NCBI GenBank assembly: GCA_963847705.1
Contig: CAWKBC010000027.1
Location: 128,001-192,000, forward strand
Direction: 5' to 3'
Length of the DNA stretch: 64,000 bases
Source of the DNA: an uncultured Pseudomonadota bacterium
Lineage (GTDB): Bacteria; Myxococcota_A; Polyangia; Fen-1088
The position numbers and the translations under genes were made by a program. Every line of letters begins with the position of its first letter. The stretch's first letter is position 1. Under the pieces are notes generated by a model. It had not been told where the DNA came from. It did no database searches and saw nothing but the letters and a program-made list of their open reading frames with translations. Shown here piece by piece: positions 1 to 64,000 of this stretch.

Positions 1-1228
<1,228 letters not shown>

Positions 1229-1257
1229 GGGATTTCCTTCCTTCTGACCAGGGATAA

Positions 1258-1273
1258 AGCACGTGGCGTGCCG
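1258..1273 (-). promoter_or_regulatory. sigma54 -24/-12 promoter upstream of ppsA
   Basis: Minus-strand CGGCACGCCACGTGCT (GG-N10-GC). Confidence 0.7.
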
Positions 1274-1326
1274 GCCGCCGTTCGAGCTGCACTCTCGAAA
1301 CTCCGGCGACGACCTCACTGGGGCTG

Positions 1327-1369
1327 CGCAAAAAGTGCGGTCACCACCGAGGGGCCCGCAATCCTGACG
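1327..1369. promoter_or_regulatory. Paired palindromic operator (putative enhancer-binding protein site)
   Basis: CGCA-aaaag-TGCG at 1327 and CGCA-atcct-GACG at 1357, 30 bp apart. Confidence 0.6.
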
Positions 1370-1376
1370 CGGAGGC

Positions 1377-2423
1377 CTAGTGATAGCCCTCGGCGTCGCC
1401 CGCGCCGAGCTTTCCGCGAAAGGTCCGGTAGAGGTGCGTGAACGTGATGGCGACCAGCACGAAGGCGATCGGCCACCAGCCGAGAGCCACGCCCATGGCG
1501 TAAGACCCCGTCGCCGCTGAAGCGATGGTCAGCGAGCGTGCCGGATCGCCCGTCGACGGCAGGAGCACCGGGAAGAGGGCGAAGGCCGCACCCCCCAGCA
1601 TCGACGCCAGGTAGGTGACCGACGCGAGAAAGGCTGTCTGTTCGCGGTGGCGCCGCACGGCGACCGCCATGACCGCCAGGCTGGAAGCGACCGCCAGCGG
1701 AATCAGCAACCCGATCGGATGCGAGCGGAAGTTGCTCAGGATGGAGGGACGTACGGCGACGGTGGCACCCAGGCTCGCCAGCGTCAGGACGGGCAGGAGA
1801 TAGGTTCCAAGGCGGGCGATGCGTCGAGTGCGTTCGTTCAAGTCGCCGCCGACACGGAGGGCCAGATAGTGGGCACCGTGGGTCGCGAGCGCGACGAGAG
1901 CCACCACCCCGCAGGTCACGGTGTACCAGTCGAGAACCCCGGGCTGCTCTCCGGTGCGGAAGTTGGTCCAGAGCGGCAAGAAGAACGTCCCGTCGGCATC
2001 GAGCGGGACGCCGCGGATCACGTTGCCGAGCGCCGCGCCGAAGAAGACCGGAAGCAGCAGGCTCGAGACCATGAAGACCGTGTCGCAGGCTTCGGCGAAG
2101 AGCTCGTCGCCGAGATGGGACCGTAGCTCGAGGCCCAGCGCGCGTCCGATCAGCAGCCACAGCACCATCATGAGCGGCAGATAGAACCCGCTGAAGCTCA
2201 CGGCGTAGAGCGCAGGGAACGCGAAGTAGAGCGTGCCGCCCGCCGCCAGCAACCACACCTCGTTGGCGTCCCAAACCGGTCCGATGCTGCGGCGGACGAG
2301 GTTGCGCTCTTCGGGGGTCTTGGCGACCCATTTGTAGATGGCGCCCACTCCGAGATCGAATCCGTCGAGCACGACGTAGGCGACCAGCATCAGCGCGACC
2401 AGGAGGAACCAGAAGTTGGCCAT
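1377..2423 (-). CDS. cydB: Cytochrome bd ubiquinol oxidase subunit II
   Basis: VLDGFDLGVG and IGPVWDANEVWLL motifs; multi-pass membrane protein directly downstream of cydA. Confidence 0.95.
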   Translation of the reverse strand: MANFWFLLVALMLVAYVVLDGFDLGVGAIYKWVAKTPEERNLVRRSIGPVWDANEVWLLAAGGTLYFAFPALYAVSFSGFYLPLMMVLWLLIGRALGLELRSHLGDELFAEACDTVFMVSSLLLPVFFGAALGNVIRGVPLDADGTFFLPLWTNFRTGEQPGVLDWYTVTCGVVALVALATHGAHYLALRVGGDLNERTRRIARLGTYLLPVLTLASLGATVAVRPSILSNFRSHPIGLLIPLAVASSLAVMAVAVRRHREQTAFLASVTYLASMLGGAAFALFPVLLPSTGDPARSLTIASAATGSYAMGVALGWWPIAFVLVAITFTHLYRTFRGKLGAGDAEGYH

Positions 2424-2433
2424 GGTGAGGTCC

Positions 2434-3819
2434 TTATTCCGCCGCCGCGACGGTGGGCGATGTGACGAGCACCCCGAGGTGGGGGGCAGCTTCCGCTGGA
2501 ATGCCCTTGGCGATGGCCTTCGTCATGATGAGGACGAAAGCGATCGACAGGAGCGCGTAGAGACCCATGAAACCGAGCAAGGAGAAGAGCGCGTTGCCGG
2601 CGGAGACCCGTTGAGAGCTTCCGGCCGCCGTGCGCATGAGGCCGTAGACGAGCCACGGCTGGCGCCCCACCTCCGCTGTCATCCACCCGGCCGTGTTCGC
2701 GATGTAGGGCAGGGGAACCGCCAGCACCAGCGCCCAGAGAAGGGGGCGCGCCGTCTCCAGACGGCCGCGGACGAGCCAGAAGAGGGCCAGCGCCATGAGG
2801 GCCATGAAGATCGTCCCGAGGCCAACCATCACGTGGTAGCTGTAGTAGAGGAGGCCGACGTTGTCGGGGCGGGCTTCGGGTGGAAACTGATCTAGGCCAG
2901 CGACGGAGGCACTCCAGCGCCGATGGGTGAGGATGCTCAACGCAGCCGGAACCTCCAGCGTGTTGTCGATCCGTCGCTCATCGGTGTTCGGCTGCCCAAC
3001 GAGTACGAGCGGTGCCCCCGGACGGGTCGCGAAGAGCCCCTCCATCGCGGCCAGCGTGGCGGGTTGATTGGTGGCGATGAGCTGGCCCTGGCGGTCGCCG
3101 GTGGGAAATAGCTGCCAGAGGCTGGCTAGTGCAGCCACCACGACGCCGGTTCGGAGGAGCGCCGTCGAAGCCTGCCGGTCATCGCCCGTCTTGGCGCGAA
3201 GAACGTAGTAGGCGCCGAGACCGGAGGTGGCGAAGGCGCCGGTCACCAAGGCGCCGCCCATGGTGTGCAGGTACTGCCAGAAGGCCCAGCGGTTCAGCAG
3301 CAGCGCCGACAAGCTCTGGAGCTGGACGGCGCCGTCGGGACCTACGGTGTAGCCGACGGGGTGCTGCATCCAGGCGTCGGTGGCCACGATGAAGTAGCCC
3401 GACAGCCATGACCCCGCGAAAACGGCGAACGCCGACGCCAGGTGGGCGCGCGGCGAGAGGCGCTTTTCGCCGAACAGGAACAGGCCCAGAAACGACGATT
3501 CGAGGAAGAAGGCGAACATCCCCTCCATCGCCAGCGTCTGTCCGATGACGCCGCCGGCGAACTTCGAGAAGCGCGCCCAGTTGGTGCCGAACTGGAACTC
3601 CATCGGGATCCCGGTGACGACCCCGAAGACAAAGTTGATGGCGAAGAGGCGCGCGAGCAGACGCGCCGCCTCGGCGTACCGCCGTTCGGGGTGGCGGAGT
3701 GCCAGCATCTTGAGGATCACGATCATGGGCGCGAGGCCCATCGTGAGCTGCGGAAAGAGGTAGTGGAAGGTGGCCGTGAAGGCGAAGTGCAAACGATGTA
3801 CGACGAGAGCGCTGTCCAT
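2434..3819 (-). CDS. cydA: Cytochrome bd ubiquinol oxidase subunit I
   Basis: FHYLFPQLTMGL, GVVTGIPMEFQFGTNW, FFLESSFLG and GWMTAEVGRQPW motifs. Confidence 0.95.
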   Translation of the reverse strand: MDSALVVHRLHFAFTATFHYLFPQLTMGLAPMIVILKMLALRHPERRYAEAARLLARLFAINFVFGVVTGIPMEFQFGTNWARFSKFAGGVIGQTLAMEGMFAFFLESSFLGLFLFGEKRLSPRAHLASAFAVFAGSWLSGYFIVATDAWMQHPVGYTVGPDGAVQLQSLSALLLNRWAFWQYLHTMGGALVTGAFATSGLGAYYVLRAKTGDDRQASTALLRTGVVVAALASLWQLFPTGDRQGQLIATNQPATLAAMEGLFATRPGAPLVLVGQPNTDERRIDNTLEVPAALSILTHRRWSASVAGLDQFPPEARPDNVGLLYYSYHVMVGLGTIFMALMALALFWLVRGRLETARPLLWALVLAVPLPYIANTAGWMTAEVGRQPWLVYGLMRTAAGSSQRVSAGNALFSLLGFMGLYALLSIAFVLIMTKAIAKGIPAEAAPHLGVLVTSPTVAAAE

Positions 3820-3902
3820 GTCGGTCCTTTCGGACGCTCTCTTTGCAAGAGCCGGGCTAAGGACAGACCGGCTTACGAAAGGGGGACTCTCTCGCGCAAA
3901 CG

Positions 3903-3945
3903 CGCAAACTCTGCGGTCCGGTCACGGCCGGGCGTCAAAACTGCG
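3903..3945. promoter_or_regulatory. Paired palindromic operator upstream of cydA
   Basis: CGCA-aactc-TGCG at 3903 and CGTC-aaaac-TGCG at 3933, 30 bp apart. Only a degenerate sigma54-like site is present (TAGCCCGGCTCTTGCA, 3844-3859, minus). Confidence 0.55.
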
Positions 3946-3996
3946 TGCTCGGGGTTCGGGTGCTCCCACGACCAGTTCCGGCCGCCGGAACGATGG

Positions 3997-6516
3997 TCAA
4001 CGCTGCCAGGTGATGAGGGGCAATTCCGAGGGGATGCTGGCGATCTTCGATGCGGGAATGACCCGCGGGGTGCAGTCAGACACGGGTCTTCCGTTCGGGG
4101 TCATCGCGCGAAAGAGGAATCCATGGCTCGTGCCAGGCAGGGGCCCCGAGACGTCCATGGAAACACGGACAGGATCCAGGTTCGGCGCGAGCGGAGCGGC
4201 GAAGAGCTCTACCGCCACGTCGTCGAGCGCGACGTCGTTGAGAAAGACCTCGACGGAGATTTGCGCGCCGGTGTCGCGCGCCTGGACGTCCATCGCGCCG
4301 AACCGGATGCCCGCCCAGCAACTCGTCAGATGCCGGGTCCAGGATTCGAGCTCCCGGGCCGTTGCTCCGGCGTTCGCGAGCCGGGCACTGACTTCCACTT
4401 CCGCGGGATGGTAAAAACCAGTCACGTATTCGCGGAGCATTCGGTTCGCCGAAAATCGGGGGGTGAGCCGCGAGAGGCTGGCGCGAACGCGGCGCAGCCA
4501 GGCGCGTGGCAGGCCCTCGGCGTCGCGCTCGTAGAACGACGGAATGACTTCTTGCCGCAAGATGCGAAAGAGGGCGTCGGCGTCACGCTCGTCGTCACTG
4601 GCGGCATGCGGATCGCCGATCGCCCAACCCACCTCCGGCTCGTAGGCTTCTGCCCACCATCCGTCGAGCGCGGAGAGGTTGAGGCCGCCGTTGACCAGGA
4701 CCTTCATACCGCTGGTGCCGCAGGCCTCCCAAGGGCGCCTGGGTGTGTTGAGCCAAACGTCGACGCCCTGGACAAGCTCCTGCGCCAGGGACAGATCGTA
4801 GTCTTCTAAGAAGACGCAGCGCATACGGACCTCGGGCTTCGAGACGAAGCGCATCCAGGCTTCGATGAGCGCCTTGCCTTCATCGTCCGCAGGGTGTGCC
4901 TTGCCAGCGATCAAGATTTGAACTGGTCGCAGCTGATCTCCCAGGAGACGCTGCAGCTCCGGTTCGTTTCGCAAGAGGAGATTGGGTCGCTTGTACTCGG
5001 CAAAGCGGCGGGCGAACCCGACCGTGAGAACGTCGGGATCGAGAACCCGGGCGGCGACCTCGACATTCTCTGGCGGGGCACCTCGGCGAGCGAGCTGGTC
5101 CTTGAGGCGTCCCCGCGCCCGATGGATCAAATCCTCTCTGGCGCGGGCTCGTACGGCCCACAGCGTGCGATCGTCGACCGCAGCAATGGCCGCCTCGAGT
5201 CCCTCGGCTGCTCCGCGCCAGCGGTCCGCGCCGCAGGCATGGGTCCACAGCTCATCTGTCGCCGGTGAGTCCCACGACGGAACGTGAACTCCATTCGTAA
5301 CGTGCCGGATCGGGATCTCCTCCTTGGGCCAGCGGGGAAAGAACGACCGGAAAACCTCTCGGCTGGTCTCAGCGTGCAGCGCGCTCACCGCGTTGACGCG
5401 TGTCGCTCCATGCATCGCGAGGTAACTCGGTCGAAAGGGCTCTTCGGGTCCGGCTCCAGGCGCGCGCCCGAGCGCCAGCAGCTCCTCGAAGGTGATGCCG
5501 AGCTCGGCCAGGTAACCTCGGTCGGCCGGAAAATACTTTGCCACAATCTGAGATGCGAAGGCATCGAAGCCGGCCGCGACCGGCGTGTGCGTCGTGAAGA
5601 CGTTGCCGGCGCGGGTGGCGGCCAGCGCCCCTCTGAACGAGAGGTTGTGTCTCTTCATCGCCGAGCGTGCGCGCTCGAGGATTGCAAAGGCGGCGTGTCC
5701 TTCGTTGAGGTGCGCGGCGCCTGGCTCGATGCCCATCGCGTCGATGAGACGCCAGCCGCCGATCCCGAGCGCCATTTCCTGACGGAGGCGCATCTCAGGG
5801 CCGTCGCCGTAGAGCTTGCCGGTGATGCCGCGATCGACCGGATCGTTGACGGGGACATTGCCGTCGAGGAGATAGAGGGTCACGCGTCCGACGGTTGCTC
5901 GCCAAGCGCGCAACCAGAAAGTTCTGCCCGGCAATTCCACGGGGACCATCAGCCATTCGCCGGACGGAGCCAGCGCTGGTTGGATGGGGAGCGTGACCGG
6001 GTCGTTGTAGGGGTAGAGCTCCTCCTGGCGGCCGGCCGCATCGATAGCCTGGCGAAAGTAGCCTTCCTGGTAGAGCAGCCCGATTGCGACCAGCGGCACT
6101 CCGAGATCGCTGGCCGCCTTCAGGTGATCGCCGGCCAACACACCGAGACCCCCGGCATAAAGTGGAATCGCCTCTCCGAGACCGAACTCCAGGCTGAAGT
6201 ACGCCACTGGGCGCGCGAGATCGCCAATTCCCCCGTCGAGCGCCGGCGGCGAGGCCAGATACGCTTTTCGGACCGCCACAATTCGATCGAGGTCCTGCCG
6301 AAAGGTCGGATCGGCAGCGACGGCCTCGAGCCGTTCGCGCGGGAGATCCCGCAAAAGCAGCCAGGGATTGCCGGTCGCCTCCCAAGTGACGGAATCGAGC
6401 GCTCGCCAGAGGTGGTCGGCGTCGTGACTCCAGGTCCAGCGCAGATCGAGCGCCAATTCTGCGAGCGACTCCAGCCCTTCTGGCAGATCGGGAGGTGAGA
6501 ATGCGTCTTGGCTCAT
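3997..6516 (-). CDS. glgP: Alpha-glucan (glycogen/starch) phosphorylase
   Basis: YFSLEFG, YAGGLGVLAGDHLK, HLNEGHAAF, FARRFAEYKR and the PLP-lysine motif EACGTSGMK. Confidence 0.95.
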   Translation of the reverse strand: MSQDAFSPPDLPEGLESLAELALDLRWTWSHDADHLWRALDSVTWEATGNPWLLLRDLPRERLEAVAADPTFRQDLDRIVAVRKAYLASPPALDGGIGDLARPVAYFSLEFGLGEAIPLYAGGLGVLAGDHLKAASDLGVPLVAIGLLYQEGYFRQAIDAAGRQEELYPYNDPVTLPIQPALAPSGEWLMVPVELPGRTFWLRAWRATVGRVTLYLLDGNVPVNDPVDRGITGKLYGDGPEMRLRQEMALGIGGWRLIDAMGIEPGAAHLNEGHAAFAILERARSAMKRHNLSFRGALAATRAGNVFTTHTPVAAGFDAFASQIVAKYFPADRGYLAELGITFEELLALGRAPGAGPEEPFRPSYLAMHGATRVNAVSALHAETSREVFRSFFPRWPKEEIPIRHVTNGVHVPSWDSPATDELWTHACGADRWRGAAEGLEAAIAAVDDRTLWAVRARAREDLIHRARGRLKDQLARRGAPPENVEVAARVLDPDVLTVGFARRFAEYKRPNLLLRNEPELQRLLGDQLRPVQILIAGKAHPADDEGKALIEAWMRFVSKPEVRMRCVFLEDYDLSLAQELVQGVDVWLNTPRRPWEACGTSGMKVLVNGGLNLSALDGWWAEAYEPEVGWAIGDPHAASDDERDADALFRILRQEVIPSFYERDAEGLPRAWLRRVRASLSRLTPRFSANRMLREYVTGFYHPAEVEVSARLANAGATARELESWTRHLTSCWAGIRFGAMDVQARDTGAQISVEVFLNDVALDDVAVELFAAPLAPNLDPVRVSMDVSGPLPGTSHGFLFRAMTPNGRPVSDCTPRVIPASKIASIPSELPLITWQR

Positions 6517-7154
6517 CTCCGCGCGTCGGGGGAAGCTGTCCCGGCCTCAGTGTCGAGCTCGGAACGAAGAACCTCGACCTTCGCGATGATCTCCACCTCG
6601 TCACCGACGACCAGGCCGCCGACGTCGAGATCCTGATTCCAGTGCAGACCGAATGACTGGCGGTCAATCACGCCCCGAGCGGTGTAGAAGGTCCGCTCTC
6701 GGCCAGCGGAATCCTCCATCGTCTCGCCGACCTCCACCTCGGCGCGAATCTCGACGTCGTGGACGACGCCGTGCATGCTCAAGAGCCCCTCGACGACGAC
6801 CTGTCCGTCGGGGATGGCGACGTTCGTGCTCTTGAATTCCGCGCGTGGAAACCGTGCCACGTCCAGGAATTCGCTGGAACGGACGTGGGCATCGCGTTCG
6901 GGATCGTCCGTCGTGACGCTGGTCAGGTCGACCCAGACTTGCACACTCGACAGCCACGGCTGCCGGCGGTCGATGAAGAGAGTTCCCCCCCATCGTTCGA
7001 AGCGACCTCGGATCTGCTGGACGACGATGTGGCGGAGGTTGAAGGTCAGGCTCGACCGGGCGGGATCGATCTCCCACCGCTCCGACCGAGAATTATCGGC
7101 GCTCCCGTCGACACCCGCCGAAGCGCCACCGCGACGATCATTCATGGTGTTCAT
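6513..7154 (-). CDS. YceI family (polyisoprenoid-binding) protein
   Basis: WEIDPARSSLTFNLRH...RGRF...RDAHVRSSEFLDVARFP...IDRQSFGLHWN. Start chosen at the ATG 14 nt below the sigma54 site. Confidence 0.85.
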   Translation of the reverse strand: MNTMNDRRGGASAGVDGSADNSRSERWEIDPARSSLTFNLRHIVVQQIRGRFERWGGTLFIDRRQPWLSSVQVWVDLTSVTTDDPERDAHVRSSEFLDVARFPRAEFKSTNVAIPDGQVVVEGLLSMHGVVHDVEIRAEVEVGETMEDSAGRERTFYTARGVIDRQSFGLHWNQDLDVGGLVVGDEVEIIAKVEVLRSELDTEAGTASPDARR

Positions 7155-7166
7155 GGTCATCGGGGC

Positions 7167-7182
7167 TGCAGGATGAATGCCA
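7167..7182 (-). promoter_or_regulatory. sigma54 promoter upstream of yceI-glgP
   Basis: TGGCATTCATCCTGCA (GG-N10-GC); CGCA-aggaa-TGCG palindrome at 7214-7226. Confidence 0.65.
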
Positions 7183-7310
7183 GCAACAATTCGCGCCGGC
7201 ACGCTTTCGATCGCGCAAGGAATGCGGACCACCGCGTGACGGCGCAACCTTTTCGCGATCCGATGAGCAGAAGCCGTCCGCAGGTCCACCCTGCATGGTA
7301 GCGTGACGCC

Positions 7311-8480
7311 GTGTTCAGGACTTTTCGCGAAAACGTGAACGCTTACGTCGGCTTCGACGCCGCTGCCACCGAGTCCCTCCGCGAAGCGCATCCGTTGGTC
7401 GCGCCGCGTTTTGGCGCGATCATCGACGACTTCTACGCGACCATCGAAGCGCATCCCAACGCGCGCGCCGCCATCACCGGCGGGGCCGCTCAGATTGCCA
7501 GGCTCAAGCAGTCTCTCTTGCGCTGGATCGACGAGCTATTCAAGGGGCCGCACGACAACGCCTACTTCGACCGCCGCGCCCGCATCGGGCGGGTTCACGT
7601 TCAGATCAACCTTCCGCAGATGTACATGTTCACAGCGATGGATCGCATCCGCCTTCGATCGGCCGATGCGCTCCGAGAGGCGCCCGGGGTCGCCCCCGAG
7701 AAGCTGAACCGGATGCTGGCGGCCCTGCATCAGATCCTGGACATCGAGCTCGCGATCATGCTCGAGACGTACCGGGACGACCTTCTGACGAAGAACCGGA
7801 CCGCTGAGCGGTTGGCGACCATCGGACAGTTCGCCGCGGGCATCGGGCACGAGCTTCGCAATCCGCTCGGGGTCGTCGAGAGCTCGGCGTATCTCGTGAC
7901 TCAGCGTCTCGAGCAGCTCAGCGTGTCCGATCCCCGGGTGGCGCGCCACATGGAGAAGATCACGACGGAGGTCCAGAGGTCCGGTAGGACGATCAACGAC
8001 CTTCTGGAGCTCGCGCGGAACAAGCCGCCCAAGCGGCGTGTCGTCGATTGTCGTCAGTTCGTCTTGGATGCTGTCCCCGCTGCCCACCTCGATCCGGGCG
8101 TCGAGGTCATCGTCGAGGTTCCCGCCGGTCTGCCGCTCGATGCGGATCCCGATCAGCTCACCCGCGTCATCACGAACCTGTGCATCAACGCGAGTCAGGC
8201 GATGAACGCCAAAGGCCACATCTGGATCGACGCCTGGCGAGAAGGTGCGGCGACGGTTCTGCGTGTCCGCGACGAAGGACCAGGCGTTCCGTCGAACCTG
8301 CAGGTGCAGGTGTTCGAGGCGCTCTTCACCACGAAGGCGAAGGGGAGTGGGCTCGGCCTGGCGCTTTGCAGGCGCATCGCCGAGGCGCACGGTGGAACCG
8401 TCTCGCTGGAGCCGTCGGAGCAAGGAGCCGCGTTCCGAATCACCGTTCCGGACGCAACGCACGCGGGCGTCGAGAGATAG
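7311..8480 (+). CDS. Globin-coupled sensor histidine kinase (AfGcHK-like)
   Basis: N-terminal protoglobin-like domain (DDFYATI, RIGRVHVQINLPQMYMF with proximal His), H-box HELRNPL, N-box NLCINA, G-boxes DEGPG and GSGLGL. Confidence 0.9.
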   Translation: MFRTFRENVNAYVGFDAAATESLREAHPLVAPRFGAIIDDFYATIEAHPNARAAITGGAAQIARLKQSLLRWIDELFKGPHDNAYFDRRARIGRVHVQINLPQMYMFTAMDRIRLRSADALREAPGVAPEKLNRMLAALHQILDIELAIMLETYRDDLLTKNRTAERLATIGQFAAGIGHELRNPLGVVESSAYLVTQRLEQLSVSDPRVARHMEKITTEVQRSGRTINDLLELARNKPPKRRVVDCRQFVLDAVPAAHLDPGVEVIVEVPAGLPLDADPDQLTRVITNLCINASQAMNAKGHIWIDAWREGAATVLRVRDEGPGVPSNLQVQVFEALFTTKAKGSGLGLALCRRIAEAHGGTVSLEPSEQGAAFRITVPDATHAGVER

Positions 8481-8490
8481 GCCGTGGCGT

Positions 8491-9219
8491 CTACCAGACG
8501 GTCTCGAGAATCGCGAGCCCCAGTCCCGCCAGTAAGCCGAGAATGGCCCGTGATCGGGATTCGCTTCGACTGGCACTCCCTAGAAAGACGGTCGGCATCA
8601 GGTCGGCTAAGGCGATGTAAAGGAACGTTCCGGCCGCGATGCCGAGCGCGAGTCCCGAGACCTGCTTCCAGGCGGCCGCCGACAGGAGCGTCAGGGCCGC
8701 GCCGATGCCGGCGGTCAGTTGTACACCTGTCATCGCGACGAGCGCCTGTGTCCTGGTGAGAGCGGAGTTCCGCAGCAATACATAGTCGGCCAGCTCTTCC
8801 GGCACTTCGTGAGCGATGACGGCGATGGCGGTAATGACGCCGAGGCGTCCGGAGATCAAGAATGAAGCCGCGATCGCCGCGCCGTCCGCGGCGTTGTGAA
8901 AGGCATCTGCTCCGAGCAGCATAGCGGCGAGTCGACCACCCTTCAGGCTCTCTCGTCTGCGTCGTCCCAGTGCCCACTCGAGCGAGGCCATCACGGCTAG
9001 ACTTCCAATGACCGCGGCGACGACTGCAGCGTGGGACGCTCCGGCAAAGGCCTCCGGGAGAAGATCGAGAAACGTGGTTCCGACCAGTACGCCGGTGGCG
9101 AACCCGACCAGGGCCATCCGGCTCTGATCGAGCCGCCGCTCGGGCACCAGCGCGCCGGCCAGCCCGGCGCACCCGTCCGCCACGACGGCAGCGGTTACGT
9201 AGACGATGGTGCGGAACAT
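8491..9219 (-). CDS. ZIP family metal transporter
   Basis: Hydrophobic; FHNAADG and AHEVPEE ZIP signatures; GTFLYIA. Confidence 0.85.
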   Translation of the reverse strand: MFRTIVYVTAAVVADGCAGLAGALVPERRLDQSRMALVGFATGVLVGTTFLDLLPEAFAGASHAAVVAAVIGSLAVMASLEWALGRRRRESLKGGRLAAMLLGADAFHNAADGAAIAASFLISGRLGVITAIAVIAHEVPEELADYVLLRNSALTRTQALVAMTGVQLTAGIGAALTLLSAAAWKQVSGLALGIAAGTFLYIALADLMPTVFLGSASRSESRSRAILGLLAGLGLAILETVW

Positions 9220-9366
9220 CAGCGGATGCCCTTCACCGCGCACCAGCGCTTGCCGGGGTTGGCATTCGATCTGGGGTCAGGTCTGCGGCGGGCATGTCGA
9301 TCCCCATGGCGACAGAACCAGGTGACTGCGCAAAACCTGCATGGCCTGGGCTCGTCCGGCGCAAGG

Positions 9367-9804
9367 TTAACGCGTCGATGTCATCTCCCACTCGAAGTAG
9401 CGGCGGGCGAAGCGGACGAAATCTGCTTCGGTGACGATCCCGACCAACTTGCCGCCCTCCATCACCGGAAGACAGCCGAGCTTGAAGGTTTCCAGCAGGC
9501 GGGCCGCTTCAGCCGCCGTCGTCGCCGGGTCGACGGTCAGAACGTCCTTCTCCATGACCATCTCGACCGGCACCTCACGCTCCACGTCGCCACGGGATTC
9601 CTCGTTTGGGTGCCCGTGACTGACCCAGGACTCGAGGATCCTTCGGTGGGTGATGAGGCCGACCAGGTGTTCGTTGCCGTCCACCACCGGAAGGTGGCGG
9701 ATCCGACCTCGCGCGATCTGCCTTCGAGCCGCGGCCAGCGTATCGCCTATTCCCAACACCTCGACCACACCCGTCATGATCTCTTTCACCGTTGTGGTCG
9801 CCAT
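9367..9804 (-). CDS. CBS-domain pair protein
   Basis: VKEIMT...IRHLPVVD...LVGLIT...GCLPVMEGGKLVGIVTEADF. Confidence 0.9.
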   Translation of the reverse strand: MATTTVKEIMTGVVEVLGIGDTLAAARRQIARGRIRHLPVVDGNEHLVGLITHRRILESWVSHGHPNEESRGDVEREVPVEMVMEKDVLTVDPATTAAEAARLLETFKLGCLPVMEGGKLVGIVTEADFVRFARRYFEWEMTSTR

Positions 9805-9817
9805 GGGATGAGGCGAA

Positions 9818-9833
9818 AGCAAGGACGATGCCG
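9818..9833 (-). promoter_or_regulatory. sigma54 promoter for the CBS gene
   Basis: CGGCATCGTCCTTGCT (GG-N10-GC, TTGC at -12). Confidence 0.7.
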
Positions 9834-9849
9834 CTCGCGCTCCCTTGCC

Positions 9850-9865
9850 TGGCATGACGGATGCT
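9850..9865 (+). promoter_or_regulatory. sigma54 promoter for the hemerythrin-like gene
   Basis: TGGCATGACGGATGCT (GG-N10-GC). Confidence 0.65.
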
Positions 9866-9892
9866 CGATGTGCGGTGAGGAAGGAGCAAGCC

Positions 9893-10378
9893 ATGAAAGA
9901 GATCGGATGGTCGGCGCCCTCGCAGCCAGTTGATGCCGGCACCGCCAGGAGAGGAATTCTATGGCAGCACGAGCGCCTGCGAGCGCTGCTCGGCAGGGCG
10001 CAGGTCGTGGCCGAGTCATGCCTCGACGGCCAGCCCTCCGCGCCGGACGCCGTGGCCTGCGCGATCGGGGACATCCATTCGGCGATGGAGGTTCACCTGA
10101 AGTTCGAGGAGGCCGTCCTCTTGCCACTCCTGCGCGACGACCTTCCGATCGGGCCGGAGCGCGCCGACCGGCTACTCGAGGAGCATCTCCAGCAACGAGC
10201 CACGCTGGCCGCGCTTCACAGAGAGGCTGCCGCACATCCCGACCTACCGCTGCTCGCCAGCAAGCTGGCGGCGCTGACCTCCTGGCTGCTCGCCGACATG
10301 GTCGAGGAAGAGTGCTCGCTGCTGAATCCGGACTCGGTTCGCGACGACCTCGTCGTCATCGACCAGAATTCTGGGTAG
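9893..10378 (+). CDS. Hemerythrin-like (HHE) domain protein
   Basis: QHERLR, HLKFEE, EEHLQQR and DMVEEE pattern; AAGGAG RBS. Confidence 0.75.
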   Translation: MKEIGWSAPSQPVDAGTARRGILWQHERLRALLGRAQVVAESCLDGQPSAPDAVACAIGDIHSAMEVHLKFEEAVLLPLLRDDLPIGPERADRLLEEHLQQRATLAALHREAAAHPDLPLLASKLAALTSWLLADMVEEECSLLNPDSVRDDLVVIDQNSG

Positions 10379-10384
10379 CGGCGT

Positions 10385-10707
10385 CGGCGTTGCTCGGCAA
10401 CCTCGGCTCGCTCGACATGGGGAGCTCGGGGCCGTTCCGGGGGTACCTGGGCGATCCGACGGAGGGCCCGTTTCAAGGAGAGTCGCATGACGGGGAGCGA
10501 GGTGCAGGAGGTCGGCGGCCTCTACATCAGCAGCTCGGACCTCTATAACCCAAGGTCTTCAACGTCGAGATGGACGCTCACGAGGACGTCAATCTGGGCG
10601 GCGTCTATTCGTGGCCGGGCGAGCTCGGGATGAAGGCGTACGTCGATTCGATCAAGAAGTACCCCAATCCGGCCGCCCCCAACGTGACCCGCTTTTCGAG
10701 CCACTGA
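10385..10707 (+). pseudogene. Arylsulfatase relic (disjoint internal and C-terminal fragments)
   Basis: Fragments DMGSSGPFRGYLGDPTEG and PKVFNVEMDAHED...SIKKYPNPAAPNVTRF* resemble bacterial arylsulfatases; no start codon, broken frames. Confidence 0.5.
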
Positions 10708-10713
10708 GGCAGA

Positions 10714-11385
10714 TCAGGACGTCGGCTGGGTGGCCACCATATCGAAGGAGAGGGTGACCACGTCTCTGATGCCGACGCTGCCGCTGACAAAGGAGAACGG
10801 TGTGATCTTGAAGTCGGTCTGGCGGATCTCGAATACGCCGATGGCGTGCAGGGTCCCCGCCTCCACGGAGACGCGCGCCGGGATCGTCACCTGGCGCTTG
10901 ACGCCGTGGAGCTTGAGCTCGCCCGTGAGGCGCTCGTCGTAGGTGCCGTCTCCGCGGCGTTCGGAAGTCACGCTGCGGCTTTTGAAGACAATGTCAGGAT
11001 ATTTCGCCGTCTCGAGGACGTCTTCGCGCAGGGCGGACTCGATGGACTGCCGGGCGCCGATGTCGTTCTCGCCCAGAAGGTGGAGTGAGCTCGCCTTCAC
11101 CGTCAGCGCCAGAGAAGCGCCTCGCCCCTCGTTGCGCGTGAAGGTGGCCTGGCCGCTGAAGTCACGGGCCTCGATCTTGTGATCGTGCGCGAACATGGCC
11201 GAGAGACCGGTGGTCTGCGTCTCGATGATGAAGCGACTCTTCTTGGCATCGACCTGGTACGACCCCTTCGAGGGCGGCGACGGCGACGCCTGCTTGTCCG
11301 GATTGGGTTGTCCGAAACTGGAGGATCCGATCCCGCCGGTGAGGCAGGCGAGGGCGACGAGGAAGAACCGATGGTTGTTTTTCAT
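10714..11385 (-). CDS. Exported YceI family protein
   Basis: Signal peptide; YQVDAKKSRF, VLETAKYPDIVFKS, LTGELKLHGV, QTDFKITP. Confidence 0.85.
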   Translation of the reverse strand: MKNNHRFFLVALACLTGGIGSSSFGQPNPDKQASPSPPSKGSYQVDAKKSRFIIETQTTGLSAMFAHDHKIEARDFSGQATFTRNEGRGASLALTVKASSLHLLGENDIGARQSIESALREDVLETAKYPDIVFKSRSVTSERRGDGTYDERLTGELKLHGVKRQVTIPARVSVEAGTLHAIGVFEIRQTDFKITPFSFVSGSVGIRDVVTLSFDMVATQPTS

Positions 11386-11397
11386 GTTCCGGCGTTT

Positions 11398-11413
11398 TGC
11401 AGCTCCAGTGCCA
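11398..11413 (-). promoter_or_regulatory. sigma54 promoter
   Basis: TGGCACTGGAGCTGCA. Confidence 0.75.
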
Positions 11414-11446
11414 ACCGCGATCTCGGTTCATTTCGCGTCCGGGGGG

Positions 11447-11489
11447 CGCACGATCTGCGCTCGTGAGCACGACGCGCGCAAAACTTGCG
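11447..11489. promoter_or_regulatory. Paired palindromic operator
   Basis: CGCA-cgatc-TGCG at 11447 and CGCA-aaact-TGCG at 11477, 30 bp apart. Confidence 0.7.
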
Positions 11490-11504
11490 GGCGGGACCGG
11501 GCGC

Positions 11505-12127
11505 GCGCTCTATTGCGACGGTTCGCTGCGCCAGCACGTGCCCCTTTCGCCGGCTCGCCGCCTGGGCGCCCAATCGTTGGTGGTCATCAACCCGCGGGGC
11601 GCGAGCGCGACGCTGGGCACCCCCGAAGAGCCCGCGCGAGAGCGGGCCTTTGCCGGGCCGGTCTTTCTCCTCGGGAAGGTCCTGAACGCCCTCAGCCTCG
11701 ATCGGGTCGACGGCGACATCGGTTGGAGCTCATCAATCGTGTGCTCGCCGCCGGAGAGCGCCAGTTCGGGCCTTCGTTTCTCTCCAAAATCAACGGAGAT
11801 CTCGGGGCCGAAGGCGGCGCCCCGGTGAACCCGATTCCGCTGCTTCACATTCAGTCGTCGGATGACCTCGGCAAGCTCAGCGCCGCCTACGTGCGTTCAC
11901 GTCGGTGTCGTGGCCGCCGACGGGGCCTGGTCGAGCATGTCCTCTCTCGGCTGGCCGAGCGCGAAACCGCCAACGAGGCCGACCTGCTCTCCTACCTGCT
12001 CTTCGACGGTCCGTTCGCCCGCGAGCTCGTCGACCTCGGCCGGCGGGACGCCCGACAGCGGCACGATCAGATCGCGAGCTTCTTTTGCGCGGTCATCGAG
12101 TCGCGAGCGGCGGGAGCGGCAGCGTGA
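11505..12127 (+). pseudogene. Patatin-like phospholipase, C-terminal half, frameshifted
   Basis: YCDGSLRQHVPLSPARRLGA...LLGKVLNALSLDRVDGDI, then a frame change near 11720 to LELINRVL...ADLLSYLLFDGPFARELVDLGRRDA; the N-terminal GxSxG half is absent. Confidence 0.7.
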
Positions 12128-12159
12128 CCGCGGACGGCCGGTAGCCTCGCACGCGGGTC

Positions 12160-12242
12160 GGGCGGGCCGGGTTCGTCAGCGTTCCCGGGTCGTCGCTGCC
12201 GTACCAGCTCGAGATCTCGCGGATGCGATCGTTCATGCCCAT
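12160..12242 (-). pseudogene. Class I fructose-bisphosphate aldolase, N-terminal relic
   Basis: GAGGAGG RBS followed by MGMNDRIREISSWYGSDDPGTLTNPAR, matching the start of FbaB/DhnA-type aldolases; similarity ends after about 27 codons. Confidence 0.55.
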
Positions 12243-12257
12243 CGACCCTCCTCACGC

Positions 12258-12995
12258 TCAGTCGCCTGGGGTGCCGACCCAGGGTCGTTTGAGCCGGCTC
12301 CGAAACTGGCGGGCCTGTTCGACCAGCTCGGCGAGGTGGCGGGCGCCGCCATGGCTTCTGTCCCGGGCGCGAATCTCCGCGGCATGCAGGCGCGCTTCGA
12401 GGTGTGTCCAGTGACGCTTCACGTCCTGGCTGGCGAGCTCGAGATCGGCACGAATCTCGTGGCGCAGGGTCTTCAGCACCTCCAGGCTGTTCAGCACCAC
12501 ATCGGACAGCTGGGTTTCGATCCCGGCGGGCGCCTCCTCCCAGGTGGTGCTCATCCTGCGGGCGATCTCCCCGAGGGCGAGGGCGACGCGCTCGAGATCG
12601 ATGTCGCCATTGCCGTCCCAGACGGCCCCTTGCCGGGCGATGTCGTCGAGCGAAACGACGCCCATCAGGCGATTGTCGGCGGCGACGACGACCAGCCGGT
12701 GAACGCCGTGAGCCATCATCAGTCCCACCGCCTCCTCGGCAGTCGCCGAGGCCGGACAGGTCCAAACCGGATGCGACATGACCAAGCTGACCGCGATGTC
12801 GTCGAGCCGCCGGCCCTGCGTGTAGGCCGCCATGCTGACGTCGCGATCGGTGATCATGCCGACGACGCGTTCACTCTCGTCGACGACAGGGACACACCCG
12901 CACCGGCGCTCCCACATGATTTGCGCCGCTCGGTTCAGGCTGTCGGCGGCCGGGCAGGTCGTCACCTCCGTGGTCATGAGCTCGGAGACTTTCAC
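12258..12995 (-). CDS. CBS-domain protein with C-terminal helical extension
   Basis: GTG start overlapping the upstream stop (GTGA); VSELMT, CGCVPVVD, VGMITDRD, VHRLVVV. Confidence 0.85.
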   Translation of the reverse strand: MKVSELMTTEVTTCPAADSLNRAAQIMWERRCGCVPVVDESERVVGMITDRDVSMAAYTQGRRLDDIAVSLVMSHPVWTCPASATAEEAVGLMMAHGVHRLVVVAADNRLMGVVSLDDIARQGAVWDGNGDIDLERVALALGEIARRMSTTWEEAPAGIETQLSDVVLNSLEVLKTLRHEIRADLELASQDVKRHWTHLEARLHAAEIRARDRSHGGARHLAELVEQARQFRSRLKRPWVGTPGD

Positions 12996-14296
12996 GACAG
13001 CGCCTTTGTCACCGGAATTACCAGGACCGGCTTCGAAGAGCCCCAGACGACGTTCTCCGTGGTCATGCCGTGGTTTTCCGGGTGGGCGGCGGTGCCACCG
13101 TGTGACGCCATTACGACCAGATCGGGCGCGAACCGGCGGATCGCTTTGATGATGGCCTCTCCCGGCACGAAGTCGGCGGTGACGAACGTTCGGGTGCGAA
13201 TCTTGGCGCCCTCGACCTCCGGGGGAACCAGAGCCAGGAGGCAAGTCTCGATCTCCTCCTGGCGCGTCGGCTCGAGACCGAGGCGGTCGGGCTTGGCCAC
13301 GTGGGCGAGGACGACGTCGCCGCCGCCCGGCTGGAGCATCCGGTAGGCCTGCGCGATCGCCACATTGCCCGAAGGAGAAAAGTCGGTCAGCGCCAGCACC
13401 GTTCGGACTGGCGCGAGCGGCTCCGGCGTGGCCACTGAGTCTTGCTTGGGAACACACACGATTGGTACGTGCGAGCCCCTGACCGTCGCAAGAGCGGTCG
13501 ACCGACGGGTCTGACTCGTTCCGATGATGAGGAGGTCGGCGTTGTCTGTCTCGGCCTCCCAGGCCAGCGGATCCTCCTCGCCACCCCAGTCCGGACGGAC
13601 GTGCAGGGCGAAGTCGCTGCCCACCTGGGCGTGAACGTGGATCCGCAGATCGCGGGCCAACGTCTCTACGACCTCGCGATTCACCTCGAAAGGCATCGGC
13701 GGATCGAACCCCAGGCGCTCGTGCTCGCGTGCCGGCGAGTAGAGGTGGACGAGGCGAACGTTGCAAGACGCGCGTTCGAGCAGCCCGCGCAGCCAGGCGA
13801 GCGCCGCGTCGCTGGCCGGCGAAAAGTCGATTCCCACCACGACCTCGAGAGGGGCGTTCGTCCGCGGGCTGGCCGGCCCGTCCTGCATGCCCGCCGGGAT
13901 CACGACGATCGGGCAGGGGGCCGTCCGGATGGCGTGCTCGGCGACGCTGCCCAGAAAGAGGCGCGCCGCCCCTTTTCGCGAGTGGGTTCCGAGCACGAGC
14001 AGGTCGGCGCCAATCGCGCTGGCGTGGCGAACAATGTCATCCCGCACGCCGAACTGCACACATGTTCGGACGTCGATTCCCGTCGCTCGCAAGGGCTCGG
14101 CTTGGGCGGAGATCGTCGCTTCAGCCGATGAACGCATGTCCTCGATCATCTCGTCCAGCACATCGGGCGAAAACGGCAAGTCGAAGACGTGAAACAGCTC
14201 GAGCGGAAGCCGCAGCAACCGGCTGAAGTCCGCAGCCTTCGAGACGACAGCTGTAGACCCAGAGGAGAGGTCGGTTGCGCACATGATGATGCTCAT
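12992..14296 (-). CDS. Universal stress protein (three USP domains)
   Basis: CATDLS, LVLGTHSRKGAARLFLGSVAE, VGIDFS, LTDFS, VMASHG. Confidence 0.9.
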   Translation of the reverse strand: MSIIMCATDLSSGSTAVVSKAADFSRLLRLPLELFHVFDLPFSPDVLDEMIEDMRSSAEATISAQAEPLRATGIDVRTCVQFGVRDDIVRHASAIGADLLVLGTHSRKGAARLFLGSVAEHAIRTAPCPIVVIPAGMQDGPASPRTNAPLEVVVGIDFSPASDAALAWLRGLLERASCNVRLVHLYSPAREHERLGFDPPMPFEVNREVVETLARDLRIHVHAQVGSDFALHVRPDWGGEEDPLAWEAETDNADLLIIGTSQTRRSTALATVRGSHVPIVCVPKQDSVATPEPLAPVRTVLALTDFSPSGNVAIAQAYRMLQPGGGDVVLAHVAKPDRLGLEPTRQEEIETCLLALVPPEVEGAKIRTRTFVTADFVPGEAIIKAIRRFAPDLVVMASHGGTAAHPENHGMTTENVVWGSSKPVLVIPVTKALS

Positions 14297-14308
14297 GCCG
14301 CGTGTAGG

Positions 14309-14324
14309 AGCAGCAATCGTGCCG
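14309..14324 (-). promoter_or_regulatory. sigma54 promoter for the usp-CBS operon
   Basis: CGGCACGATTGCTGCT. Confidence 0.75.
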
Positions 14325-14365
14325 CCCCGAGGGCCCCCGAAGCCTGCACAAAAGCGAGCAGCAGG

Positions 14366-14408
14366 CGCGAAAACTGCGGCACCGGACTCGGGGCATGCAG
14401 GATCTGCG
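14366..14408. promoter_or_regulatory. Paired palindromic operator between divergent sigma54 promoters
   Basis: CGCG-aaaac-TGCG at 14366 and TGCA-ggatc-TGCG at 14396, 30 bp apart. Confidence 0.6.
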
Positions 14409-14451
14409 CAGGTCGGCCAATCACGGACGACCTTTTCAGACCGTGGGTGAT

Positions 14452-14467
14452 TGGCACGGCACCTGCG
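14452..14467 (+). promoter_or_regulatory. sigma54 promoter
   Basis: TGGCACGGCACCTGCG. Confidence 0.7.
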
Positions 14468-14481
14468 AGGGGGAGGGTGCC

Positions 14482-14853
14482 GTGATTAGCTGGATTCTTC
14501 TTTGCCTTGCGGGCGCAGCGACCTCGACCACTCAACCCGAGGCGGTGCGCCGCGACGTCGTGGTCGATCTGTCAGATGACTGGGTGCCCCGCATGCTGAC
14601 GGATGACCCGACCCGCGGGGAGCTCGGGCGCAATCCCTATCGGGCCGAGTTCGTGCGTCTGGCAAACCGGCCCGCGGATTCCGACGAGCGCTTCCTCGAG
14701 TTCTACGGAATTCCACCCGGCCTGACGGTGGTCGGGGCTCGTCTGACTGACGACGCTTGTCACCTCTGTCACGCGGCGGTTCCACCAATGCCCGCGCGAT
14801 CGACGCCCGGGAAGATGCGGGACGTCCTGCTGGATGTCGCTGTTCAACGGTGA
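14482..14853 (+). pseudogene. Truncated exported protein (N-terminus of a larger myxobacterial family)
   Basis: Signal-like start, VVDLSDDWVP...NPYRAEFVRLAN...FLEFYGIPP, then an early stop. From recall it resembles the start of long peptidoglycan-binding-domain proteins. Confidence 0.4.
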
Positions 14854-14903
14854 TCCGGTGTTGGTATAAGTCAGGCTCCACCGTTGGGAAGTGCGGGATC
14901 GCG

Positions 14904-15266
14904 ATGGCAAGGTTTTGCCGCGTACTGATCGTTGATGACAACGTCGGCCTTGCCGAGAACATCGCCGAGATCCTGGAGATCGATCGCCACTCGGCAGTCG
15001 TAGTGGCAAGCGCCGAGGAGGCCCTCGCGAAAGCTCCCGAGAGCGCTCCCGAGGTCGTGGTGACCGACTACCGGCTGCCCGGAATCAACGGTGCCGTTCT
15101 ACTCAATCGGTTCCGACAGATGGGAGTCCGGGTTCGTGCGGTGGTCATCAGCGCGTACACCGACGAGCGGACGATCCGTGAAGCGAAGGATGCCGGCGCG
15201 GACTTCATCGCGAAGCCCATCGACTTCAGGCGGCTCTCTCAGTTGGTTCGAGAAAGCTCCGTGTAG
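14904..15266 (+). CDS. Single-domain response regulator (receiver)
   Basis: VLIVDDN, VVTDYRLPGING, ISAY, FIAKPID. Confidence 0.9.
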   Translation: MARFCRVLIVDDNVGLAENIAEILEIDRHSAVVVASAEEALAKAPESAPEVVVTDYRLPGINGAVLLNRFRQMGVRVRAVVISAYTDERTIREAKDAGADFIAKPIDFRRLSQLVRESSV

Positions 15267-15363
15267 CCGCTGACGAGCAGGGACCGAAGACGTAACTCTT
15301 TCGCCGTTCCCGTTCGTCGGGCGCACATCTGCGCGATTGTCGGCGCGCACGACCGGCAAGTCG

Positions 15364-15415
15364 GTACGACCTTCGTCGGGTCGATGATTCCGGCCTCGAC
15401 CAGGTCGACGTAGCG
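15364..15415 (-). pseudogene. groEL C-terminal micro-relic
   Basis: Minus-strand RYVDLVEAGIIDPTKVV, the conserved GroEL GIIDPTKV motif, with no surrounding ORF. Confidence 0.6.
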
Positions 15416-15429
15416 GCACTTGCGGACGC

Positions 15430-15837
15430 TCAGCCGCGATCGGGCATCGGCGTGTACATCTCGGCGACGATACGGCCAAGGAGATCGCCCCGCGTGACCA
15501 TGCCGACCAGCTTCCGGTCGATGACGACAGGGAGGCAGCCGATCCGGAACGAGAGCATCCGGGCGGCGACCTCCCCGAGGTCGTCATCGGGGGAAGCGAC
15601 CTTCGCCGGCGTAACCATCGCGGCACGCACCACATCGGTCGGTGAATCAAGCCGGTGGCCCTCTCCGAGCCAGGCGAGAATGTCCCGCTCAGAGATTACG
15701 CCCACCACCTCGCGGTCTCGGACCACGGGCAGATGGCGGCAGCGCGCCCAGGTCATCTTGTGGGCGGCGGCCGCCAAGCTGTCGTCCTCTCCGGCCTGCA
15801 ACAAATTGTCGGTCGTCATTACCTCGCGAACCTTCAT
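15430..15837 (-). CDS. CBS-domain pair protein
   Basis: MKVREVMT...RHLPVV...VGVISERDI...IGCLPVV...LVGMVTRGDL; GGAGG RBS. Confidence 0.9.
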   Translation of the reverse strand: MKVREVMTTDNLLQAGEDDSLAAAAHKMTWARCRHLPVVRDREVVGVISERDILAWLGEGHRLDSPTDVVRAAMVTPAKVASPDDDLGEVAARMLSFRIGCLPVVIDRKLVGMVTRGDLLGRIVAEMYTPMPDRG

Positions 15838-15919
15838 GGTCGTATCCTCCCTTTCGAACCTGCTGTTAGAACCAGAACCCCATGACCATCCCAGGCATGG
15901 CCCAACTGAAGACCTTGTT

Positions 15920-16387
15920 TCAGGCGAAGCCGCCCGCATCGAAATTGTCTGAAGCGGCGAACGACAGGCCAGCGTCGAGAGATATCCCCGTTCCACCCGA
16001 GAGCCAGCGCACTCCCGCCCGGGGACCGATCGCCGGAAAGTACTGATGAAGGGAAGGATGGGCGAAGTACTCGGCCATGAGCGCGAAGTGCGGGCTCATG
16101 TCTCGCCACCTGCCGGGTGTCGCGGAGATCCCGATACCGCCGGCATAGGCCGGGCCGCACGAGGTGTCACAGACGACGACGGGGAGAAGCTGGGCTTCGG
16201 CATTGAGCCCGAACGCGCCTCGTTCGAACGCAACCCTGAAGCCCAGACCGCCGACGACGTGGTCGGCGGTCATGGCGGGAACCTGCAGCTGCTCGTGGAC
16301 CGTCCAGGGTATCGCACTTCCGCCCGTGATGGTCGCGGCCTGCGCGACCACGGAGGCGAGCACCAGCAGGAGAGGCAAAGCAATCAT
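15920..16387 (-). CDS. Hypothetical exported protein (beta-strand rich, possibly truncated)
   Basis: Signal peptide MIALPLLLVLASVVAQA; start overlaps the BON gene stop. Confidence 0.55.
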   Translation of the reverse strand: MIALPLLLVLASVVAQAATITGGSAIPWTVHEQLQVPAMTADHVVGGLGFRVAFERGAFGLNAEAQLLPVVVCDTSCGPAYAGGIGISATPGRWRDMSPHFALMAEYFAHPSLHQYFPAIGPRAGVRWLSGGTGISLDAGLSFAASDNFDAGGFA

Positions 16388-17082
16388 GGAGCGTGATCCT
16401 CCGAGACCACGTCGAGACGGTCGTCGATCGTCTGGACACCGCGGGTTCCCCGGATGGCTCCCAGGACGGCCAATCGCTCCTCCCGTGATTGCACGACACC
16501 TTCCACGACCACGCGTCCTCCCTCGACCCGGACGACGATGTGCGATGCCTCGCGAACGGCACGCCGGTTCAGCGCCTGTCGAATGGAGGCCGCGACGGCG
16601 TCGGGTTCGGCCATCCGGCTGACCTCGAGGTGATTCTCCAGCCGCTTGATCCCCTTGAGCCGACCGACGATCCGCTCAGCCTCCTCACGTTGGATCGGCG
16701 TGGTGACGATTCCGTGCAAAACGACGACTCCCCCCGCCACCGTCGACTGGATATCCCCGTCCGGAACCAGCGCGTCCCACTCGAGCGCGTGACGAACCGC
16801 CTTCGCGATGTCGGTGTCGGTCAGGTGGCTAGACAGGGTGTTCCGCGCCTGGAGCTCGTTTGCGACGTCCTTGACGCCGGCCACACGATGGGCCGCTTCG
16901 ACCGCGGCGAGGCAGGTCGCCCAGTCTTCGACGGTTCCACCGAGCGTCACGACGCCGTGATCGACCTGAACGCCGATCTGCTTGTTGCCGACCCGGCTGT
17001 CCCAGCTCAGCTCACTCATGACGTCGTTGCGAATATCGGAGTCGGTCTTGCCCGGCGGGGCGTGGAGAGTGTTGTTGGTCAT
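16384..17082 (-). CDS. BON-domain protein (three BON domains, OsmY-like)
   Basis: KTDSDIRNDVMSELSWDSRV...GVVTLGGTV...AAHRVAGVKDVANEL, repeated about three times. Confidence 0.9.
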   Translation of the reverse strand: MTNNTLHAPPGKTDSDIRNDVMSELSWDSRVGNKQIGVQVDHGVVTLGGTVEDWATCLAAVEAAHRVAGVKDVANELQARNTLSSHLTDTDIAKAVRHALEWDALVPDGDIQSTVAGGVVVLHGIVTTPIQREEAERIVGRLKGIKRLENHLEVSRMAEPDAVAASIRQALNRRAVREASHIVVRVEGGRVVVEGVVQSREERLAVLGAIRGTRGVQTIDDRLDVVSEDHAP

Positions 17083-17094
17083 GGGACTCACAAG

Positions 17095-17110
17095 AGCAAC
17101 GGTTGTGCCG
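17095..17110 (-). promoter_or_regulatory. sigma54 promoter for the BON gene
   Basis: CGGCACAACCGTTGCT. Confidence 0.75.
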
Positions 17111-17115
17111 GAGAC

Positions 17116-17622
17116 TCAGCCCCGGGGCCGATAGTCGGCGTGGCAACGGACGCAGGTCTCGGAGAGCCTGCCGTACGCCTCCGCGACCTGATACGGAATG
17201 GCTGCTCGGCCAGCGGTGGCGAGCGCGTGTGCCGCCGCCTTCAGATCGTCTTGACGCACGAAGAACCTCTCAGGGATCGAAGCGGTGAGCTCGGTCGCGT
17301 CGTTCGAGGTCGGGCGGCTCAGATTGACGTCGGATGCGATCTTGTCCGCGCGCGTGATGATGTCCGAGTACTCGAGCAGCATGATGGCGGCTACCAGCTG
17401 GCTCATGTCCTCTGCATGGGACGACATCCGGTCCCTCAGGAGGGCTCTTGCCGTGGGGGACAACGGTTCCGGTGGGCCCTCCCGGTCCGGTGCTGTGATG
17501 GCCTGGGTGAGCTGCGCCATCTGCGGTGGTTGGTTTGCGTCCGGGCTCGCGCATGAAGTGGAGAGGACCGTCGCGCCGGCGATCGCCAGCAGAAAGATTC
17601 CGAATCGATCGTTGTTCGTCAT
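17116..17622 (-). CDS. Monoheme cytochrome c lipoprotein (cytochrome c'-like)
   Basis: Lipobox-like LSTSC; helical body; single C-terminal CVRCH. Confidence 0.75.
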   Translation of the reverse strand: MTNNDRFGIFLLAIAGATVLSTSCASPDANQPPQMAQLTQAITAPDREGPPEPLSPTARALLRDRMSSHAEDMSQLVAAIMLLEYSDIITRADKIASDVNLSRPTSNDATELTASIPERFFVRQDDLKAAAHALATAGRAAIPYQVAEAYGRLSETCVRCHADYRPRG

Positions 17623-17635
17623 GCCTTGGGGCTTG

Positions 17636-17651
17636 AGCAATATGAGGGCCA
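17636..17651 (-). promoter_or_regulatory. sigma54 promoter for the cytochrome c gene
   Basis: TGGCCCTCATATTGCT. Confidence 0.7.
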
Positions 17652-17684
17652 CGCATGCCCGCGGCGTGTCGCGGGGCCCGGGCG

Positions 17685-17727
17685 CGAATATTGTGCGTTC
17701 TGTGACGGCTTCGGCGCAGGACATGCG
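17685..17727. promoter_or_regulatory. Paired palindromic operator between divergent sigma54 promoters
   Basis: CGAA-tattg-TGCG at 17685 and CGCA-ggaca-TGCG at 17715, 30 bp apart. Confidence 0.6.
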
Positions 17728-17793
17728 CGTGGGATCGATCGGGAGGGGGATCAGATCGCTGCCGCCGCCGAGCAGGTCACCGGGCGGCTGCCA

Positions 17794-17809
17794 TGGCACT
17801 CGATGTGCA
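17794..17809 (+). promoter_or_regulatory. sigma54 promoter for the usp-osmC-ppk2 operon
   Basis: TGGCACTCGATGTGCA. Confidence 0.75.
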
Positions 17810-17844
17810 ATGTCAATTGGCAGCTTTCAACCGGAGAAAAAATC

Positions 17845-18099
17845 ATGCAGACCACGAATCAGAAGTTGAGCTTGGGCGCCGCGGTGGAGATGTTGTGCCA
17901 GCACGCCGGCGCGGTCGCGGCAGACGGCGCCTCTGCCACGGATCTCGTCGCGCGCCGTCTAGAGCGCGTTCTCGTGCGCGGCGGCAACCAGCGCCTGGCA
18001 GCTGCCCTTGCGGCTCTTGCGCAGGAGCTCACATCGGTCTCTTCGGGGACGAAGCGACAGCCAAAGGCCGAGCAGCTTCTGTTCGCTCGCGCTGCTTAA
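17845..18099 (+). CDS. Small hypothetical protein
   Basis: GGAGA RBS and MQTTNQKLSLG start; first gene after the sigma54 promoter. Confidence 0.55.
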   Translation: MQTTNQKLSLGAAVEMLCQHAGAVAADGASATDLVARRLERVLVRGGNQRLAAALAALAQELTSVSSGTKRQPKAEQLLFARAA

Positions 18100-18126
18100 C
18101 GAGAAACGCTGGACGAGGTCACTGCC

Positions 18127-19497
18127 ATGACGATCATTTGTGCCACCGACTTTTCGCCTTCTTCGGAGACGGCAACACGGCTGGGCATTGCGATGGCTCG
18201 GCGGAGAGGCGACACGCTCCTGCTCCTGCACGTGCTCGAGCCGCTCCCGGTGGATCCCGTCGGTGCGGGGATCCGCTTGGTGGACTGGGACGACGAGATG
18301 TTCACCACCGCCCAGGCCCAGCTCGAGAATCAGGCCAATGAGCTCCGCAAGAGCGGTCTCACGGTCGAAAGCCGCGTGGAGCAAGGGTATGCGGCGGCGG
18401 TCGTTCTCGATGCGGCACGCGCGACGAAGGCTTCTTTGATCGTCGTCGGATCGCATGGGCGAAAGGCCGTGGCTCGCCTGATTCTGGGAAGCTGTGCGGA
18501 GAGGATCGTGAGCTCGGCCCCCTGTCCGGTCTTGGTGGCAAGAGACAACTGCGCCGACGTGTCGCGGTGGGAGTCGACCGTGCCTCTTCGGCTGGCCGTG
18601 GTGACCGACGGATCGAGCGCGAGCAGCGCGGTGTTCTTCTGGGTTCGGACCGCGGCCCCGACCTCCCCGAGCGACGTCACACTGATCCGCTCTTACTGGC
18701 CGCCCCAGGAGGGTGCGCGCTACGGGATCGACGATCCCTGGCAGGGAAACGAAGGTCATCCCGAGTTGCTCAAACTGATCGAGCGAGATGTACGGCGCGA
18801 ATCAGCGGCGCTCGCTGGGCCACAGCTTCCGCCACTCCGGCTTCGTGTCGCGGTCCGCGACGCGGGTGAAGAGCTGGTCGCCGACGCAGCGGAGATGGGC
18901 GTCGACGCGCTGGTGATTGGAATCCCGAAGCATCGCCTCGGTCACTGGACACCGATCGCGCCGAAATCCGTCCTGAGGGCGGCGACGCGGCCGGTGTTCT
19001 GCGTTCCCGAAGGGATTGCGCCCTCCGTCCACCACATCCCGCGGTTCCGCTCGGTCCTGATCGCTTCGGATCTGTCCGACCTCGCCCACCAGGCGATCTT
19101 GCCGGCTTACGGCCTGCTGGCGGGCGGCGGCCAGGCGCATCTCTGTTTCGTCCAGGAGCAGGAGCAACCGGTGGCCGGAGGGGCGGTCTCTATGAAGCGG
19201 TCGCTGACGGCCGAGGAGCGGGGGACAATCGAAGCCAAGCTTCGGTCGCAGGTCCCAACCGAGGCCGCCGACCACGGAATCGGGACGTACGTCACCGTGT
19301 TGGAAGGGCAGTCGGTCGCGGGCGAGATCCTGCAAGCGGCCGAAAGGTTGGACGTCGACGCCATCGCCTTGGCTTCGCACGGTCGAACGGGCATTGGACG
19401 GGTTTTGCTCGGCTCGGTCGCCGAGGAGGTGGCTCGCAAGTCTTCGCGGCCTTTGCTCATCATCCACGCGAAGACGGGCGATGCACGTGCTGAGTGA
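18127..19497 (+). CDS. Universal stress protein (three USP domains)
   Basis: IICATDFS, VVGSHGRKAVARLILGSCAE, ASDLS, ASHGRTGIGRVLLGSVAE. Confidence 0.9.
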   Translation: MTIICATDFSPSSETATRLGIAMARRRGDTLLLLHVLEPLPVDPVGAGIRLVDWDDEMFTTAQAQLENQANELRKSGLTVESRVEQGYAAAVVLDAARATKASLIVVGSHGRKAVARLILGSCAERIVSSAPCPVLVARDNCADVSRWESTVPLRLAVVTDGSSASSAVFFWVRTAAPTSPSDVTLIRSYWPPQEGARYGIDDPWQGNEGHPELLKLIERDVRRESAALAGPQLPPLRLRVAVRDAGEELVADAAEMGVDALVIGIPKHRLGHWTPIAPKSVLRAATRPVFCVPEGIAPSVHHIPRFRSVLIASDLSDLAHQAILPAYGLLAGGGQAHLCFVQEQEQPVAGGAVSMKRSLTAEERGTIEAKLRSQVPTEAADHGIGTYVTVLEGQSVAGEILQAAERLDVDAIALASHGRTGIGRVLLGSVAEEVARKSSRPLLIIHAKTGDARAE

Positions 19498-19518
19498 GGC
19501 GGGGTCGCCGAGGCGGTC

Positions 19519-19950
19519 ATGAAAGCGGTCGTCGAATCCGCAGGGAGGGTCGCCAGTCGGGTTCGGCTCGGCCGTCATGACCTTCTGTTCGACCAACCGG
19601 CACCCGTGCCCGGTGGAGAAGACCGAGGTCCGTCGCCTCTCGATGTTCTCGCCGCCTCGGTGGCGGCCTGCGCGCACTACTATGCAGCCGCATATCTGCA
19701 AACGCGGGGGTTGCCCACCGAGAGGCTGGTCGTCGAGGTGGAGTCTGAAAAGGACCGCGCGCCCGCGCCCCGTATTGGTCGCCTTTCGATGAAGGTTCGC
19801 CTCCCGCAGGGCCTCTCCGAGCGCCAGCTCGCCGGTGTCGAGCGAGCCATAAAGAGCTGTCCCGCGTACGGGACGCTGCTCCACCCCCCGACGGTGGAGC
19901 TGACGATCGAGACGGGTGGTGGCGTCGCTGGAGCGGAGCTGTCACCCTGA
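19519..19950 (+). CDS. OsmC/Ohr-like (YhfA-type) protein
   Basis: DQPAPVPGGEDRGPSPLDVLAASVAAC...SCPAYGTL, with two conserved Cys. Confidence 0.85.
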   Translation: MKAVVESAGRVASRVRLGRHDLLFDQPAPVPGGEDRGPSPLDVLAASVAACAHYYAAAYLQTRGLPTERLVVEVESEKDRAPAPRIGRLSMKVRLPQGLSERQLAGVERAIKSCPAYGTLLHPPTVELTIETGGGVAGAELSP

Positions 19951-19992
19951 AGCCATGACGACGACCGCCGGCGGATACGCCTCGAGGAGGCT

Positions 19993-20868
19993 GTGAAAGG
20001 GACGACCGGACGTTTCCGAGTCCCCGAAGGGGCTTCCGTCAGGCTTCACCGGTGGGCGACGTCGGTCAAGCCGCTCTACCGGTCCAAGGACGAATACCAC
20101 GATCTCCTGTCGGGCCAGGTCGAGGAGCTGAGCAAGCTTCAGCGACTGCTCTATGCTTCCAATCAGTACGCGCTCCTGCTGATCTTTCAGGCCATGGACG
20201 CCGCCGGCAAGGACGGCGCCATCGCGCACGTCATGTCGGGTGTCAACCCGCAGGGCTGTCAGGTGTTCAGCTTCAAGCACCCGAGCGCCGAGGAGACCGA
20301 GCACGATTTCCTCTGGCGAACCACGCGAGCCCTCCCGGAGCGCGGACGGATCGGGATCTTCAACCGGTCCTATTACGAGGAGGTCTTGATCGCGCGTGTG
20401 CACCCCGAGATCCTTCGGGCCGAAGGCCTGCCCCCGCACGAATTGGAGGAGGGCCACATCTGGCGGGGCCGGTATGAGTCCATCTTGGGGCTCGAACGGC
20501 ACCTCCATCGCAGCGGGACCCGGATCGTCAAATTCTTCCTGCACCTCTCGAAGGAGGAACAGCGGAAGCGGTTCTTGAAGCGCATCGACGATCCGGAGAG
20601 GCGGTGGAAGTTTAGCCAAGCTGACATCGAGGAACGAAAGTACTGGCGGCGGTACATGAAAGCGTACGAGGCGTGCCTCGGTGCCACCAGCACCGCCGGC
20701 TCGCCTTGGTACGTGGTCCCCGCAGACGACAAGAAAAACGCCCGCCTCATCGTCTCTCGGATCACTGTCGAGACGCTGGCCGCACTGAAGATGCAGTATC
20801 CGACGCTGTCAGGAGCCCGGCTGCGCGAGCTCCGGTCGATCCGGCGGCAGTTGACGAAGTCGTCCTAG
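19993..20868 (+). CDS. ppk2: Polyphosphate kinase 2 family protein
   Basis: Walker [39 protein letters not shown]. Confidence 0.92.
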
Positions 20869-20972
20869 CCGGTCCTCCCGGGCGCCGCGCAAATCCGTCG
20901 CCCCAAGCGCTGCAGCGTCGCTCCCTACGCAGAAAATGCGCGGTTTGCCGGAACCGCGGGTGGATTCCCGGC

Positions 20973-20988
20973 TGGAACGCCGGTTGCA
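20973..20988 (+). promoter_or_regulatory. sigma54 promoter
   Basis: TGGAACGCCGGTTGCA; CGCA-gaaaa-TGCG palindrome at 20928-20940. Confidence 0.75.
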
Positions 20989-21005
20989 TTTCCATCGAGG
21001 CAGCC

Positions 21006-22382
21006 ATGAAAATCGTATGTGCCACGGACTTCACGCCGCGCGGGCAGGCCGCGGCTCAGGTCGCCGTCGATCTCGCGCGTCGGACCAAAGGATGGGTCGA
21101 GCTGGTCCACGTGATGAAACCCGGCACTGTCGACATTCTGGCTCTAGCCGCCGACGCCCTGGTCCTCGAAGCGGAGGTGCGGTCCAGCGTCGAGGCTCGA
21201 CTGGCCAGGGAGTGCGACCGTCTCTCCACCGCGGACATTCCCGTCACTTTTCACATCTGCGAGGGCGACGTAGAGATCTCCGTGCTTCGCCGCGCCGAAG
21301 AGATCGCGGCGGACCTCGTCGTTGCCGGAACCCACGGGCGATCGGCCTTGCGCCGGTTCGTCATCGGCAGTGTGGGCGAGGAGCTGGCGCGCAGCTCCGC
21401 TCGGCCGATCTTGATCGTCCCTCCCGGCGTGGAGGGGCTCGGCTCGGGGCACGGCCCATCAAGGACATTGTCCGTCACCGTGGCGGTCGACGGGCGAACG
21501 ACGAGCAGCGGCGCCCTCAGCTTCGTGCGAACCCTCCGAGCTCACGTCCCCTGTGATGTGACCTTTCTGCGGCTCTATTGGGCCATGGAGGAGTTCGAGC
21601 GGCTCGGCCTCAACGGGCTGCGCGAGCTGTTCGAGCCCGACGCCGAGGTGGTGGCCAATCTCCTGCGGGCGCTGCACCTCGAGGTCGGGGTTCTTCCGGG
21701 CGCGGGCGGAACGTCGTTCATCGTCAGGCCCGCTTGGGGCGAGCCGTCGGTTCAGATCCTCGACTTCGCGCGCGGTCGGTCCGATGACCTGCTGATCGTG
21801 GGAGCCGAAAGCAGGCGCGGTCTGGGTCGAATCAGTCACCCGGCCGTCGCGGAGCAGATCGCGCACGAGGCGTCGCGGGTCCCGGTGGTGTTCGCTCGGA
21901 GTGGCGAACAGAAGAGCCTCGAAACGGTGACTCCGACAATCTTCACCGTTCTCGCCCCCACCGACCTCTCGCCGGTGGGGAACCGCGCGGTCCCCTACGC
22001 GTACGCCATGCTCCCCTCGCACGGCGGGGTCGTCGAGCTCTGTCACGTGCACGAGCGCGCCCTGGCCTCACCTGCCTATGCCTACGAGCGGACGGAGGGA
22101 AAGCTGACCGAGGATGAACGGACGCGGATCGAGGGCCAGCTGCGCGCCCTCATCCCGAGCGACGCCCAGGAGCGAGGCATCACCACCCACGTCACGGTCA
22201 TCGACGGGGGACGCGCCGGCGACGCCATCGTTCAAGCGTCCGAGCGGCTGGTCGTGGACGCCGTCGTCCTGGCTTCGCATGGCCAGAGCGGGGCGCTGAA
22301 ATCGCTGCTCGGCTCGGTCTCGCACGCCGTCATGGAACGGAGCCGCCGGCCGGTCCTGATCATTCCGAGCCTTCGCTCATGA
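21006..22382 (+). CDS. Universal stress protein (three USP domains)
   Basis: MKIVCATDFT, AGTHGRSALRRFVIGSVGE, APTDLS, ASHGQSG..LLGSVS. Confidence 0.9.
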   Translation: MKIVCATDFTPRGQAAAQVAVDLARRTKGWVELVHVMKPGTVDILALAADALVLEAEVRSSVEARLARECDRLSTADIPVTFHICEGDVEISVLRRAEEIAADLVVAGTHGRSALRRFVIGSVGEELARSSARPILIVPPGVEGLGSGHGPSRTLSVTVAVDGRTTSSGALSFVRTLRAHVPCDVTFLRLYWAMEEFERLGLNGLRELFEPDAEVVANLLRALHLEVGVLPGAGGTSFIVRPAWGEPSVQILDFARGRSDDLLIVGAESRRGLGRISHPAVAEQIAHEASRVPVVFARSGEQKSLETVTPTIFTVLAPTDLSPVGNRAVPYAYAMLPSHGGVVELCHVHERALASPAYAYERTEGKLTEDERTRIEGQLRALIPSDAQERGITTHVTVIDGGRAGDAIVQASERLVVDAVVLASHGQSGALKSLLGSVSHAVMERSRRPVLIIPSLRS

Positions 22383-22792
22383 GGCCGCGATCTCCAGACC
22401 GCGAAGATTCCTCAGCGGTGAGCACACTCCTCAAGGAGACCACTGACAATCTCGGAGCGCTCGTCGCCGATCACCTCAAGCTCGCCCGGATCGAGCTCGA
22501 GACAGATGTCCGCATCTATGCCGGCGCGCTGGGGATCTCGCTTGCCGCTGGCGTTCTTCTGCTCGTCGGCTACCTCTTCGCCTGGGCGGCGGTGGCGGTC
22601 GGCCTGGCCAAGCTCTGGGGCGCGCCCGCCGGCTTCGCGGTGGTGGCGGGGGCTCACCTGCTCGTTGGCGGCGTCAGCCTGGCTGCCGTCTCGCGAAAGC
22701 TGCAGAGAACCAAGGTCCTCCGGGAATCGATCGTCGAAGTCCGCCGGAGCGTTCGCGCGCTGGCGCATCCGTTGAAAGGACAGGCGTCGTGA
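22379..22792 (+). CDS. YqjE/holin-X-like two-TM membrane protein
   Basis: LVADHLKLARIEL followed by two hydrophobic helices; overlaps the usp stop. Confidence 0.7.
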   Translation: MRPRSPDREDSSAVSTLLKETTDNLGALVADHLKLARIELETDVRIYAGALGISLAAGVLLLVGYLFAWAAVAVGLAKLWGAPAGFAVVAGAHLLVGGVSLAAVSRKLQRTKVLRESIVEVRRSVRALAHPLKGQAS

Positions 22793-23010
22793 CAGAGCGC
22801 CCGGTATCGGAGGCCGCATTGTCGGAGCGACTGGCCCGCGCCGAGGCGGACGTCGAGCAGGCGCGGGAGCGCGTCTCCTCGTCGGTGCTGGCCTTGCGGG
22901 ACGAGCTCGCGCGGCAATCTGACTGGCGGCGCTGGCTGCTGCGCCATCCCCTGGCGAGCTTGGGGGGCGCCCTGGCCGTCGGATTTGTGCTGGGGCGCCG
23001 ACGCCCGTAG
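22789..23010 (+). CDS. Small C-tail-anchored protein (DUF3618/YqjK-like)
   Basis: Coiled N-terminus, then DWRRWLLRHPLASLGGALAVGFVLGRR. Confidence 0.65.
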   Translation: MTERPVSEAALSERLARAEADVEQARERVSSSVLALRDELARQSDWRRWLLRHPLASLGGALAVGFVLGRRRP

Positions 23011-23036
23011 GGGCCCGGAAGCTGCGGAGGAGATCG

Positions 23037-23234
23037 ATGAAGACCACCGACCAGATCGAAGCCGGCAGTTGTGACGCGGGAGCGAGGGTGCGACCCGAGG
23101 CGCAGGAGGCAAAACGGCGCCTGTCGTCCTGGAACGAGACGCTGACCGACTATATCAAAGAGAACCCGGGGCGTTGCCTGCTGGGCGCGCTCGCACTCGG
23201 GTTCGTGGTCGGCAAGATCGCCAGGCGGGTGTGA
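23037..23234 (+). CDS. ElaB/YqjD (DUF883)-like small protein
   Basis: YIKENPGRCLLGALALGFVVGKIARR; GGAGGAG RBS. Confidence 0.7.
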   Translation: MKTTDQIEAGSCDAGARVRPEAQEAKRRLSSWNETLTDYIKENPGRCLLGALALGFVVGKIARRV

Positions 23235-23248
23235 GGGAGGTGAGGACT

Positions 23249-23518
23249 ATGGACGCATCGGAACCAACCTCGGTCGGAAGTCCACTTGCCGATCTCAGGA
23301 GACAGGTGAGCCGGCACCCGTACGGGACCGTCGCTGCGGCGCTGGGAATCGGTTACGCGCTCGGGGGCGGGATCTTCACGCCGCTGACGTCGCGTGTGGT
23401 GCGGCTCGGGCTGCGGATCGGCATCCGGACCGCGCTGCTTCCGATCCTGAAAGCAGAGTTGTCCGAGGCGGTTGAAACATTCATCGGCAGCAGGAACCAA
23501 GCGGGAGAAGCGTCATGA
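23249..23518 (+). CDS. Small membrane protein
   Basis: RHPYGTVAAALGIGYALGGG; GGAGGTGAGGA RBS. Confidence 0.65.
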   Translation: MDASEPTSVGSPLADLRRQVSRHPYGTVAAALGIGYALGGGIFTPLTSRVVRLGLRIGIRTALLPILKAELSEAVETFIGSRNQAGEAS

Positions 23519-23793
23519 ATCTCAAGGACGTTCGGAATCTCGACAAGGACGAGATCCTCAGCCTTCTGGGGTTGGAGAAGAAGCCCTCTCCCGGTGTGGG
23601 ACTGGCAGCGGCGTTGGGAACCTTCGGGGTCGGCTTGCTCGTGGGTGCCGGCATCGCCCTCATTCTGGCGCCAAAACCGGGACACGAGCTGCGCCAAGAG
23701 ATCCGGGACCGGCTACGGCGTGGCCCCAACGAGGTCAAGGAAGAGACGACGACGACGGGCGGCGCAAAGGCCGCGAACGACCCACAGGCGTGA
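23515..23793 (+). CDS. YtxH-like protein
   Basis: FGVGLLVGAGIALILAPKPGHELR. Confidence 0.75.
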   Translation: MNLKDVRNLDKDEILSLLGLEKKPSPGVGLAAALGTFGVGLLVGAGIALILAPKPGHELRQEIRDRLRRGPNEVKEETTTTGGAKAANDPQA

Positions 23794-23856
23794 GGTCGGT
23801 GGTTCCGCCGAGATCACAGATTCACAAATCACAACGCACTTGAAGGAGAACCAGCC

Positions 23857-24927
23857 ATGGCGACGACGATGCGAGCGGCCGTATTTCAGGGGAAGGGAAA
23901 GATTGCACTGCGCGAGGTCCCGCGCCCGGTTCCGGGCGTCGGACAGGCGCTCATCAAGGTGACGCTGACGACGATCTGCGGAACCGACGTCCACATCTTG
24001 AAAGGTGAGTATCCAGTCAAGGAAGGACTCATCGTCGGTCACGAGCCTGTCGGCGTGATCGAAGAGCTCGGACCCGGCGTGACCGGGTATCAAAAAGGGG
24101 ACCGGGTCATCGTCGGCGCCATCACCCCCTGTGGCCAGTGCCGCGCCTGCCTGTCGGGCAGCCTGTCGCAGTGCGGCCACGGCGGAGACCGCTACGAGGC
24201 GATCGGCGGCTGGCGGTTCGGGAACACCATCGACGGCTGCCAGGCCGAGTACGTGCTGGTTCATGACGCCCAGGCCAACCTGGCCAAGATCCCCGCCGGC
24301 CTCTCGGACGAGGAGGTCCTGCTCTGCCCGGACATCATGTCGACGGGCTTTTCGGCCGCCGAGCATGGCCACGTACGGCTGGGCGACGCAGTCGCGGTGT
24401 TCGCGCAGGGGCCGATTGGGCTCTGCGCGACCGCGGGCGCACGTCTGGCTGGCGCCTCGCTGGTGATCGGAATCGACAGTGAGCCCAAGCGTATGGAGAT
24501 GTCTCGGCGGATGGGGGCCGACGTCGTTCTCAACTTCAAGGAGCAAGACGTGGTCGCTGAGATCAAGCGACTCACGGGCGGGGGCGTCGATGTGGCGATC
24601 GAGGCGCTCGGGACCTCGGGCACCTTCGAAAACGCCCTGCGCTGTGTGCGTCCGGGCGGCACCGTGTCCAGCCTCGGCGTCTACTCCGGTCACCTCACGT
24701 TGCCGCTCGACGCCTTCGCGGCCGGCCTCGGGGACCACACCATCGTGAGCTCCCTCTGTCCGGGGGGAAAGGAGCGGATGCGGCGGCTCATGAGCATCGT
24801 GGCGGCCAAACGGTTCCCGTTTCAGGAGTTGGTCACCCATCCGTTCCGCCTGGCCGATATCGAAGCCGCCTACGACCTCTTCTCGCATCAGCGTGACGGG
24901 GTCATGAAGGTCGCCATCCGGCCGTAG
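23857..24927 (+). CDS. Zinc-dependent alcohol dehydrogenase (MDR family)
   Basis: ICGTDVH, GHEPVG, CGQCRAC...C structural zinc site, CPDIMSTG, AQGPIG. Confidence 0.92.
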   Translation: MATTMRAAVFQGKGKIALREVPRPVPGVGQALIKVTLTTICGTDVHILKGEYPVKEGLIVGHEPVGVIEELGPGVTGYQKGDRVIVGAITPCGQCRACLSGSLSQCGHGGDRYEAIGGWRFGNTIDGCQAEYVLVHDAQANLAKIPAGLSDEEVLLCPDIMSTGFSAAEHGHVRLGDAVAVFAQGPIGLCATAGARLAGASLVIGIDSEPKRMEMSRRMGADVVLNFKEQDVVAEIKRLTGGGVDVAIEALGTSGTFENALRCVRPGGTVSSLGVYSGHLTLPLDAFAAGLGDHTIVSSLCPGGKERMRRLMSIVAAKRFPFQELVTHPFRLADIEAAYDLFSHQRDGVMKVAIRP

Positions 24928-24961
24928 CGCGAATCTCCGAACAAAACCACTGTCCGACCAG

Positions 24962-25000
24962 CGAGGCGACCGTCGACGAAGCATGTCGACGGTCGCCTCG
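24962..25000. terminator. 16-bp perfect inverted repeat after adh
   Basis: CGAGGCGACCGTCGAC-7 nt-GTCGACGGTCGCCTCG; no U-tract. Confidence 0.55.
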
Positions 25001-25049
25001 TCGCGTCTGGCGATCGAGCGGCGCCGTCACCCGAGGAAGAGGTCGTCGG

Positions 25050-25092
25050 CGCACGGGTTGCGTCGGTCAACTGGCGAAACGCAGATTTTGCG
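25050..25092. promoter_or_regulatory. Paired palindromic operator
   Basis: CGCA-cgggt-TGCG at 25050 and CGCA-gattt-TGCG at 25080, 30 bp apart. Confidence 0.7.
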
Positions 25093-25145
25093 TGGCGTTC
25101 CGAGTCAGCGCCGAGAAAACACGCAGTCACATCGATGAAGTGCCT

Positions 25146-25161
25146 TGGCGCCGCCATTGCA
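25146..25161 (+). promoter_or_regulatory. sigma54 promoter for yceI-porin
   Basis: TGGCGCCGCCATTGCA. Confidence 0.7.
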
Positions 25162-25174
25162 ATTGACGCTCGCC

Positions 25175-25831
25175 ATGACTCACAGGACATCAGTGGGTGT
25201 GGCGGGAACGTTCCTGCTCTTGGCCGCCTTCTCTGCTCGCGGCGAAGGATCGGAAGCGGTCGGTATGAACGCACTCACGTTCGCGCCTGGCGCGACGCTG
25301 GAGCTCGACGGAGATTCCAGCCTTCACCGCTACAGCGCGAAGGCGCGGCGGATCGAGGTTGGCGTCGACCTCGACGATGCGCGGGCGGCAGCCGCCGCGA
25401 CGCCGCCGGATCTGGCGGCGTTGGTCCAAGGGCACTTCGTCAAGTCGTTCGCGCTCGTCGTACCGGTCGACCAGCTCAGCTCGGGCGAGAAGGGGCTCGA
25501 CGAGAACATGCGCAAAGCGCTCAAGGGCGCTCAGTACAAAGACATCCGGTTTCAAATGGATTCGTACGACGTACGGGTGCCTTCGCCAGGCGCCGCGGCC
25601 TTCTCGGTCACGTTGCGTGGGCGACTCAGCCTGGCGGGCGTGGAGCGGCGGATCGACGTCGTCGCCACCTGCGTTCGCGTGGGGGAAGGCCTTCGCCTGA
25701 CCGGCAGTAAGGAGCTGCTGATGACGGATTACCAGATCAAGCCGCCGACACTGATGCTCGGCGCAATCAAGACCGCTGATCTCATCACGGTCAAGTTCAA
25801 CGCCACGCTGCAGAAAAGGACCCGACAATGA
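25175..25831 (+). CDS. Exported YceI family protein
   Basis: GDSSLHRY, VPVDQLSSGEKGLDENMRKALK, GRLSLAGVER, MTDYQIKPP. Confidence 0.8.
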   Translation: MTHRTSVGVAGTFLLLAAFSARGEGSEAVGMNALTFAPGATLELDGDSSLHRYSAKARRIEVGVDLDDARAAAAATPPDLAALVQGHFVKSFALVVPVDQLSSGEKGLDENMRKALKGAQYKDIRFQMDSYDVRVPSPGAAAFSVTLRGRLSLAGVERRIDVVATCVRVGEGLRLTGSKELLMTDYQIKPPTLMLGAIKTADLITVKFNATLQKRTRQ

Positions 25832-27138
25832 CCACGAAGTTGACCGTAGCGATCCTGGGCCTGACCGCGATCCTCGGAGCGCCAGCCTTTGCCGAGATTC
25901 CGGTCGCCAAGACCGACGATGCGGAGCTCGACATCGGAGGGATGGTGCAGTTGCTCGGCTTCGCCCAGCACCTCGACGACCCTTACAAGAATGACGATCG
26001 GGCCTACCTGTTCATGAACAGGGCGCGTCTGCGGCTGTCGGGCCGGTACGAGAGCGTGTCGTTCTACACGGAGATGGGGTTGGGCGGCGAAGACTCGGTG
26101 GTCGCCCAGACCGGCGTGTCGCTGAGCCTGCTCGACTTCGCTTTCAACATTCCGCTCGGGTACAACCACACCACCTATCTCAAGGTGGGGCAGTTCAAGG
26201 TCCCCTACGGGCGCGAGCAGCTCACCTACGAGGGCAACTTTCAGTTCGCGGATCGCTCGATCAACAATCTCGGCTTCATCGTCGGCCGCGACGTGGGCGC
26301 GGCGGTGGTCTCGCATCCAGGCCTCTTCACGCTGATCGGTGGCGTCTTTACCGGCGGGGGGCGCGACGTGCCGCCGGATCACTATCTTCCGGAGAAGCTG
26401 GGGATCCCGCTCTTTGCAGCTCGCGCCGGCATCGGCAACTTCGACGAGGACCCGTTCTATCTTTCCCAGGACGTCACCGGGTTCCGAGGACTGGTCGACC
26501 GCCAGATGCGGGGAGCTTTCTTCGTGAACGCCCTCTACACCAAAGACACCTTGATCGGGCACTCCACGGTCCTGAACGTCAAGCTGGCGGACAAGTCGCT
26601 GCTTCTCGACAGCAACTGGAACCCCTACATCGCCGAGGCGCCCTTTAGCCAAGGGACTTGGTGGCAGGCGGGCGCGGACGCAGCGGGGCAGGTGGCGCTT
26701 CGCGAGATCGAGCTTTCGGGCCAGGCGGCCTTCGACTTCGGCAAGTACTCGAACGGGTATGGCGCCGTTCAGATGTGGGGCGTCCGGGCGCAGGGAGCCC
26801 TGAACTACCGGGTGTTCGAGCTGGCCGTTCGCTACGCGATGCTGGTCCCCGACAGCAACTTCTCCTACGGGACCGTACCCATCACGGGTTCGGAGCCCAT
26901 CCAAGAGATCACCACCAGCGCCACCTGGTTCATCCGAGGGCAGCGCCTCAAGCTGCTGGCCGACCTCCCTATCATCATTCACGACCCGGTCTTCACCGAG
27001 GCGAACGTCGGCAGCTACGCGGCGACCGACCTGCCCGATCAGGCGACGGTGCTTGCGACCGCTGGGGTGCCGAACGGGAACACGGTCACCCGGCAGAACG
27101 TGATCGAAGCGCGGTTGATGTTGCAGGCGCAGTTCTGA
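25828..27138 (+). CDS. Outer-membrane porin (OprO/OprP-like)
   Basis: Signal peptide; RARLRLSG, KVGQFKVPYGRE, GRDVG; C-terminal LQAQF beta-signal. Confidence 0.75.
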   Translation: MTTKLTVAILGLTAILGAPAFAEIPVAKTDDAELDIGGMVQLLGFAQHLDDPYKNDDRAYLFMNRARLRLSGRYESVSFYTEMGLGGEDSVVAQTGVSLSLLDFAFNIPLGYNHTTYLKVGQFKVPYGREQLTYEGNFQFADRSINNLGFIVGRDVGAAVVSHPGLFTLIGGVFTGGGRDVPPDHYLPEKLGIPLFAARAGIGNFDEDPFYLSQDVTGFRGLVDRQMRGAFFVNALYTKDTLIGHSTVLNVKLADKSLLLDSNWNPYIAEAPFSQGTWWQAGADAAGQVALREIELSGQAAFDFGKYSNGYGAVQMWGVRAQGALNYRVFELAVRYAMLVPDSNFSYGTVPITGSEPIQEITTSATWFIRGQRLKLLADLPIIIHDPVFTEANVGSYAATDLPDQATVLATAGVPNGNTVTRQNVIEARLMLQAQF

Positions 27139-27142
27139 GTCG

Positions 27143-28058
27143 ATGGCTCGCACCCGGTATCGCTCGGCAGTCGACCGCATCAAGCTGAGGGACCTCCCCG
27201 CTGGGGCGATGCGGGCGGTCTGGCGGGAGGGGTACACGCGAGCTCGGGATCGGAAATGTCGTGACGCCGTTCTTCGGTGGCATCCCCGCGACGGGTGCCA
27301 TCGCGCGCACCGCCACCAACTTCCGCTCGGGGGCGCGCTCCCCAATGGCCTCGATCGTCCACGCGATGACGGTGCTCGTCGCCGTCATCGTGCTGGCCCC
27401 CCTCATAGGTTACCTGCCGATGGCAGGCTTGGCGGCTCTGCTCCTGTTGGTCGCCTGGAACATGAGCGAAGTGAAGCACTTCGCTCACATCCTGCGCGTG
27501 GCGCCTCGCAGTGACGCCTTTGTGCTCGTCACCTGTTTCGTCCTCACGGTGGTGTTCGACATGGTCGTCGCTGTCTCGGTCGGTGTGGTGTTAGCGGCGC
27601 TGCTATTCATGCGTCGGATGGCAGAGATCACCCACAGCCGCCTGACCGGCGAAGGGGGGCGGGGAGGGGACGCGACAGGAATCCCTGTCCCTTTCGACAA
27701 GAAGATCGCCATCTGCGACGTCGCTGGGCCGCTGTTCTTCGGCGCCGCGCAGGAAGCGGTGGGGAGCCTCGCCGCGATCGATGACGGCTTGAAGGCTCTG
27801 ATCGTTCGCCTTGATCAGGTTCCGATCATGGACGCCACAGGTCTGGTCGCTCTCGAGAGTGCGATCGCGGCGCTTTCGAAGCGGGGCTGCGTCACCATCC
27901 TCTCCGGATTGCAGAAACAACCGCAAGGCCTGATCGAACGCGCAGGGCTCGCCAAGCGCGGCTGGAAGCTCTTCATTCGTTCCGACACCCGGACGGCGGT
28001 CGAGAAGGCGCAGGCGCTGGTCGGCGCTCCATCCGACGCTCTTGCGGGCACTTCGTGA
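27143..28058 (+). pseudogene. SulP/DauA family transporter with a large internal deletion
   Basis: About 33 N-terminal codons (...VWREGYTRA) are joined out of frame at about 27243 to LGIGNVVTPFFGGIPATGAIARTATN, followed by a STAS domain (GPLFFGAA, MDATG). Confidence 0.8.
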
Positions 28059-28171
28059 CGGCCCCGGGTGCCCAAAGCCGTCCCAGGACAATCTCGACCA
28101 CAATCGTCACCGGCTTGACACCTGATGTTCGCTTCCACTGGCCCAGACGGGACTAGAGTCACGGGCCACAA

Positions 28172-28629
28172 ATGCTTCCACCAAAGCTCGTAGTGGCGCC
28201 GGTTGATTCCGTTTCAGCGATCCGTCCCGGCAAGCGGTGGACACAGCAGCTGACATGGCGTCCCGCTTCGGCGCCACGCTTCTCCTCGTTCACGTGGTGC
28301 CCGCGTTGCCCAAGCTCCCGAACAGCGTCTCCATGTTCAAGGAGGCCGAATACGAACGGTGGCTTCACGAAGAGGCGGGCAAGACGATCGTCGAACTGTC
28401 CAAAAAATACGAGCAGGCGGGAATTTCGGTGCAAACAGAGGTGGGAATCGCGAACGATGTCGGCATGGAGATTCTCCGGGTCGCCCAGAAACATAAGGCG
28501 GACCTGATCGTGATCGCCACGCATGGAGTGTCGGGCTGGCACAAGGTGCTGTTCGGCTCCGTTGCGGAGAAGGTCGTCCGGCTCTCGGAAGGCCCCGTGC
28601 TGCTCCTGAAGCGCCCAAGCGGCCAATAA
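28172..28629 (+). pseudogene. Single-domain universal stress protein, frameshifted
   Basis: MLPPKLVVAPVD, then 5 extra nt (TCCGT), then FSDPSRQAVDTA...IATHGVSGWHKVLFGSVAEKVVR. Confidence 0.8.
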
Positions 28630-28934
28630 ACCGAATCTGGCGTCTCCCTCTGAGCTCCTTTCTGCCTTGAGGAGGCACACCTTACGGGGGGAGCGTTCCG
28701 TCGCTGCGCGAGGGTTTCGAATCCCGCGGGAGTCTTTACTTGACCAGGCGAAGTTACAGGTAGTTTCTGACTCGCGATCGACTGAGTGCCGTAGATTCGC
28801 AGACGCTTCGAGCATCGGATCCAGTCCGCGCCGGCCCCAGGAGAGAGGTGGCGTAGCGGATCGTCGGTGGCCCGGGGACAGAAGCGGCCCTCTTCCTTGT
28901 CGCAAGCTGAATGTCGTCGGTGCGAACCCGCCAC

Positions 28935-30632
28935 CTACTTTCGGGCGTGCGAGCCTAGCTGCGTGGTGAACAACTCGACGAGCGGCGCGTTGGCGTTGGT
29001 CGGGTCGGGCAGCGTGCCGTAGCCGCGGTAAATGCCGAAGGCGTCCTCGTGATACGAGTGGTAAGAAAAATGGAGGTGGCGCGCGCGCAAGAGGTCGAGC
29101 ATATCGGCCACCCACCGTAACCCGCCGCGGTCGTCGTCGAACGCGAACCGGATCGCCCCCCACTCGCCAAGGAACAGCGGCACCTTGTGGCGCTTGCCCC
29201 AGGCCACGTAGGCGTCCAGCTCCTGCGCCACGAACTTCTTGTCGCTCTCCTGCACGGGCACGCGCGAGCTGAAGAAGTCGAGGCGGATCTGACAGGTGGC
29301 CGTCGCCGGGATCCCAACGCCCCGCATCCAGCCGCTCAGGCGGTAAGTCGCCCCGCGCTCGGTGCGGAAGCGCAGCACATCGGAGCCGAGGTTGGCGTCG
29401 GCCCGCGTGCCGGCGACGGCGATCGACTTGTCGTCGCCGTGACCGTCGTGTCCCGGGACAGCGCCGCCCTTGCCATCGGACGTCCAGAAGAACCAGCCGC
29501 GCGTGCCCGTCAGGTTCTGGCGCCAGATCTCCCGCTTGACCGAACCGTCAGCGGCCAACTCTTCGAGCACCAGATCGTCAAAGTAGACCCGACCCGAGTT
29601 GGCCTTGGCCACCAGCACTGGCTTGCCGACGGCGATCGTCGGATCATCGACTCGAAACGGCGCGCCTTGATAGAAGGTCCAGGGCGTGTCGCCCGGCGGC
29701 AGCTTGGGGCTCTGCTCCGTGCCGGCCTTGCAATCGAGCAGGAACCACTCAACCTCGGCGCGCGTGTCGGGGTAACGCACGTTCTCGGCAGTGAAGGGGA
29801 CCCACGACGCGTTCTGGTGGGTGAAGTGGAAGGGCTTGTAGAAGTGGAACTCGTAGACCGTGTTCGGGTCGGGGATGGTGAAGAAGTTGCGGTCCTCGTC
29901 TTCCTCCCACCGATTGGCGATCGCGTTTAGCCGCTCCACGAACAGCATGTGCTCGGGGTCGACAGTGCGGATCGCTGCAGCGATGCGGGTCGCCAGGTCG
30001 TGCCACTGGGCGGGCGCGTGCGTGACCACTGGTTCGTTCAGGAGGTCGAAGCCCGCGACGGTCGGCTCGCCGCGGGTGTGGCGAGCGATCTCGGTCCACA
30101 GGGCAATGAGCCGCTCTTGCCGACGGGAGTCATCCCAGAGCGCCTTGCCGTTGCCCAATGACTGAAAGCCGCCCGGCGGGACGTGCATGTTCAGTACCAG
30201 ATAGACGTGGTTCTTCCTGGCCCAGGCGATGTTGTCGTCGAGCCACTGCCAGCCGTCGGCGAGCATCGCCCCCGGCGCGTCGTCCGATTCGAACGTCCGG
30301 TAGTTCATGTAGAAGCGCACGACGTTCATCCCCATCGCCACGATGCGCTGGTAGTCGACCTCCGCGTGATCCTGCCGCGGCAGGCGTACGTTGGTCCAGA
30401 CCTGGTTGCCGAACGCCACCCCGCGCAGCATGACGGCGCGGCCGTGCCCGTCGACAACGTCGGCGCCGCGCACGCGCAGGATCTGCGCTGCGACGGCAGG
30501 CGCCAGCGGCGCGGGCGGCGTGGCTGCAAGCGACTTCACGACGGCCGCGGGCACCGCGACCGTTGGCGTCGTCGTGGGCGCCCCCGCGTCAGCGAGCGCC
30601 AGAATGAGCGCGAGGGAAGAGAGAGACATCAC
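28935..30632 (-). CDS. Glycoside hydrolase family 5 (cellulase family) with an inserted domain
   Basis: Signal peptide; NVVRF, NMHVPPG, DLLNEP (acid/base), FHFY, LGEWG (nucleophile). Confidence 0.88.
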   Translation of the reverse strand: MMSLSSLALILALADAGAPTTTPTVAVPAAVVKSLAATPPAPLAPAVAAQILRVRGADVVDGHGRAVMLRGVAFGNQVWTNVRLPRQDHAEVDYQRIVAMGMNVVRFYMNYRTFESDDAPGAMLADGWQWLDDNIAWARKNHVYLVLNMHVPPGGFQSLGNGKALWDDSRRQERLIALWTEIARHTRGEPTVAGFDLLNEPVVTHAPAQWHDLATRIAAAIRTVDPEHMLFVERLNAIANRWEEDEDRNFFTIPDPNTVYEFHFYKPFHFTHQNASWVPFTAENVRYPDTRAEVEWFLLDCKAGTEQSPKLPPGDTPWTFYQGAPFRVDDPTIAVGKPVLVAKANSGRVYFDDLVLEELAADGSVKREIWRQNLTGTRGWFFWTSDGKGGAVPGHDGHGDDKSIAVAGTRADANLGSDVLRFRTERGATYRLSGWMRGVGIPATATCQIRLDFFSSRVPVQESDKKFVAQELDAYVAWGKRHKVPLFLGEWGAIRFAFDDDRGGLRWVADMLDLLRARHLHFSYHSYHEDAFGIYRGYGTLPDPTNANAPLVELFTTQLGSHARK

Positions 30633-30984
30633 CGCGCAACCCGACGTGTTGTAGCAATGATCGCGCCCATAGAGAACCGCGTGTGTGCTCTCAAAGAATT
30701 CATCCTCGTCGTCTCAATTGCTGCAACAGGCGCACCAATCGTACCTTTCGCGCCGGCCGCTGTCCGCGCGGCGATCTCGGACGAGCCGCCGCACGCCATC
30801 GGCGCGCGTCGTCCGAACGGACAGTGCCGGGACGTCCGCGGACGTCGGCGCACTGTCCGGCGCCGAAAGCTCGAGGGAGCCTCCTCCCCGCGCGCTCCCG
30901 ATGCCCTCATCAACTGCGCCCCTCGTGGGGCGGCGCGGGCCTCAGCCCGCCAGCGGTGGTGGTCCGGCTTCGACAGGTCGCGCG

Positions 30985-31251
30985 CGCGCCGATCAAGCCA
31001 CGGTCGATCTGTCCGGCACAGTAAGGGCCACGTCGGGCAAGCACGCCGTTTACGTCGCCCTTTGGCGCGGCGAGGGGTTTCTCGAGCATCCCGTCCAACA
31101 GGTTAGACTGGCTGCTGGAGCCGAGCTGACGTTCACCTTCAGGGCGGCGCCCGGTCGCTGGGCGCCAAGTGCGTTCGAGGATCGCAATGACAACGGCGCA
31201 CTCGACATGGGGCACTTCGGGCCTAAGGAACCGGCCGGCTTCTGGCGATAA
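30985..31251 (+). pseudogene. DUF2141-like fragment
   Basis: VYVALW...PGRWAPSAFEDRNDNGALDMGHFGPKEPAGF, then a premature stop; no clear start. Confidence 0.55.
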
Positions 31252-31410
31252 CTTCCGCTGGCGATCGGAAAATCCCTTGTGAAATCAATGCGGTGGCGCG
31301 ACACCCGCGGTCCTCGCAGGAGCCACCGTTCGATTCTGTCAAAAGGCTGCCTGCTCCGATGGACCTGAGGGTACCCACATCCGGCGAGCCAGATCGGCTT
31401 CCGGAATCGA

Positions 31411-32166
31411 ATGAGGATTCATGCCGCATACCGGGGCCTGCTCGGCGCCGTGGGCCTCCTGACACTCGTCGCGAGCGGATGTGTTGGGACCCTGACGCAG
31501 GACACTCCGGACGCCGAGAGCAGGGGCGCTGGTGGATCGATAGGCAACGGCACCGGAGGGGCTGACCAAGGGAGCGGGGGAGATAGGGGTACCGGTGGTT
31601 CCCAGGTGACGGGAGAAGGTGGCCTCGTTGGTTCCGGGGGGATCGTCGGAAGCGGTGGAACGGAAACCGGAGGAAGTGGCTCCGGAGGAAGCGCGACCGG
31701 CGGAGTGATCGGAACCGGAGGAATCACGGGCACGGGTGGATTGACCGGCGCGGGGGGAGCGATCGGCACGGGTGGACTGACCAGTACCGGTGGAGTGAAA
31801 GGCACGGGCGGATCTGGAACGGGCGGCGTGAAGGGTACCGGGGGAGCCATCGGGACAGGGGGAGCCGGGAGCGGAGGGACAGGGGGCAGCGCCGCGCCCA
31901 CGTTCACCCAGATCTACACCACTGTCCTGGTCACCTACTGCTCCGGCAGTAGCTGCCACAACCCTGGGAGTCAGAAGGGCGTCAGCTTCGCCTCGCAGTC
32001 CACGGCCTATTCCGCGGTGAAGAGCCGGGTCACCGCCGGCAACGGCGCCGGCTCGAGCTTCTACATGACGGTCAACTCCGGCTCGATGCCGCCAGGTCAA
32101 AAGCTCTCTGCGGCGAATCTGGCCCTCATCAAGGCCTGGATCGACGCCGGGGCCCTGAACAACTGA
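31411..32166 (+). CDS. Lipoprotein with a GTGG-repeat linker and C-terminal cytochrome c-like domain
   Basis: Lipobox ASGC; long Gly/Thr repeat; CSGSSCH (CX4CH), GSMPPG, IKAWIDAGA. Confidence 0.75.
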   Translation: MRIHAAYRGLLGAVGLLTLVASGCVGTLTQDTPDAESRGAGGSIGNGTGGADQGSGGDRGTGGSQVTGEGGLVGSGGIVGSGGTETGGSGSGGSATGGVIGTGGITGTGGLTGAGGAIGTGGLTSTGGVKGTGGSGTGGVKGTGGAIGTGGAGSGGTGGSAAPTFTQIYTTVLVTYCSGSSCHNPGSQKGVSFASQSTAYSAVKSRVTAGNGAGSSFYMTVNSGSMPPGQKLSAANLALIKAWIDAGALNN

Positions 32167-32204
32167 GCGGAGCTCCCCATCGCCACGTATGATTCGTCGT
32201 CTTC

Positions 32205-33224
32205 GTGACGGCTCCGCTCGTTCTCCTCATCGCGGTGACGACCAACCCGGGTGGCATCTCCATGGCTCGAGATGCCGCCTCCGCCTGCCTCGAGTCCATG
32301 CCTCCCGGAGCAAAGAGCGTCGTGCGCGTGGCGGCGGCCGTCCCCCGAGACGTGGAGGTGGTCGATGACGCTTCCCAGCTCGGCGCGGCCGCGGCGGTGA
32401 TCGTGAGCTGGCACGACGCCTCTCTTCTGACCAGCGACGTGCGCGTGTTCGTCGCTTCGCCCGGGGACGGTGTCACGCACTGGATCACGCGGACGATCGT
32501 GTTCAGCGTCCGCGATTTGCCCGCCGAGCGTGGTCGTGCGCTCGGTCTGGTGATCGCCTCCGTCCTCGACGAAAGTTGGGGGATCGCGCTCACGCCGAGC
32601 GTGGAGCACCCAGTGGCGACCCTCCCACTACCCGGCGAAACAGGGAAGGTCGAGGATGAGCCCTCTTCACTCACAACCCGCCCAGGCCCGATCGAGTCTC
32701 CCGAGACACTCCCGCGATGGGCTCTCGAAGCCAACGTCACCACGGCCACCGGTCACTGGGAAGACGTGGATGACAGCATCGGCGGGATGATCGCCTTGCG
32801 GCGCTCGTTCTCGACACACTGGACGACGCGGGCGGGGCTGGGTTTTCGGGTGGCCGACATCGACGGGGCGGACGCGACGGGGCGCACGGTGCTCGGAGCT
32901 GCCGGTGTCGTCTGGATGAGCTCGAGGTTGGACCGGCCACGAACTCTCGCCTTCGGCGCGCGCGCCGACTTACTGGGAATGCATGAAGCAATTCAGCGCG
33001 GTGACGCGGCCCCGAGCGGGTCGCGAACCGAGGGTTACTGGTCCGTGGGCGCCGATCTTCTCGGGCAGGTCGGTTACGGGCTCTCTTCCTCAACGGCGTT
33101 AACGATGGGAGGTGGCGTCGAGGGGTTCCTGGCAGAAGCGGACATCATCGTGGCGGGCCAACCCGCCGCCACGATCCCGCACACGCAGCTGGTGCTGGAG
33201 CTGGGGGTTCTTTCGCGCTTCTAG
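32205..33224 (+). CDS. Hypothetical exported/outer-membrane protein
   Basis: 339-aa ORF in an operon with the ECF sigma factor; amphipathic C-terminal strands ending in F. Confidence 0.6.
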   Translation: MTAPLVLLIAVTTNPGGISMARDAASACLESMPPGAKSVVRVAAAVPRDVEVVDDASQLGAAAAVIVSWHDASLLTSDVRVFVASPGDGVTHWITRTIVFSVRDLPAERGRALGLVIASVLDESWGIALTPSVEHPVATLPLPGETGKVEDEPSSLTTRPGPIESPETLPRWALEANVTTATGHWEDVDDSIGGMIALRRSFSTHWTTRAGLGFRVADIDGADATGRTVLGAAGVVWMSSRLDRPRTLAFGARADLLGMHEAIQRGDAAPSGSRTEGYWSVGADLLGQVGYGLSSSTALTMGGGVEGFLAEADIIVAGQPAATIPHTQLVLELGVLSRF

Positions 33225-33258
33225 TGCCTGATCCGGGCACCGTCGCGGTACTCTTCGA

Positions 33259-33936
33259 GTGGCTGGCATGGCTGCCCTTCGAACCTCTGGACCGTCATTA
33301 TCGGTCGTCTCGAGCGAAGCCAAGAGCTCCGTGGAACGCCGGGCCTCGCGGAAAGACGAGGAAATCCTCGAAGGGGTGCGTCGTGGCGACGCGGTCGTCG
33401 CCGAAGACTTCTACTGGCGCATCAAGCCTGTCGTCGATCGCACGGTCCGCCGGCTCATCGGCCGGCTCGATCGTGACGGCGAGGACCTGGTTCAGATCGC
33501 CCTCGTTCAGCTCATCGAGTCTTTGCCCACTTACCGGGGCGAGTGCCCCCTCGACGCGTGGGTGTCCACGGTCGCGGCGCACGTCGTCTACAAGCACATC
33601 CGGCGTCGCCGCCTCGAGCGAAACATCTTCGAATCGGCGCTGGACGACGACGAGGAGCTGTCGACCAGCCAGAAGACGCCGGGCACCGCGCAAAGAATTC
33701 TGCTGCGCGACGCCGTCAAGCAGGTCGTCGATCATCTGACGACGATGCGGCCGGACCGCGCCTGGGCCTTCGTGCTCCACGACGTCTGCGGATATTCCCT
33801 GGACGAGGTGGCCCACATCTGTGGCGCGTCGGTCGGCGCCGCACAGAGCCGGCTGGTTCGGGGCCGGCGCGAGCTGCACCAGTTGATCGCCGCCGACCCG
33901 CGCCTGGTCGATCTGCTCGAGCGAGGCGAATCGTGA
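33259..33936 (+). CDS. ECF RNA polymerase sigma factor
   Basis: EDLVQIAL, YRGECPLDAW, FVLHDVCGYSLDEVA, AQSRLVRGR. Confidence 0.9.
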   Translation: MAGMAALRTSGPSLSVVSSEAKSSVERRASRKDEEILEGVRRGDAVVAEDFYWRIKPVVDRTVRRLIGRLDRDGEDLVQIALVQLIESLPTYRGECPLDAWVSTVAAHVVYKHIRRRRLERNIFESALDDDEELSTSQKTPGTAQRILLRDAVKQVVDHLTTMRPDRAWAFVLHDVCGYSLDEVAHICGASVGAAQSRLVRGRRELHQLIAADPRLVDLLERGES

Positions 33937-34982
33937 GCGGCCGGTTTCGCTATGCGCTGTTGGCTGCACGTGTTCTTCGTAGTGCTCGCGCGCGAATTCG
34001 ACCACAGCGCTCGGCGCCGCCCGAACATACGATTGCGATGCTCGCGGGCGTGATCTCCGTCGCGGCTGCCCGCCGTCGTCAGCGACGGACGGTGATCCTC
34101 GCAGGCGTCGCGACGGGGATGGTAGGACTCGCTCTGCTGCTGGCGTTCGGGCTGAAGAGGATGGTCCCGCGACCCTCGTTACCTTCGACCGCGAGCCGCG
34201 AGGCTGTGCCGGCAGCGAAGCAGCGGTTTGTGGCGGCGGGCAGCGCGCTCGCCAGCGTCCGGGCTGCAAGCGGCGAGGTTCAGCCCCTGCTCATCGGGCA
34301 GGAATGGCACGACGGAGAGCGTCTTCGCAGCGACGCTCTGCCCGTCGCGTTGACCGGCGCCGATGGGACGACCATCGAAGTCGATCCCCACTCCGAACTG
34401 GAATTGGTGCGCGGCGATGCGGAGCGCTGGTTTCGACTGGTGCAGGGAGTTGTCTCTGCGCACGTGACCAAGCTCAAGGCGGGCGAGCGTTTCGTGGTCA
34501 CCACGCCGGACACTGAAGTCGAGGTGCGCGGCACCCGTTTTCAGGTGACGGTCGTCCCTCCGGGCGAGGCGTGCGGTCAAGGCGTCATCACGCGAGTGGC
34601 TGTGTCCGAAGGGGTCGTGGTGGTCCGGTCCCTTGGAAACGAGATTAGGGTCGAAGCGGGGCAGCACTGGCCTCTCGGCTGCCCCGAACGGACTTCTTCG
34701 CTGGTGCGATCGGCGCCGGAACGGGCGACGGCCTCTGTGAAGCGCGCCGCCGTGCGTCCGTCATCGGCAAGGGACGAGTCCGCGGCCAGCGTGCCTCCGT
34801 CGACTCTGGCCACCGAGAACGACCTTTTCAGCTCGGCGCTCAAGGCTGAAAGGATGGGCGATCGTCGGGAGGCCGTCGAGTTGCTCAACGTTCTCCTGGC
34901 GCGCTTCCCGCAGAGCCCACTGAAGCAGAGCGCGGAATCGGCGCGCGCGAAGCTGAGCGAGTCGATCCAGCCGCCTCGATGA
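33933..34982 (+). CDS. FecR-domain anti-sigma factor with C-terminal TPR-like helices
   Basis: TM helix; FVVTTPDTEVEVRGTRFQV, VAVSEGVVVV; LLARFPQSPL; GTG start overlaps the sigma stop. Confidence 0.85.
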   Translation: MSGRFRYALLAARVLRSARARIRPQRSAPPEHTIAMLAGVISVAAARRRQRRTVILAGVATGMVGLALLLAFGLKRMVPRPSLPSTASREAVPAAKQRFVAAGSALASVRAASGEVQPLLIGQEWHDGERLRSDALPVALTGADGTTIEVDPHSELELVRGDAERWFRLVQGVVSAHVTKLKAGERFVVTTPDTEVEVRGTRFQVTVVPPGEACGQGVITRVAVSEGVVVVRSLGNEIRVEAGQHWPLGCPERTSSLVRSAPERATASVKRAAVRPSSARDESAASVPPSTLATENDLFSSALKAERMGDRREAVELLNVLLARFPQSPLKQSAESARAKLSESIQPPR

Positions 34983-35389
34983 TCTTCGGCGCGAAGGCCT
35001 GGCCTGTGCCGCGTCCGTCGTTGCTGTTTTCTCTCGCCATTGTGGCTGCCGCGGCCTTCGGCCTTCTCGCCTGCCGGGTCACGCTTCGGTTCGACTCGCC
35101 CGAGGCCGGAGCAGATGCCCCCCTCGCTGATCGGCCGTGCGTGACCGATCAGGAGTGTTCGAACCCGCTCCCGTACTGCGATCGAACGACCGGCCGTTGC
35201 GTGGAGTGCCTGACGACGGCGAATTGCTCTGAAAATGAGCTCTGTGATCCCGACAGCTCGAGGTGCCGACTCCCGATTTGTGACCGCCGTTCTGTCTTGG
35301 GCGCTCGGAACCAGAGCCCATGCTGCCCCGACCCTGCGCCGGTGTTCACGCACGGGAACACCGGAGTGGATGCGGCTCGAGAACAGTGA
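34979..35389 (+). CDS. Cys-rich lipoprotein (possibly truncated)
   Basis: LLAC lipobox; CVTDQEC...CDRTTGRCVECLTTANC. Confidence 0.6.
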   Translation: MIFGAKAWPVPRPSLLFSLAIVAAAAFGLLACRVTLRFDSPEAGADAPLADRPCVTDQECSNPLPYCDRTTGRCVECLTTANCSENELCDPDSSRCRLPICDRRSVLGARNQSPCCPDPAPVFTHGNTGVDAAREQ

Positions 35390-35446
35390 GCTCGTTCGTA
35401 GCCGAGGACCGTCCAGGCCCGCCGTCTTCCGGCCGTGGCCGCACCG

Positions 35447-35929
35447 CTACAATCGCCGACGGCGGCGTAAGCGGATCAGCACGGCCACGATGGCTGCCGC
35501 AAAGGCGGGGCGGGGTAGCCGGAGACCGTATCCGGGGGCCACAGCGCAGCCGTACGAGGGACCACTCGGCGACAGCGGTACGTCGGCGGGGGTGTTCGGA
35601 TCGGTGTTCGCGATCAGCTCGTCGATGTCCGAAACGCCGTCTCCGTCACTGTCGACGTTGTCGGCCTTGAGCGCGTCGAGCGCAGGAGTGAGTGTGCTCC
35701 GGTCGCTCGTCAACCCGTGCGCGAGCATCGATATGCCGAACGGGGTTTGAACGCTGCCGGAGCCCGTGGTCCCGTCGATGTGGCAGAGACTGCAGGGGGG
35801 CGTGTACCCGAGATGGGGCGTGAAGTAATCGGTGATGCGCCCGGGGAACTCCGGGACCGCCACCGCCGTGGCCGGTGTGAGCCAAAACAGGGCCAACCCC
35901 AGGAACGTCGAAACCAATCTGGTCCGCAT
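35447..35929 (-). CDS. Small exported CxxCH protein with a DxDxDG motif and MYXO-CTERM-like tail
   Basis: Internal signal peptide MRTRLVSTFLGLALF; CSLCH; DSDGDG; YGCAV + TM + RRRRR. Currently in frame with the upstream gene. Confidence 0.65.
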   Translation of the reverse strand: MRTRLVSTFLGLALFWLTPATAVAVPEFPGRITDYFTPHLGYTPPCSLCHIDGTTGSGSVQTPFGISMLAHGLTSDRSTLTPALDALKADNVDSDGDGVSDIDELIANTDPNTPADVPLSPSGPSYGCAVAPGYGLRLPRPAFAAAIVAVLIRLRRRRRL

Positions 35930-35937
35930 CGATGGCC

Positions 35938-37126
35938 TCATAGGAAGAGGTGGAGTTGGACCAAGTAGGTCTCGAATCGGAATGCGCCCCTGGGGAGGAG
36001 GCGAGGAGTAGCTCTGATGCACGTAGTCGAACCGAACGTCGACGTGCGAGTAGAAGAACCAAGCCACGCTCCCCCACAGGCTCCAGGAGGTGTCGGTCTC
36101 GGGCTGCCCCGAGCCGTAGGTCTCGCCCGTGCCGATGAAATGCAACCCTTGCCAGGGCTCGAAGTCTGCCTGGAGCATCGTAGCCAGGCCATTCCAGTGT
36201 GGCTGGCCCGACAAGCCCTCTCCGACGTAGTCGGCCTCGCCTAGCAAGACCAACTTATCGACAGGCGCGGCACGTAACGTCAGACCCTGGGCCTGACGAA
36301 GATTCGCGACCCCTAGGGTGACGTCCTTCTTGGCATAGGTGACGAGGCTGTTGATACCGAAAGCGTAGTGGCTGTTCGGACTCCATTCGAGGTATCCGCT
36401 GTAACCTCGCTGCCGATAGGCATCGGGAGATTCCTGGTAGTTACCTGCGATGGCCATCAGCTCGCCGCGGAACCCGCTTCTCCGCACCGCCAGCGCCACC
36501 CCGTGCTCTTGCGTATCGTTGATGTCGGTCTGGGTCGCAACGCGCACGAACAGGGTGTGCTCGATCGAACGGATGCCGTACGGCACGTTGATGCGGCCGG
36601 CGCGGAGCAAGACGGTGTCGTTCTCGAAGGTGTACCCGGCCCAGTACTCCCGCGCCACCAAGCTCGGGCCGCTCTCGGAAGTCACCACCGAGGCCGGAAA
36701 ATCTCCATTGGTCAGGACGCCGAGACTTGCGGCAGCGCGCCAGCGTCCAGCGTCGATTCCCACCCGCAGGTCGGCCTGCATCAGGATGTTTTGCTGGGCG
36801 TAGGGCGCGGCGCCCGCTTTCATGAAGAAAAGCCCGTCGCGAAAGCTTCCGCCGGTAAGCAGCCAATCGGGATTTTTCCAGAGACCGAAGAACGGCTCGA
36901 CCGGCGCGGGGTCGCTGCCATAACGGGAGCGTAAGGTGTCGGCGGCCTCTTCACGCCCGAACTCGTTCAAGAGGCCGGCCCCCGACGGATCGAGGTGACA
37001 GGTCGCGCAGCCGGTATAGCCGTGGCCAATCATCCAGGCGTAGGCGTGGGCGCGCCGGGGCGCCAGCGCGAGGGCCGAGAAGAGAACGACGACTGTCAAT
37101 AACGAACGACAGAAGCGGCTATGCAC
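35938..37126 (-). CDS. Beta-barrel outer-membrane protein with N-terminal CxxCH (frameshift near the 3' end)
   Basis: Signal peptide (AHA/YAW), CATCH, GRINVPYGIR. The natural ending ETYLVQLHLFL* lies in another frame (stop at 35938). Confidence 0.65.
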
Positions 37127-37266
37127 AGGGGACTTGGACTCGGAGATGTAGCGACGGCACTTCGGGGTGAGTACCGTAACCCAGGGAAAATCAGGCAGCC
37201 GTGGCGAAGGTCACGCGCCGTGACCGTCACGCGCGGTTTCATCTCCGTCGAGCACAGCGTCCGGGA

Positions 37267-38210
37267 TCAGGCGGCGACTTTCCGGATACTCCGCGCGCCG
37301 AGCCAGACCAAGACGATGGTCATTCCGAGGAGGGCCGCGACGTTGGGCCAGAGGTCGACCACGCTGGCGTTGCGAAGGACCACGCCACGCATGATCGCGA
37401 TCATGTGCGTCACGGGAAGTAGAAGACCGATCCCCCGCAACACGACGGGCATCCCCTCGAAGGGGAAGATGTAGCCCGAGAGAAACACCCCCGGCAGGAA
37501 GAGCAACTGTCCCATCTGCTGCGCCTCCATCTGCGTCTTGGCGCGGGTCGAGATGAGAAGGCCGAGCGAGAGCAGGGCGCTCAAGTAGAAGAGGGCGACG
37601 CCGTAGAGCAAGAGGATGCTGCCGCGGATGGGGACGGCGAATCCGAATCGCGTCGCGATCAGGATGAGCGTCATCTCCACCAGGCTCAGAACCAGGTAAG
37701 GGCCGAGCTTTCCCAGCATCAAGCCCAGCGGATCGATCGGGGTAACCAGGAGCTGCTCGAGCGTTCCCCTCTCGCGCTCGCGTACGATGGCTCCCGCCGA
37801 GAGCACGACGCCGAGGAGCTGCAGCAGCACCGCCATCAGCCCAGGGATGATGTAGTTGGCGGTCCGCCCTTCGGGGTTGAACAGGATGATCGGCTGCGCG
37901 GCGAGCGCGCCCAGGCCGGGGACGACGGTCTGAAGGCGAGCCAGGTTGTCGTTGGCCACGAGGCCATTGACGCTGGCCAGCGCTTGCGCGCTGCCGGTCG
38001 AGTCGGAGCCGTCGATCAGCACCAGCACCTGCGCGGTCGTTCCGCGCACGCGGTCGTCGTGGAAGCGCGGCGGGATGACGATGGCGATCCGTGCCCGGCC
38101 GGAGCGGATCTTCTGGCGGGCGTGCTCGGGATCGGTCATGACGTCGATGATCTTGAAGGTCTTGGTGGCCCTCAGCTGATCGCGGAAGAGGCGGCTTTCG
38201 AAGGCGACCG
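37267..38210 (-). pseudogene. ABC-2 type permease, 5' truncated, no ATPase partner nearby
   Basis: LFNPEGRTANYIIPGL, IVRERERGTLEQLLVTP, FLSGYIFPFEGMP; first TM helix and start are missing. Confidence 0.75.
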
Positions 38211-38287
38211 CGTCCTCCGAGTGACGATTGTGTGCCGTCGTGGTCGATTCGGCTGAAATGGCCTTGGACGTGCTTTCCCATCAAGCC

Positions 38288-38581
38288 ATGTCCAACACAG
38301 TCGATTCGTCCGCAAAGAATGCGTCTGCCTCGACGAGGCCTGGCGGCTCGTTGACCTCGCTGGTCGATACACTCTACGAGCTCCGCCAAGAAGTCGCGGA
38401 GGAGGGGCAGAAGACCCTCGACCGCTGGCGTCCGATGCTGAGAAGAGCTTCATTCCGACCCAACATGGCCCACTATCTCGCGCTGCGGAAGCATGACATC
38501 CGCCCCATCCAGGAGGCACTGACGCCCTGGGGTCTGTCGTCGCTCGGGCGCAGCGAGGGACGCCGCCGAGGGGAGCGATGA
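38288..38581 (+). pseudogene. Pyruvate kinase (long type), N-terminal relic
   Basis: NMAHYLALRKHDIRPIQEALTPWGLSSLGRSEG, then an abrupt change into the integrase region. Confidence 0.65.
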
Positions 38582-39528
38582 ACCGCGCCGAAGGCGGCGG
38601 AGGCGTCGAGAAGGAGCCGGCTCTCGAACCCTCGGAGGTGGCCAAGCTCCGTGCGCTCCTCGCGGCCGTTGACTGCAGAGAGCCGGCCGTCCAAGCTGCC
38701 CGTGGACTCGCTGCGGTCTCTGAAAACGGCATAGATGCTGATGGTGGCGCTTCGCAAGGAGAAGCGCCCCTGTGCAAAACGTATTTGTTCAAAGATCGAG
38801 AGAAGTGGCGGTTTCGGGTCATCGACACCGTGACCAAGAAGAAGACGAATCACATCTTCGACTCGAGGGACGAGGCCGAGGCGGCAATGGTCATTCTGGG
38901 ACGGACTCATCGACGACCGGTCGGCGTGCCGATGTCCGAAGCCCTCAGCGCCTACCGAGAGCATCTCGCGACCCGGGGCAATCGTCCCGGGTGTCCCAAC
39001 CGCCCGAGGACGATCGAAACCACGCTCGCTCGGTTGACACGCTGTTCAAGTCGGCCGGTGCCCGTCTCCTCACCGGGGAGCTCACGCCGGCGTTGGTCGG
39101 CATATGGGTGGGCCGCCTACTCGGCAGCGCGTTGTTCGCGACCTGGACGCAGGGGGTACGAAATTGAACATCACCTCTGCGAAGACGGCGGCCGGTGTTC
39201 GTCGCCTTCGCGTCCCGCCGATCCTGCAGCCTCTTCTCGGATGCTCGCGAAGGGAAAGCAGCCGAACGACCGCCTGTTCGGCGATGTAAATCGCCACTGG
39301 GTCCTGCGATCCTGCCGGAGGCTCTGTCAGACGGCCGGCGTTCCCGTGGTGCCTGCCCACGGGCTCCGGGGGACCCACGCGAAGCTGGCGGTGGAAGCTG
39401 GAATCAGCGGGTACATCGTGGCTGCCAGCCTGGGCCACGAATCATTCGCGACGACGGCCGGGCACTACGCCGGGGCCGACGCCGTGGCGGATGCGGCGGC
39501 CAGTCGAGTCGCCAACGCGCTAGACTGA
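38578..39528 (+). mobile_element. Degraded tyrosine recombinase/integrase
   Basis: HGLRGTH...SLGHES...AGHY catalytic motifs. The AKTAAGVRRLRVP segment lies in another frame and the first catalytic Arg region is not recognisable. Confidence 0.8.
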
Positions 39529-39611
39529 GAGTCTCGGCGAAGAGGTTTGTCCGCAGTTATCCGGACAATAAATAATGACACTAGCAATATCGTAACATAT
39601 TGAAATCACAG

Positions 39612-39696
39612 GCGAGGATGGCGAAACTGGTAGACGCGCCAGATTTAGGTTCTGGTTCCGAAAGGAGTGGAGGTTCGAGTCCTCTTCCTCGCACCA
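39612..39696 (+). tRNA. tRNA-Leu (anticodon TAG)
   Basis: GCGAGGA/TCCTCGC acceptor stem, CCAGA-TTTAGGT-TCTGG anticodon arm, long variable arm, GGTTCGAGTCC, encoded CCA. Confidence 0.97.
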
Positions 39697-40038
39697 AAGA
39701 ACGGTTACGGAAACGGATGGCCACGCGGTCAGGACGGACCTCCGCCGACACAACCGAGGTTGGTCACGTAGCGCCACCCGACTTCAGGCCCCTGTGGCGC
39801 TCGCACAGCAGCCCCGCCGCTACCCCGATCGTCTCGTTTCGATTCTGGTGCTCCCCGCGTTCGTGACCTGCGCTGGCGATTGCGCGGAGGATCGCGACGG
39901 TCTCCGTGATCCAGATCGCGACCGCAGGCCCCGTCGACACCACGCTGCGGGTCACGGTGTGCTGCCGGCGCGATCTCGGCGCGTATTTGCGTCGACTTCG
40001 GATTCTTCGTTGGCCGGGACGTGGTTAGAGACTCTCTC

Positions 40039-40608
40039 ATGCGACAAGGAGCTTTGGGGATGGCCGTGGCGTTGAGCCTCGCTCTGGGAGCCGGTTGTGG
40101 GTCCTCTTCCTCTTCGGTCTTGAAGACCGGTCCAGAGATGAGCAGTCAGTCGGGCGGCGGCGGGCAAGGCGGGCAGGCCGTGGTCACCGACGCTGGCGGA
40201 GCTACCCGGGCCTCAGACGCCGGTGACGCGTTCGGGGGCTTGAGCGACGCGGGCGACGCTGGTCTCGGAAGCTCAGATTCGGGCGGACTGCCCGGTGGCG
40301 AGATGGCGAGTTGCTCCGTCCTCGAGACTCAATACCTCGACACGGTGGCGGGCGCCCAGTCCTGCGATCTCAACGGAGCCGGGCAGTGCCAGAAGCAGGT
40401 CAGTGCAGCGCTCTCGTCGTGCCCCACGTGCATGACGTACGTCAACGATGCCACCACCGTGAATTCGATCAAATCAGTGTGGGAGCAACTGGGATGCAAC
40501 CGAGCGGAGACCGATCCCTGTCCCCCCCTGAGCTGCACCCAACCGGCGAGCGGGACCTGCGTTGCGTCGGACGCGGGAGGAACCTGCGCTTCGTCGATGA
40601 CGAACTAG
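40039..40608 (+). CDS. Cys-rich lipoprotein
   Basis: LGAGC lipobox; DAG repeats; ten-Cys C-terminal domain. Confidence 0.7.
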   Translation: MRQGALGMAVALSLALGAGCGSSSSSVLKTGPEMSSQSGGGGQGGQAVVTDAGGATRASDAGDAFGGLSDAGDAGLGSSDSGGLPGGEMASCSVLETQYLDTVAGAQSCDLNGAGQCQKQVSAALSSCPTCMTYVNDATTVNSIKSVWEQLGCNRAETDPCPPLSCTQPASGTCVASDAGGTCASSMTN

Positions 40609-40723
40609 GGGCTGCCTTTGGTTGACGCGCTCGGAAACCCAGATCAGTTCGATCACCAGCAACGACCGTCGCACTCGGGAGTTGTGCGGGGGACCATCTT
40701 CCGCGAGCTCCAGCTCCCGACGG

Positions 40724-42028
40724 TCAGCAGTCCAGCGTCACCCGACGTTCCCACGGAGAGAGCTCGGCCTGATGCTCGCCCCACTCCGCCTCCTTCAGCT
40801 TGGTGTAGGCGTCGACGAAGGGCGCGCCCAGCGCCGAGGTCAGCACGTCGCTGGCGCGCAGGGCGCGCACGGCGTCGAGGAGGTTGCCGGGCAAGCGCCG
40901 CGCTTCATCGAGCGGGAGCGGGTGGGTGTACATGTTGTTGTCACGGCGCGGGCCCGGATCGCGTTTGTTCGCGATGCCGTCGAGGCCGGCGGCAATGACG
41001 GCGGCCGGCATCAGGTACGGGTTGGTGGCGCCGTCGGGCAGGCGCAGCTCGAACCGGTCGGTGTCGGGGATGCGGATCATGTGCGTGCGGTTGTTCCCGG
41101 CGTAGCTGACGGCGTTGGGAGACCACGTCGAGCCGGACGCCGTGGGCGCGCCGTTGATCCGCTTGAACGAATTGACCGTGGGGTTGGTGATCGCGCAGAG
41201 CGCCTCGGCGTTGTGGAGCAGCCCTCCGATGAACTCGTAGGCCATTCGAGACAGCCCGAGCTCGCCCCCCGCGTCGCGAAACAGGTTGTGGCCGCCCGCG
41301 GCTTCCCAGACCGAGACGTGCATGTGGCAGCCGTTGCCGACCAGACCGGGGAACGGCTTGGGCATGAAGGTCGCGCGCAAGCCCTGGCTCTCGGCCAGCG
41401 TCTTCACCATGTACTTGAAGAAGGCGTGACGGTCGGCCGTCACCAGCGCGTCGTTGTAGGTCCAGTTCATCTCGAACTGGCCGTTGGCGTCCTCGTGATC
41501 GTTCTGATACGGCTCCCAGCCCAGCGACAGCATGCAGTCGCAGATCTTGGCGATGAGGTCATAGCGGCGCATCAGGGCCAGCTGGTCGTAGCAGGGCTTG
41601 CTCTGGTGATCGTTGGGATCCGAGATCGCCGCGTCGTCGGCCGAGAGCAGGAAGAACTCGCACTCGACGCCGGTGCGCACGGCGAAGCCCAGCTCTCGCG
41701 CGCGCTGGATCTGACGCTGCAGCACCCGTCGCGGCGCCTGCTCGAGCGGCTGGCCGCCCATGATCAGGTCGCCCGCCACCCAGGCCACCTCCGGCTTCCA
41801 GGGGAGCTGAATGAGGCTGGCGGCGTCGGCGATCGCCAGCACGTCGGGGTCGGCGGGCGTCAGATCGAGCCAGGCGGCGAACCCGGCAAAGCCGGCCCCC
41901 TCCACGCCGATGCGATCGATGGCGGCGGTGGGCACCAGCTTGGCGCGCTGCACGCCCCGCAGGTCGCTGAACGAGACGAGGAAGTACTTGATGCCCTTCT
42001 GTTCGGCGATCTTCGACAAGCTGCTCAC
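40724..42028 (-). CDS. glnT: GlnT-type glutamine synthetase / gamma-glutamylmethylamide synthetase-like ligase
   Basis: IKYFLVSFSDLRGVQRAKLVP, GAGFAGFAAWLD, YQNDHEDANGQFEMNW, TFMPKPF, GNNRTHMIRIP. Confidence 0.88.
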   Translation of the reverse strand: MSSLSKIAEQKGIKYFLVSFSDLRGVQRAKLVPTAAIDRIGVEGAGFAGFAAWLDLTPADPDVLAIADAASLIQLPWKPEVAWVAGDLIMGGQPLEQAPRRVLQRQIQRARELGFAVRTGVECEFFLLSADDAAISDPNDHQSKPCYDQLALMRRYDLIAKICDCMLSLGWEPYQNDHEDANGQFEMNWTYNDALVTADRHAFFKYMVKTLAESQGLRATFMPKPFPGLVGNGCHMHVSVWEAAGGHNLFRDAGGELGLSRMAYEFIGGLLHNAEALCAITNPTVNSFKRINGAPTASGSTWSPNAVSYAGNNRTHMIRIPDTDRFELRLPDGATNPYLMPAAVIAAGLDGIANKRDPGPRRDNNMYTHPLPLDEARRLPGNLLDAVRALRASDVLTSALGAPFVDAYTKLKEAEWGEHQAELSPWERRVTLDC

Positions 42029-42068
42029 GCGCGTCCTCCTCTTCGAGTCTGGGTCCAGGGTGGGTCGT

Positions 42069-43100
42069 TCAGTTCGTCTCGGTTCCCGTGAGCTCTTCGA
42101 TCGCTCCGCGGATGAAGCGCTCGTCGTCGGGATTCTGGTAAGGGTTGCCGGCGCGGTGGCCCCAGATCGAGGGGATGGGCAGAAGCCGCGCCCCAGGAAT
42201 GGCCGCCGCGTCGGCGGCGCAGTCTTCCGGCGTGAAATAGAGATCGTGGCTGCCCGGCATCACCAGCGTCTTGGCGCGGATCGAGCCGAGGGCCCGCGCC
42301 AGGTCGCCGCCGTGGCGCGGGTTGTCGCCGTGGCGGGGATCAATCGACACGTCGCTCGCCATCCAGGTCCGCAGCATCGCCAGCAGATCGGCGGGGTGGC
42401 GGCGCCGGTAGCTGGCCTCCCAGGCGCGGACCAGATAGTCCTCGAGATCGGCGTACCCCAGCTGCCGATAGAGGCCCTGGCGGTAGAACGCCTGCGACGC
42501 CGCCCAGCTGGCGTAGATGCGGGCGAAGGCCCGGAACCCGCGCTCGGGGGTCGAGGTGAACCTGACGCCGTCCCAGGCGGGGTCGGCCTGCAGCGCGGCC
42601 TCCAGGCTGCGCAGGAAGATCAGATTGTGCGCGGAGGTCCGCGCCGTCCCGCACAGCGCCGCCACGCGCCGCACCCGCCCGGGATGCAGCACCGCCCAGT
42701 GGTAGGCCTGCTGGGCCCCCATCGACCAGCCGTAGACGAGCGCCAGCGTTTCCACGCCGAACAGCTCGCGCAGCAGCCGATCCTGCGCGGCGACGTTGTC
42801 GTGATGGGTGACGGCGAAGGCCGGGCCGGCGGCGTCCGAGTTGCTGGGCGAGGTGGAGAGGCCATTGCCGAACATGTTGGGGATGACCACGAACCAGCGC
42901 CGCGGGTCGAGGATGCCGTCCGGCCGAACCAGCCAGTCGATGTCGGTGTGGTGCGCCCCGAAGGAGGTCGGGTAGAGGACCACGTTGCGGCGATCGGCGG
43001 CCAGCCTCCCGTGGGTGCGGTAGACGAGCCTGGCGTCGCGCAGCACCTGGCCGCTCTGCAGCGCGAACGATCCGAGCTCGAAGGTGGCCCCGTCGCTCAT
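42069..43100 (-). CDS. Homoserine acetyltransferase-like alpha/beta hydrolase
   Basis: FALQSG, NMFGNGLSTSPSN, GWSMG nucleophile, DLYF, WGHRAG; ATGA overlap with the desaturase. Confidence 0.85.
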   Translation of the reverse strand: MSDGATFELGSFALQSGQVLRDARLVYRTHGRLAADRRNVVLYPTSFGAHHTDIDWLVRPDGILDPRRWFVVIPNMFGNGLSTSPSNSDAAGPAFAVTHHDNVAAQDRLLRELFGVETLALVYGWSMGAQQAYHWAVLHPGRVRRVAALCGTARTSAHNLIFLRSLEAALQADPAWDGVRFTSTPERGFRAFARIYASWAASQAFYRQGLYRQLGYADLEDYLVRAWEASYRRRHPADLLAMLRTWMASDVSIDPRHGDNPRHGGDLARALGSIRAKTLVMPGSHDLYFTPEDCAADAAAIPGARLLPIPSIWGHRAGNPYQNPDDERFIRGAIEELTGTETN

Positions 43101-44053
43101 GATGCCGGCGCCGCCGGCGTCCGCCGGGCGAGGCGCGCGACCAGCTCGACGTGAAATCCCAGGTACCCGGCCCGCGCCACGTGGGTGAGCCGCGGCTCGA
43201 CCGTCTGATGGGCGGCGCGCAGCGCATGGAAAGGGAGCGCCGGATACCAGTGGTGCTCGGCGTGGAACGGCATCTCCCACATGAGAAACCGAACCGGCAG
43301 GATCGTGTACGTGGTGCGCGTGTTCGACTGCGGATCGTCGATGTTGCTGCAGCCCATGTGCTCGGCCAGCAAGATGGCGCGCAGCAAGGGTTGCGCGGCC
43401 GCGACGGGCAGCAGCCAGAAGGTCAGGAACAACGGCCGCCAGAGCGCGACCGAGGCGGCGATGGCCACGCCGTAGACGAGCAGCTGCAGGCGGACCGAGC
43501 GGACGACGGCGGGCCGGGTCTTGTCGTTCAGGAACCCGTAGCCCTCGACGCGCCCGCGCGCGATCGCGGCGTGGGTCCGGAGCTTCCCGATCCACCAGGG
43601 GAGCCCGCTCAGCTCCAGCAGGTAGCTGCCGAGGTCGGTCGGCTTGGGATCCTCCAGCTCCGGGTCCCGCCCCGGGAGCTGCGTGAAGCGGTGATGCCAG
43701 CCGTGGTAGTAGCGGTAAAAGGTGCTGTTGTAGAAGGAGAGCAGCCCGGCGAACCATCCCACGCCGTCGTTGAGCCAGGTGCTCTTGAACGCCGTGCGAT
43801 GAATCGACTCGTGCATCGCCGCGAACATCGTCACCAGCGTGAAGCCGAACAGCACCGCCGCCGGGACCACCAGCAGCCAGCGGCCGCCGCCCCGCAAAAC
43901 GGAGCCGTAGAGCCAGCCGGTGCCGACGATCGCCAGCAGGTGGCCGCCGAGCCGCGCCAGGCCCCGCAGGTCTGAGCGCTGCTGGAGGCTCCGTCGCTGG
44001 TCGGGCGACAGCGGTGAATCGCGGGGGTCCTGCTTGTCGTCTTCCATCGCCAT
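43097..44053 (-). CDS. Membrane di-iron desaturase/oxygenase (MocD-like)
   Basis: His boxes HESIH, HGWHH and HAEHH; RSDLRGL start motif; AEHMGC, NTRTT. Confidence 0.85.
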   Translation of the reverse strand: MAMEDDKQDPRDSPLSPDQRRSLQQRSDLRGLARLGGHLLAIVGTGWLYGSVLRGGGRWLLVVPAAVLFGFTLVTMFAAMHESIHRTAFKSTWLNDGVGWFAGLLSFYNSTFYRYYHGWHHRFTQLPGRDPELEDPKPTDLGSYLLELSGLPWWIGKLRTHAAIARGRVEGYGFLNDKTRPAVVRSVRLQLLVYGVAIAASVALWRPLFLTFWLLPVAAAQPLLRAILLAEHMGCSNIDDPQSNTRTTYTILPVRFLMWEMPFHAEHHWYPALPFHALRAAHQTVEPRLTHVARAGYLGFHVELVARLARRTPAAPAS

Positions 44054-44350
44054 GCTCGAGCCCGACGCCAAGATCGCGCAGCCAGCTCTGGATGTCACGA
44101 AGCGCGCGGATCCCCGGCCAACCTTTTACTTCAGGGAAACCGGCCGGAAATTACGGGCCCGTCTTCGAATCCGCTTGGACGCCTCCTTGGGCTTTGTTGA
44201 GCGATGGAAACGAAGCCTGCGCCGAGTTGGAAAAGCGCCGGGTCGATGCCGCTGACAAAGAGTTAACGCTCATTCGTCGGCGCGGAAATCGGTTGCGGGC
44301 GTTCGTTCCCCTAGCATCACAGCGAATCCGGACGAGAGGGAGGTTCGAAC

Positions 44351-45742
44351 ATGGATGCGGGCAGTGCTGTGAAATCGACCGAGGAGAACAGCCTCAAGCG
44401 GCACGCCTCGTGGCGCTCCGCTTTCATCATCTCCCTGGGGGGCTCCTTGCTGGTTGCCGTCTCGCTCGGGCCCATGGCCGCCGACCTGGGCCCTGCCTCG
44501 GTGGTGGTCTGGACGATCACCGCGCTCGTGGGGCTGGTCCAGTGCCTGCTCATCACCGAGCTGGCCGGGATGTTCCCGCACAAGGCGGGAGGCACGGCGA
44601 CCTACACCCATGAAGCCTTCAGAGACAAACCGCTGCTGGGCGCCTTCTCGAACTGGGGCTACTGGCTCGGGTGGCTGCCGGTCATCCCCGTCAACCTGAT
44701 CCTCGCCGCTGGTTATCTCAACGCGACGATCCTGCCGCACACCGGTGTCCTGACGATTGCGCTGGTGCTGGGAGCGGCGATGTACGCCCTCAACTACTTT
44801 GGCTTGCGGCCCGGCGTGTGGTCGTCCGCCGTGGTGGCCGTGTGCGCCTTCGTCCCCCTGGCCATCATCGCCTTTTCACCCGTCTTCAAGCCCGCGCTGT
44901 TCCACGCGGAGTTCGTGTTCCCGATGCGTCCCCTCGGTGGCTCCTGGGTGTCGGGCGCCTCGTGGCTGCTGGTGATCAAGTGGATGTTCGTGGCCGTCTG
45001 GTCGTCTTACGCGTTCGAGTCCGCCTCGAGCGTGGTGGCCGAGCTCAAGGATCCGCACAAGGAAGCGCCGCGCGCCATCACCGCTGCCGCCGTGGTGGGC
45101 GTGCTGGTGTACGGGTTGGTGCCCTTCATGCTCCTCAGCATCGTGGGCACGGACGCGCTGGCCAAGGATCCGATGGTCGCTTTTCTTCCAGCGGCCAAGG
45201 CGATCTTCGGTGACACCGGCGCGGCCATCGTGGCGATCATGTTGATCGCGGCGCTCTTGCTGGGCGTCATGACCGCGATCATCGGCTCATCGCGGACGGT
45301 CTACGAGATGTCGCGTGACGGGTTGACCCTTCATCAGTTCGCCCGGCTGAACAAGCACGGCGTCCCGGTGGGTTCGATGTACTGGGATGCGGCGGTGACC
45401 CTGACGTTGTTGCTCGTCTTCAAGGACAACGTCGTCAACATCGTGGCCGCCTCGAACGTTGGGTACATCATTCCGTTCATCCTGATCCCGATCGCCTACG
45501 TGCGGCTGCGGCGCCTGCTGCCGGACTTTCAGCGCCCGTTCAAGCTGGCTCCGATCTTTGCGACCGCCGCCCTCGTCATCGCGGCCTACAACGCCTTCTT
45601 GCTGGCGGTCGGCGGTCCACTGTGGGGCGGGAAGGTGATGCTCACCGGCGGCGTCATCATGCTCACCTTCGTGCCGTTCTACGCCATACGTCGAAGCCGG
45701 GATCGGCGTCGACAGGTGGCCACGGCGGCCGCGACAGCCTGA
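44351..45742 (+). CDS. APC family amino acid/amine permease
   Basis: About 12 TM helices; ELAGMFPHKAGG, SYAFE, ELKDP, SSRTVYEMSRDG; GGAGG RBS. Confidence 0.9.
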   Translation: MDAGSAVKSTEENSLKRHASWRSAFIISLGGSLLVAVSLGPMAADLGPASVVVWTITALVGLVQCLLITELAGMFPHKAGGTATYTHEAFRDKPLLGAFSNWGYWLGWLPVIPVNLILAAGYLNATILPHTGVLTIALVLGAAMYALNYFGLRPGVWSSAVVAVCAFVPLAIIAFSPVFKPALFHAEFVFPMRPLGGSWVSGASWLLVIKWMFVAVWSSYAFESASSVVAELKDPHKEAPRAITAAAVVGVLVYGLVPFMLLSIVGTDALAKDPMVAFLPAAKAIFGDTGAAIVAIMLIAALLLGVMTAIIGSSRTVYEMSRDGLTLHQFARLNKHGVPVGSMYWDAAVTLTLLLVFKDNVVNIVAASNVGYIIPFILIPIAYVRLRRLLPDFQRPFKLAPIFATAALVIAAYNAFLLAVGGPLWGGKVMLTGGVIMLTFVPFYAIRRSRDRRRQVATAAATA

Positions 45743-46074
45743 GCTCGTCGCAGAGCGGCTTGGTGGGGGGCCTCCCTCACCCCTGCGCCGGCTCCACGAT
45801 TCGCCAGTGCCGTCCGCCGAAGCTCTCCGGCGTCCGCTCGTCTTCACGCCCGTCGGCGAACGGGCCCGTGAGCCAGAGAGCACGTACCCAGCCGCGGGCG
45901 CTGATGCTGGTGATGACGACCATACCTTGCGGACCGACACGAACCTGACCGACCTTGAGCGCGCCCATCACTTCAATACTCGGCGGCGTTCGAGCGGTTC
46001 TGAACCTGGCCGGTCCGACATTCGGATCGCTGTCGGCGGTCCCCGCCGGCGCCTCCCGCAGGCGCGGAATGGAA

Positions 46075-46114
46075 AGAGGTCCAGGTCACCCGTTGTGGGG
46101 CCACCTGGACCTCT
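46075..46114. terminator. 12-bp inverted repeat downstream of GH6
   Basis: AGAGGTCCAGGT-16 nt-ACCTGGACCTCT. Confidence 0.45.
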
Positions 46115-46138
46115 CCCGTCAGGCGGCGAACGCCGCGC

Positions 46139-47620
46139 TCAGAGCAGCGGCGGCACCGCGTTCTGCGCCAGCTGCAGCGCCTGCTGCGAGAACCAGAGGC
46201 CGGCGGCCGGGTCGACCAAGCCCCAGAGCGGGTCGAAGGTGCTCTGCGCGGCGCCCGTGACGTTCCAGGGATTGTACTGCGTGTAGTCCCAATCGCGTGC
46301 GCCGCCGGTGATGGCGCAGCTCCCGTCGGATTCTCCCGGCGTCTTCACCCACAGATAGGCGTCGAGCAGCGGCACGCCGGTGTTCGCCGTCGGACGCAGC
46401 CCGAGGCCGGCGCCGGGCGGGTTGCACCAGTTGCCCGTGTTGAGGGCGGTGATGACGTTCGCCGGCTGATCGTAGGGCGCCGCGGAGTACGGAGCGACGT
46501 CGAGCGGGCCATGACCGTTGCGGCTCGTGTCGATGATGAAGTGCGTGGTGGCCGTGGTCGTGCCCAGCATGTTCGCGTAGCGCAGGTTGATGGCCGAGGT
46601 GTTCAGCTCCTGGGTGGTGGAGGTGTCACTCCACGCGCCGTTCGGATCGAGCGCGACACCGTTCCACTCGCCGAAAAGCTGAGCGTCCAGGGAGGGGAGG
46701 GGGCCGCCGTTCCAGTATTCGTTCGGGCAGTCGCCGAAGTCGCCGGGGTTGACCGAGGTGGCATACGCCAGGCACTCCGAGATCCAGGTGCCGAACTGAA
46801 CGAGGTTGGGCGAGAACTGGTAGTTCGAGAGGTTGATGAAGAAGCCCTGCGCCCGCTGGACCCCCGCCTTGGAGAGGCGTCCCGAGGCTTCGCCCACGTT
46901 GAGCCAGGCGCTGTGCGTACCGTCGAGGTAGACCGAAGCGGCCGGCGCGCGCGACACGAGCGAGCTGACCGCGTAAGTGAGCTGCGCGTAGCGGTTCGCC
47001 TCGGTGGCGTTGGGGTCGGTCGAGGTGCAGCTGCCGTCCGCCGATCCGTCGATGTTCGCCGCGTTGGGGATGAGCCCGAGGCTGTCAGGCTCGAGGATCA
47101 CGACCGCCTGGCGATTGCCGATCCCGGCTGCGAAGGCGTCGATCCACGCCTCATAGGAGGGGGTGTCGAGCGCGCCCCCGGCCGAGAGGCCCCCGCAGTC
47201 GCGGTAGGGGATGTCGTAGGCGACCAGGGTCGGCACCGTGTTGGTAAGCGTCGCTTCACTCATCGTCTTGTGGACGGCGACCTGCACCTGGGCGGGCGTG
47301 CCGCTGGTGAACCAGACGGCCTGCGGCGTCGCCTCCATGAGGCCGAGCCGGAGAGTGTCCAGGAGATCGCGTCCCTTGAGCTCTCCGGCGATCTGCTTGA
47401 CCGCGTCCGGATCCGGCGTGCGGATCAGGAAGTGAGTGTTCGGTGCCAGCGTCCGCGACGGCGGTGCCTTCGAAGCCGGCGTGACCGCCGCAGCCGGGAC
47501 CGGCGTCGCCTCGGACGTTCCGGGCGTTCCCGGCGTTCCGGGCGTCGAATCTTCCGCGCACCCGAAGCCCACCGCTGCTCCACCCACGAGGACGGCCCAC
47601 AACCATGTCTGCTTTCTCAT
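46139..47620 (-). CDS. Glycoside hydrolase family 6 (endoglucanase) lipoprotein
   Basis: GFGC lipobox; YDIPYRDCG, ILEPDSL, IDTSRNG, WCNPPGAGLG, DAYLWVKTPGESDG. Confidence 0.92.
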   Translation of the reverse strand: MRKQTWLWAVLVGGAAVGFGCAEDSTPGTPGTPGTSEATPVPAAAVTPASKAPPSRTLAPNTHFLIRTPDPDAVKQIAGELKGRDLLDTLRLGLMEATPQAVWFTSGTPAQVQVAVHKTMSEATLTNTVPTLVAYDIPYRDCGGLSAGGALDTPSYEAWIDAFAAGIGNRQAVVILEPDSLGLIPNAANIDGSADGSCTSTDPNATEANRYAQLTYAVSSLVSRAPAASVYLDGTHSAWLNVGEASGRLSKAGVQRAQGFFINLSNYQFSPNLVQFGTWISECLAYATSVNPGDFGDCPNEYWNGGPLPSLDAQLFGEWNGVALDPNGAWSDTSTTQELNTSAINLRYANMLGTTTATTHFIIDTSRNGHGPLDVAPYSAAPYDQPANVITALNTGNWCNPPGAGLGLRPTANTGVPLLDAYLWVKTPGESDGSCAITGGARDWDYTQYNPWNVTGAAQSTFDPLWGLVDPAAGLWFSQQALQLAQNAVPPLL

Positions 47621-47747
47621 TCTCTTTTCTCCCCTTGTTTGCCGGCGGCGCGTGAAACAAAGAAGCAGGCTCGCCCGCCCGTTCTCGCCCCCGAGCTCTC
47701 TCTCAAAGCCCCACGTTCACGGACGGGCGAGCCTCGGCGGCACAACA

Positions 47748-47763
47748 AGCAACCGACGTGCCG
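47748..47763 (-). promoter_or_regulatory. sigma54 promoter for GH6
   Basis: CGGCACGTCGGTTGCT. Confidence 0.75.
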
Positions 47764-48077
47764 CCGCCGCGGTTCAAGGAAAGCGCCACATTTCGCGGAA
47801 AATGGCTGGCGGGGCGGATGCGGGCGACTGTCCGATCAGTGATCGGGTGATCGCCGATCACGGAGGCCGGGAATGAGGGCGTTCCAGGAACGTTTTGACC
47901 GGACGGCGGCGATATACGAAGGCAAGCGGCGGCAAAACGCCGCGGAATCTCGGTCGGTGCTCACGGGAGCTGCCGAAACGCTTCAGTCGAACACCCAGCC
48001 CAGTCGAAACAACGTGATCGTGAGACTGTTTCCGGCGACGGTCGACGACCGGATGAAAGGAGGATCGTCGCGCGCGC

Positions 48078-48950
48078 TCACCGCATCGCGTACAGATCGT
48101 AGGCGTAGATGAGCTCCCTCATCCGCACCTCGCCGATACCAGCGCACTGCAGTCGGTTGAGCCAAAGGTAATCAGGATGGGCTGTCTCGATCCGGGGAGC
48201 GGTGCGCGTCGGTGCGATGGCCGGCCACCGCTTGGCGAGGAAGTTCTCATACCCGTTCTCACCGAAGTCGCAAGACCCCTGGTAGCTGGCAAAGAGAATC
48301 GCGCCCTCTTCCGTTTCGACGGTGGCGCGCACGTTCATCACGCCGATGCCGTCGCGTCGGATGATCATCCAATCGCCTCCGTCTTTGCGCACCTTTGCCC
48401 GGGCCTTGAGGCCAGTGACAGAGCCCTCGTTGGGGCTCCAAAACCAGTTGACCATGAGTCCGCCGGGCGTGACGCCCACGATTTCTGGCTCTCGCAGCGG
48501 AACGCGGATCGACGCGAGGTACTCGAGGTTGGGCGACGTTCGGTCGGAGCGGCGCCTGGGCGGAACGTTCTCGACCTCGGAGGGGAGAGAGGGGCTGGCC
48601 AGCTGAAATGAGGAGGGAAGGGAGGCAGCGGTGGCAGGATCCGGAGCGCTACGCCCCGCACAGCTGACGACGGCAACATAGCTCACGCGCTCGCCGGCCA
48701 GGAACTCAGGCAAGGTCACCCGATGATATTCGAACCCTCGGTCGAAATCGGTCCGCACCCGAAACCCCCGGGCGGATTTGACCAATCCCTGGTCGACCCG
48801 GTACCGCAACGTGAGGACGTTGCTCGGGCTCGGGGGTTGGATTCCCACAGTCACCGAGACTCCCTGGCGAGGCTGCGTGGAAGAATCGACAGGCGCGGGC
48901 GCGTCGTCGGTTCCGTACCAGAGCGTCAGCCCTTCGTTTGTGAAACGCAC
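48078..48950 (-). CDS. DUF3237-domain protein with an extra N-terminal beta domain
   Basis: C-terminal GGDWMIIRRDG...TAPRIETAHPDYLWLNRL; N-terminal LTLWYGTDDAPAP domain. Confidence 0.75.
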   Translation of the reverse strand: MRFTNEGLTLWYGTDDAPAPVDSSTQPRQGVSVTVGIQPPSPSNVLTLRYRVDQGLVKSARGFRVRTDFDRGFEYHRVTLPEFLAGERVSYVAVVSCAGRSAPDPATAASLPSSFQLASPSLPSEVENVPPRRRSDRTSPNLEYLASIRVPLREPEIVGVTPGGLMVNWFWSPNEGSVTGLKARAKVRKDGGDWMIIRRDGIGVMNVRATVETEEGAILFASYQGSCDFGENGYENFLAKRWPAIAPTRTAPRIETAHPDYLWLNRLQCAGIGEVRMRELIYAYDLYAMR

Positions 48951-48961
48951 GACCGCTCTTC

Positions 48962-51900
48962 CTAGGCCCGCGCGACGGATGCGCCGTCGGCCTCATGTGT
49001 CGAAGGCGGTGTCCCGCCCAGTCGATCGATCAGCTCGCGCGCCGCCCGAAGATCCGGCGTCGAGAAGCCCTCGGTGAAGGAGGCGTAACAGTCGGTCACC
49101 AGACTGCGTGCCGCTTCGCCGCGCCCCGTCCGTTCCCACAGCCGCGCGAGACTCGTCGTCGCCCGCAGCTCCAACATCCGCGCATTCTGATCGCGCGCCA
49201 GGAGGCGCGCGCGAGAGAAGCACACCTCGCCCTCCTCGGTCTGTTCGCGCTCGAGGAGGATCTCGCCCTTGAGTCGGTGGATCTCGGGGGCGAAGTGCAG
49301 TTCTTCCCGGGCCTCCGCCTCACTGATTTCCGCGTCGAGCGTGGCGAGCGCTTCGTCCCGGCGCCCTGTCTTCCAGAGCGAGCGGCCGAGCATCGCCATC
49401 GCGATGGTTTGGTTCAGATAGCTCCCTGTGGCCTGCCAGGCCTTGATGCCCTTTCGAATCTCGTCGATTCCCTCGTGATCTCCGCACCGCTCGACGAGCG
49501 CCCAGCCGTGGAAGATCATGGCGAAAGGAGTCCAGATCTCGAAGCTCTCCTGCTTGGCCAGACGCAGGAGATCCTCCGCGGTCTTTGCCGCCCCGTCGAC
49601 GTCGAGGTTGTAGGCACGAAGGAGAAGGCTCGCAGCGAGAGCAAACGCTTCGCTCGGATGATGCCCGAGCGTGCGTGTCAAGGCGACGCCCGATTCCACC
49701 AATGCCGGTGCCTGATCTGGATAGCCCAGCATCCAGAGACTCGAGCCGAGCATGATCCGCAGAGCCACCGACGACGAGAACTGAAAGTTGCGAACGATCT
49801 GGCGTTCGATCGCGAGATCGAACAAGAGCTGCGCCTGCTCCGCGTGCTCGCGGACCTGGAGAAACTCGCCACGATAGAAGTGACTGTAGCCCACGGCGTG
49901 GTGAGCCATCACGCGGAGCATGGGCTCCCCGCTGGCCTCGGCGAGGCGCAGCACCTCTCGGCCGGTCCCCAGCGCCTCGCGCAGTCTTCCGCGCAGGAAG
50001 TTGTTGGTCCAGAGCCCCCACCGGGAGCCGTAGGTGCTGGGAAAATCGTCGAGGAGGTCGCCGAGCTCCCGCACCCGTTTGCACGTCGCCTCGACCTCGC
50101 CCGATGCCCACCCCTTGATCGCCATGAATGCTGGAAAAAGCCCGTTCTGCAGCGCCAGCTCGCGCTCGTTCCTATCGCGGCTGAGAGGGAAGGTCATCAC
50201 GAGTCTCAGCGCGCGCTCGAAGTGTGCGATCGCCTCGCTGTTGGCGGCGCGGTCGAGCGCACGCCAGGCCGCGCGTTGCCAGTAAGCGATCGCCTCCTCG
50301 TACTGTCCCGCCTCCGTGTAATGGTGGGCGACCAGCTCGGGCTGCTTCTCGAGGACGTCGGGAAAACGCAGTCGCAGGACGTCGGCGATACGCCGGTGCT
50401 GCTCCTGCCGCGTGCTCTTGAGCATGGCTTCGTATGCCGCGTCCTGGATGAGGGCGTGCTTGAAAACGTAGCGTGAATTGGGGGGCATCCCCGATTGGTA
50501 GAGCATCTCGGCGTCGATGAGCTGACTCAACGCCCGGTCGAGAGCGCCGCCTTCGATCCCCGAGACCGCGCTCAAGATCTCGTATGAAAAATCTCGTCCG
50601 AGCACGGCGCCGATCTGCGCGACCATTTTGGTCGCGCCGAGTCGGTCGAGCCGGGCCGTCAGCGAACCCCGCAAGGTGGCAGGAATGGTGAGGACCGGCG
50701 CCTTCCCCGTGAGCTCACCCGAGCGCGCCAGGCCAGATTCACGAACGAGCTTGCTCAGCTCCTCGATGAACAGGGGGTTGCCGTCCGCACGGGCCAGAAC
50801 CTGTTGCAGCAAGTTCTCCGACAGGAGCTCGCCACCGGCGGCCCAGCGTGCAATGCGAGCCGACGAGTGTCGATCGAGGGGGATGAGCTTCTGCGGCGTG
50901 ACATAGTCGAGCCCACTCCACCAGTCTGGCAGGGCGAATTCGTGTGGCCGGAAGGTCAGCACCGCGAGGATTCGCGCGCCGCGGATGCTGTTGAGCAAGA
51001 GATCGAGCAGCTCCACTGTCGAGGGATCGGCCCAGTGGAGATCCTCGAGAATGAACAGCACGGGTTTCTGGGCGGCCCGGTTCAGCAGGACGCGAAGGAG
51101 CGCCTTTTTGATCTGCAGCTTCTCTCGTTCGGGCTCTCGTTGCTCGCTGGGCTCCGAGGGCAATGACAGCAGTCTGGCGAAGAGCGGCAGATTCCCCTCG
51201 AGCGACAGGTCATTTTGTTTGAGCCAGTCTCCGAGCTTTCGCAGCTTTTCGTCCGTTTCGGTATGGGCGCCGAGCTGCAGGATCACCCGCTCCAGCAGAT
51301 CGACGATCGGGTGAAAGGACGAGTTCCGCGCGTGGGAAGAGGCTTGGCAAGGGGTGAGCCAATGGGTCGGATCTTGCGACAAAATGTGCTCGCTCAGGGC
51401 ACGGACCAGGCGCGATTTTCCGATCCCGGGCTCGCCACCCAGGAGGACGACCTGTCCCTGTCCGTTCTGGGCCTTCTCCCAGCGGTCCCGGAGAAGGTGC
51501 ATCTCGGCCTCGCGGCCGGCCAACGGCGTCAATCCAGCAGCGCTCACCGCTTCGAGTCGCGAGCGCTTGGCGTTCTCGCCGAGCACCTCGTAGACACCGG
51601 TCGCCTGGCCAATGCCCTTGAGCTCGCGCTTGCCGAGGTCGCGCGTGACGAAATAGCCGTCGACCAAGTTGTATGTGCTCTGAGTAATCACGACCGTGTC
51701 GGGGGCGGCCACGTCCTTCAGTCGGGATGCCAGGTTCGGCGGTTCGCCGATGGCGAGAAACTCCTGTCGTTCTCCCGCGCCGACGCCACCAAAGACGACC
51801 AGACCGGTGTCGATCCCGATGCGGGCCGAGAGGGTCACGCCGCGATCGCGTTGCAACTCGGGATTGAGATGGCCAATGGCCTCGAGAATCCCGAGCCCTG

Positions 51901-52360
51901 CACGAACCGCGCGCCAGGAATCGTCTTCGTGGGCCTCGGGACAACCGAAGTAGGCCAGCAGTCCGTCACCGAGAGGCTGGGCCAAGTACCCGTCGAACCG
52001 AGCGATCACCGCGGCCCCCATCTCATGGTAGGTCTGCAGGATGTTCATCAGGTCCTCGGGATCGAGGCGGCTCGCCAGCTTGGCCGATCCCACGAGGTCA
52101 CAGAACAAGACGGCCGCCTGACGGTGCTCGGCGCGTCCGCCGTTGGAGCTCCTATGACCGCGTCGGAGCGGGCTGGGCTCCGCCCGCGGTCGAAGACCTT
52201 CTTCGTCGCCTCCTGTGCGAGCGCCGCAGTCGGAGCAGAAGTTCGCGCGCGCGGGGAGCTCTACACCACAGCTCGCGCAGTGCGCTGCCAGGGGTGTTCC
52301 GCAGTCGATGCAGAAGTGTGCCCGCGGAGCATTCTCGGCGTGACACCTTTGGCAGACCAT
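48962..52360 (-). CDS. Zinc ribbon + class III adenylate/guanylate cyclase + STAND/AAA ATPase + TPR protein
   Basis: Four CxxC motifs; [23 protein letters not shown]; Walker [35 protein letters not shown]; GGAGG RBS. Confidence 0.92.
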
Positions 52361-52757
52361 TCGGAAACCTCCCGGAGTCGACTGGCGACGACCACCGCCC
52401 CTGTTGTCAGTCCAACCAGATTCGACTCGACATGTATCACGGAATATCGGCGTCTCATAGACAGTCGCCGGCCCCTCCCTGAGAAAGGAGCCTCCATCGA
52501 ATTCAGGCGGTTCCCGGTGGTGATCGCCAATACGCCGCCGTACGGCTTCCAAATGCGAGTTGGTGGAATGTGACAACAAGAGAATGAAATAACGGAATAG
52601 GTTCGCGGTCGATCGTTCGATATCGACAAGCCGTGATGCCTTATGCCACTATCGCGTCGCCAACGCTGAGAGACAGACAGCCGTTTCCCGGGGGGGTGAG
52701 ATTGGATCGGTCGGTTCGCGTCGTCGCGCGTTTGACCTCGCTCTCGCGTGGACGCTG

Positions 52758-53390
52758 ATGCCGTACTTTCAAAGAGGCCGGCTCACCGACGGAGGACCGC
52801 CTGTCGAGGGCATCGCCGGCGCCGAGTTGCTGGCAAGCGACATCGTGGACAAGGCCGCCGCGATTCTCGATCAGGAGCAGCGCGTCCCGGCCGGCTCCGT
52901 GCCTGGAGGAATGAGCAACCCCCTCGCGCTCCTGGACGGTGCAACGGGGGCGGGAGATATTCAAAAGCAGTTGAGCCAGGCGCTGGCCGCGCTCCTCAAT
53001 GCCTTCCTGCAATCGGTTCCGATGGCACAACGGACGCCGACTGCGGTCCGACCCGCCCTGATTGGCGCAACGGTTCCGGTAATCGGGTCGGAGAGCCCGG
53101 CGAAGGCCGGAGAGACCGCCAGAGTCCAGGTGACGGTCGCCAAAGACGGGCCTGGGCCAAGCAGCCTCACTCTTTACAGTACGGACTTCGTGAGCGACAC
53201 GGGATTTCAGATTCCATCGGCGTGCGCGACGTTCTCTCCTCGATCGATCACCGTCGACGGACTGGACTCTCAGAAATCGGAAATGCGGATCGCGATTCCG
53301 GCGCAGTGCGCTCGGGGTGCGTACTCGGCGCTGGTTCAGGCCATGGGCGCCGGCCGACCGTGCGCCGTCGTTGTGTTGCAAGTTGAATAA
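52758..53390 (+). CDS. Hypothetical protein (helical N-terminus, Ig-like C-terminus); first gene of the encapsulin operon
   Basis: 210-aa ORF with coding-like composition; beta-rich C-terminus (GAYSALVQA). Confidence 0.65.
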   Translation: MPYFQRGRLTDGGPPVEGIAGAELLASDIVDKAAAILDQEQRVPAGSVPGGMSNPLALLDGATGAGDIQKQLSQALAALLNAFLQSVPMAQRTPTAVRPALIGATVPVIGSESPAKAGETARVQVTVAKDGPGPSSLTLYSTDFVSDTGFQIPSACATFSPRSITVDGLDSQKSEMRIAIPAQCARGAYSALVQAMGAGRPCAVVVLQVE

Positions 53391-53434
53391 GGATCAGAAG
53401 GCGTGACGGTAATCACGGTCGACCAGGGGGACTC

Positions 53435-54892
53435 ATGAACGAGCAGACGAACTATCCGAATTGGACGGACGAACAGTGGAGGCGGGTCACCGAGCTCGTC
53501 GCGACAGAGGCCGACAAGGCGCGCGTGGGCGCCCGGTATCTTCCCCTCTACGGCCCGGTCGACCCGTCGGTGGTGGCGGTGCCCAACTATCTGCTGGGCA
53601 ACGTCCCCAACCCTCCGTTCGCGCGGCTGAGAGCTCCCAATCGACTCGACGTCGACAGTTCTCCCGAGACCTACCTCGCGACCATCACAATCCAGATTCC
53701 GCTCGCCAACCACGAGGTGGCCGAGCCCGAGCTTCAAGCGGCGTCCGTCGCTTTTCGCCGCGCCGCCGTCACGATCGCGCGCATCGAGGACGCTCTCCTC
53801 TTCAACGGTCAGGCTGCGCCGGGCCTGGCACCGCCGCCCACCTACCCCGGAGGTTGGCTGACCGGTCTGCCGCCCGTCTACTCGGTGAACGGCGGTGGCC
53901 AGCAAGCTGGCTTGGTACCGGCGGGCGCCATGCCGAACATCCCGCCTCCCGCCGGCAGCGTCGCGCCGCGGGTCGACGTGGAACTTCCCCTGCCGGCGGG
54001 CGCGCCGGCGCAGCCTTGGACCCCTGCGGAACGAGCGGCGTTCATGGGACCATGGAGCGAGATCATCGTCCGGCATGTCAGCGACACGATCGGCCTTTTG
54101 GAGGCGAACGGGCATTCGGGCCCATTTGCCTGTTTCCTATCGCCAAATCTCTTCGAAGCGGTTCATACACCGTCGGAGGCGATGGTCTTGCCGCGAGATC
54201 GGATCCTTCCATTCCTGGGCGGCGAATACTTGTGCCGGTCGAACACCATCCCCGACGGTTACGGAATCATCGTGGGGGGGGTACCCGCATACGAGACCGA
54301 CGCCTACGGTAAGAGGCACAAGCAGAACGGCGCGGGCAGCCCGGTGGAGATTGTCGTCGCCACAGATATCTCACTCCGCTACCTCCAGCAGACACCCGAG
54401 CCCAAGTTCCTCTTCAGAATCTGGGAGAAGATCGCCCTCAGAGTGAAGGAGTGGAATGCCGTAGCCGTTCTCCGTCCCGAGTCCAATCCAGCTGGAGCGC
54501 CGGTGATGCTGCCGTCAATTAAACCGCCGCCTCCGACGGTCCACGATCTGAAGGAGCAAGTTCGGAATGCAATAGCCGGCGCACGAAAGAAGAGCCAGGA
54601 CGCGCTCTTGGAAAAGATCACAGCGCAAAAGGCGACAATTTCGAAGCACGAGATCGTGAAGGTTGCCGTCGGGAAGCATTTCGACGATCGGATCGAAATC
54701 ATTAAGAAGGGGCAGCACCACTCTCCCGAGGAGCTAGAGAAGAGCACCGCTGCGCTCGCTGCTGAGCGAGGCGCGCTTGAGGCTGAGCAGGCGGCGACGC
54801 ACTCAAAGCTCGAGAGCGAGCTGAAGCAGCTCGAAGAAGAACAAAAGCAGCTCGCGTCCGACTTGAAAATGCCGGACGATCTGGCGGATTGA
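53435..54892 (+). CDS. Encapsulin shell protein (Linocin_M18/HK97-like) with C-terminal coiled-coil extension
   Basis: WTDEQW..V...A...RVGARYLPLYGP, IARIEDALLFNG, GPFACFLSPNLFEAV, LPRDRI and VEIVVATDISLRYL...FRIWEKIALRVKE match the Family 1 encapsulin pattern. Confidence 0.75.
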   Translation: MNEQTNYPNWTDEQWRRVTELVATEADKARVGARYLPLYGPVDPSVVAVPNYLLGNVPNPPFARLRAPNRLDVDSSPETYLATITIQIPLANHEVAEPELQAASVAFRRAAVTIARIEDALLFNGQAAPGLAPPPTYPGGWLTGLPPVYSVNGGGQQAGLVPAGAMPNIPPPAGSVAPRVDVELPLPAGAPAQPWTPAERAAFMGPWSEIIVRHVSDTIGLLEANGHSGPFACFLSPNLFEAVHTPSEAMVLPRDRILPFLGGEYLCRSNTIPDGYGIIVGGVPAYETDAYGKRHKQNGAGSPVEIVVATDISLRYLQQTPEPKFLFRIWEKIALRVKEWNAVAVLRPESNPAGAPVMLPSIKPPPPTVHDLKEQVRNAIAGARKKSQDALLEKITAQKATISKHEIVKVAVGKHFDDRIEIIKKGQHHSPEELEKSTAALAAERGALEAEQAATHSKLESELKQLEEEQKQLASDLKMPDDLAD

Positions 54893-54908
54893 GCGTCACG
54901 GCGTTCCT

Positions 54909-56870
54909 TTGCCGCCCAAGGTCATAGTTCTCGGCGGTGGCGTCGCCGGGATGAGCGCGGCTCACGAGCTCGTGAGCCGCGGCTTCCAGGTCGAGGTCTA
55001 CGAGCGACGGTCGATCGCGGGAGGGAAGGCCCGCAGCTTGCCGGTCGACGGGGCGCTCGATCGCGGGCCGCCGGTTCTCGACGGCGCGGGATCACCGGGC
55101 GGCGCGCGACCGAACTGGAAGCCGTGGCTCCCGGGGGAGCACGGGTTTCGCTTCTTCCCCCGGTTCTATCAGCACGTCGTCGACACGATGTCGGGGATTC
55201 CTTACGGCAAGGGCAGCGTGGCCGACAACCTCGTCGACACGACGCGGGTTCAGGTGGCGCGATTCGACCAACCTTCTTTCTTCTTGCCGGCGCGGTTTCC
55301 GCGAGGCCTGGGCGACCTGCAGACGATCGTGCACGCCATCCTCGGGCTGCTCTCCGGCAGCATTGGATTGACGCTAGAGGAGACGGCGCGTTTCGCGACC
55401 AAGCTCTGGCAGATCTTCACCTCCTGCGACGAGCGTCGGTCGACGGAGTACGAGAAGATCAGCTGGTGGAATTTCGTCGAAGCCGACGGCGGCTCCGAGC
55501 TGTACCAGCGCTTCTTTGGCCATGGGATCACCCGGTCCTTGGTGGCGGCGAAGGCGCGCCGCGCCAGCACGAAGACCATCGGCAATATCTTTTCGCAAAT
55601 CGTCTTCGATATTCTGCGGCCAGGCCCGAGCGCCGACCGCGTCCTCAACGGGCCCACCAACGACGTCTGGATCGATCCCTGGCTCGAACACCTGACGAAG
55701 TCTGGCGTCAAGTACCAGTTCGAGGCGGAGGTGAAGCGCATCAACTGTTCGGGGGGCGTCGTTCGCAGCGCCACCATCGCCTTCGGGGGCCAAGAGGTAC
55801 AGGTCGAAGGCGACTACTTCATCGGCGCGGTCCCGGTCGAGCGGATGGCCGACCTCGTCTCCGCCGACCTCCTGGACGCCGATCCGTCGCTGGCCAATCT
55901 CGCCGTTCTCAAGGGGGCGGTCGAGTGGATGAACGGGATTCAGTTCTTCCTCACCGAGGACGTGCCGATCGCGCACGGTCACACCATCTACCTCGACTCT
56001 CCCTGGGCCATCACCTCGGTGTCCCAGCCGCAGTTTTGGACCGACCGCGACCTCGCGGACTACGGCGACGGGAAGGTCAAAGGGATTGTCTCGGTGGACA
56101 TCTCGAACTGGAACGTCGCAGGCCTGAACGGCAAGAAGGCCCGTGACTGCAGCCGCCAGGAGGTTGCCACCGAAGTTTGGGCCCAGATGAAGCGCAGCCT
56201 GAATATCGGCGACGAGGTCCTGGCGGACGAGCAGCTCCACTCGTGGTTCCTCGACCCCGACGTCGAGGCCTCCGATGACCCATCGCGACCAAGGCTCGAG
56301 GTAAACACCGAGCCGCTGCTGGTGAATTACGTGGACACCTGGCGCCTTCGCCCGGAGGCCGTGACCCGCATTCCGAACTTCTTCCTTGCGGGGGACTACG
56401 TTCGGACCACGACGGATCTGGCCACGATGGAGGCGGCCAACGAGGCAGCGAGGCGCGCGGTCAACGGCCTCCTCAAGGTGTCGTGCTCCGCGAAAGAACC
56501 CTGCCTGCTCTGGGCTCTCCACGAGCCCGAGGCGCTCGCTCCCTGGCGCGCCTACGACCGGGTCCGATTCAGGCAGGGCTTGCCGTGGGACGATCGTCTG
56601 GCGGCCGTGGCGGATCTGGCCCTCTCGGTGGCCGAGGGAACGAGGAGCCTCCTCACTCAGGGCGGTGGACCCCTCGGAGGGCTACAGGCGGTCGAACGGA
56701 GCGGGCGCGAGGTGGCTGGCATCGCCCGCGCCGAGATCGCGGGCGCGAACAGCACCGCGCTGCCCGACCTGCCGGCACGTGGAACCAGCGCGGGCCTTCC
56801 CAGTTTGGAGGCCGTCGATCCCGCTGACGGAACTCCGGGACCGCTCGTCGCCGCGACCCCACCCCCATGA
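54909..56870 (+). CDS. FAD-dependent oxidoreductase (amine oxidase / carotenoid desaturase / HpnE superfamily)
   Basis: LGGGVAGMSAA, ERRSIAGGKARS, GEHGFRFFP, FLAGDYV, ATMEAANEAARRAVN. Confidence 0.88.
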   Translation: MPPKVIVLGGGVAGMSAAHELVSRGFQVEVYERRSIAGGKARSLPVDGALDRGPPVLDGAGSPGGARPNWKPWLPGEHGFRFFPRFYQHVVDTMSGIPYGKGSVADNLVDTTRVQVARFDQPSFFLPARFPRGLGDLQTIVHAILGLLSGSIGLTLEETARFATKLWQIFTSCDERRSTEYEKISWWNFVEADGGSELYQRFFGHGITRSLVAAKARRASTKTIGNIFSQIVFDILRPGPSADRVLNGPTNDVWIDPWLEHLTKSGVKYQFEAEVKRINCSGGVVRSATIAFGGQEVQVEGDYFIGAVPVERMADLVSADLLDADPSLANLAVLKGAVEWMNGIQFFLTEDVPIAHGHTIYLDSPWAITSVSQPQFWTDRDLADYGDGKVKGIVSVDISNWNVAGLNGKKARDCSRQEVATEVWAQMKRSLNIGDEVLADEQLHSWFLDPDVEASDDPSRPRLEVNTEPLLVNYVDTWRLRPEAVTRIPNFFLAGDYVRTTTDLATMEAANEAARRAVNGLLKVSCSAKEPCLLWALHEPEALAPWRAYDRVRFRQGLPWDDRLAAVADLALSVAEGTRSLLTQGGGPLGGLQAVERSGREVAGIARAEIAGANSTALPDLPARGTSAGLPSLEAVDPADGTPGPLVAATPPP

Positions 56871-57919
56871 GCCAGCCGGACGACGCGGCGCCCGCCGAGA
56901 GCGAGTTCACCTCCAAGCTGGCCGAGTACAGGGAGCTGGTGTTGCCGATCCTCATGGCGGCTCTGCCCCAGCGTGAGCCGCGCCGTCATCTGTACGATCT
57001 CATCGGCGATTACTTCTCGCGCATCGGAAAGGGCTTGCGGCCCGCGCTCTGCATCGCGACCTGCCGCGCGTTCGGCGGCCGGGCCGAGGATGCCCTGAAG
57101 TCGGCAGCGGCTCTCGAGCTTCTTCACAACGCGTTCCTCGTTCACGACGACATTGAAGACGGCAGCGAGTCCCGTCGCGATCGACCCACCATGCACCTCG
57201 CACATGGTCTGGCGATCGCCGTCAACACCGGGGACGCCATGAACGCGCTGAGCCTGCGCCTGCTCAAGGACAACCTGCCCGTGCTGGGGGGAGCGAAGAC
57301 CTTCCGCGTCCTGCAGGAGTTCGACCACATGTTGATCGAAACCCTCGAGGGGCAGGCCATGGAGCTTGGGTGGGTGCGAGACAACGACTGTCGCGTCTCG
57401 GACCGAGACTATCTCCTCATGACGCTCAAGAAGACCTGCTGGTACAGCTTCATTCATCCGTGCCGCATCGGCGCGCTCATCGCGCGCGGCGACGACGTCG
57501 ATCTGGACGCCTTCAACCGCTTCGGGTTCTTCATGGGAGCGGCATTTCAGATCCAGGACGACGTTCTCAACCTGGTCGGTGAGGTTCGAAAATACGGAAA
57601 GGAGATCGGTGGCGACCTGTGGGAGGGCAAACGAACCCTGATCCTCGCGCACCTGTTCTCGCGTGCTGCCGCGCCGGAGCTCGAGCGCGTGCGCGCGGTG
57701 CTTGGAAAGCCTCGCGGACAGCGCTTGCAACGCGAGATTGACTGGCTCCTCTGTCGTCTCCGGGAGCACGGCAGCATCGAGTATGCACGCCAGGCCTCGC
57801 GCGACCTGATCCGCGGCGCGGCGCGCGAGTTCGATCGCGCCTACGCCGATGCGCCGGAGAGCGACGACAAAGCGTTCGTTCGTCGCTGCATCGAATACGT
57901 CGTGCAACGCGAATTGTAG
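56867..57919 (+). CDS. Polyprenyl diphosphate synthase
   Basis: GKGLRP, FARM HDDIED..RR, EGQAME, KKT, SARM FQIQDD, GGDLWEGKRT; ATGA overlap with the upstream gene. Confidence 0.93.
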   Translation: MSQPDDAAPAESEFTSKLAEYRELVLPILMAALPQREPRRHLYDLIGDYFSRIGKGLRPALCIATCRAFGGRAEDALKSAAALELLHNAFLVHDDIEDGSESRRDRPTMHLAHGLAIAVNTGDAMNALSLRLLKDNLPVLGGAKTFRVLQEFDHMLIETLEGQAMELGWVRDNDCRVSDRDYLLMTLKKTCWYSFIHPCRIGALIARGDDVDLDAFNRFGFFMGAAFQIQDDVLNLVGEVRKYGKEIGGDLWEGKRTLILAHLFSRAAAPELERVRAVLGKPRGQRLQREIDWLLCRLREHGSIEYARQASRDLIRGAAREFDRAYADAPESDDKAFVRRCIEYVVQREL

Positions 57920-57989
57920 TCCGGAGGGCCAGAAGCCTGACGTTGCTGGGGTGCGGAGGCGCCTGCCAGGTCACGGTCCGATCGTCGCG

Positions 57990-59381
57990 CTAGGGATCGT
58001 CGAGCGGTGTCGTCTCTGGAGGCGCCACCCCTCCCGTGCTCAGCCGCTTGTCGAGCTCCCGAAACCGTTCCGCCAGCGCCACAATGAACAGACCGAACGA
58101 TGTATGCAACCCGAGATTCTCCTCCAGCAACTGCCGGGGGACGACCTTGACCAGGACTTCGTCCTCGGCCTCCACGCTGGCGGTGCGGATGCCGCCCGAG
58201 AGCACCGCGGTCTCTCCGAAGACCGACCCTGCGGTCAACCGGCGCAGCACGACCCGTTGCCCGTCGACGGTCTTGTAGGCGACGCAGGTGCCCCGGACGA
58301 TGATGTAGGCGCAGTCGCCGGGGTCGCCCTCGGTCACGATCCGGGTCCCCGCCGCGAAGATCTCCGCGCTCAGCGGGAATCCGCGCAGGGTCATCTCCAC
58401 GTCCTTCTTCAGCTCGGACACCGTCTGGTACCGGTCGTTCGGATCGCGGGCCATGGCGCGCTTGACGATCCGGCAGAGGCCGAGGGGGAGGGGGGCGGTG
58501 GGATCGCCCGGGGGGAAGGTGACCACGCAGGCGGTGGCCCGGTCGAGGCAGGTGGCGACGTCTTCGCCGTCGAAGGGGGGTACGCCGGTCAGGAGGTTGT
58601 AGAGGACCGCGCCCAGGCCGAACACGTCGGTCCGTTCGTCGAACCGATCGCGCGCGCCCATCGCCTGCTCGGGCGACATGAACGACGGCGTCCCGCACGG
58701 TCCGCCCCCCACGTCGAGGTTGGCGTCCCCGGCGACGACCATGCTCGGCAGCTGGTCGGGCATGCTCCGGGCCGCCCCGACGATCGCCAGGCCCCAGTCG
58801 ACCAGGTAGACCTGGCCGAACGATCCCGCCAGGATGTTGCCCGGCTTGATGTCGCAATGCAGGACGCCGCGGCTGTGCGCGAAGGCGACCGCGTCGCAGA
58901 CCTTCACAAAGGCCGCCATCATGTCGCTCAGCACCTCGGAGAAACCGGACTGCCGTCCGGCGCGCGCGCACCAGTCGGCCAGCGTGTCCCCCTCGATCCG
59001 CTTCATCGTGAAGTAGCGGTTCCCCAGGCGATCGACGCCGATCTCGTACACGGGGGCGATGTTCGGGTGATCCAGCTGCGCCGTGATCTGGGCCTCGCGG
59101 ATGAACCGCTGGACCTCGCGCGGCCGGGCCGCCAGATCGGGGGCCAGGACCTTCATGGCGGCCACGCGCAAGAGGCCCAGATCGCGCACGGCATGAACCG
59201 ACCCCATGCCCCCCGCGCTGATCGGGTTGAGGTACTGATACCGCTCCGGCACGCTCTCGCGCGGCGTCGGCTCGGTGCCGGGTACGGGCGACGGACCCCC
59301 CTTCGCCTGCCCGGGAACTCTCGTCACCTGGTCGCCGCTGATGGTCGCCTCCTCGCCGAACTCTTGTACAACGTCGACCAT
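57990..59381 (-). CDS. Ser/Thr protein kinase with C-terminal cyclic nucleotide-binding domain
   Basis: GGMGSV, AMK, HCDIKPGN, DWG, GTPSFMSPEQ; then EGDPGDCAYII and FGETAVLSGGIRTASV. Confidence 0.92.
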   Translation of the reverse strand: MVDVVQEFGEEATISGDQVTRVPGQAKGGPSPVPGTEPTPRESVPERYQYLNPISAGGMGSVHAVRDLGLLRVAAMKVLAPDLAARPREVQRFIREAQITAQLDHPNIAPVYEIGVDRLGNRYFTMKRIEGDTLADWCARAGRQSGFSEVLSDMMAAFVKVCDAVAFAHSRGVLHCDIKPGNILAGSFGQVYLVDWGLAIVGAARSMPDQLPSMVVAGDANLDVGGGPCGTPSFMSPEQAMGARDRFDERTDVFGLGAVLYNLLTGVPPFDGEDVATCLDRATACVVTFPPGDPTAPLPLGLCRIVKRAMARDPNDRYQTVSELKKDVEMTLRGFPLSAEIFAAGTRIVTEGDPGDCAYIIVRGTCVAYKTVDGQRVVLRRLTAGSVFGETAVLSGGIRTASVEAEDEVLVKVVPRQLLEENLGLHTSFGLFIVALAERFRELDKRLSTGGVAPPETTPLDDP

Positions 59382-59477
59382 AGCTGATCGGCGGGCACAA
59401 ATGAACCGGGTCGGGGGGGGCATTTTGCACGTTCGTCATTTACAGCCTCTTCGTGGCGGTGATAATTCGGGCTGGGG

Positions 59478-60824
59478 ATGGGGAGCCAAGGGCAGAAGAC
59501 GACGATTCCCGACACCGTGCTCGCCGGCCCGAGTGGTGCGGGGAGCACGATGGCGATCCGCTGGGTCTCCCCCTCGAACGACGGTCTGCTCACACCTCTC
59601 GAGCCGGGGACGACCACGCTGGGGAGAGATCCTGGGTGCACGGCGGCGCTTCCCAGCGCCTCGGTCTCACGCCGGCACGCGGAGATTCGCTGGGCGGTCG
59701 GCGGTGCGCCCCTGCTGCTCGACCTCAACAGCACCAACGGCGTCTTCGTCAACGGGCAGGCGATCAAGAACGCCACCCTGGGCGCGCGCGATGTGGTCCG
59801 CCTCGGCGATTGGGTCGGGATCGTCGTGTCGCTGGCGGGCAACGGCTCCGAGCCCTGGAGCTTTCGCCAGCTGACGCCTGGGTATTGGGGAGGTCCCATC
59901 CTGCAATCGGCGCTGGCGCCGGCCAAGCTGGTGGCCGTCTCGGATTTGCCGGTGATCATTCAGGGCGAGACCGGCTCGGGAAAGGAGGGGGCGGCCCGCG
60001 CGATCCACGCCTGGAGCGGACGGAGGGGGGCGTTCGTGGCGCTCAACTGCGCCGCGCTCCCCGAAGCGCTCGCCGAGGCGGAGCTGTTCGGCTACCGAAA
60101 AGGGGCCTTCACCGGCGCCGAGCGGGCCAGCGCCGGCTACCTGCGCGCGGCGGAGGGGGGAACGCTGTTCCTCGACGAGATCGCCGAGCTGTCGCTGCCG
60201 ATCCAGGCCAAGCTGCTGCGCGCCGTCGAGCAGCGCGAGCTCTGCCCGCTCGGCGAGTCGACGCCGGTCGCCATCGACGTGCGGCTCCTGGCCGCCACGC
60301 AGGGCCCGCTCGGGCAGGCGGTCGCCCAGAAACGATTCCGTGGGGATCTGCTCGCGCGGCTCAGCGGCCTCACCGTCGTGATTCCGCCGCTGCGGCACCG
60401 CTCCGAGGAGATCCCCTCGCTGTTCGCCAAGATCGTGGAGCAGTTCGGCGGGCGGGACGCCGCGCCCCGCTTCGATTCCACTTTCATCGAGCGCCTCTGC
60501 ACGCACACCTGGCCCTTCAACATCCGTGAGCTCACGCTGCTCGCGCGCAGGCTGCTCGCGCTTCATCCCCACGCGGCGGTGCTCGATCACACCGTGCTGA
60601 AGGATGGCCCAGGGGCCGAGCTCGGCCTCGCCGAATCCCGGCGGACGACGCAGGAGATGCCGGCGCCCGACTCCGGGACGTTCCTGGCGGCGCTGCGCGC
60701 TCACAACGGAAACGTGAAAGCGACCGCGGAGATCCTGGGGATCAGCCGCGGTCGCGCCTATCGAATGATGGAGAAGCTCGACGCGCTCGACCTCGCCTCC
60801 CTGCGCCGAGGCGAAGGTCTTTGA
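59478..60824 (+). CDS. FHA-domain sigma54 enhancer-binding protein
   Basis: FHA motifs GR..VSRRHA..STNG; GETGSGKE, GAFTGA, FLDEI, WPFNIREL; C-terminal HTH. Confidence 0.92.
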   Translation: MGSQGQKTTIPDTVLAGPSGAGSTMAIRWVSPSNDGLLTPLEPGTTTLGRDPGCTAALPSASVSRRHAEIRWAVGGAPLLLDLNSTNGVFVNGQAIKNATLGARDVVRLGDWVGIVVSLAGNGSEPWSFRQLTPGYWGGPILQSALAPAKLVAVSDLPVIIQGETGSGKEGAARAIHAWSGRRGAFVALNCAALPEALAEAELFGYRKGAFTGAERASAGYLRAAEGGTLFLDEIAELSLPIQAKLLRAVEQRELCPLGESTPVAIDVRLLAATQGPLGQAVAQKRFRGDLLARLSGLTVVIPPLRHRSEEIPSLFAKIVEQFGGRDAAPRFDSTFIERLCTHTWPFNIRELTLLARRLLALHPHAAVLDHTVLKDGPGAELGLAESRRTTQEMPAPDSGTFLAALRAHNGNVKATAEILGISRGRAYRMMEKLDALDLASLRRGEGL

Positions 60825-60911
60825 GAGCCCCGAGATCGCGTGAGGGCGCGACGGCTTCGCCGGCTCGACCTCGTCGAGGGGGGCGCGGGACCCTGTGAGG
60901 GTCTCCCGAGA

Positions 60912-62006
60912 CTAGATACAGGCGGGCAGCATGGCGGTGACGTTGTTGCGCATCACCGTTCCGCAGGAGGGCCCGAAGGTCCAGGTGGCCGTCCCGGGGT
61001 GAGGGCCGCCGGTTCGGTTGATGACGACCGAGCCACCCGTCGGCCGGCAGCAGCCGTTGCTGCGCGTGACCCCCTGCTCGTTGATCGTCGCCGACGCCGG
61101 CCCGTTCTTCTCCTGGACGGTGGTGGTGCCGTCGACGGAGTACGAGCTGTTGCCGGAGAAGGTCACGGTGTCCATTCCGGTGTAGGTCAGATCGGCGATC
61201 ATCGTGCCGGTCGCGCTGAAGGTCTGCATCTCGCCGGTGATGTTGAAGGTCGTGGTCGTCGGCGTCTGACCGAAGGTGTAGCTGGTCATCCCCGTGTCGG
61301 TCTGCGAGGGGATCACGATCTTCCCATCCGCGTCGGAGATCGAGAGGTTGGTGATCGTCGTGGTGTGACCGAGCGTGATGGTCGTCGTGGCGCTGCAGGT
61401 CTGCTCGGACGCGGAGCGGTTGGAGAGGACGTCGAAGGTGCCGTTCAGCGTGGCGCCCGAGACCACGCAGGCGTTGAAGACCAGGGTCACGCCGTTCCGC
61501 TCCTCGGTGCTGTTGCCGCCGGCGCAGGCCGGCGTGGTGGTCTTGGGTGTGATGGTCACCTGCCCCGGGCAGACACTCTCGCCGCGGGCGAGCGCCTCGA
61601 TCACCGAGGCGATCGTCGCGCGCACGGTCGTGGCGCCGCTGCCGCCCGCGCCGCCGGCGCCGCCCGCACCTGTCGCGCCGGCCGCGCCGTTCGCCCCGGC
61701 CGTGCCGTACAAGCCGGCCACGCCGCCCAGTCCGGTGCTCGCCAGGCCGGTCGCGTCGACGCCGACCGCGGCGTAATAAAAGGCGTAGTAGTTCCAGCTG
61801 TCCGCCCAGTAGTAACCGGCGTACGAGGTGTCGACCGGGTAGTACGTCGTATAGACGTAGGGGTCATCGTAGGCGTAGGCGACCGTGGCGGTCGTGCCGT
61901 CGGTGCAGCTGCCGGCGCCGACGACGAACAACGTCAAGGCACCCATGACGGCCTGCGTCCGCCGCCCGAGAGTTCCACCGAGAGTCTTGTCGACTGATCT
62001 GTTCAT
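60912..62006 (-). CDS. Thr/Gly-rich lipoprotein
   Basis: AGSC lipobox; Tyr-rich segment; CCRPTGG and FGPSCG; AAGGAG RBS. Confidence 0.75.
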   Translation of the reverse strand: MNRSVDKTLGGTLGRRTQAVMGALTLFVVGAGSCTDGTTATVAYAYDDPYVYTTYYPVDTSYAGYYWADSWNYYAFYYAAVGVDATGLASTGLGGVAGLYGTAGANGAAGATGAGGAGGAGGSGATTVRATIASVIEALARGESVCPGQVTITPKTTTPACAGGNSTEERNGVTLVFNACVVSGATLNGTFDVLSNRSASEQTCSATTTITLGHTTTITNLSISDADGKIVIPSQTDTGMTSYTFGQTPTTTTFNITGEMQTFSATGTMIADLTYTGMDTVTFSGNSSYSVDGTTTVQEKNGPASATINEQGVTRSNGCCRPTGGSVVINRTGGPHPGTATWTFGPSCGTVMRNNVTAMLPACI

Positions 62007-62212
62007 GGCCGTCGCTCCTTTTCGGCCAAGGTAGTGCGGCATTGCTCACGGCCAATCGTCGGCCCCGCGTTCGCGACCACTCTCAAGCGACGGCCTACGC
62101 CGGGCGGGACACCGTCGTCTTCGAGATGAGTTAAGATGAAATGGTGCTGCGCATGGTTTGTGAGCTCAACCGTCGGTGCACGGGCACTTTGAGAGCGATG
62201 GTCGGCGATGGC

Positions 62213-62782
62213 ATGGGACGCCTTCTGCTGGCGCTGTCATTGGGGATCGCCGGCGCGTCCGGCGGCTGCGGGTCGAAGACCGCGACGGCCACCGGGCAGA
62301 TCAGCACGGACGCTGACTTTTCGGTCTGCTCGGGGACGCCCGCGGTGCGCTACACGCCGGGGTTGAGCGTCCTTTCAGCCTCGGGCGCCTACCGGGCCGC
62401 GATCGTGACGGCCTCGACGGACCAGGGCTCGGGTGCTCCGGTTCCGACGGCCGCCATCGGGTACGACACCTTCACCGTGGCGGTCACCGCGGTCTCCGCC
62501 GGTGACGCCGGGTCCGATGCGGGAGCGCCCCCGCCCGACGGGCTCACCATGACGACGCCGGCCATCGGGGGCGGCAGCGGCAAGCCGGCCGATCCCTACA
62601 TGCCGGTGCACCTGCACGGGGCGTCGACGGTCCCCACCATCACCGCGCAAGCGGGCGGAACGTTCTCCGTCGCGGCGATCGATTTCTTCATGGCCGGCTA
62701 CTGGGAGCTCTACCTGGAGCTGACGCCGCCCGGCGGCGCCGCCGACCCGTTGACCTTCAAGATCTGCATCCCCGACGATTAG
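62213..62782 (+). CDS. YtkA/FixH-like lipoprotein
   Basis: GGC lipobox; PYMPVHLHG and FFMAGYWEL motifs. Confidence 0.65.
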   Translation: MGRLLLALSLGIAGASGGCGSKTATATGQISTDADFSVCSGTPAVRYTPGLSVLSASGAYRAAIVTASTDQGSGAPVPTAAIGYDTFTVAVTAVSAGDAGSDAGAPPPDGLTMTTPAIGGGSGKPADPYMPVHLHGASTVPTITAQAGGTFSVAAIDFFMAGYWELYLELTPPGGAADPLTFKICIPDD

Positions 62783-62795
62783 CCAGCGGGCTGCC

Positions 62796-64000
62796 TCAGG
62801 GCGAAGCGGGAGGGGCCGGGCAGTGGGCGTAGCTGGTGGTCACCGTGGTGTTGGTCTTGTAAACGCCCGTCGCCACGCAGGTCATGGGCTCGTTGGTCGC
62901 GGGGTCGAGAGTCTGGAAGGCGTTGGACGCCGTCGGTGTCCAGTCGAGCGTCGCGCCGCCGCCGAGGGCGTAGCGCGCGATCTGCGGCGGGACCGACGGG
63001 TCGAGGTCGCCGCTGGCGACCAAGCTGGCGAGCACGTCGTCGCCGATCGCCTGCAGGTGCACCGTCACCTTCACCTCGTCGAGAGTCGCGGGGAGGGTGG
63101 AGGGGGTGACGCTAGGGTACTCCAGCGTGAAGTGCGCATTGAACGTCGCCGGATCGTTGACGTTCTGGATCAGCAGGCCGGGGAGCTGATTGCTGGGAGC
63201 GACGGTCACCGCCTGCCAGAACATCTGCACCTCGGCGCCGGTCCCGTCATAGATGCAGTCGCGGATGAGCCACAGATCGGGATCCGGCGAGCCCTCCAGC
63301 GGCAACGCGCTCGGCCAGGCGCCGACCGCGTCGCTGTTGCCGCTGGCGTAGACGACGTTTCCCCCCTGGTAGGCGGTCAGCTCGACCCAGGCGCGGCGAT
63401 CGGGCGTGGCGCCGCTCGGCCAGCTGTGTCCGGCGGCGCCCACGTTGTCCAGTGTCAGCATCAGCTTATGCGTGATCTGCTTGAAACAGAGCGTCTCCTG
63501 GATTGCGGTGGAAAGAAAAGCGGTGGCGGCGGCCTGCTGGGCGGCGTTCTGGGGCGTAATCCCGCTGGCGGCGTCGGCGGGTGGGAAATCGCTGACCGCC
63601 AGGTCGACGGCGGGGAACATGTGGCTGTGGACGCGGCGGATCTTGCTCGGCGTGGTGGTCGAGACGGCGCCGTCGCTGGCCACCATGTGGCACTCGGCGC
63701 AGCTCTCGCCGCCCGGCGACTGCGAGAGCGTGGTGGCGGTCCACTCGGCGAAGGTCCGCTCGACGTGGGCGCCCTGCAGGTTCTGGATGTCGTGGCAGCT
63801 CCCGCAGGCGTTGGCCGAATCGGAGGTGGCGCCGTCGAGCAGGCGTGAGTAGGAGACGTTGTGCGGCGAGCCAGGCAGGGGATCGTCGAACGGCCCGAAC
63901 AGGCTGCCGTTCGAGGCCAGCGTCAGCGGATCGTTGTGCGTCCCGGTCACCGACTCGATCGAGTGGCAGAAGTAGCAGGTCACTCCCTTGAGCGGCTGCG
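62796..64000 (-). CDS. Multiheme c-type cytochrome (partial; start beyond the right edge)
   Basis: CYFCH, CGSCH and CAECH; ERTFAEW, HSHMF, GHSWPSGA. Confidence 0.85.
   Translation of the reverse strand, partial: QPLKGVTCYFCHSIESVTGTHNDPLTLASNGSLFGPFDDPLPGSPHNVSYSRLLDGATSDSANACGSCHDIQNLQGAHVERTFAEWTATTLSQSPGGESCAECHMVASDGAVSTTTPSKIRRVHSHMFPAVDLAVSDFPPADAASGITPQNAAQQAAATAFLSTAIQETLCFKQITHKLMLTLDNVGAAGHSWPSGATPDRRAWVELTAYQGGNVVYASGNSDAVGAWPSALPLEGSPDPDLWLIRDCIYDGTGAEVQMFWQAVTVAPSNQLPGLLIQNVNDPATFNAHFTLEYPSVTPSTLPATLDEVKVTVHLQAIGDDVLASLVASGDLDPSVPPQIARYALGGGATLDWTPTASNAFQTLDPATNEPMTCVATGVYKTNTTVTTSYAHCPAPPASP

What the first reader, a model, noticed from the sequence alone, without database searches (positions are those of the whole stretch)
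1258..25161. A sigma54 regulon marked by CGCA-N5-TGCG palindromes paired at 30 bp
Seen: eleven GG-N10-GC sigma54-type promoters (1258, 7167, 9818, 9850, 11398, 14309, 14452, 17095, 17636, 17794, 20973, plus 25146 as a twelfth). Nearly every such intergenic region also carries the palindrome CGCA-N5-TGCG. Six regions have two copies exactly 30 bp apart (1327/1357, 3903/3933, 11447/11477, 14366/14396, 17685/17715, 25050/25080), and near-variants occur at 7214/7243, 9329/9360 and 20888/20928. Known: sigma54 needs an enhancer-binding protein (bEBP), which typically binds tandem palindromes about three helical turns apart. Inference: a single bEBP controls this whole low-oxygen cluster, making it a DosR-like dormancy regulon built on sigma54. 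No receiver-type bEBP gene lies inside the cluster in this window.
Basis: partly seen in the sequence, partly recalled or inferred. Interest (0 to 1): 0.8.

Follow-up and report, generated by a model that had tools for sequence, protein, structure and literature searches.

The report
NmpR low-oxygen regulon island in Polyangia
Paired DNA boxes identical to the published binding site of the myxobacterial regulator NmpR sit at fixed helical distances in front of 22 sigma54-type promoters in one 70-kb gene island that also encodes an NmpR relative and its heme kinases, so this is likely a known oxygen-sensing switch controlling an unusually large, clustered low-oxygen survival kit.

Summary
Observation confirmed. 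The six 30-bp pairs are real (6 seen, 0.06 expected, 0 of 100 shuffles), and all 12 GG-N10-GC sites exist. The motif is the published NmpR box of Myxococcus xanthus (GCGCA-N5-TGCGC, 14-15 nt gap). It groups with a Myxococcus-type NmpR (100/99) and shares its recognition helix. The island spans about 70 kb, holds 18 box pairs, and accounts for 22 of the genome's 23 box-plus-promoter units. Not found in the papers I read: boxes sit in helical phase 39-83 bp from the -24 element, six pairs serve divergent promoters, about a third of promoters likely give leaderless mRNAs, NmpS carries an extra PAS domain, and a second globin kinase is likely sigma70-driven. Corrections: only 9 of the 12 promoters have an adjacent pair, and it is not a DosR system. 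Low-oxygen induction is inferred from M. xanthus; dormancy is untested. Verdict: new variant of a known system.

The parts
1..1228 (-). 5' part of PEP synthase (ppsA). First gene of a likely operon that continues left of the window into the protoglobin kinase (NmpU-like, C27:125602-126783) and the REC-PAS kinase (NmpS-like, C27:124208-125605)
   Evidence: NCBIfam TIGR01418 above cut-off; gene order; co-transcription inferred
1259..1272 (-). sigma54-type promoter, 61 bp from the proximal box; leadered with a Shine-Dalgarno site
1326..1370 (.). NmpR box pair, 30 bp
1377..3819 (-). cytochrome bd oxidase cydA (2434-3819) and cydB (1377-2423)
   Evidence: Pfam PF01654, PF02322
3845..3858 (-). candidate non-canonical sigma54 promoter of cydAB (AG-N10-GC, 51 bp from the box); the -12 half is conserved without GG in two relatives
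   Evidence: function inferred
3902..3946 (.). NmpR box pair, 30 bp
3997..7154 (-). YceI-domain gene (6513-7154) and alpha-glucan phosphorylase (3997-6516)
7168..7181 (-). sigma54-type promoter, 39 bp from the box; ATG 13 nt after the GC
7213..7256 (.). NmpR box pair, 29 bp
7296..7304 (+). extended -10-like element 6 nt before the start of the second globin kinase; same element in three relatives
   Evidence: sigma70 use inferred
7311..8480 (+). second protoglobin histidine kinase (NmpU paralogue)
   Evidence: Pfam PF11563, HisKA, HATPase_c
8491..9219 (-). ZIP-family transporter
   Evidence: Pfam PF02535
9328..9373 (.). NmpR box pair, 31 bp, with no canonical sigma54 site in phase
9367..10378 (.). 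divergent CBS (9367-9804, -) and hemerythrin (9893-10378, +) genes with back-to-back sigma54-type sites (9819-9832 -, 9851-9864 +) that lack an adjacent box pair
10714..11490 (-). YceI gene (10714-11385), promoter 11399-11412 (41 bp from the box, ATG gap 13), exact box pair 11446-11490
12258..14466 (.). three-domain USP (12992-14296, -) and CBS gene (12258-12995, -); box pair 14365-14409 shared by promoters 14310-14323 (-, 49 bp) and 14453-14466 (+, 51 bp)
14904..15266 (+). single receiver-domain protein
   Evidence: Pfam PF00072
15430..17109 (-). BON protein (16384-17082), hypothetical and CBS gene (15430-15837); sigma54-type site 17096-17109 without an adjacent pair
17116..17808 (.). cytochrome c'-like gene (17116-17622, -; weak Pfam hit below cut-off); box pair 17684-17728 shared by promoters 17637-17650 (-, 41 bp) and 17795-17808 (+, 74 bp)
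18127..20868 (+). three-domain USP, OsmC-like protein, PPK2 (ADP-polyphosphate phosphotransferase)
20887..20987 (+). box pair with 40-bp spacing (20887-20941) and promoter 20974-20987 (40 bp)
21006..24927 (+). three-domain USP, small holin-X/YtxH-type genes, zinc alcohol dehydrogenase
25049..25160 (+). exact box pair (25049-25093) and promoter 25147-25160 (61 bp; ATG gap 14)
25175..28629 (+). YceI, porin, SulP/STAS fragment and USP; right end of the island

Best explanation
The paired palindromes match the published NmpR box and are likely the enhancers of an NmpR orthologue encoded just left of the window, which would switch on a 70-kb island of sigma54 promoters when oxygen runs low. Shown: box pairs, promoter motifs, their geometry, and genes for NmpR-, NmpS-, NmpT- and two NmpU-like proteins in the island. 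Inferred from M. xanthus: with oxygen bound, the globin kinase NmpU phosphorylates the receiver of NmpS (and NmpT) and keeps NmpS off. Without oxygen NmpS phosphorylates NmpR, whose dimers on the two boxes oligomerise and open sigma54 promoters on the same helical face 39-83 bp away. The loop is likely autoregulated, since both usp-nmpR-usp and ppsA-nmpU-nmpS have a pair plus promoter. The output is predicted to be high-affinity respiration (cytochrome bd), ATP and redox upkeep (PEP synthase, PPK2, glucan phosphorylase, acyl-CoA ligase, alcohol and D-hydroxyacid dehydrogenases, N-type ATPase) and stress proteins (7 USP, 5 CBS, BON, YceI, hemerythrin genes). About a third of the transcripts are likely leaderless.
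For: Motif and spacing equal the published NmpR site (PMC11841059). 22 of 50 sigma54-like sites in C27:84-160 kb have a pair 30-100 bp upstream, against 1 of 1536 in the rest of the genome. Box-to-GG distances fall at 39-41, 47-52, 61-62, 71-74 and 82-83 bp: R=0.78 at 10.5 bp, 0 of 100000 in four nulls. The phase repeats in relatives (41 and 116 distances, 0 of 20000 each). A Myxococcus-type nmp locus found with a published nmpR primer (L104/L105) has its best G000 hits for R, U, S and T all inside the island (R 474 vs 384 bits for the next). R is 56% identical with the same recognition helix, and the clade has 100/99 support. The globin's best PDB hit is AfGcHK (5OHE, E 1e-44), with His96 as in NmpU. 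Pairs occur 118 times in 66 loci around this bEBP group, 2 times in 14 outgroup loci, and 0 times in 9 loci where a globin kinase sits mostly beside another bEBP type. 13 of 19 Usp and 10 of 23 CBS domain matches of the genome are in the island.
Against: No binding, expression or oxygen data exist for this organism. The M. xanthus NmpR sequence itself was not obtained; L104/L105 are a close relative used as proxy. The box matrix was trained on island sites, so island counts are partly circular (one search is the held-out test). Three of 12 window promoters lack a pair, and two pairs lack a canonical promoter. NmpS has an extra PAS domain (465 vs 373 aa), so inputs other than oxygen are possible. 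The NmpT match is weak (30% identity, 74 bits). Relatives are not independent, and L005 is the same contig as G308. The assembly is 84.7% complete with 6% contamination, so 'almost no sites elsewhere' covers assembled DNA only.
Confidence: 0.82

Rival explanations
1. NmpR drives the island, but the main trigger is not low oxygen: energy, redox, NO or CO signals enter through the PAS domain of NmpS or the second globin kinase.
For: PAS insertion in NmpS. A second globin kinase with its own likely sigma70 promoter. Much of the cargo (USP, CBS, OsmC, YceI) is general stress gear. The M. xanthus paper calls oxygen sensing strongly suggested, not directly shown.
Against: Cytochrome bd and hemerythrins are in the island. 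Both globins keep the proximal His and align closely with AfGcHK or each other. The M. xanthus target is induced 6.5-fold in hypoxia.
Confidence: 0.12
2. Another of the genome's roughly 40 bEBPs binds these boxes, and the NmpR-like gene is only a passenger.
For: 44 strong Sigma54_activat matches among 51 hits; no binding test was possible.
Against: The helix query scores 67 bits on C27:122325 against 41 for the next. Pairs track this clade across genomes. The box equals the tested NmpR site.
Confidence: 0.04
3. The pattern is a by-product of high G+C and CGCA/TGCG-rich DNA.
For: The single palindrome is as common genome-wide as other spacer lengths. A crude whole-genome pair count in 25 genomes often did not exceed its control.
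Against: Shuffles, the held-out matrix, phase with an independent promoter motif and conservation of geometry while flanks diverge.
Confidence: 0.01

Closest known systems
NmpRSTU system and NmpR regulon of Myxococcus xanthus (PMC6211767, PMC11841059)
   Same: Same box (GCGCA-N5-TGCGC), same 14-15 nt gap, sigma54 promoters, same four components, autoregulation of the nmpR and nmpU operons, and CBS, USP, hemerythrin and high-affinity oxidase targets.
   Different: There 7 promoters and 23 genes at scattered loci; here 22 paired promoters in one island of about 79 ORFs. Cytochrome bd here instead of cbb3 (ccoN not found in the 84.7% complete assembly). Extra PAS in NmpS, two globin kinases, nmpT 9 kb from nmpSU, and no second strong unit elsewhere such as a pilR site. 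Helical phasing and leaderless starts are not described in the text I read.
AfGcHK globin-coupled kinase of Anaeromyxobacter sp. Fw109-5 (PDB 5OHE)
   Same: Best solved-structure match of the NmpU-like globin domain (E 1e-44); proximal His kept.
   Different: Its regulon is stated to be unknown; heme binding was not tested here.
lxa low-oxygen-activated locus of Burkholderia cenocepacia (PMC3721108)
   Same: One cluster of 50 genes in about 51 kb, six USPs, nitroreductase, sulfate transporter and P-type ATPase, with one motif at 17 intergenic points.
   Different: The lxa motif is Fnr/Anr-type TGA-N6-TCA. Here the motif is an NmpR pair with sigma54, and no Crp/Fnr gene is in the island.
DosR dormancy regulon of Mycobacterium tuberculosis (as summarised in PMC3721108; regulator families recalled)
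   Same: USP-rich hypoxia cargo; two heme sensor kinases (recalled for DosS/DosT).
   Different: DosR is a LuxR/NarL-type regulator with GAF-heme kinases (recalled). Here there is a sigma54 bEBP with globin kinases, and no GerE-domain gene in the island.

Membership tests
NmpRSTU / NmpR regulon | Tandem GCGCA-N5-TGCGC boxes 14-15 nt apart | tested here: met
   Seven of the nine window pairs are at 29-30 bp start to start, one at 31, one at 40; published rule
NmpRSTU / NmpR regulon | Sigma54 site downstream of the boxes, oriented to the gene; rpoN present | tested here: met
   16 of 18 island pairs have a canonical site within 100 bp; rpoN at C30:405415
NmpRSTU / NmpR regulon | NmpR orthologue (REC-AAA+-HTH_8) | tested here: met
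   Best hit, 56% identity, shared helix and 100/99 clade with the Myxococcus-type proxy L104/L105; the M. xanthus protein itself was not obtained
NmpRSTU / NmpR regulon | NmpU protoglobin kinase with proximal His96 | tested here: met
   Pfam, 5OHE alignment, 48% identity to the proxy NmpU
NmpRSTU / NmpR regulon | NmpS hybrid REC-HisKA-CA kinase | tested here: met
   Best hit in G000, 42-45% identity in both parts, with an added PAS domain
NmpRSTU / NmpR regulon | NmpT with two receiver domains | tested here: met
   C27:114644-115390, two REC domains, best hit of the proxy NmpT but only 30% identical
NmpRSTU / NmpR regulon | NmpR binding, phosphorelay and hypoxic induction | not testable with these tools
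   Needs bench work or RNA data
DosR regulon | LuxR/NarL-type regulator DosR (recalled) | tested here: not met
   None of the 11 GerE matches lies in C27:84-157 kb
DosR regulon | GAF-heme kinases DosS/DosT (recalled) | tested here: not met
   The island's kinases carry protoglobin, REC-PAS or PAS inputs; no GAF among the Pfam hits shown
DosR regulon | Needed for survival of anoxia or dormancy | not testable with these tools
   Uncultured organism; no phenotype data
Burkholderia lxa locus | Fnr/Anr-type regulator with TGA-N6-TCA motif | tested here: not met
   None of the 4 HTH_Crp_2 matches is on contig C27; I did not scan the island for the Fnr motif itself
Burkholderia lxa locus | One USP-rich cluster under one intergenic motif | tested here: met
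   7 USP genes and 18 box pairs in about 70 kb

The most novel reading that the evidence does not exclude
Polyangia have built an lxa/DosR-type anoxia-survival island on sigma54. One NmpR hexamer reads a rigid promoter code: two boxes three turns apart, set 40 + 10.5n bp from the -24 element, often firing both ways. It makes largely leaderless mRNAs that stay translatable under energy stress. Clustering lets conserved 'orphan' sigma54 promoters (the sigma32-like gene, BON, CBS/hemerythrin) borrow distant enhancers, and a sigma70-driven second globin kinase acts as the standing sensor, as DosT does. This would be a third, independent wiring of the same hypoxia kit.
Probability: 0.3. Interest if true: 0.7.

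Novelty: new variant of a known kind. Interest (0 to 1): 0.45.

Why it matters
The regulator, motif and spacing are published, so the core is not new. The finding extends the NmpR regulon from 7 scattered promoters in one laboratory species to a dense island in uncultured Polyangia. It gives a predictive promoter code that can map the regulon across Myxococcota, including Anaeromyxobacter, where the targets of the well-studied oxygen sensor AfGcHK are stated to be unknown. The phased short-range enhancers and likely leaderless sigma54 transcripts can be tested directly in M. xanthus. If hypoxic induction holds, these myxobacteria carry a survival kit like Burkholderia lxa and mycobacterial DosR under a third type of regulator.

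Tried and rejected
(2) Reaching M. xanthus NmpR directly failed: not among the 80 loci, not recognisable among the 120 unnamed hits, not in the 20 loci, and the order of G001 held one genome. (3) No RNA holder listed for window 1200-9000; no reads were laid. (4) No match to a recalled E. coli IHF consensus in the island; six HU/IHF-family genes exist, so this is not evidence against looping aids. (5) Single boxes at 30475 (inside a glycoside hydrolase reading frame) and 38311 have no partner or phased promoter and were left out. (6) Degenerate boxes within 250 bp of six orphan promoters: best score 6.5 bits, none forming a pair. (7) Leaderless starts as a regulon-specific trait: rejected, since 10 of 104 strong unpaired sigma54-like sites and many extended -10 sites elsewhere show the same. 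(8) One 191-bp distance (a second promoter behind the same pair) was dropped before the phase test; with it R was 0.72. (9) The one-clade test did not run; three picked loci (L007, L012, L089) and two short G000 stretches were filtered out of the tree. (10) Three look-ups of earlier findings returned nothing. No structure or complex prediction was run.
Full report
OBSERVATION. The window is G000:C27:128001-192000. The closest named NmpR-like relatives (83-88% identity) come from records labelled Polyangia, so the host is inferred to be a Polyangia-class member of Myxococcota. All 12 GG-N10-GC sites are present. The palindrome occurs 11 times against 3.47 expected, and the 30-bp pair 6 times against 0.06; 0 of 100 shuffles reach either count. 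Only two pairs are exact in both copies. The single palindrome is unremarkable genome-wide (248 copies versus 78-227 for other spacers). A matrix trained on 14 sites outside the window recovered 8 pairs at 29-31 bp in window 1-27000 and at most 1 at any other distance from 18 to 45.

WHAT IT IS. The motif is published. M. xanthus NmpR binds GCGCA-N5-TGCGC in tandem with a preferred gap of 14-15 nt, which is 29-30 bp start to start. It needs the sigma54 site and the proximal box, and its target mxan_4236 rises 6.5-fold in hypoxia (PMC11841059). Left of the window lie a REC-AAA+-HTH_8 gene (C27:122325-123776), a REC-PAS-HisKA kinase (124208-125605), a protoglobin kinase (125602-126783) and a two-receiver gene (114644-115390). 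A second protoglobin kinase is at window 7311-8480, and rpoN is at C30:405415.

ORTHOLOGY. A published nmpR primer matched two metagenome contigs exactly. L105 has the M. xanthus gene order (CBS ... nmpR ... nmpS, nmpT, nmpU) and box pairs at 29 bp. The proxy NmpR has D54, V87, K104 and P105, and the proxy NmpU has H96, as in the papers. Its N-terminus differs from the one implied by the M. xanthus cloning primer, so it is a relative, not M. xanthus. The best G000 hits of its R, U, S and T are the four island genes (R 474 bits, next 384; helix region 67 versus 41). R is 56% identical over 461 residues with the same recognition helix. In a 59-row tree (38 G000 bEBPs, 2 proxies, 19 homologues) the 13 proteins with this helix form one branch at 100/99, with only C27:122325 from G000. 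The globin's best PDB match is AfGcHK.

EXTENT. The unit is an island of about C27:84-157 kb with roughly 79 ORFs by a codon heuristic and G+C of 65.9% against 69.1% for the genome; the low-G+C stretch runs on to about 190 kb. It holds 18 box pairs, 9 of them in the window. Of 50 sigma54-like sites in it, 22 have a pair 30-100 bp upstream; elsewhere 1 of 1536 does (box matrix trained on island sites, promoter score from a recalled consensus). Six pairs serve two divergent promoters. Cargo: cytochrome bd, PEP synthase, glucan phosphorylases, PPK2, zinc alcohol dehydrogenase, D-hydroxyacid dehydrogenase, acyl-CoA ligase, an N-type ATPase operon with AtpR, Mg P-type ATPase, nitroreductase, hemerythrins, YceI, BON, 7 USP and 5 CBS genes, and a sigma32-like factor.

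GEOMETRY. Distances from the proximal box centre to the -24 GG are 39-41 (8), 47-52 (6), 61-62 (3), 71-74 (3) and 82-83 (2). R is 0.78 at a 10.5-bp period, reached by 0 of 100000 draws in each of four nulls; for the 14 distances over 45 bp alone, 73 of 100000. One 191-bp case was left out. Four same-genus genomes give 32 pairs (23 at 30 bp) and 41 distances with the same phase; 66 loci around this bEBP group give 118 pairs and 116 distances (0 of 20000 each). Fourteen outgroup loci give 2 pairs. Nine loci from other classes, where a globin kinase sits mostly beside a different bEBP, give none. A globin kinase lies within 10 kb in 44 of the 66 loci and 0 of the 14. G308 has 13 pairs in 55 kb and none in 80 kb of flanks; G302 has 9 in 40 kb. 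Gene order is shuffled. The orthologue was found in 9 of 15 same-genus genomes. These genomes are kin, and L005 duplicates G308.

LEADERLESS STARTS. An ATG opening a coding frame lies 13-14 nt after the -12 GC in 8 of 22 paired promoters here, 16 of 40 in the genus and 27 of 81 in 61 other loci, and never at 8-12 nt. The background is 27 of 1530 unpaired sites. Orthologues keep the 13-14 nt gap while the letters diverge. With the usual start about 12 nt after the GC (recalled), the leader would be 1-3 nt, inside the 5-nt definition quoted in PMC12754779. This is a lineage habit rather than a regulon trait: 10 of 104 strong sites elsewhere show it, and extended -10 motifs peak 6-7 nt before starts genome-wide. 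The second globin kinase has such an element here and in three relatives, and no sigma54 site in its direction here.

MECHANISM. Shown: the parts and their geometry. Taken from M. xanthus (PMC6211767): oxygen-bound NmpU keeps NmpS off; in low oxygen NmpS phosphorylates NmpR. Inferred here: NmpR-P on the pairs activates the phased promoters, including usp-nmpR-usp (C27:121841) and ppsA-nmpU-nmpS (window 1259-1272), giving feedback. Unexplained: promoters 9818, 9850, 17095, C27:119372 and C27:91034/91066 have no adjacent pair. The hemerythrin and BON orthologues have their own pairs in L007 and L124, which fits relics of shuffling. The sigma32-like gene's orphan promoter is conserved in two relatives, which fits distant activation or another bEBP. 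cydAB has a pair and a conserved -12 half without GG.

COMPARISON AND NOVELTY. It is a member of the NmpRSTU family on every feature testable here. It works like lxa and DosR in cargo but is a member of neither: no Crp/Fnr or LuxR gene is in the island. A search for NmpRSTU lists three papers; Polyangia plus NmpR lists one, where the word is in a reference title. Searches for leaderless sigma54 transcripts and for helical spacing in Myxococcus showed no report of these features in the listings or passages seen; subscription journals are not covered.

PAPERS SEEN. PMC11841059: parts 1-7 of 10 (all main text) and Tables S1-S2, not the figures. Its Figs 5 and 7 might already show promoter distances. 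PMC6211767: passages, sections 8 and 10, part 1 of the Discussion and primer rows of supplement 2. Its S2 Fig on conservation was not visible and may include Polyangia. PMC3721108, PMC12754779, PMC4842269, PMC3616915 and PMC12753109: passages only. DosR family details and the sigma54 and IHF consensus motifs are recalled.

VERDICT. Real, well supported and mostly explained by a known system. The island scale, the phase rule, the leaderless starts and the second sensor are the new parts. New variant of a known kind; interest 0.45.

Noticed in passing
G000:C27:105182-111656 (L002/L003): Complete N-type ATPase operon with AtpR behind a box pair. No other close F1 beta copy was found in the assembly (one hit at 35%), which is only 84.7% complete.
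   Followed up: partly
G000:C27:119400-120113 (L003:9400-10113): Sigma32-like factor (best NCBIfam hits RpoH, below cut-off) with a conserved sigma54-type promoter lacking an adjacent pair; a possible sigma54-to-sigma70-family cascade.
   Followed up: partly
window 7296-8480: Second globin kinase with a conserved extended -10 element and likely leaderless start. In L117 and L124 a box ends about 5 nt before that element, so NmpR might repress it.
   Followed up: partly
whole genome G000: Leaderless-type spacing looks common for both sigma70 (peak 6-7 nt) and sigma54 (13-14 nt) promoters.
   Followed up: partly
L088-L090, L091, L092, L094, L097, L099, L100: In other Myxococcota classes the globin kinase sits beside a different bEBP clade and no NmpR pairs are nearby; a separate regulon with its own motif probably exists.
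   Followed up: no
window 3845-3858: The cydAB promoter keeps the -12 half but lacks the GG in three genomes.
   Followed up: partly
G000:C27:81988-84491, 111722-114629; window 27143-28058: Glucan phosphorylase, acyl-CoA ligase and SulP appear in pieces; assembly errors or pseudogenes, not checked against reads.
   Followed up: no
window 22379-23793: Run of small genes (holin-X-like, YtxH-like and short hypothetical proteins) between the USP and alcohol dehydrogenase genes.
   Followed up: no
window 59478-60824: FHA-domain sigma54 activator, unrelated to the NmpR clade.
   Followed up: no
window 30475 and 38311: Lone exact palindromes without a partner; probably chance.
   Followed up: partly

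Follow-up and report, generated by a model that had tools for sequence, protein, structure and literature searches.

The occurrence of a gene for an encapsulin-like protein among isoprenoid biosynthesis genes raises the question of whether its product encloses the enzymes encoded beside it. In the window, as we call the whole 64,000-nt stretch analyzed, four ORFs were found on the plus strand at 52758-57919, the first three set 44 and 16 bp apart and the third and fourth sharing a 4-bp ATGA overlap. The original prediction had described exactly this arrangement of four same-strand genes (gaps of 44, 16 and -4 bp) and had read it as an operon. All four genes are present, but the module extends beyond them, with additional minus-strand members at 48078-52579 and 57990-59423, and the functional unit is six to seven genes on both strands rather than a four-gene operon. 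As predicted, Pfam searches of the flanks (window 40-64 kb) found no genes for DyP, ferritin-like proteins or hemerythrin, and no phage genes.

A divergent Family 1-type shell protein

The second ORF (53435-54892, plus strand) encodes a 485-aa protein with a match to Linocin_M18 (PF04454; 41.3 bits, cut-off 24.3), in agreement with the shell pattern first noted for it. The alignment was limited to residues 11-130 (positions 12-130 of the 253-position profile), i.e., the first half. The sole NCBIfam encapsulin match was encap_f1 (NF041155), at 49 bits and thus under its cut-off of 100, and the closest PDB sequence match was M. xanthus EncA (E = 4e-7, two stretches). The AF2 model (pLDDT 85.3, pTM 0.74) has a predicted HK97 fold, and the Foldseek PDB matches listed for it were all Family 1 encapsulins (E = 1e-16 to 1e-11), led by 8vjo_B (E = 1e-16), with target-length-normalized TM-scores (TMt) of 0.76-0.81 among the top-ranked matches. 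Phage capsids matched more weakly (best E = 7e-11, TMt up to 0.69), which places the shell protein nearer the encapsulins. The original prediction had proposed comparing Family 1 and Family 2 shell profiles and had staked its reading on an HK97 fold; encap_f1 alone matched, and the fold was predicted. Judged by its sequence and model, this shell protein resembles Family 1 and not Family 2, and we class it as a divergent Family 1-type encapsulin.

The shell core (residues 1-350; 53435-54484), as delimited by PF04454, AF2 and Foldseek, contains an N-terminal helix, an insertion of ~56 aa within residues 140-220 and a clade-specific insertion of ~17 aa. It is followed by a C-terminal extension (residues 369-476; 54539-54862) in which AF2 helices 369-425 and 431-476 form a long antiparallel hairpin (coiled coil). 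A length of at least 435 aa was seen in just 12 of the 120 shell homologues listed, and in a relative with 81% identity (L041) the hairpin segment is a separate 112-aa ORF 3′ of the shell stop codon. The C-terminus of Family 1 shells lies on the exterior, and by analogy we predict the hairpin to lie on the outside of the shell. This hairpin and a variant tail peptide on the flavoenzyme are peculiar to the window.

The isoprenoid enzymes and the conserved module

The two genes downstream of the shell gene had been read as a desaturase-like FAD oxidoreductase and a polyprenyl synthase, and both assignments held. The 653-aa flavoenzyme (54909-56870, plus strand, TTG start) matched Amino_oxidase/NAD_binding_8 in Pfam and belongs to the FAD-containing amine-oxidase superfamily. 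Its NCBIfam scores fell far below the equivalog cut-offs (HpnE, the top match, 85 vs. 283; PDS, 41 vs. 569). The best Foldseek PDB match to its AF2 model (pLDDT 82.6; residues 585-653 disordered) was rice PDS, 5mog (E = 4e-21, TMt 0.80), the next-best reaching E values of about 1e-17 and TMt up to 0.73. It nevertheless differs from PDS/HpnE/CrtI-type enzymes in its low identity to them (14-15%), in an extra C-terminal extension of ~95 aa and in the absence of a phytoene or squalene synthase from its locus. Across phyla, flavoenzyme homologues are 50-65% identical, and the mean column identity among 83 of them is 67%. The 350-aa protein (56867-57919, plus strand) matched PF00348 (polyprenyl_synt) at 198.5 bits, was closest among PDB sequences to T. 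thermophilus GGPP synthase 1wmw (E = 4e-53), and carries its Asp-rich motifs at residues 94 (DDIED) and 231 (DDVLN); by sequence, it is a short-chain, GGPP-synthase-like trans-prenyl diphosphate synthase. Its score against the NCBIfam Family 2 cargo model was 187 bits (cut-off 450).

Conservation of gene order had been named as a point on which the prediction could fail. Among 33 genome loci found through the shell protein, the flavoenzyme was present in 31 and the synthase in 29, and all misses were at contig edges; therefore, 29 of 29 informative loci hold both enzymes, downstream and on the same strand. The order shell - flavoenzyme - synthase recurs in Myxococcota, Alpha- and Betaproteobacteria, Acidobacteriota and Actinomycetota, counting the nine of 33 loci with a flavoenzyme-synthase fusion. 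The same site in a close relative (L008), with the same flanking genes, is occupied by a divergent copy of the whole cassette. A flavoenzyme homologue was detected in 28 of 301 genomes sampled from the phylum, whereas this shell type occurred only in two of the 301 (G000 and G066), adjoined both times by the flavoenzyme. At 19 shell-less flavoenzyme loci, no synthase, DUF3237 or cyclase partner adjoined. The gene order is far beyond chance. That the shell gene merely adjoins an isoprenoid operon, or is a leftover prophage capsid gene, in either case with no functional link, could be suspected from the DyP encapsulin operons of Streptomyces, which adjoin carotenoid genes in what appears to be coincidence; 12 of the 14 Family 1 rows listed with a PF00348 neighbor in the supplement of the 2021 census are Streptomyces DyP rows (PMC8346489). 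We regard such an explanation as effectively refuted by the neighborhood survey, given the same order in all informative loci across phyla, the absence of every partner from the shell-less flavoenzyme homologues and the lack of phage genes nearby.

Upstream of the shell gene, the minus strand encodes two further members. The 290-aa DUF3237 protein (48078-48950) consists of an N-terminal beta-rich domain of no recognized family (~135 aa) and a C-terminal DUF3237 barrel, which matched PF11578 at 74.9 bits (G000:C27:176096-176533; window 48096-48533); the PDB sequence matches were 4pux, 3c5o and 3g7g. Homologues are present in 27 of 33 shell loci, mostly between shell and flavoenzyme, and the protein is a candidate cofactor-less tailoring or cyclizing enzyme. 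The locus had been said to lack a terpene cyclase and a phytoene synthase. Squalene/phytoene synthase is indeed absent from it, the genome's four SQS_PSY genes being on other contigs, but the statement about terpene cyclases needs a caveat because the DUF3237 protein belongs to the module and may supply such a step.

The second member (48962-52579) is a 1205-aa protein in which Pfam identified zinc ribbons, a class III nucleotidyl cyclase, an AAA_16 (STAND) NTPase and TPR repeats. Its homologues (34-39% identity over about 1,000 residues) were found in 29 of 33 shell loci, the four misses being at contig starts, and an alignment of 18 homologues shows that the cyclase has kept its metal and transition-state motifs and the NTPase its Walker A motif. 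Downstream of the synthase gene, the minus strand encodes a 477-aa Ser/Thr protein kinase (57990-59423; Pkinase) with a C-terminal cNMP_binding domain. Kinase homologues with 41-92% identity lie <8 kb from the shell gene in L001, L002, L003, L005, L007, L008, L011 and L026, with weak matches in L015 and L025. This kinase likely reads the signal of the cyclase, as a lineage-specific accessory of Myxococcota. The first of the plus-strand ORFs (52758-53390) encodes a 210-aa accessory protein, originally called unknown, which found no family in Pfam, NCBIfam, PADLOC or PHROGs and only unnamed clusters in the Atlas. Two short helices of this protein are conserved, its linkers vary and it ends in an Ig-like beta-sandwich. 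Homologues occur in 13 of 33 loci, 11 of them Myxococcota-type and directly upstream of the shell, the other two in Acidobacteriota.

STAND NTPases that carry TPR sensors and cyclase domains are known from anti-phage systems, and instead of a metabolic compartment the module could be a conflict, defense or other signaling device, the STAND-cyclase guarding or employing a domesticated capsid protein while the isoprenoid enzymes serve as membrane effectors. The cyclase domain matched Pycsar PycC models in PADLOC (E = 1e-20), and the divergent copy in L008 behaves like a cassette. The PycC match, however, reflects general class III cyclase homology, and PADLOC was empty for the shell, accessory protein, DUF3237 protein and synthase; PHROGs gave zero matches for three proteins of the module, the accessory protein among them. 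The flavoenzyme column identity suggests purifying selection of the housekeeping type and not an arms race, and the shell is nearer to encapsulins than to phage capsids. We judge such a defense or signaling role to be very unlikely.

A candidate cargo-loading peptide

In the shell-specific C-terminal extension of the flavoenzyme, two helices lead into a disordered tail. Among the 120 closest homologues of the enzyme, 97 have an Arg-rich motif of the G-L-R-R-L-R-I-V type in their final 16 residues, and in 92 of the 97 an S-S-D element stands between a low-complexity linker and the motif. The window instead has G-L-P-S-L-E-A-V-D-P at residues 629-638 (56793-56822), 15 residues short of the C-terminus, where pLDDT shows a local bump to 64 within the disordered tail. 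Delimited from aligned homologue tails, this motif aligns with the Arg-rich motif of the 97; its L-P-S-L-E type was found in 10 of the 120, other or truncated tails making up the remaining 13, and the window motif is kept in a narrow clade (window, P0125-P0129) in which neighboring tail residues vary. Comparison of the 120 with the 19 shell-less flavoenzymes showed the tail to be restricted to shell-linked forms: none of the 19 has the linker and motif, and they end just past the catalytic domain or in unrelated tails. From these alignments, the window peptide appears to be a charge-swapped, degenerate variant of the family's Arg-rich C-terminal motif and a candidate cargo-loading signal. Family 1 cargo proteins have the same tail architecture, and their consensus, SDGSLGIGSLKRS, served as the search key of the 2021 census (PMC8346489).

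The shell varies along with the peptide. Peptide class agrees with shell clade, and at positions 16, 20 and 24, on one face of the shell N-terminal helix, charge shifts in step with the peptide. All 24 Arg-class shells have an acidic residue at position 24, and seven of the eight other-class shells have a non-acidic one. Phylogeny confounds this co-variation, since each peptide class corresponds to a clade. In Family 1 shells, the N-terminal helix forms part of the peptide pocket (PMC8346489). All nine fused flavoenzyme-synthase forms are devoid of the terminal motif, and the peptide therefore cannot be a universal loading signal.

That these fused forms keep the shell would also fit a scheme in which the shell assembles but the tail is read by another member, the cargo being something else, such as the accessory protein or the DUF3237 protein, or nothing at all. 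TPR domains often bind short peptides at protein termini, which makes the TPR repeats a possible reader, and the co-occurrence of the cyclase-STAND-TPR protein with the tail is as tight as that of the shell; the two conserved helices of the accessory protein and the N-terminal domain of the DUF3237 protein likewise speak for this scheme. Against this, the class-tracking charge changes fall on the very helix that binds peptides in Family 1, and the succession of catalytic domain, floppy linker and short terminal motif is what marks Family 1 cargo. Moreover, 20 of 33 loci lack the accessory protein and six lack the DUF3237 protein, so neither can be the general cargo. We consider a different tail reader unlikely. 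Somewhat better than even are the chances that the predicted shell nanocompartment packages the flavoenzyme via its tail peptide and that the GGPP-synthase-like enzyme is probably carried along. The earlier reading of a shell compartment for isoprenoid synthesis and redox tailoring is partly supported: the Family 1-like shell, the predicted HK97 fold, the conserved gene order and the cargo-type tail on the flavoenzyme agree with it, while encapsulation and product are inferred.

Related systems and proposed function

The claim of a distinct, new encapsulin class was not supported. Giessen and Silver in 2016 described a 'New' cluster of Family 1-related capsids with large surface-loop insertions, from Cyanobacteria, Proteobacteria and Actinobacteria, amid lipid/isoprenoid genes and a P-loop NTPase, three representatives of which formed 35-37 nm capsids in E. 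coli (bioRxiv 10.1101/085266). The window system shares the isoprenoid genes, the P-loop NTPase and overlapping phyla, and its shell is placed in that cluster by matching descriptions rather than sequences. Members of this shell type appear in the 2021 census as cargo-less Family 1 'Minor' (PMC8346489, supplement file 3). The system is therefore not wholly new. In its passages on the cluster, the 2016 account names no cargo, loading peptide, defined module or C-terminal coiled-coil hairpin; the flavoenzyme tail, enzyme fusions, DUF3237 protein, cyclase domain of the NTPase and cNMP-binding kinase go beyond it.

Classical Family 1 systems (M. xanthus EncA with EncB/C/D; 4pt2, 7s2t, 8vjo) gave the best sequence and fold matches to the shell and have in common with it the N-terminal helix and, for the (candidate) cargo, a peptide after a flexible C-terminal linker. 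The window shell is only about 20% identical to EncA and has the ~56 aa insertion and a coiled-coil extension of ~115 aa; its candidate cargo is an isoprenoid flavoenzyme in place of the usual iron or peroxide proteins, and the family peptide is Arg-rich (L-P-S-L-E in the window) rather than of the SDGSLGIGSLKRS type. Family 2B shells carry terpene cyclase or polyprenyl transferase cargo in 2-methylisoborneol and geosmin systems (PMC8346489; bioRxiv 10.1101/2024.04.23.590730; 10.64898/2026.07.21.739788) and share with our reading both isoprenoid chemistry in a protein shell and a link to cyclic nucleotides. In Family 2B, however, the cNMP-binding domain is part of the shell, whereas here a cyclase and a cNMP-binding kinase are encoded beside it; the shell family differs, since only encap_f1 matches and the cNMP domain is absent from the window shell. 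Family 2 cargo is thought to load via N-terminal disordered domains, in contrast to the C-terminal peptide of the window candidate.

Taken together, the module likely specifies a nanocompartment with phytoene-desaturase-like and GGPP-synthase-like enzymes under cNMP signaling. The shell protein would assemble into a closed particle, as the 'New' cluster capsids do, and the tail peptide would dock on its N-terminal helix in the manner of Family 1 targeting peptides. Inside or at the shell, the synthase may make a C20-range diphosphate, and the flavoenzyme may desaturate or oxidize a long isoprenoid chain. PDS-type desaturases use membrane-embedded substrates and quinones, and a closed protein shell therefore sits awkwardly with a flavoenzyme of PDS type. 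The DUF3237 protein could add a cofactor-less step such as cyclization, hydroalkoxylation or decarboxylation. Proteins sharing its Pfam domain include PhnH of Penicillium herquei, a prenyl-alkene hydroalkoxylase that cyclizes a prenyl side chain, and the decarboxylases PhcF/PhcG (PMC11969235, PMC9942872); as described, these are small cofactor-less barrels acting on hydrophobic substrates, and the window protein, compared through the shared domain, has in addition its ~135 aa N-terminal domain. The cyclase-STAND-TPR protein would sense a ligand and make a cyclic nucleotide, to be read in Myxococcota by the adjoining cNMP-binding kinase, and in the window's clade the shell would also display its coiled-coil hairpin outside. 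If this is true, a shell type that has been without a named cargo since 2016 gains its probable contents.

The shell protein and its C-terminal additions

The 485-aa protein encoded at 53435-54892 (+) matches Linocin_M18 (PF04454) with 41.3 bits (cut-off 24.3) over residues 11-130, corresponding to positions 12-130 of the 253 in the profile. Its nearest NCBIfam model is NF041155 (encap_f1), at 49 bits and below that model's cut-off of 100. The best sequence matches in the PDB were the EncA chains of M. xanthus (E 4e-7), which aligned in two stretches separated by an insertion of ~56 aa (shell residues 140-220 vs. EncA 147-170). An AlphaFold2 model of the shell, built on a 36-sequence alignment (pLDDT 85.3, pTM 0.74), was found to contain a core with the helix and strand order of the HK97 fold, the fold on which the original prediction depended. 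The N-terminus was modeled as a helix (residues 12-29) and not as the extended N-arm, as looked for in an HK97-type shell of this kind, and residues 369-476 formed a long helical hairpin. Among the matches listed by Foldseek against the PDB there were Family 1 encapsulin shells only, with 8vjo_B the best (E 1e-16), and the best-ranked of them had TM-scores normalized to target length (TMt) of 0.76-0.81. HK97 major capsid proteins were the matches among viral models, but they were weaker (best E 7e-11, TMt up to 0.69), and a PHROGs scan of the shell gave no match. Taken together, the profile, PDB-sequence, Foldseek, viral-model and PHROGs results suggest that the protein is a divergent Family 1-type subunit, and neither a Family 2 shell nor a phage capsid. 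A prophage capsid remnant was rejected because the shell matches encapsulins above phage capsids and nothing in PHROGs. As for Family 2, the NCBIfam scan of the shell returned encap_f1 only and a cNMP_binding domain, which is inserted in 2B shells, was not found in it, consistent with the Family 1-like character originally proposed.

A homolog search with the shell yielded 213 relatives among 8,000 candidates scored. PF04454 was present in 119 of the 120 homologs listed, most of which are 270-390 aa in length and just 12 of which reach at least 435 aa. Related shells are not uncommon, with 1,309 protein clusters at E <=1e-20 in one search seeded with the Roseiarcus shell, mostly from metagenome sources. 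A classical Family 1 encapsulin (PF04454, 287 bits) is encoded elsewhere in the genome of the window, on a different contig (G000:C30:386721-387476), which would give the organism two types of shell.

The hairpin of the window's shell is a C-terminal coiled coil of ~115 aa. In an 81%-identical metagenome relative (locus L041, 4634-6047), the shell ends after 351 residues, and a separate ORF of 112 aa, beginning 20 bp past the shell's end, encodes the hairpin. On this comparison the window's extension would be a captured small gene, or else one that was split in L041. Two listed homologs, P0008 (349 aa) and P0011 (351 aa), look like the split form. Other shells have different C-terminal add-ons where the window has its coiled coil, including a TIG/IPT Ig-like domain in homologs P0102 and P0350 (precomputed Pfam) and Gly/Thr-rich repeats in the shells of loci L019 and L028; the L013 shell likewise ends in an add-on of one of these kinds. 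In the Family 1 topology the C-terminus points outward, and by analogy these add-ons, the window's hairpin among them, would be external decorations.

The gene module and its conservation

ORF calling bore out the proposed run of four plus-strand genes, which encode a 210-aa protein (52758-53390), the shell, a 653-aa flavoenzyme with a TTG start (54909-56870; Amino_oxidase/NAD_binding_8 in Pfam) and a 350-aa prenyl synthase (56867-57919; polyprenyl_synt, PF00348). The genes are separated by spacers of 44 and 16 bp, and those for the flavoenzyme and synthase overlap by 4 bp. No Pfam match was obtained for the 210-aa protein, and an Atlas look-up placed it in unnamed clusters only. While the ORFs stood, the extent of the system had been drawn too narrowly, as the module also takes in a two-domain DUF3237 protein (48078-48950, -; PF11578), a 1205-aa protein with zinc ribbons, a cyclase domain, AAA_16 and TPR (48962-52579, -) and, in Myxococcota, a Ser/Thr kinase with a cNMP-binding domain, which in the window lies directly 3′ of the operon (57990-59423, -). 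A 178-bp spacer parts the minus-strand DUF3237 and cyclase genes from the divergent four-gene operon. A promoter and terminator scan of 47800-59600 gave sites no more numerous than in shuffled sequence. Among sequencing runs, a search listed four of soil DNA, each with a small share of matching words, and none of RNA. Just past the kinase gene is an FHA-domain sigma-54 activator (59478-60824, +) that is syntenic in loci L001 and L008 (83-90% identity). The upstream neighbors are ordinary: a fatty-acid desaturase (43097-44098, -), an amino-acid permease (44351-45742, +) and a GH6 glycoside hydrolase (46139-47620, -), the last of which is syntenic in L001.

A survey of one genome per species identified 33 loci with relatives of the window's shell: 11 Myxococcota-type, 13 from Alphaproteobacteria, two from Betaproteobacteria, three from Acidobacteriota, two from Actinomycetota, and two in single MAGs labeled Chitinophaga and Prochlorococcaceae. 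Module genes were counted by tblastn with the window's proteins together with ORF calling. The flavoenzyme was present in 31/33 loci, the synthase and the cyclase-AAA_16-TPR protein in 29/33 each, the two-domain DUF3237 protein in 27/33 and a homolog of the 210-aa protein in 13/33. All loci lacking the flavoenzyme or synthase (L020, L021, L023 and L027) end at a contig end, so both genes lie 3′ of the shell gene and on its strand in 29 of 29 informative loci. This is the conserved gene order that the original prediction asked of a neighborhood survey, and chance adjacency is effectively excluded by it. Similarly, where the cyclase protein is missing (four loci), the sequence starts no more than about 330 bp from the module's first gene. 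The system is real and conserved. Flavoenzyme identity across phyla is 50-65%, and in nine of the 33 loci the flavoenzyme and synthase are fused into one ~985-aa protein, indicating that the two are functionally tied. Eight of the Myxococcota-type loci have a kinase homolog nearby, and two from Acidobacteriota gave weak matches.

The divergent arrangement of the cyclase and DUF3237 genes is particular to the window, as are the coiled-coil hairpin on its shell and the charge-swapped form of the candidate cargo peptide described below. When L008, a close relative, was compared with window positions 52758-62000, the flanks were found to be common to both (identities of 92% for the kinase, 90% for the sigma-54 activator and 79% for the ORF after it). 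In L008 this site is occupied by a module of another clade, whose shell is 37% identical to that of the window, whose cyclase gene lies upstream in the same orientation, and whose DUF3237 gene sits between shell and flavoenzyme; the L008 assembly is a frameshift-rich, long-read one. From these alignments the difference looks like replacement of a whole cassette. An extra small ORF (~130-225 aa), absent from the window, occurs between the shell and DUF3237 genes of Myxococcota loci whose flavoenzymes have arginine-rich tails (L003:8886-9439, L004:5816-6327, L006:8880-9498, L007:8907-9328, L011:8643-9007 and L017:8862-9379). Its product is helical, with an L-L-Y-W-F-D-x-R-A motif in some copies and a Lys-rich tail in others.

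Enzymes and signaling partners

The NCBIfam models nearest to the flavoenzyme were HpnE and carotenoid desaturases, all far below their cut-offs (HpnE, 84.9 vs. 283; zeta-carotene desaturase, 50 vs. 622; phytoene desaturase [PDS], 41 vs. 569). In structure, its AlphaFold2 model came closest to the phytoene desaturase of rice (5mog; E 4e-21, TMt 0.80), with amine oxidases, oleate hydratases and CrtI-type enzymes well behind. The likeness to PDS is thus one of fold only, as the level of the equivalog profile is not reached.

The synthase matched PF00348 with 198.5 bits and possesses the two Asp-rich motifs of short-chain trans-prenyl diphosphate synthases. Its closest PDB matches were the GGPP synthases of Thermus and Pyrococcus (1wmw, E 4e-53). 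In NCBIfam, the IdsA, GGPP-synthase and Family 2 cargo models were equally near and all below cut-off, including GGPP_syn (173 vs. 500) and the Family 2 cargo model NF041169 (187.4 bits vs. 450). The first Asp-rich motif is DDIED at residue 94; the second, DDVLN (residues 231-235; window 57557-57571), has Asn in place of the last Asp of DDxxD. Since DDVLN is also found in all nine fused homologs, it is a family trait and no lesion.

Consistent with the observation that a terpene cyclase and phytoene synthase are missing, no SQS_PSY gene was detected in the window, and four were found on other contigs of the genome. This part of the original prediction has to be qualified by the DUF3237 protein, whose PF11578 match (window 48096-48533) scores 74.9 bits against a cut-off of 24; its N-terminal domain retrieved only unnamed clusters in an Atlas look-up. 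According to two reports, the DUF3237 protein PhnH cyclizes a prenyl side chain by hydroalkoxylation, and PhcF/PhcG, of the same family, are decarboxylases (PMC11969235; PMC9942872). By analogy with these activities, the window's protein may be the missing cyclase or tailoring enzyme. In locus L007 (6235-7200), a second DUF3237 paralog fused to a truncated bacterial globin (PF01152) is encoded upstream of the shell, and L008:6324-7283 is likely a second case, judging by its similar C-terminus. The fusion hints at an involvement of O2 or NO.

In the 1205-aa protein, the metal-binding and transition-state motifs of the cyclase domain and the Walker A motif of the NTPase are kept in 18 aligned homologs. 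We considered whether the module, with its cyclase and NTPase, is a defense or conflict system. A PADLOC scan returned general cyclase homology and a Rossmann-motif match, nothing more, and we regard this explanation as very improbable.

A candidate cargo peptide and its bearing on function

In the unfused, shell-linked flavoenzymes, the chain runs on past the catalytic domain through two helices and a linker of low complexity to a short conserved end. Among the 120 closest flavoenzyme homologs, 97 have a G-L-R-R-L-R-I-V-type, Arg-rich motif within the last 16 residues (Arg class), and in 92 of these 97 an S-S-D element lies just upstream of it. A charge-swapped, L-P-S-L-E-type motif was found in 10/120, and the remaining 13/120 had other variants or were truncated. 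Related Arg-rich ends were also seen in alphaproteobacterial and acidobacterial loci. The window's flavoenzyme is of the L-P-S-L-E type, with G-L-P-S-L-E-A-V-D-P at residues 629-638 and 15 more residues after it; in this protein and its nearest relatives, the motif is kept while the neighboring tail is variable. The flavoenzyme model (pLDDT 82.6) is disordered over residues 585-653, with a slight bump in confidence at the motif. A short peptide past a flexible linker is the mode by which Family 1 cargo is recognized, as described in the 2021 encapsulin census (PMC8346489).

The flavoenzyme family is far larger than the shell family (6,983 matches at E <=1e-30 among 8,000 candidates scored). 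For the reverse comparison, 301 genomes were sampled evenly across the phylum. A flavoenzyme homolog (E <=1e-50) was present in 28/301. Among these genomes the window's shell type was found only in that of the window and in G066, adjoining the flavoenzyme in both; 13 others had weaker shell matches only (E 1e-18 to 1e-5). In 19 shell-less loci that were fetched (flavoenzyme identity 35-48%), no synthase, DUF3237 or cyclase-STAND partner was found beside the flavoenzyme. The 19 enzymes end right after the catalytic domain or have unrelated tails, and linker and motif are absent. Such tail-less homologs constitute a natural negative control.

The tails were also compared with the shells in a sample of 35 shells, each matched to its flavoenzyme tail through a shared locus or through contigs of identical length. 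At shell positions 16, 20 and 24, which occupy one face of the N-terminal helix, charge varies according to peptide class. An acidic residue (Asp or Glu) occupies position 24 in 24/24 Arg-class shells and a non-acidic one in 7/8 of the L-P-S-L-E class, position 16 is Asn in 20/24 vs. Arg or Lys in 6/8, and position 20 is neutral in the Arg class vs. acidic in 6/8. In Family 1 shells, the N-terminal helix contributes to the pocket that receives the peptide, as stated in the census (PMC8346489). In a quick maximum-likelihood tree of 40 shells, unrooted in effect, the Arg class (19 rows), the fused type (4 rows) and the window's class with three unclassified shells (10 rows) each formed a clade with an SH-aLRT support of 99. 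Because peptide classes and fused type are clades, the co-variation is confounded by descent, and we treat it as a lead and not as proof.

On balance we favor, with some reserve, a reading in which the shell subunits would assemble and the tail peptide would tether the flavoenzyme in the interior, the synthase coming along through fusion or association. In the confined space, a C20-range prenyl diphosphate or longer isoprenoid would be desaturated or oxidized, the DUF3237 protein would contribute a cofactor-less step, and the STAND-cyclase, on detecting a ligand, would produce a cyclic nucleotide that acts on the kinase. Three points count against this scheme. The terminal motif is absent from the fused flavoenzyme-synthase forms, the window's own motif is degenerate and non-terminal, and PDS-type enzymes normally act at membranes with quinones. 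As the main alternative, another member of the module, for example the TPR sensor, could read the tail, with something else as the cargo. Against it, the charge changes that follow peptide class fall on the shell's N-terminal helix; we consider this alternative unlikely.

A tethered flavoenzyme would give a cargo to a shell type that is not itself new. In Giessen and Silver (2016), a fourth capsid cluster, called 'New', has no cargo named, and three of its members form 35-37 nm capsids in E. coli. Its capsids are described as carrying sizeable insertions when set against those with T=1 and T=3, and as lying in gene clusters that contain isoprenoid genes as well as a P-loop NTPase (bioRxiv 10.1101/085266). 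Its published members include A. marina B0BYJ3, M. acidiphila and Geodermatophilaceae URHB0062. The window shares these traits, with its insertion at shell residues 140-220 and a prenyl synthase, flavoenzyme and AAA_16 NTPase in the module. By this match of descriptions the window's shell would probably belong to the cluster, and the claim of a distinct encapsulin class gives way to a type already flagged in 2016. In the 2021 census, the A. marina member of 'New' is listed as Family 1 'Minor' without cargo, and two further 'Minor' entries, from Bradyrhizobium MOS001 and from a Nitrospiraceae MAG, have DUF3237 and phytoene-dehydrogenase or FAD-oxidoreductase/PF00348 neighbors (PMC8346489), the same as those of the window's module. 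The census cargo search, as given there, used the consensus SDGSLGIGSLKRS (PMC8346489), and keying on SDGSLGIGSLKRS would explain why the divergent motif of the flavoenzyme tails was missed. Our literature search found no paper in which cargo, peptide or complete module is named, although the supplement of 10.1101/085266 may show more of the cluster. Within its reach, the putative cargo and peptide, the module and its possible signaling link appear to be undescribed, and they are directly testable.

Family 1 encapsulins are known mainly for storing iron and handling peroxide, and those of Family 2 as compartments for sulfur and terpenes. A Family 1-related capsid type has been without an assigned cargo since 2016, its members still 'Minor' in the 2021 census. 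The comparative evidence now names a candidate cargo, a PDS-like flavoenzyme that frequently forms a single protein with a GGPP-type synthase, as well as a candidate loading peptide in two charge-swapped forms and a conserved signaling partner, and the cargo question becomes answerable by a few simple co-expression experiments. In its fullest form, the proposal is of a signal-coupled organelle. A shell with PDS-like flavoenzyme and GGPP synthase would make an oxidized isoprenoid, and the module's STAND-cyclase would sense this product, or else the compartment's state, and emit a cyclic-nucleotide signal read by the neighboring kinase. Shell and cargo peptide would have co-evolved by charge swap, and the shell of the window's clade would have captured a small coiled-coil gene, its product displayed as external spikes that dock the organelle. 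That all of this holds jointly is rather improbable. If the loading of the flavoenzyme is true, Family 1 shells would extend to lipid-type chemistry, and an orthogonal peptide-shell pair would be on offer for engineering.
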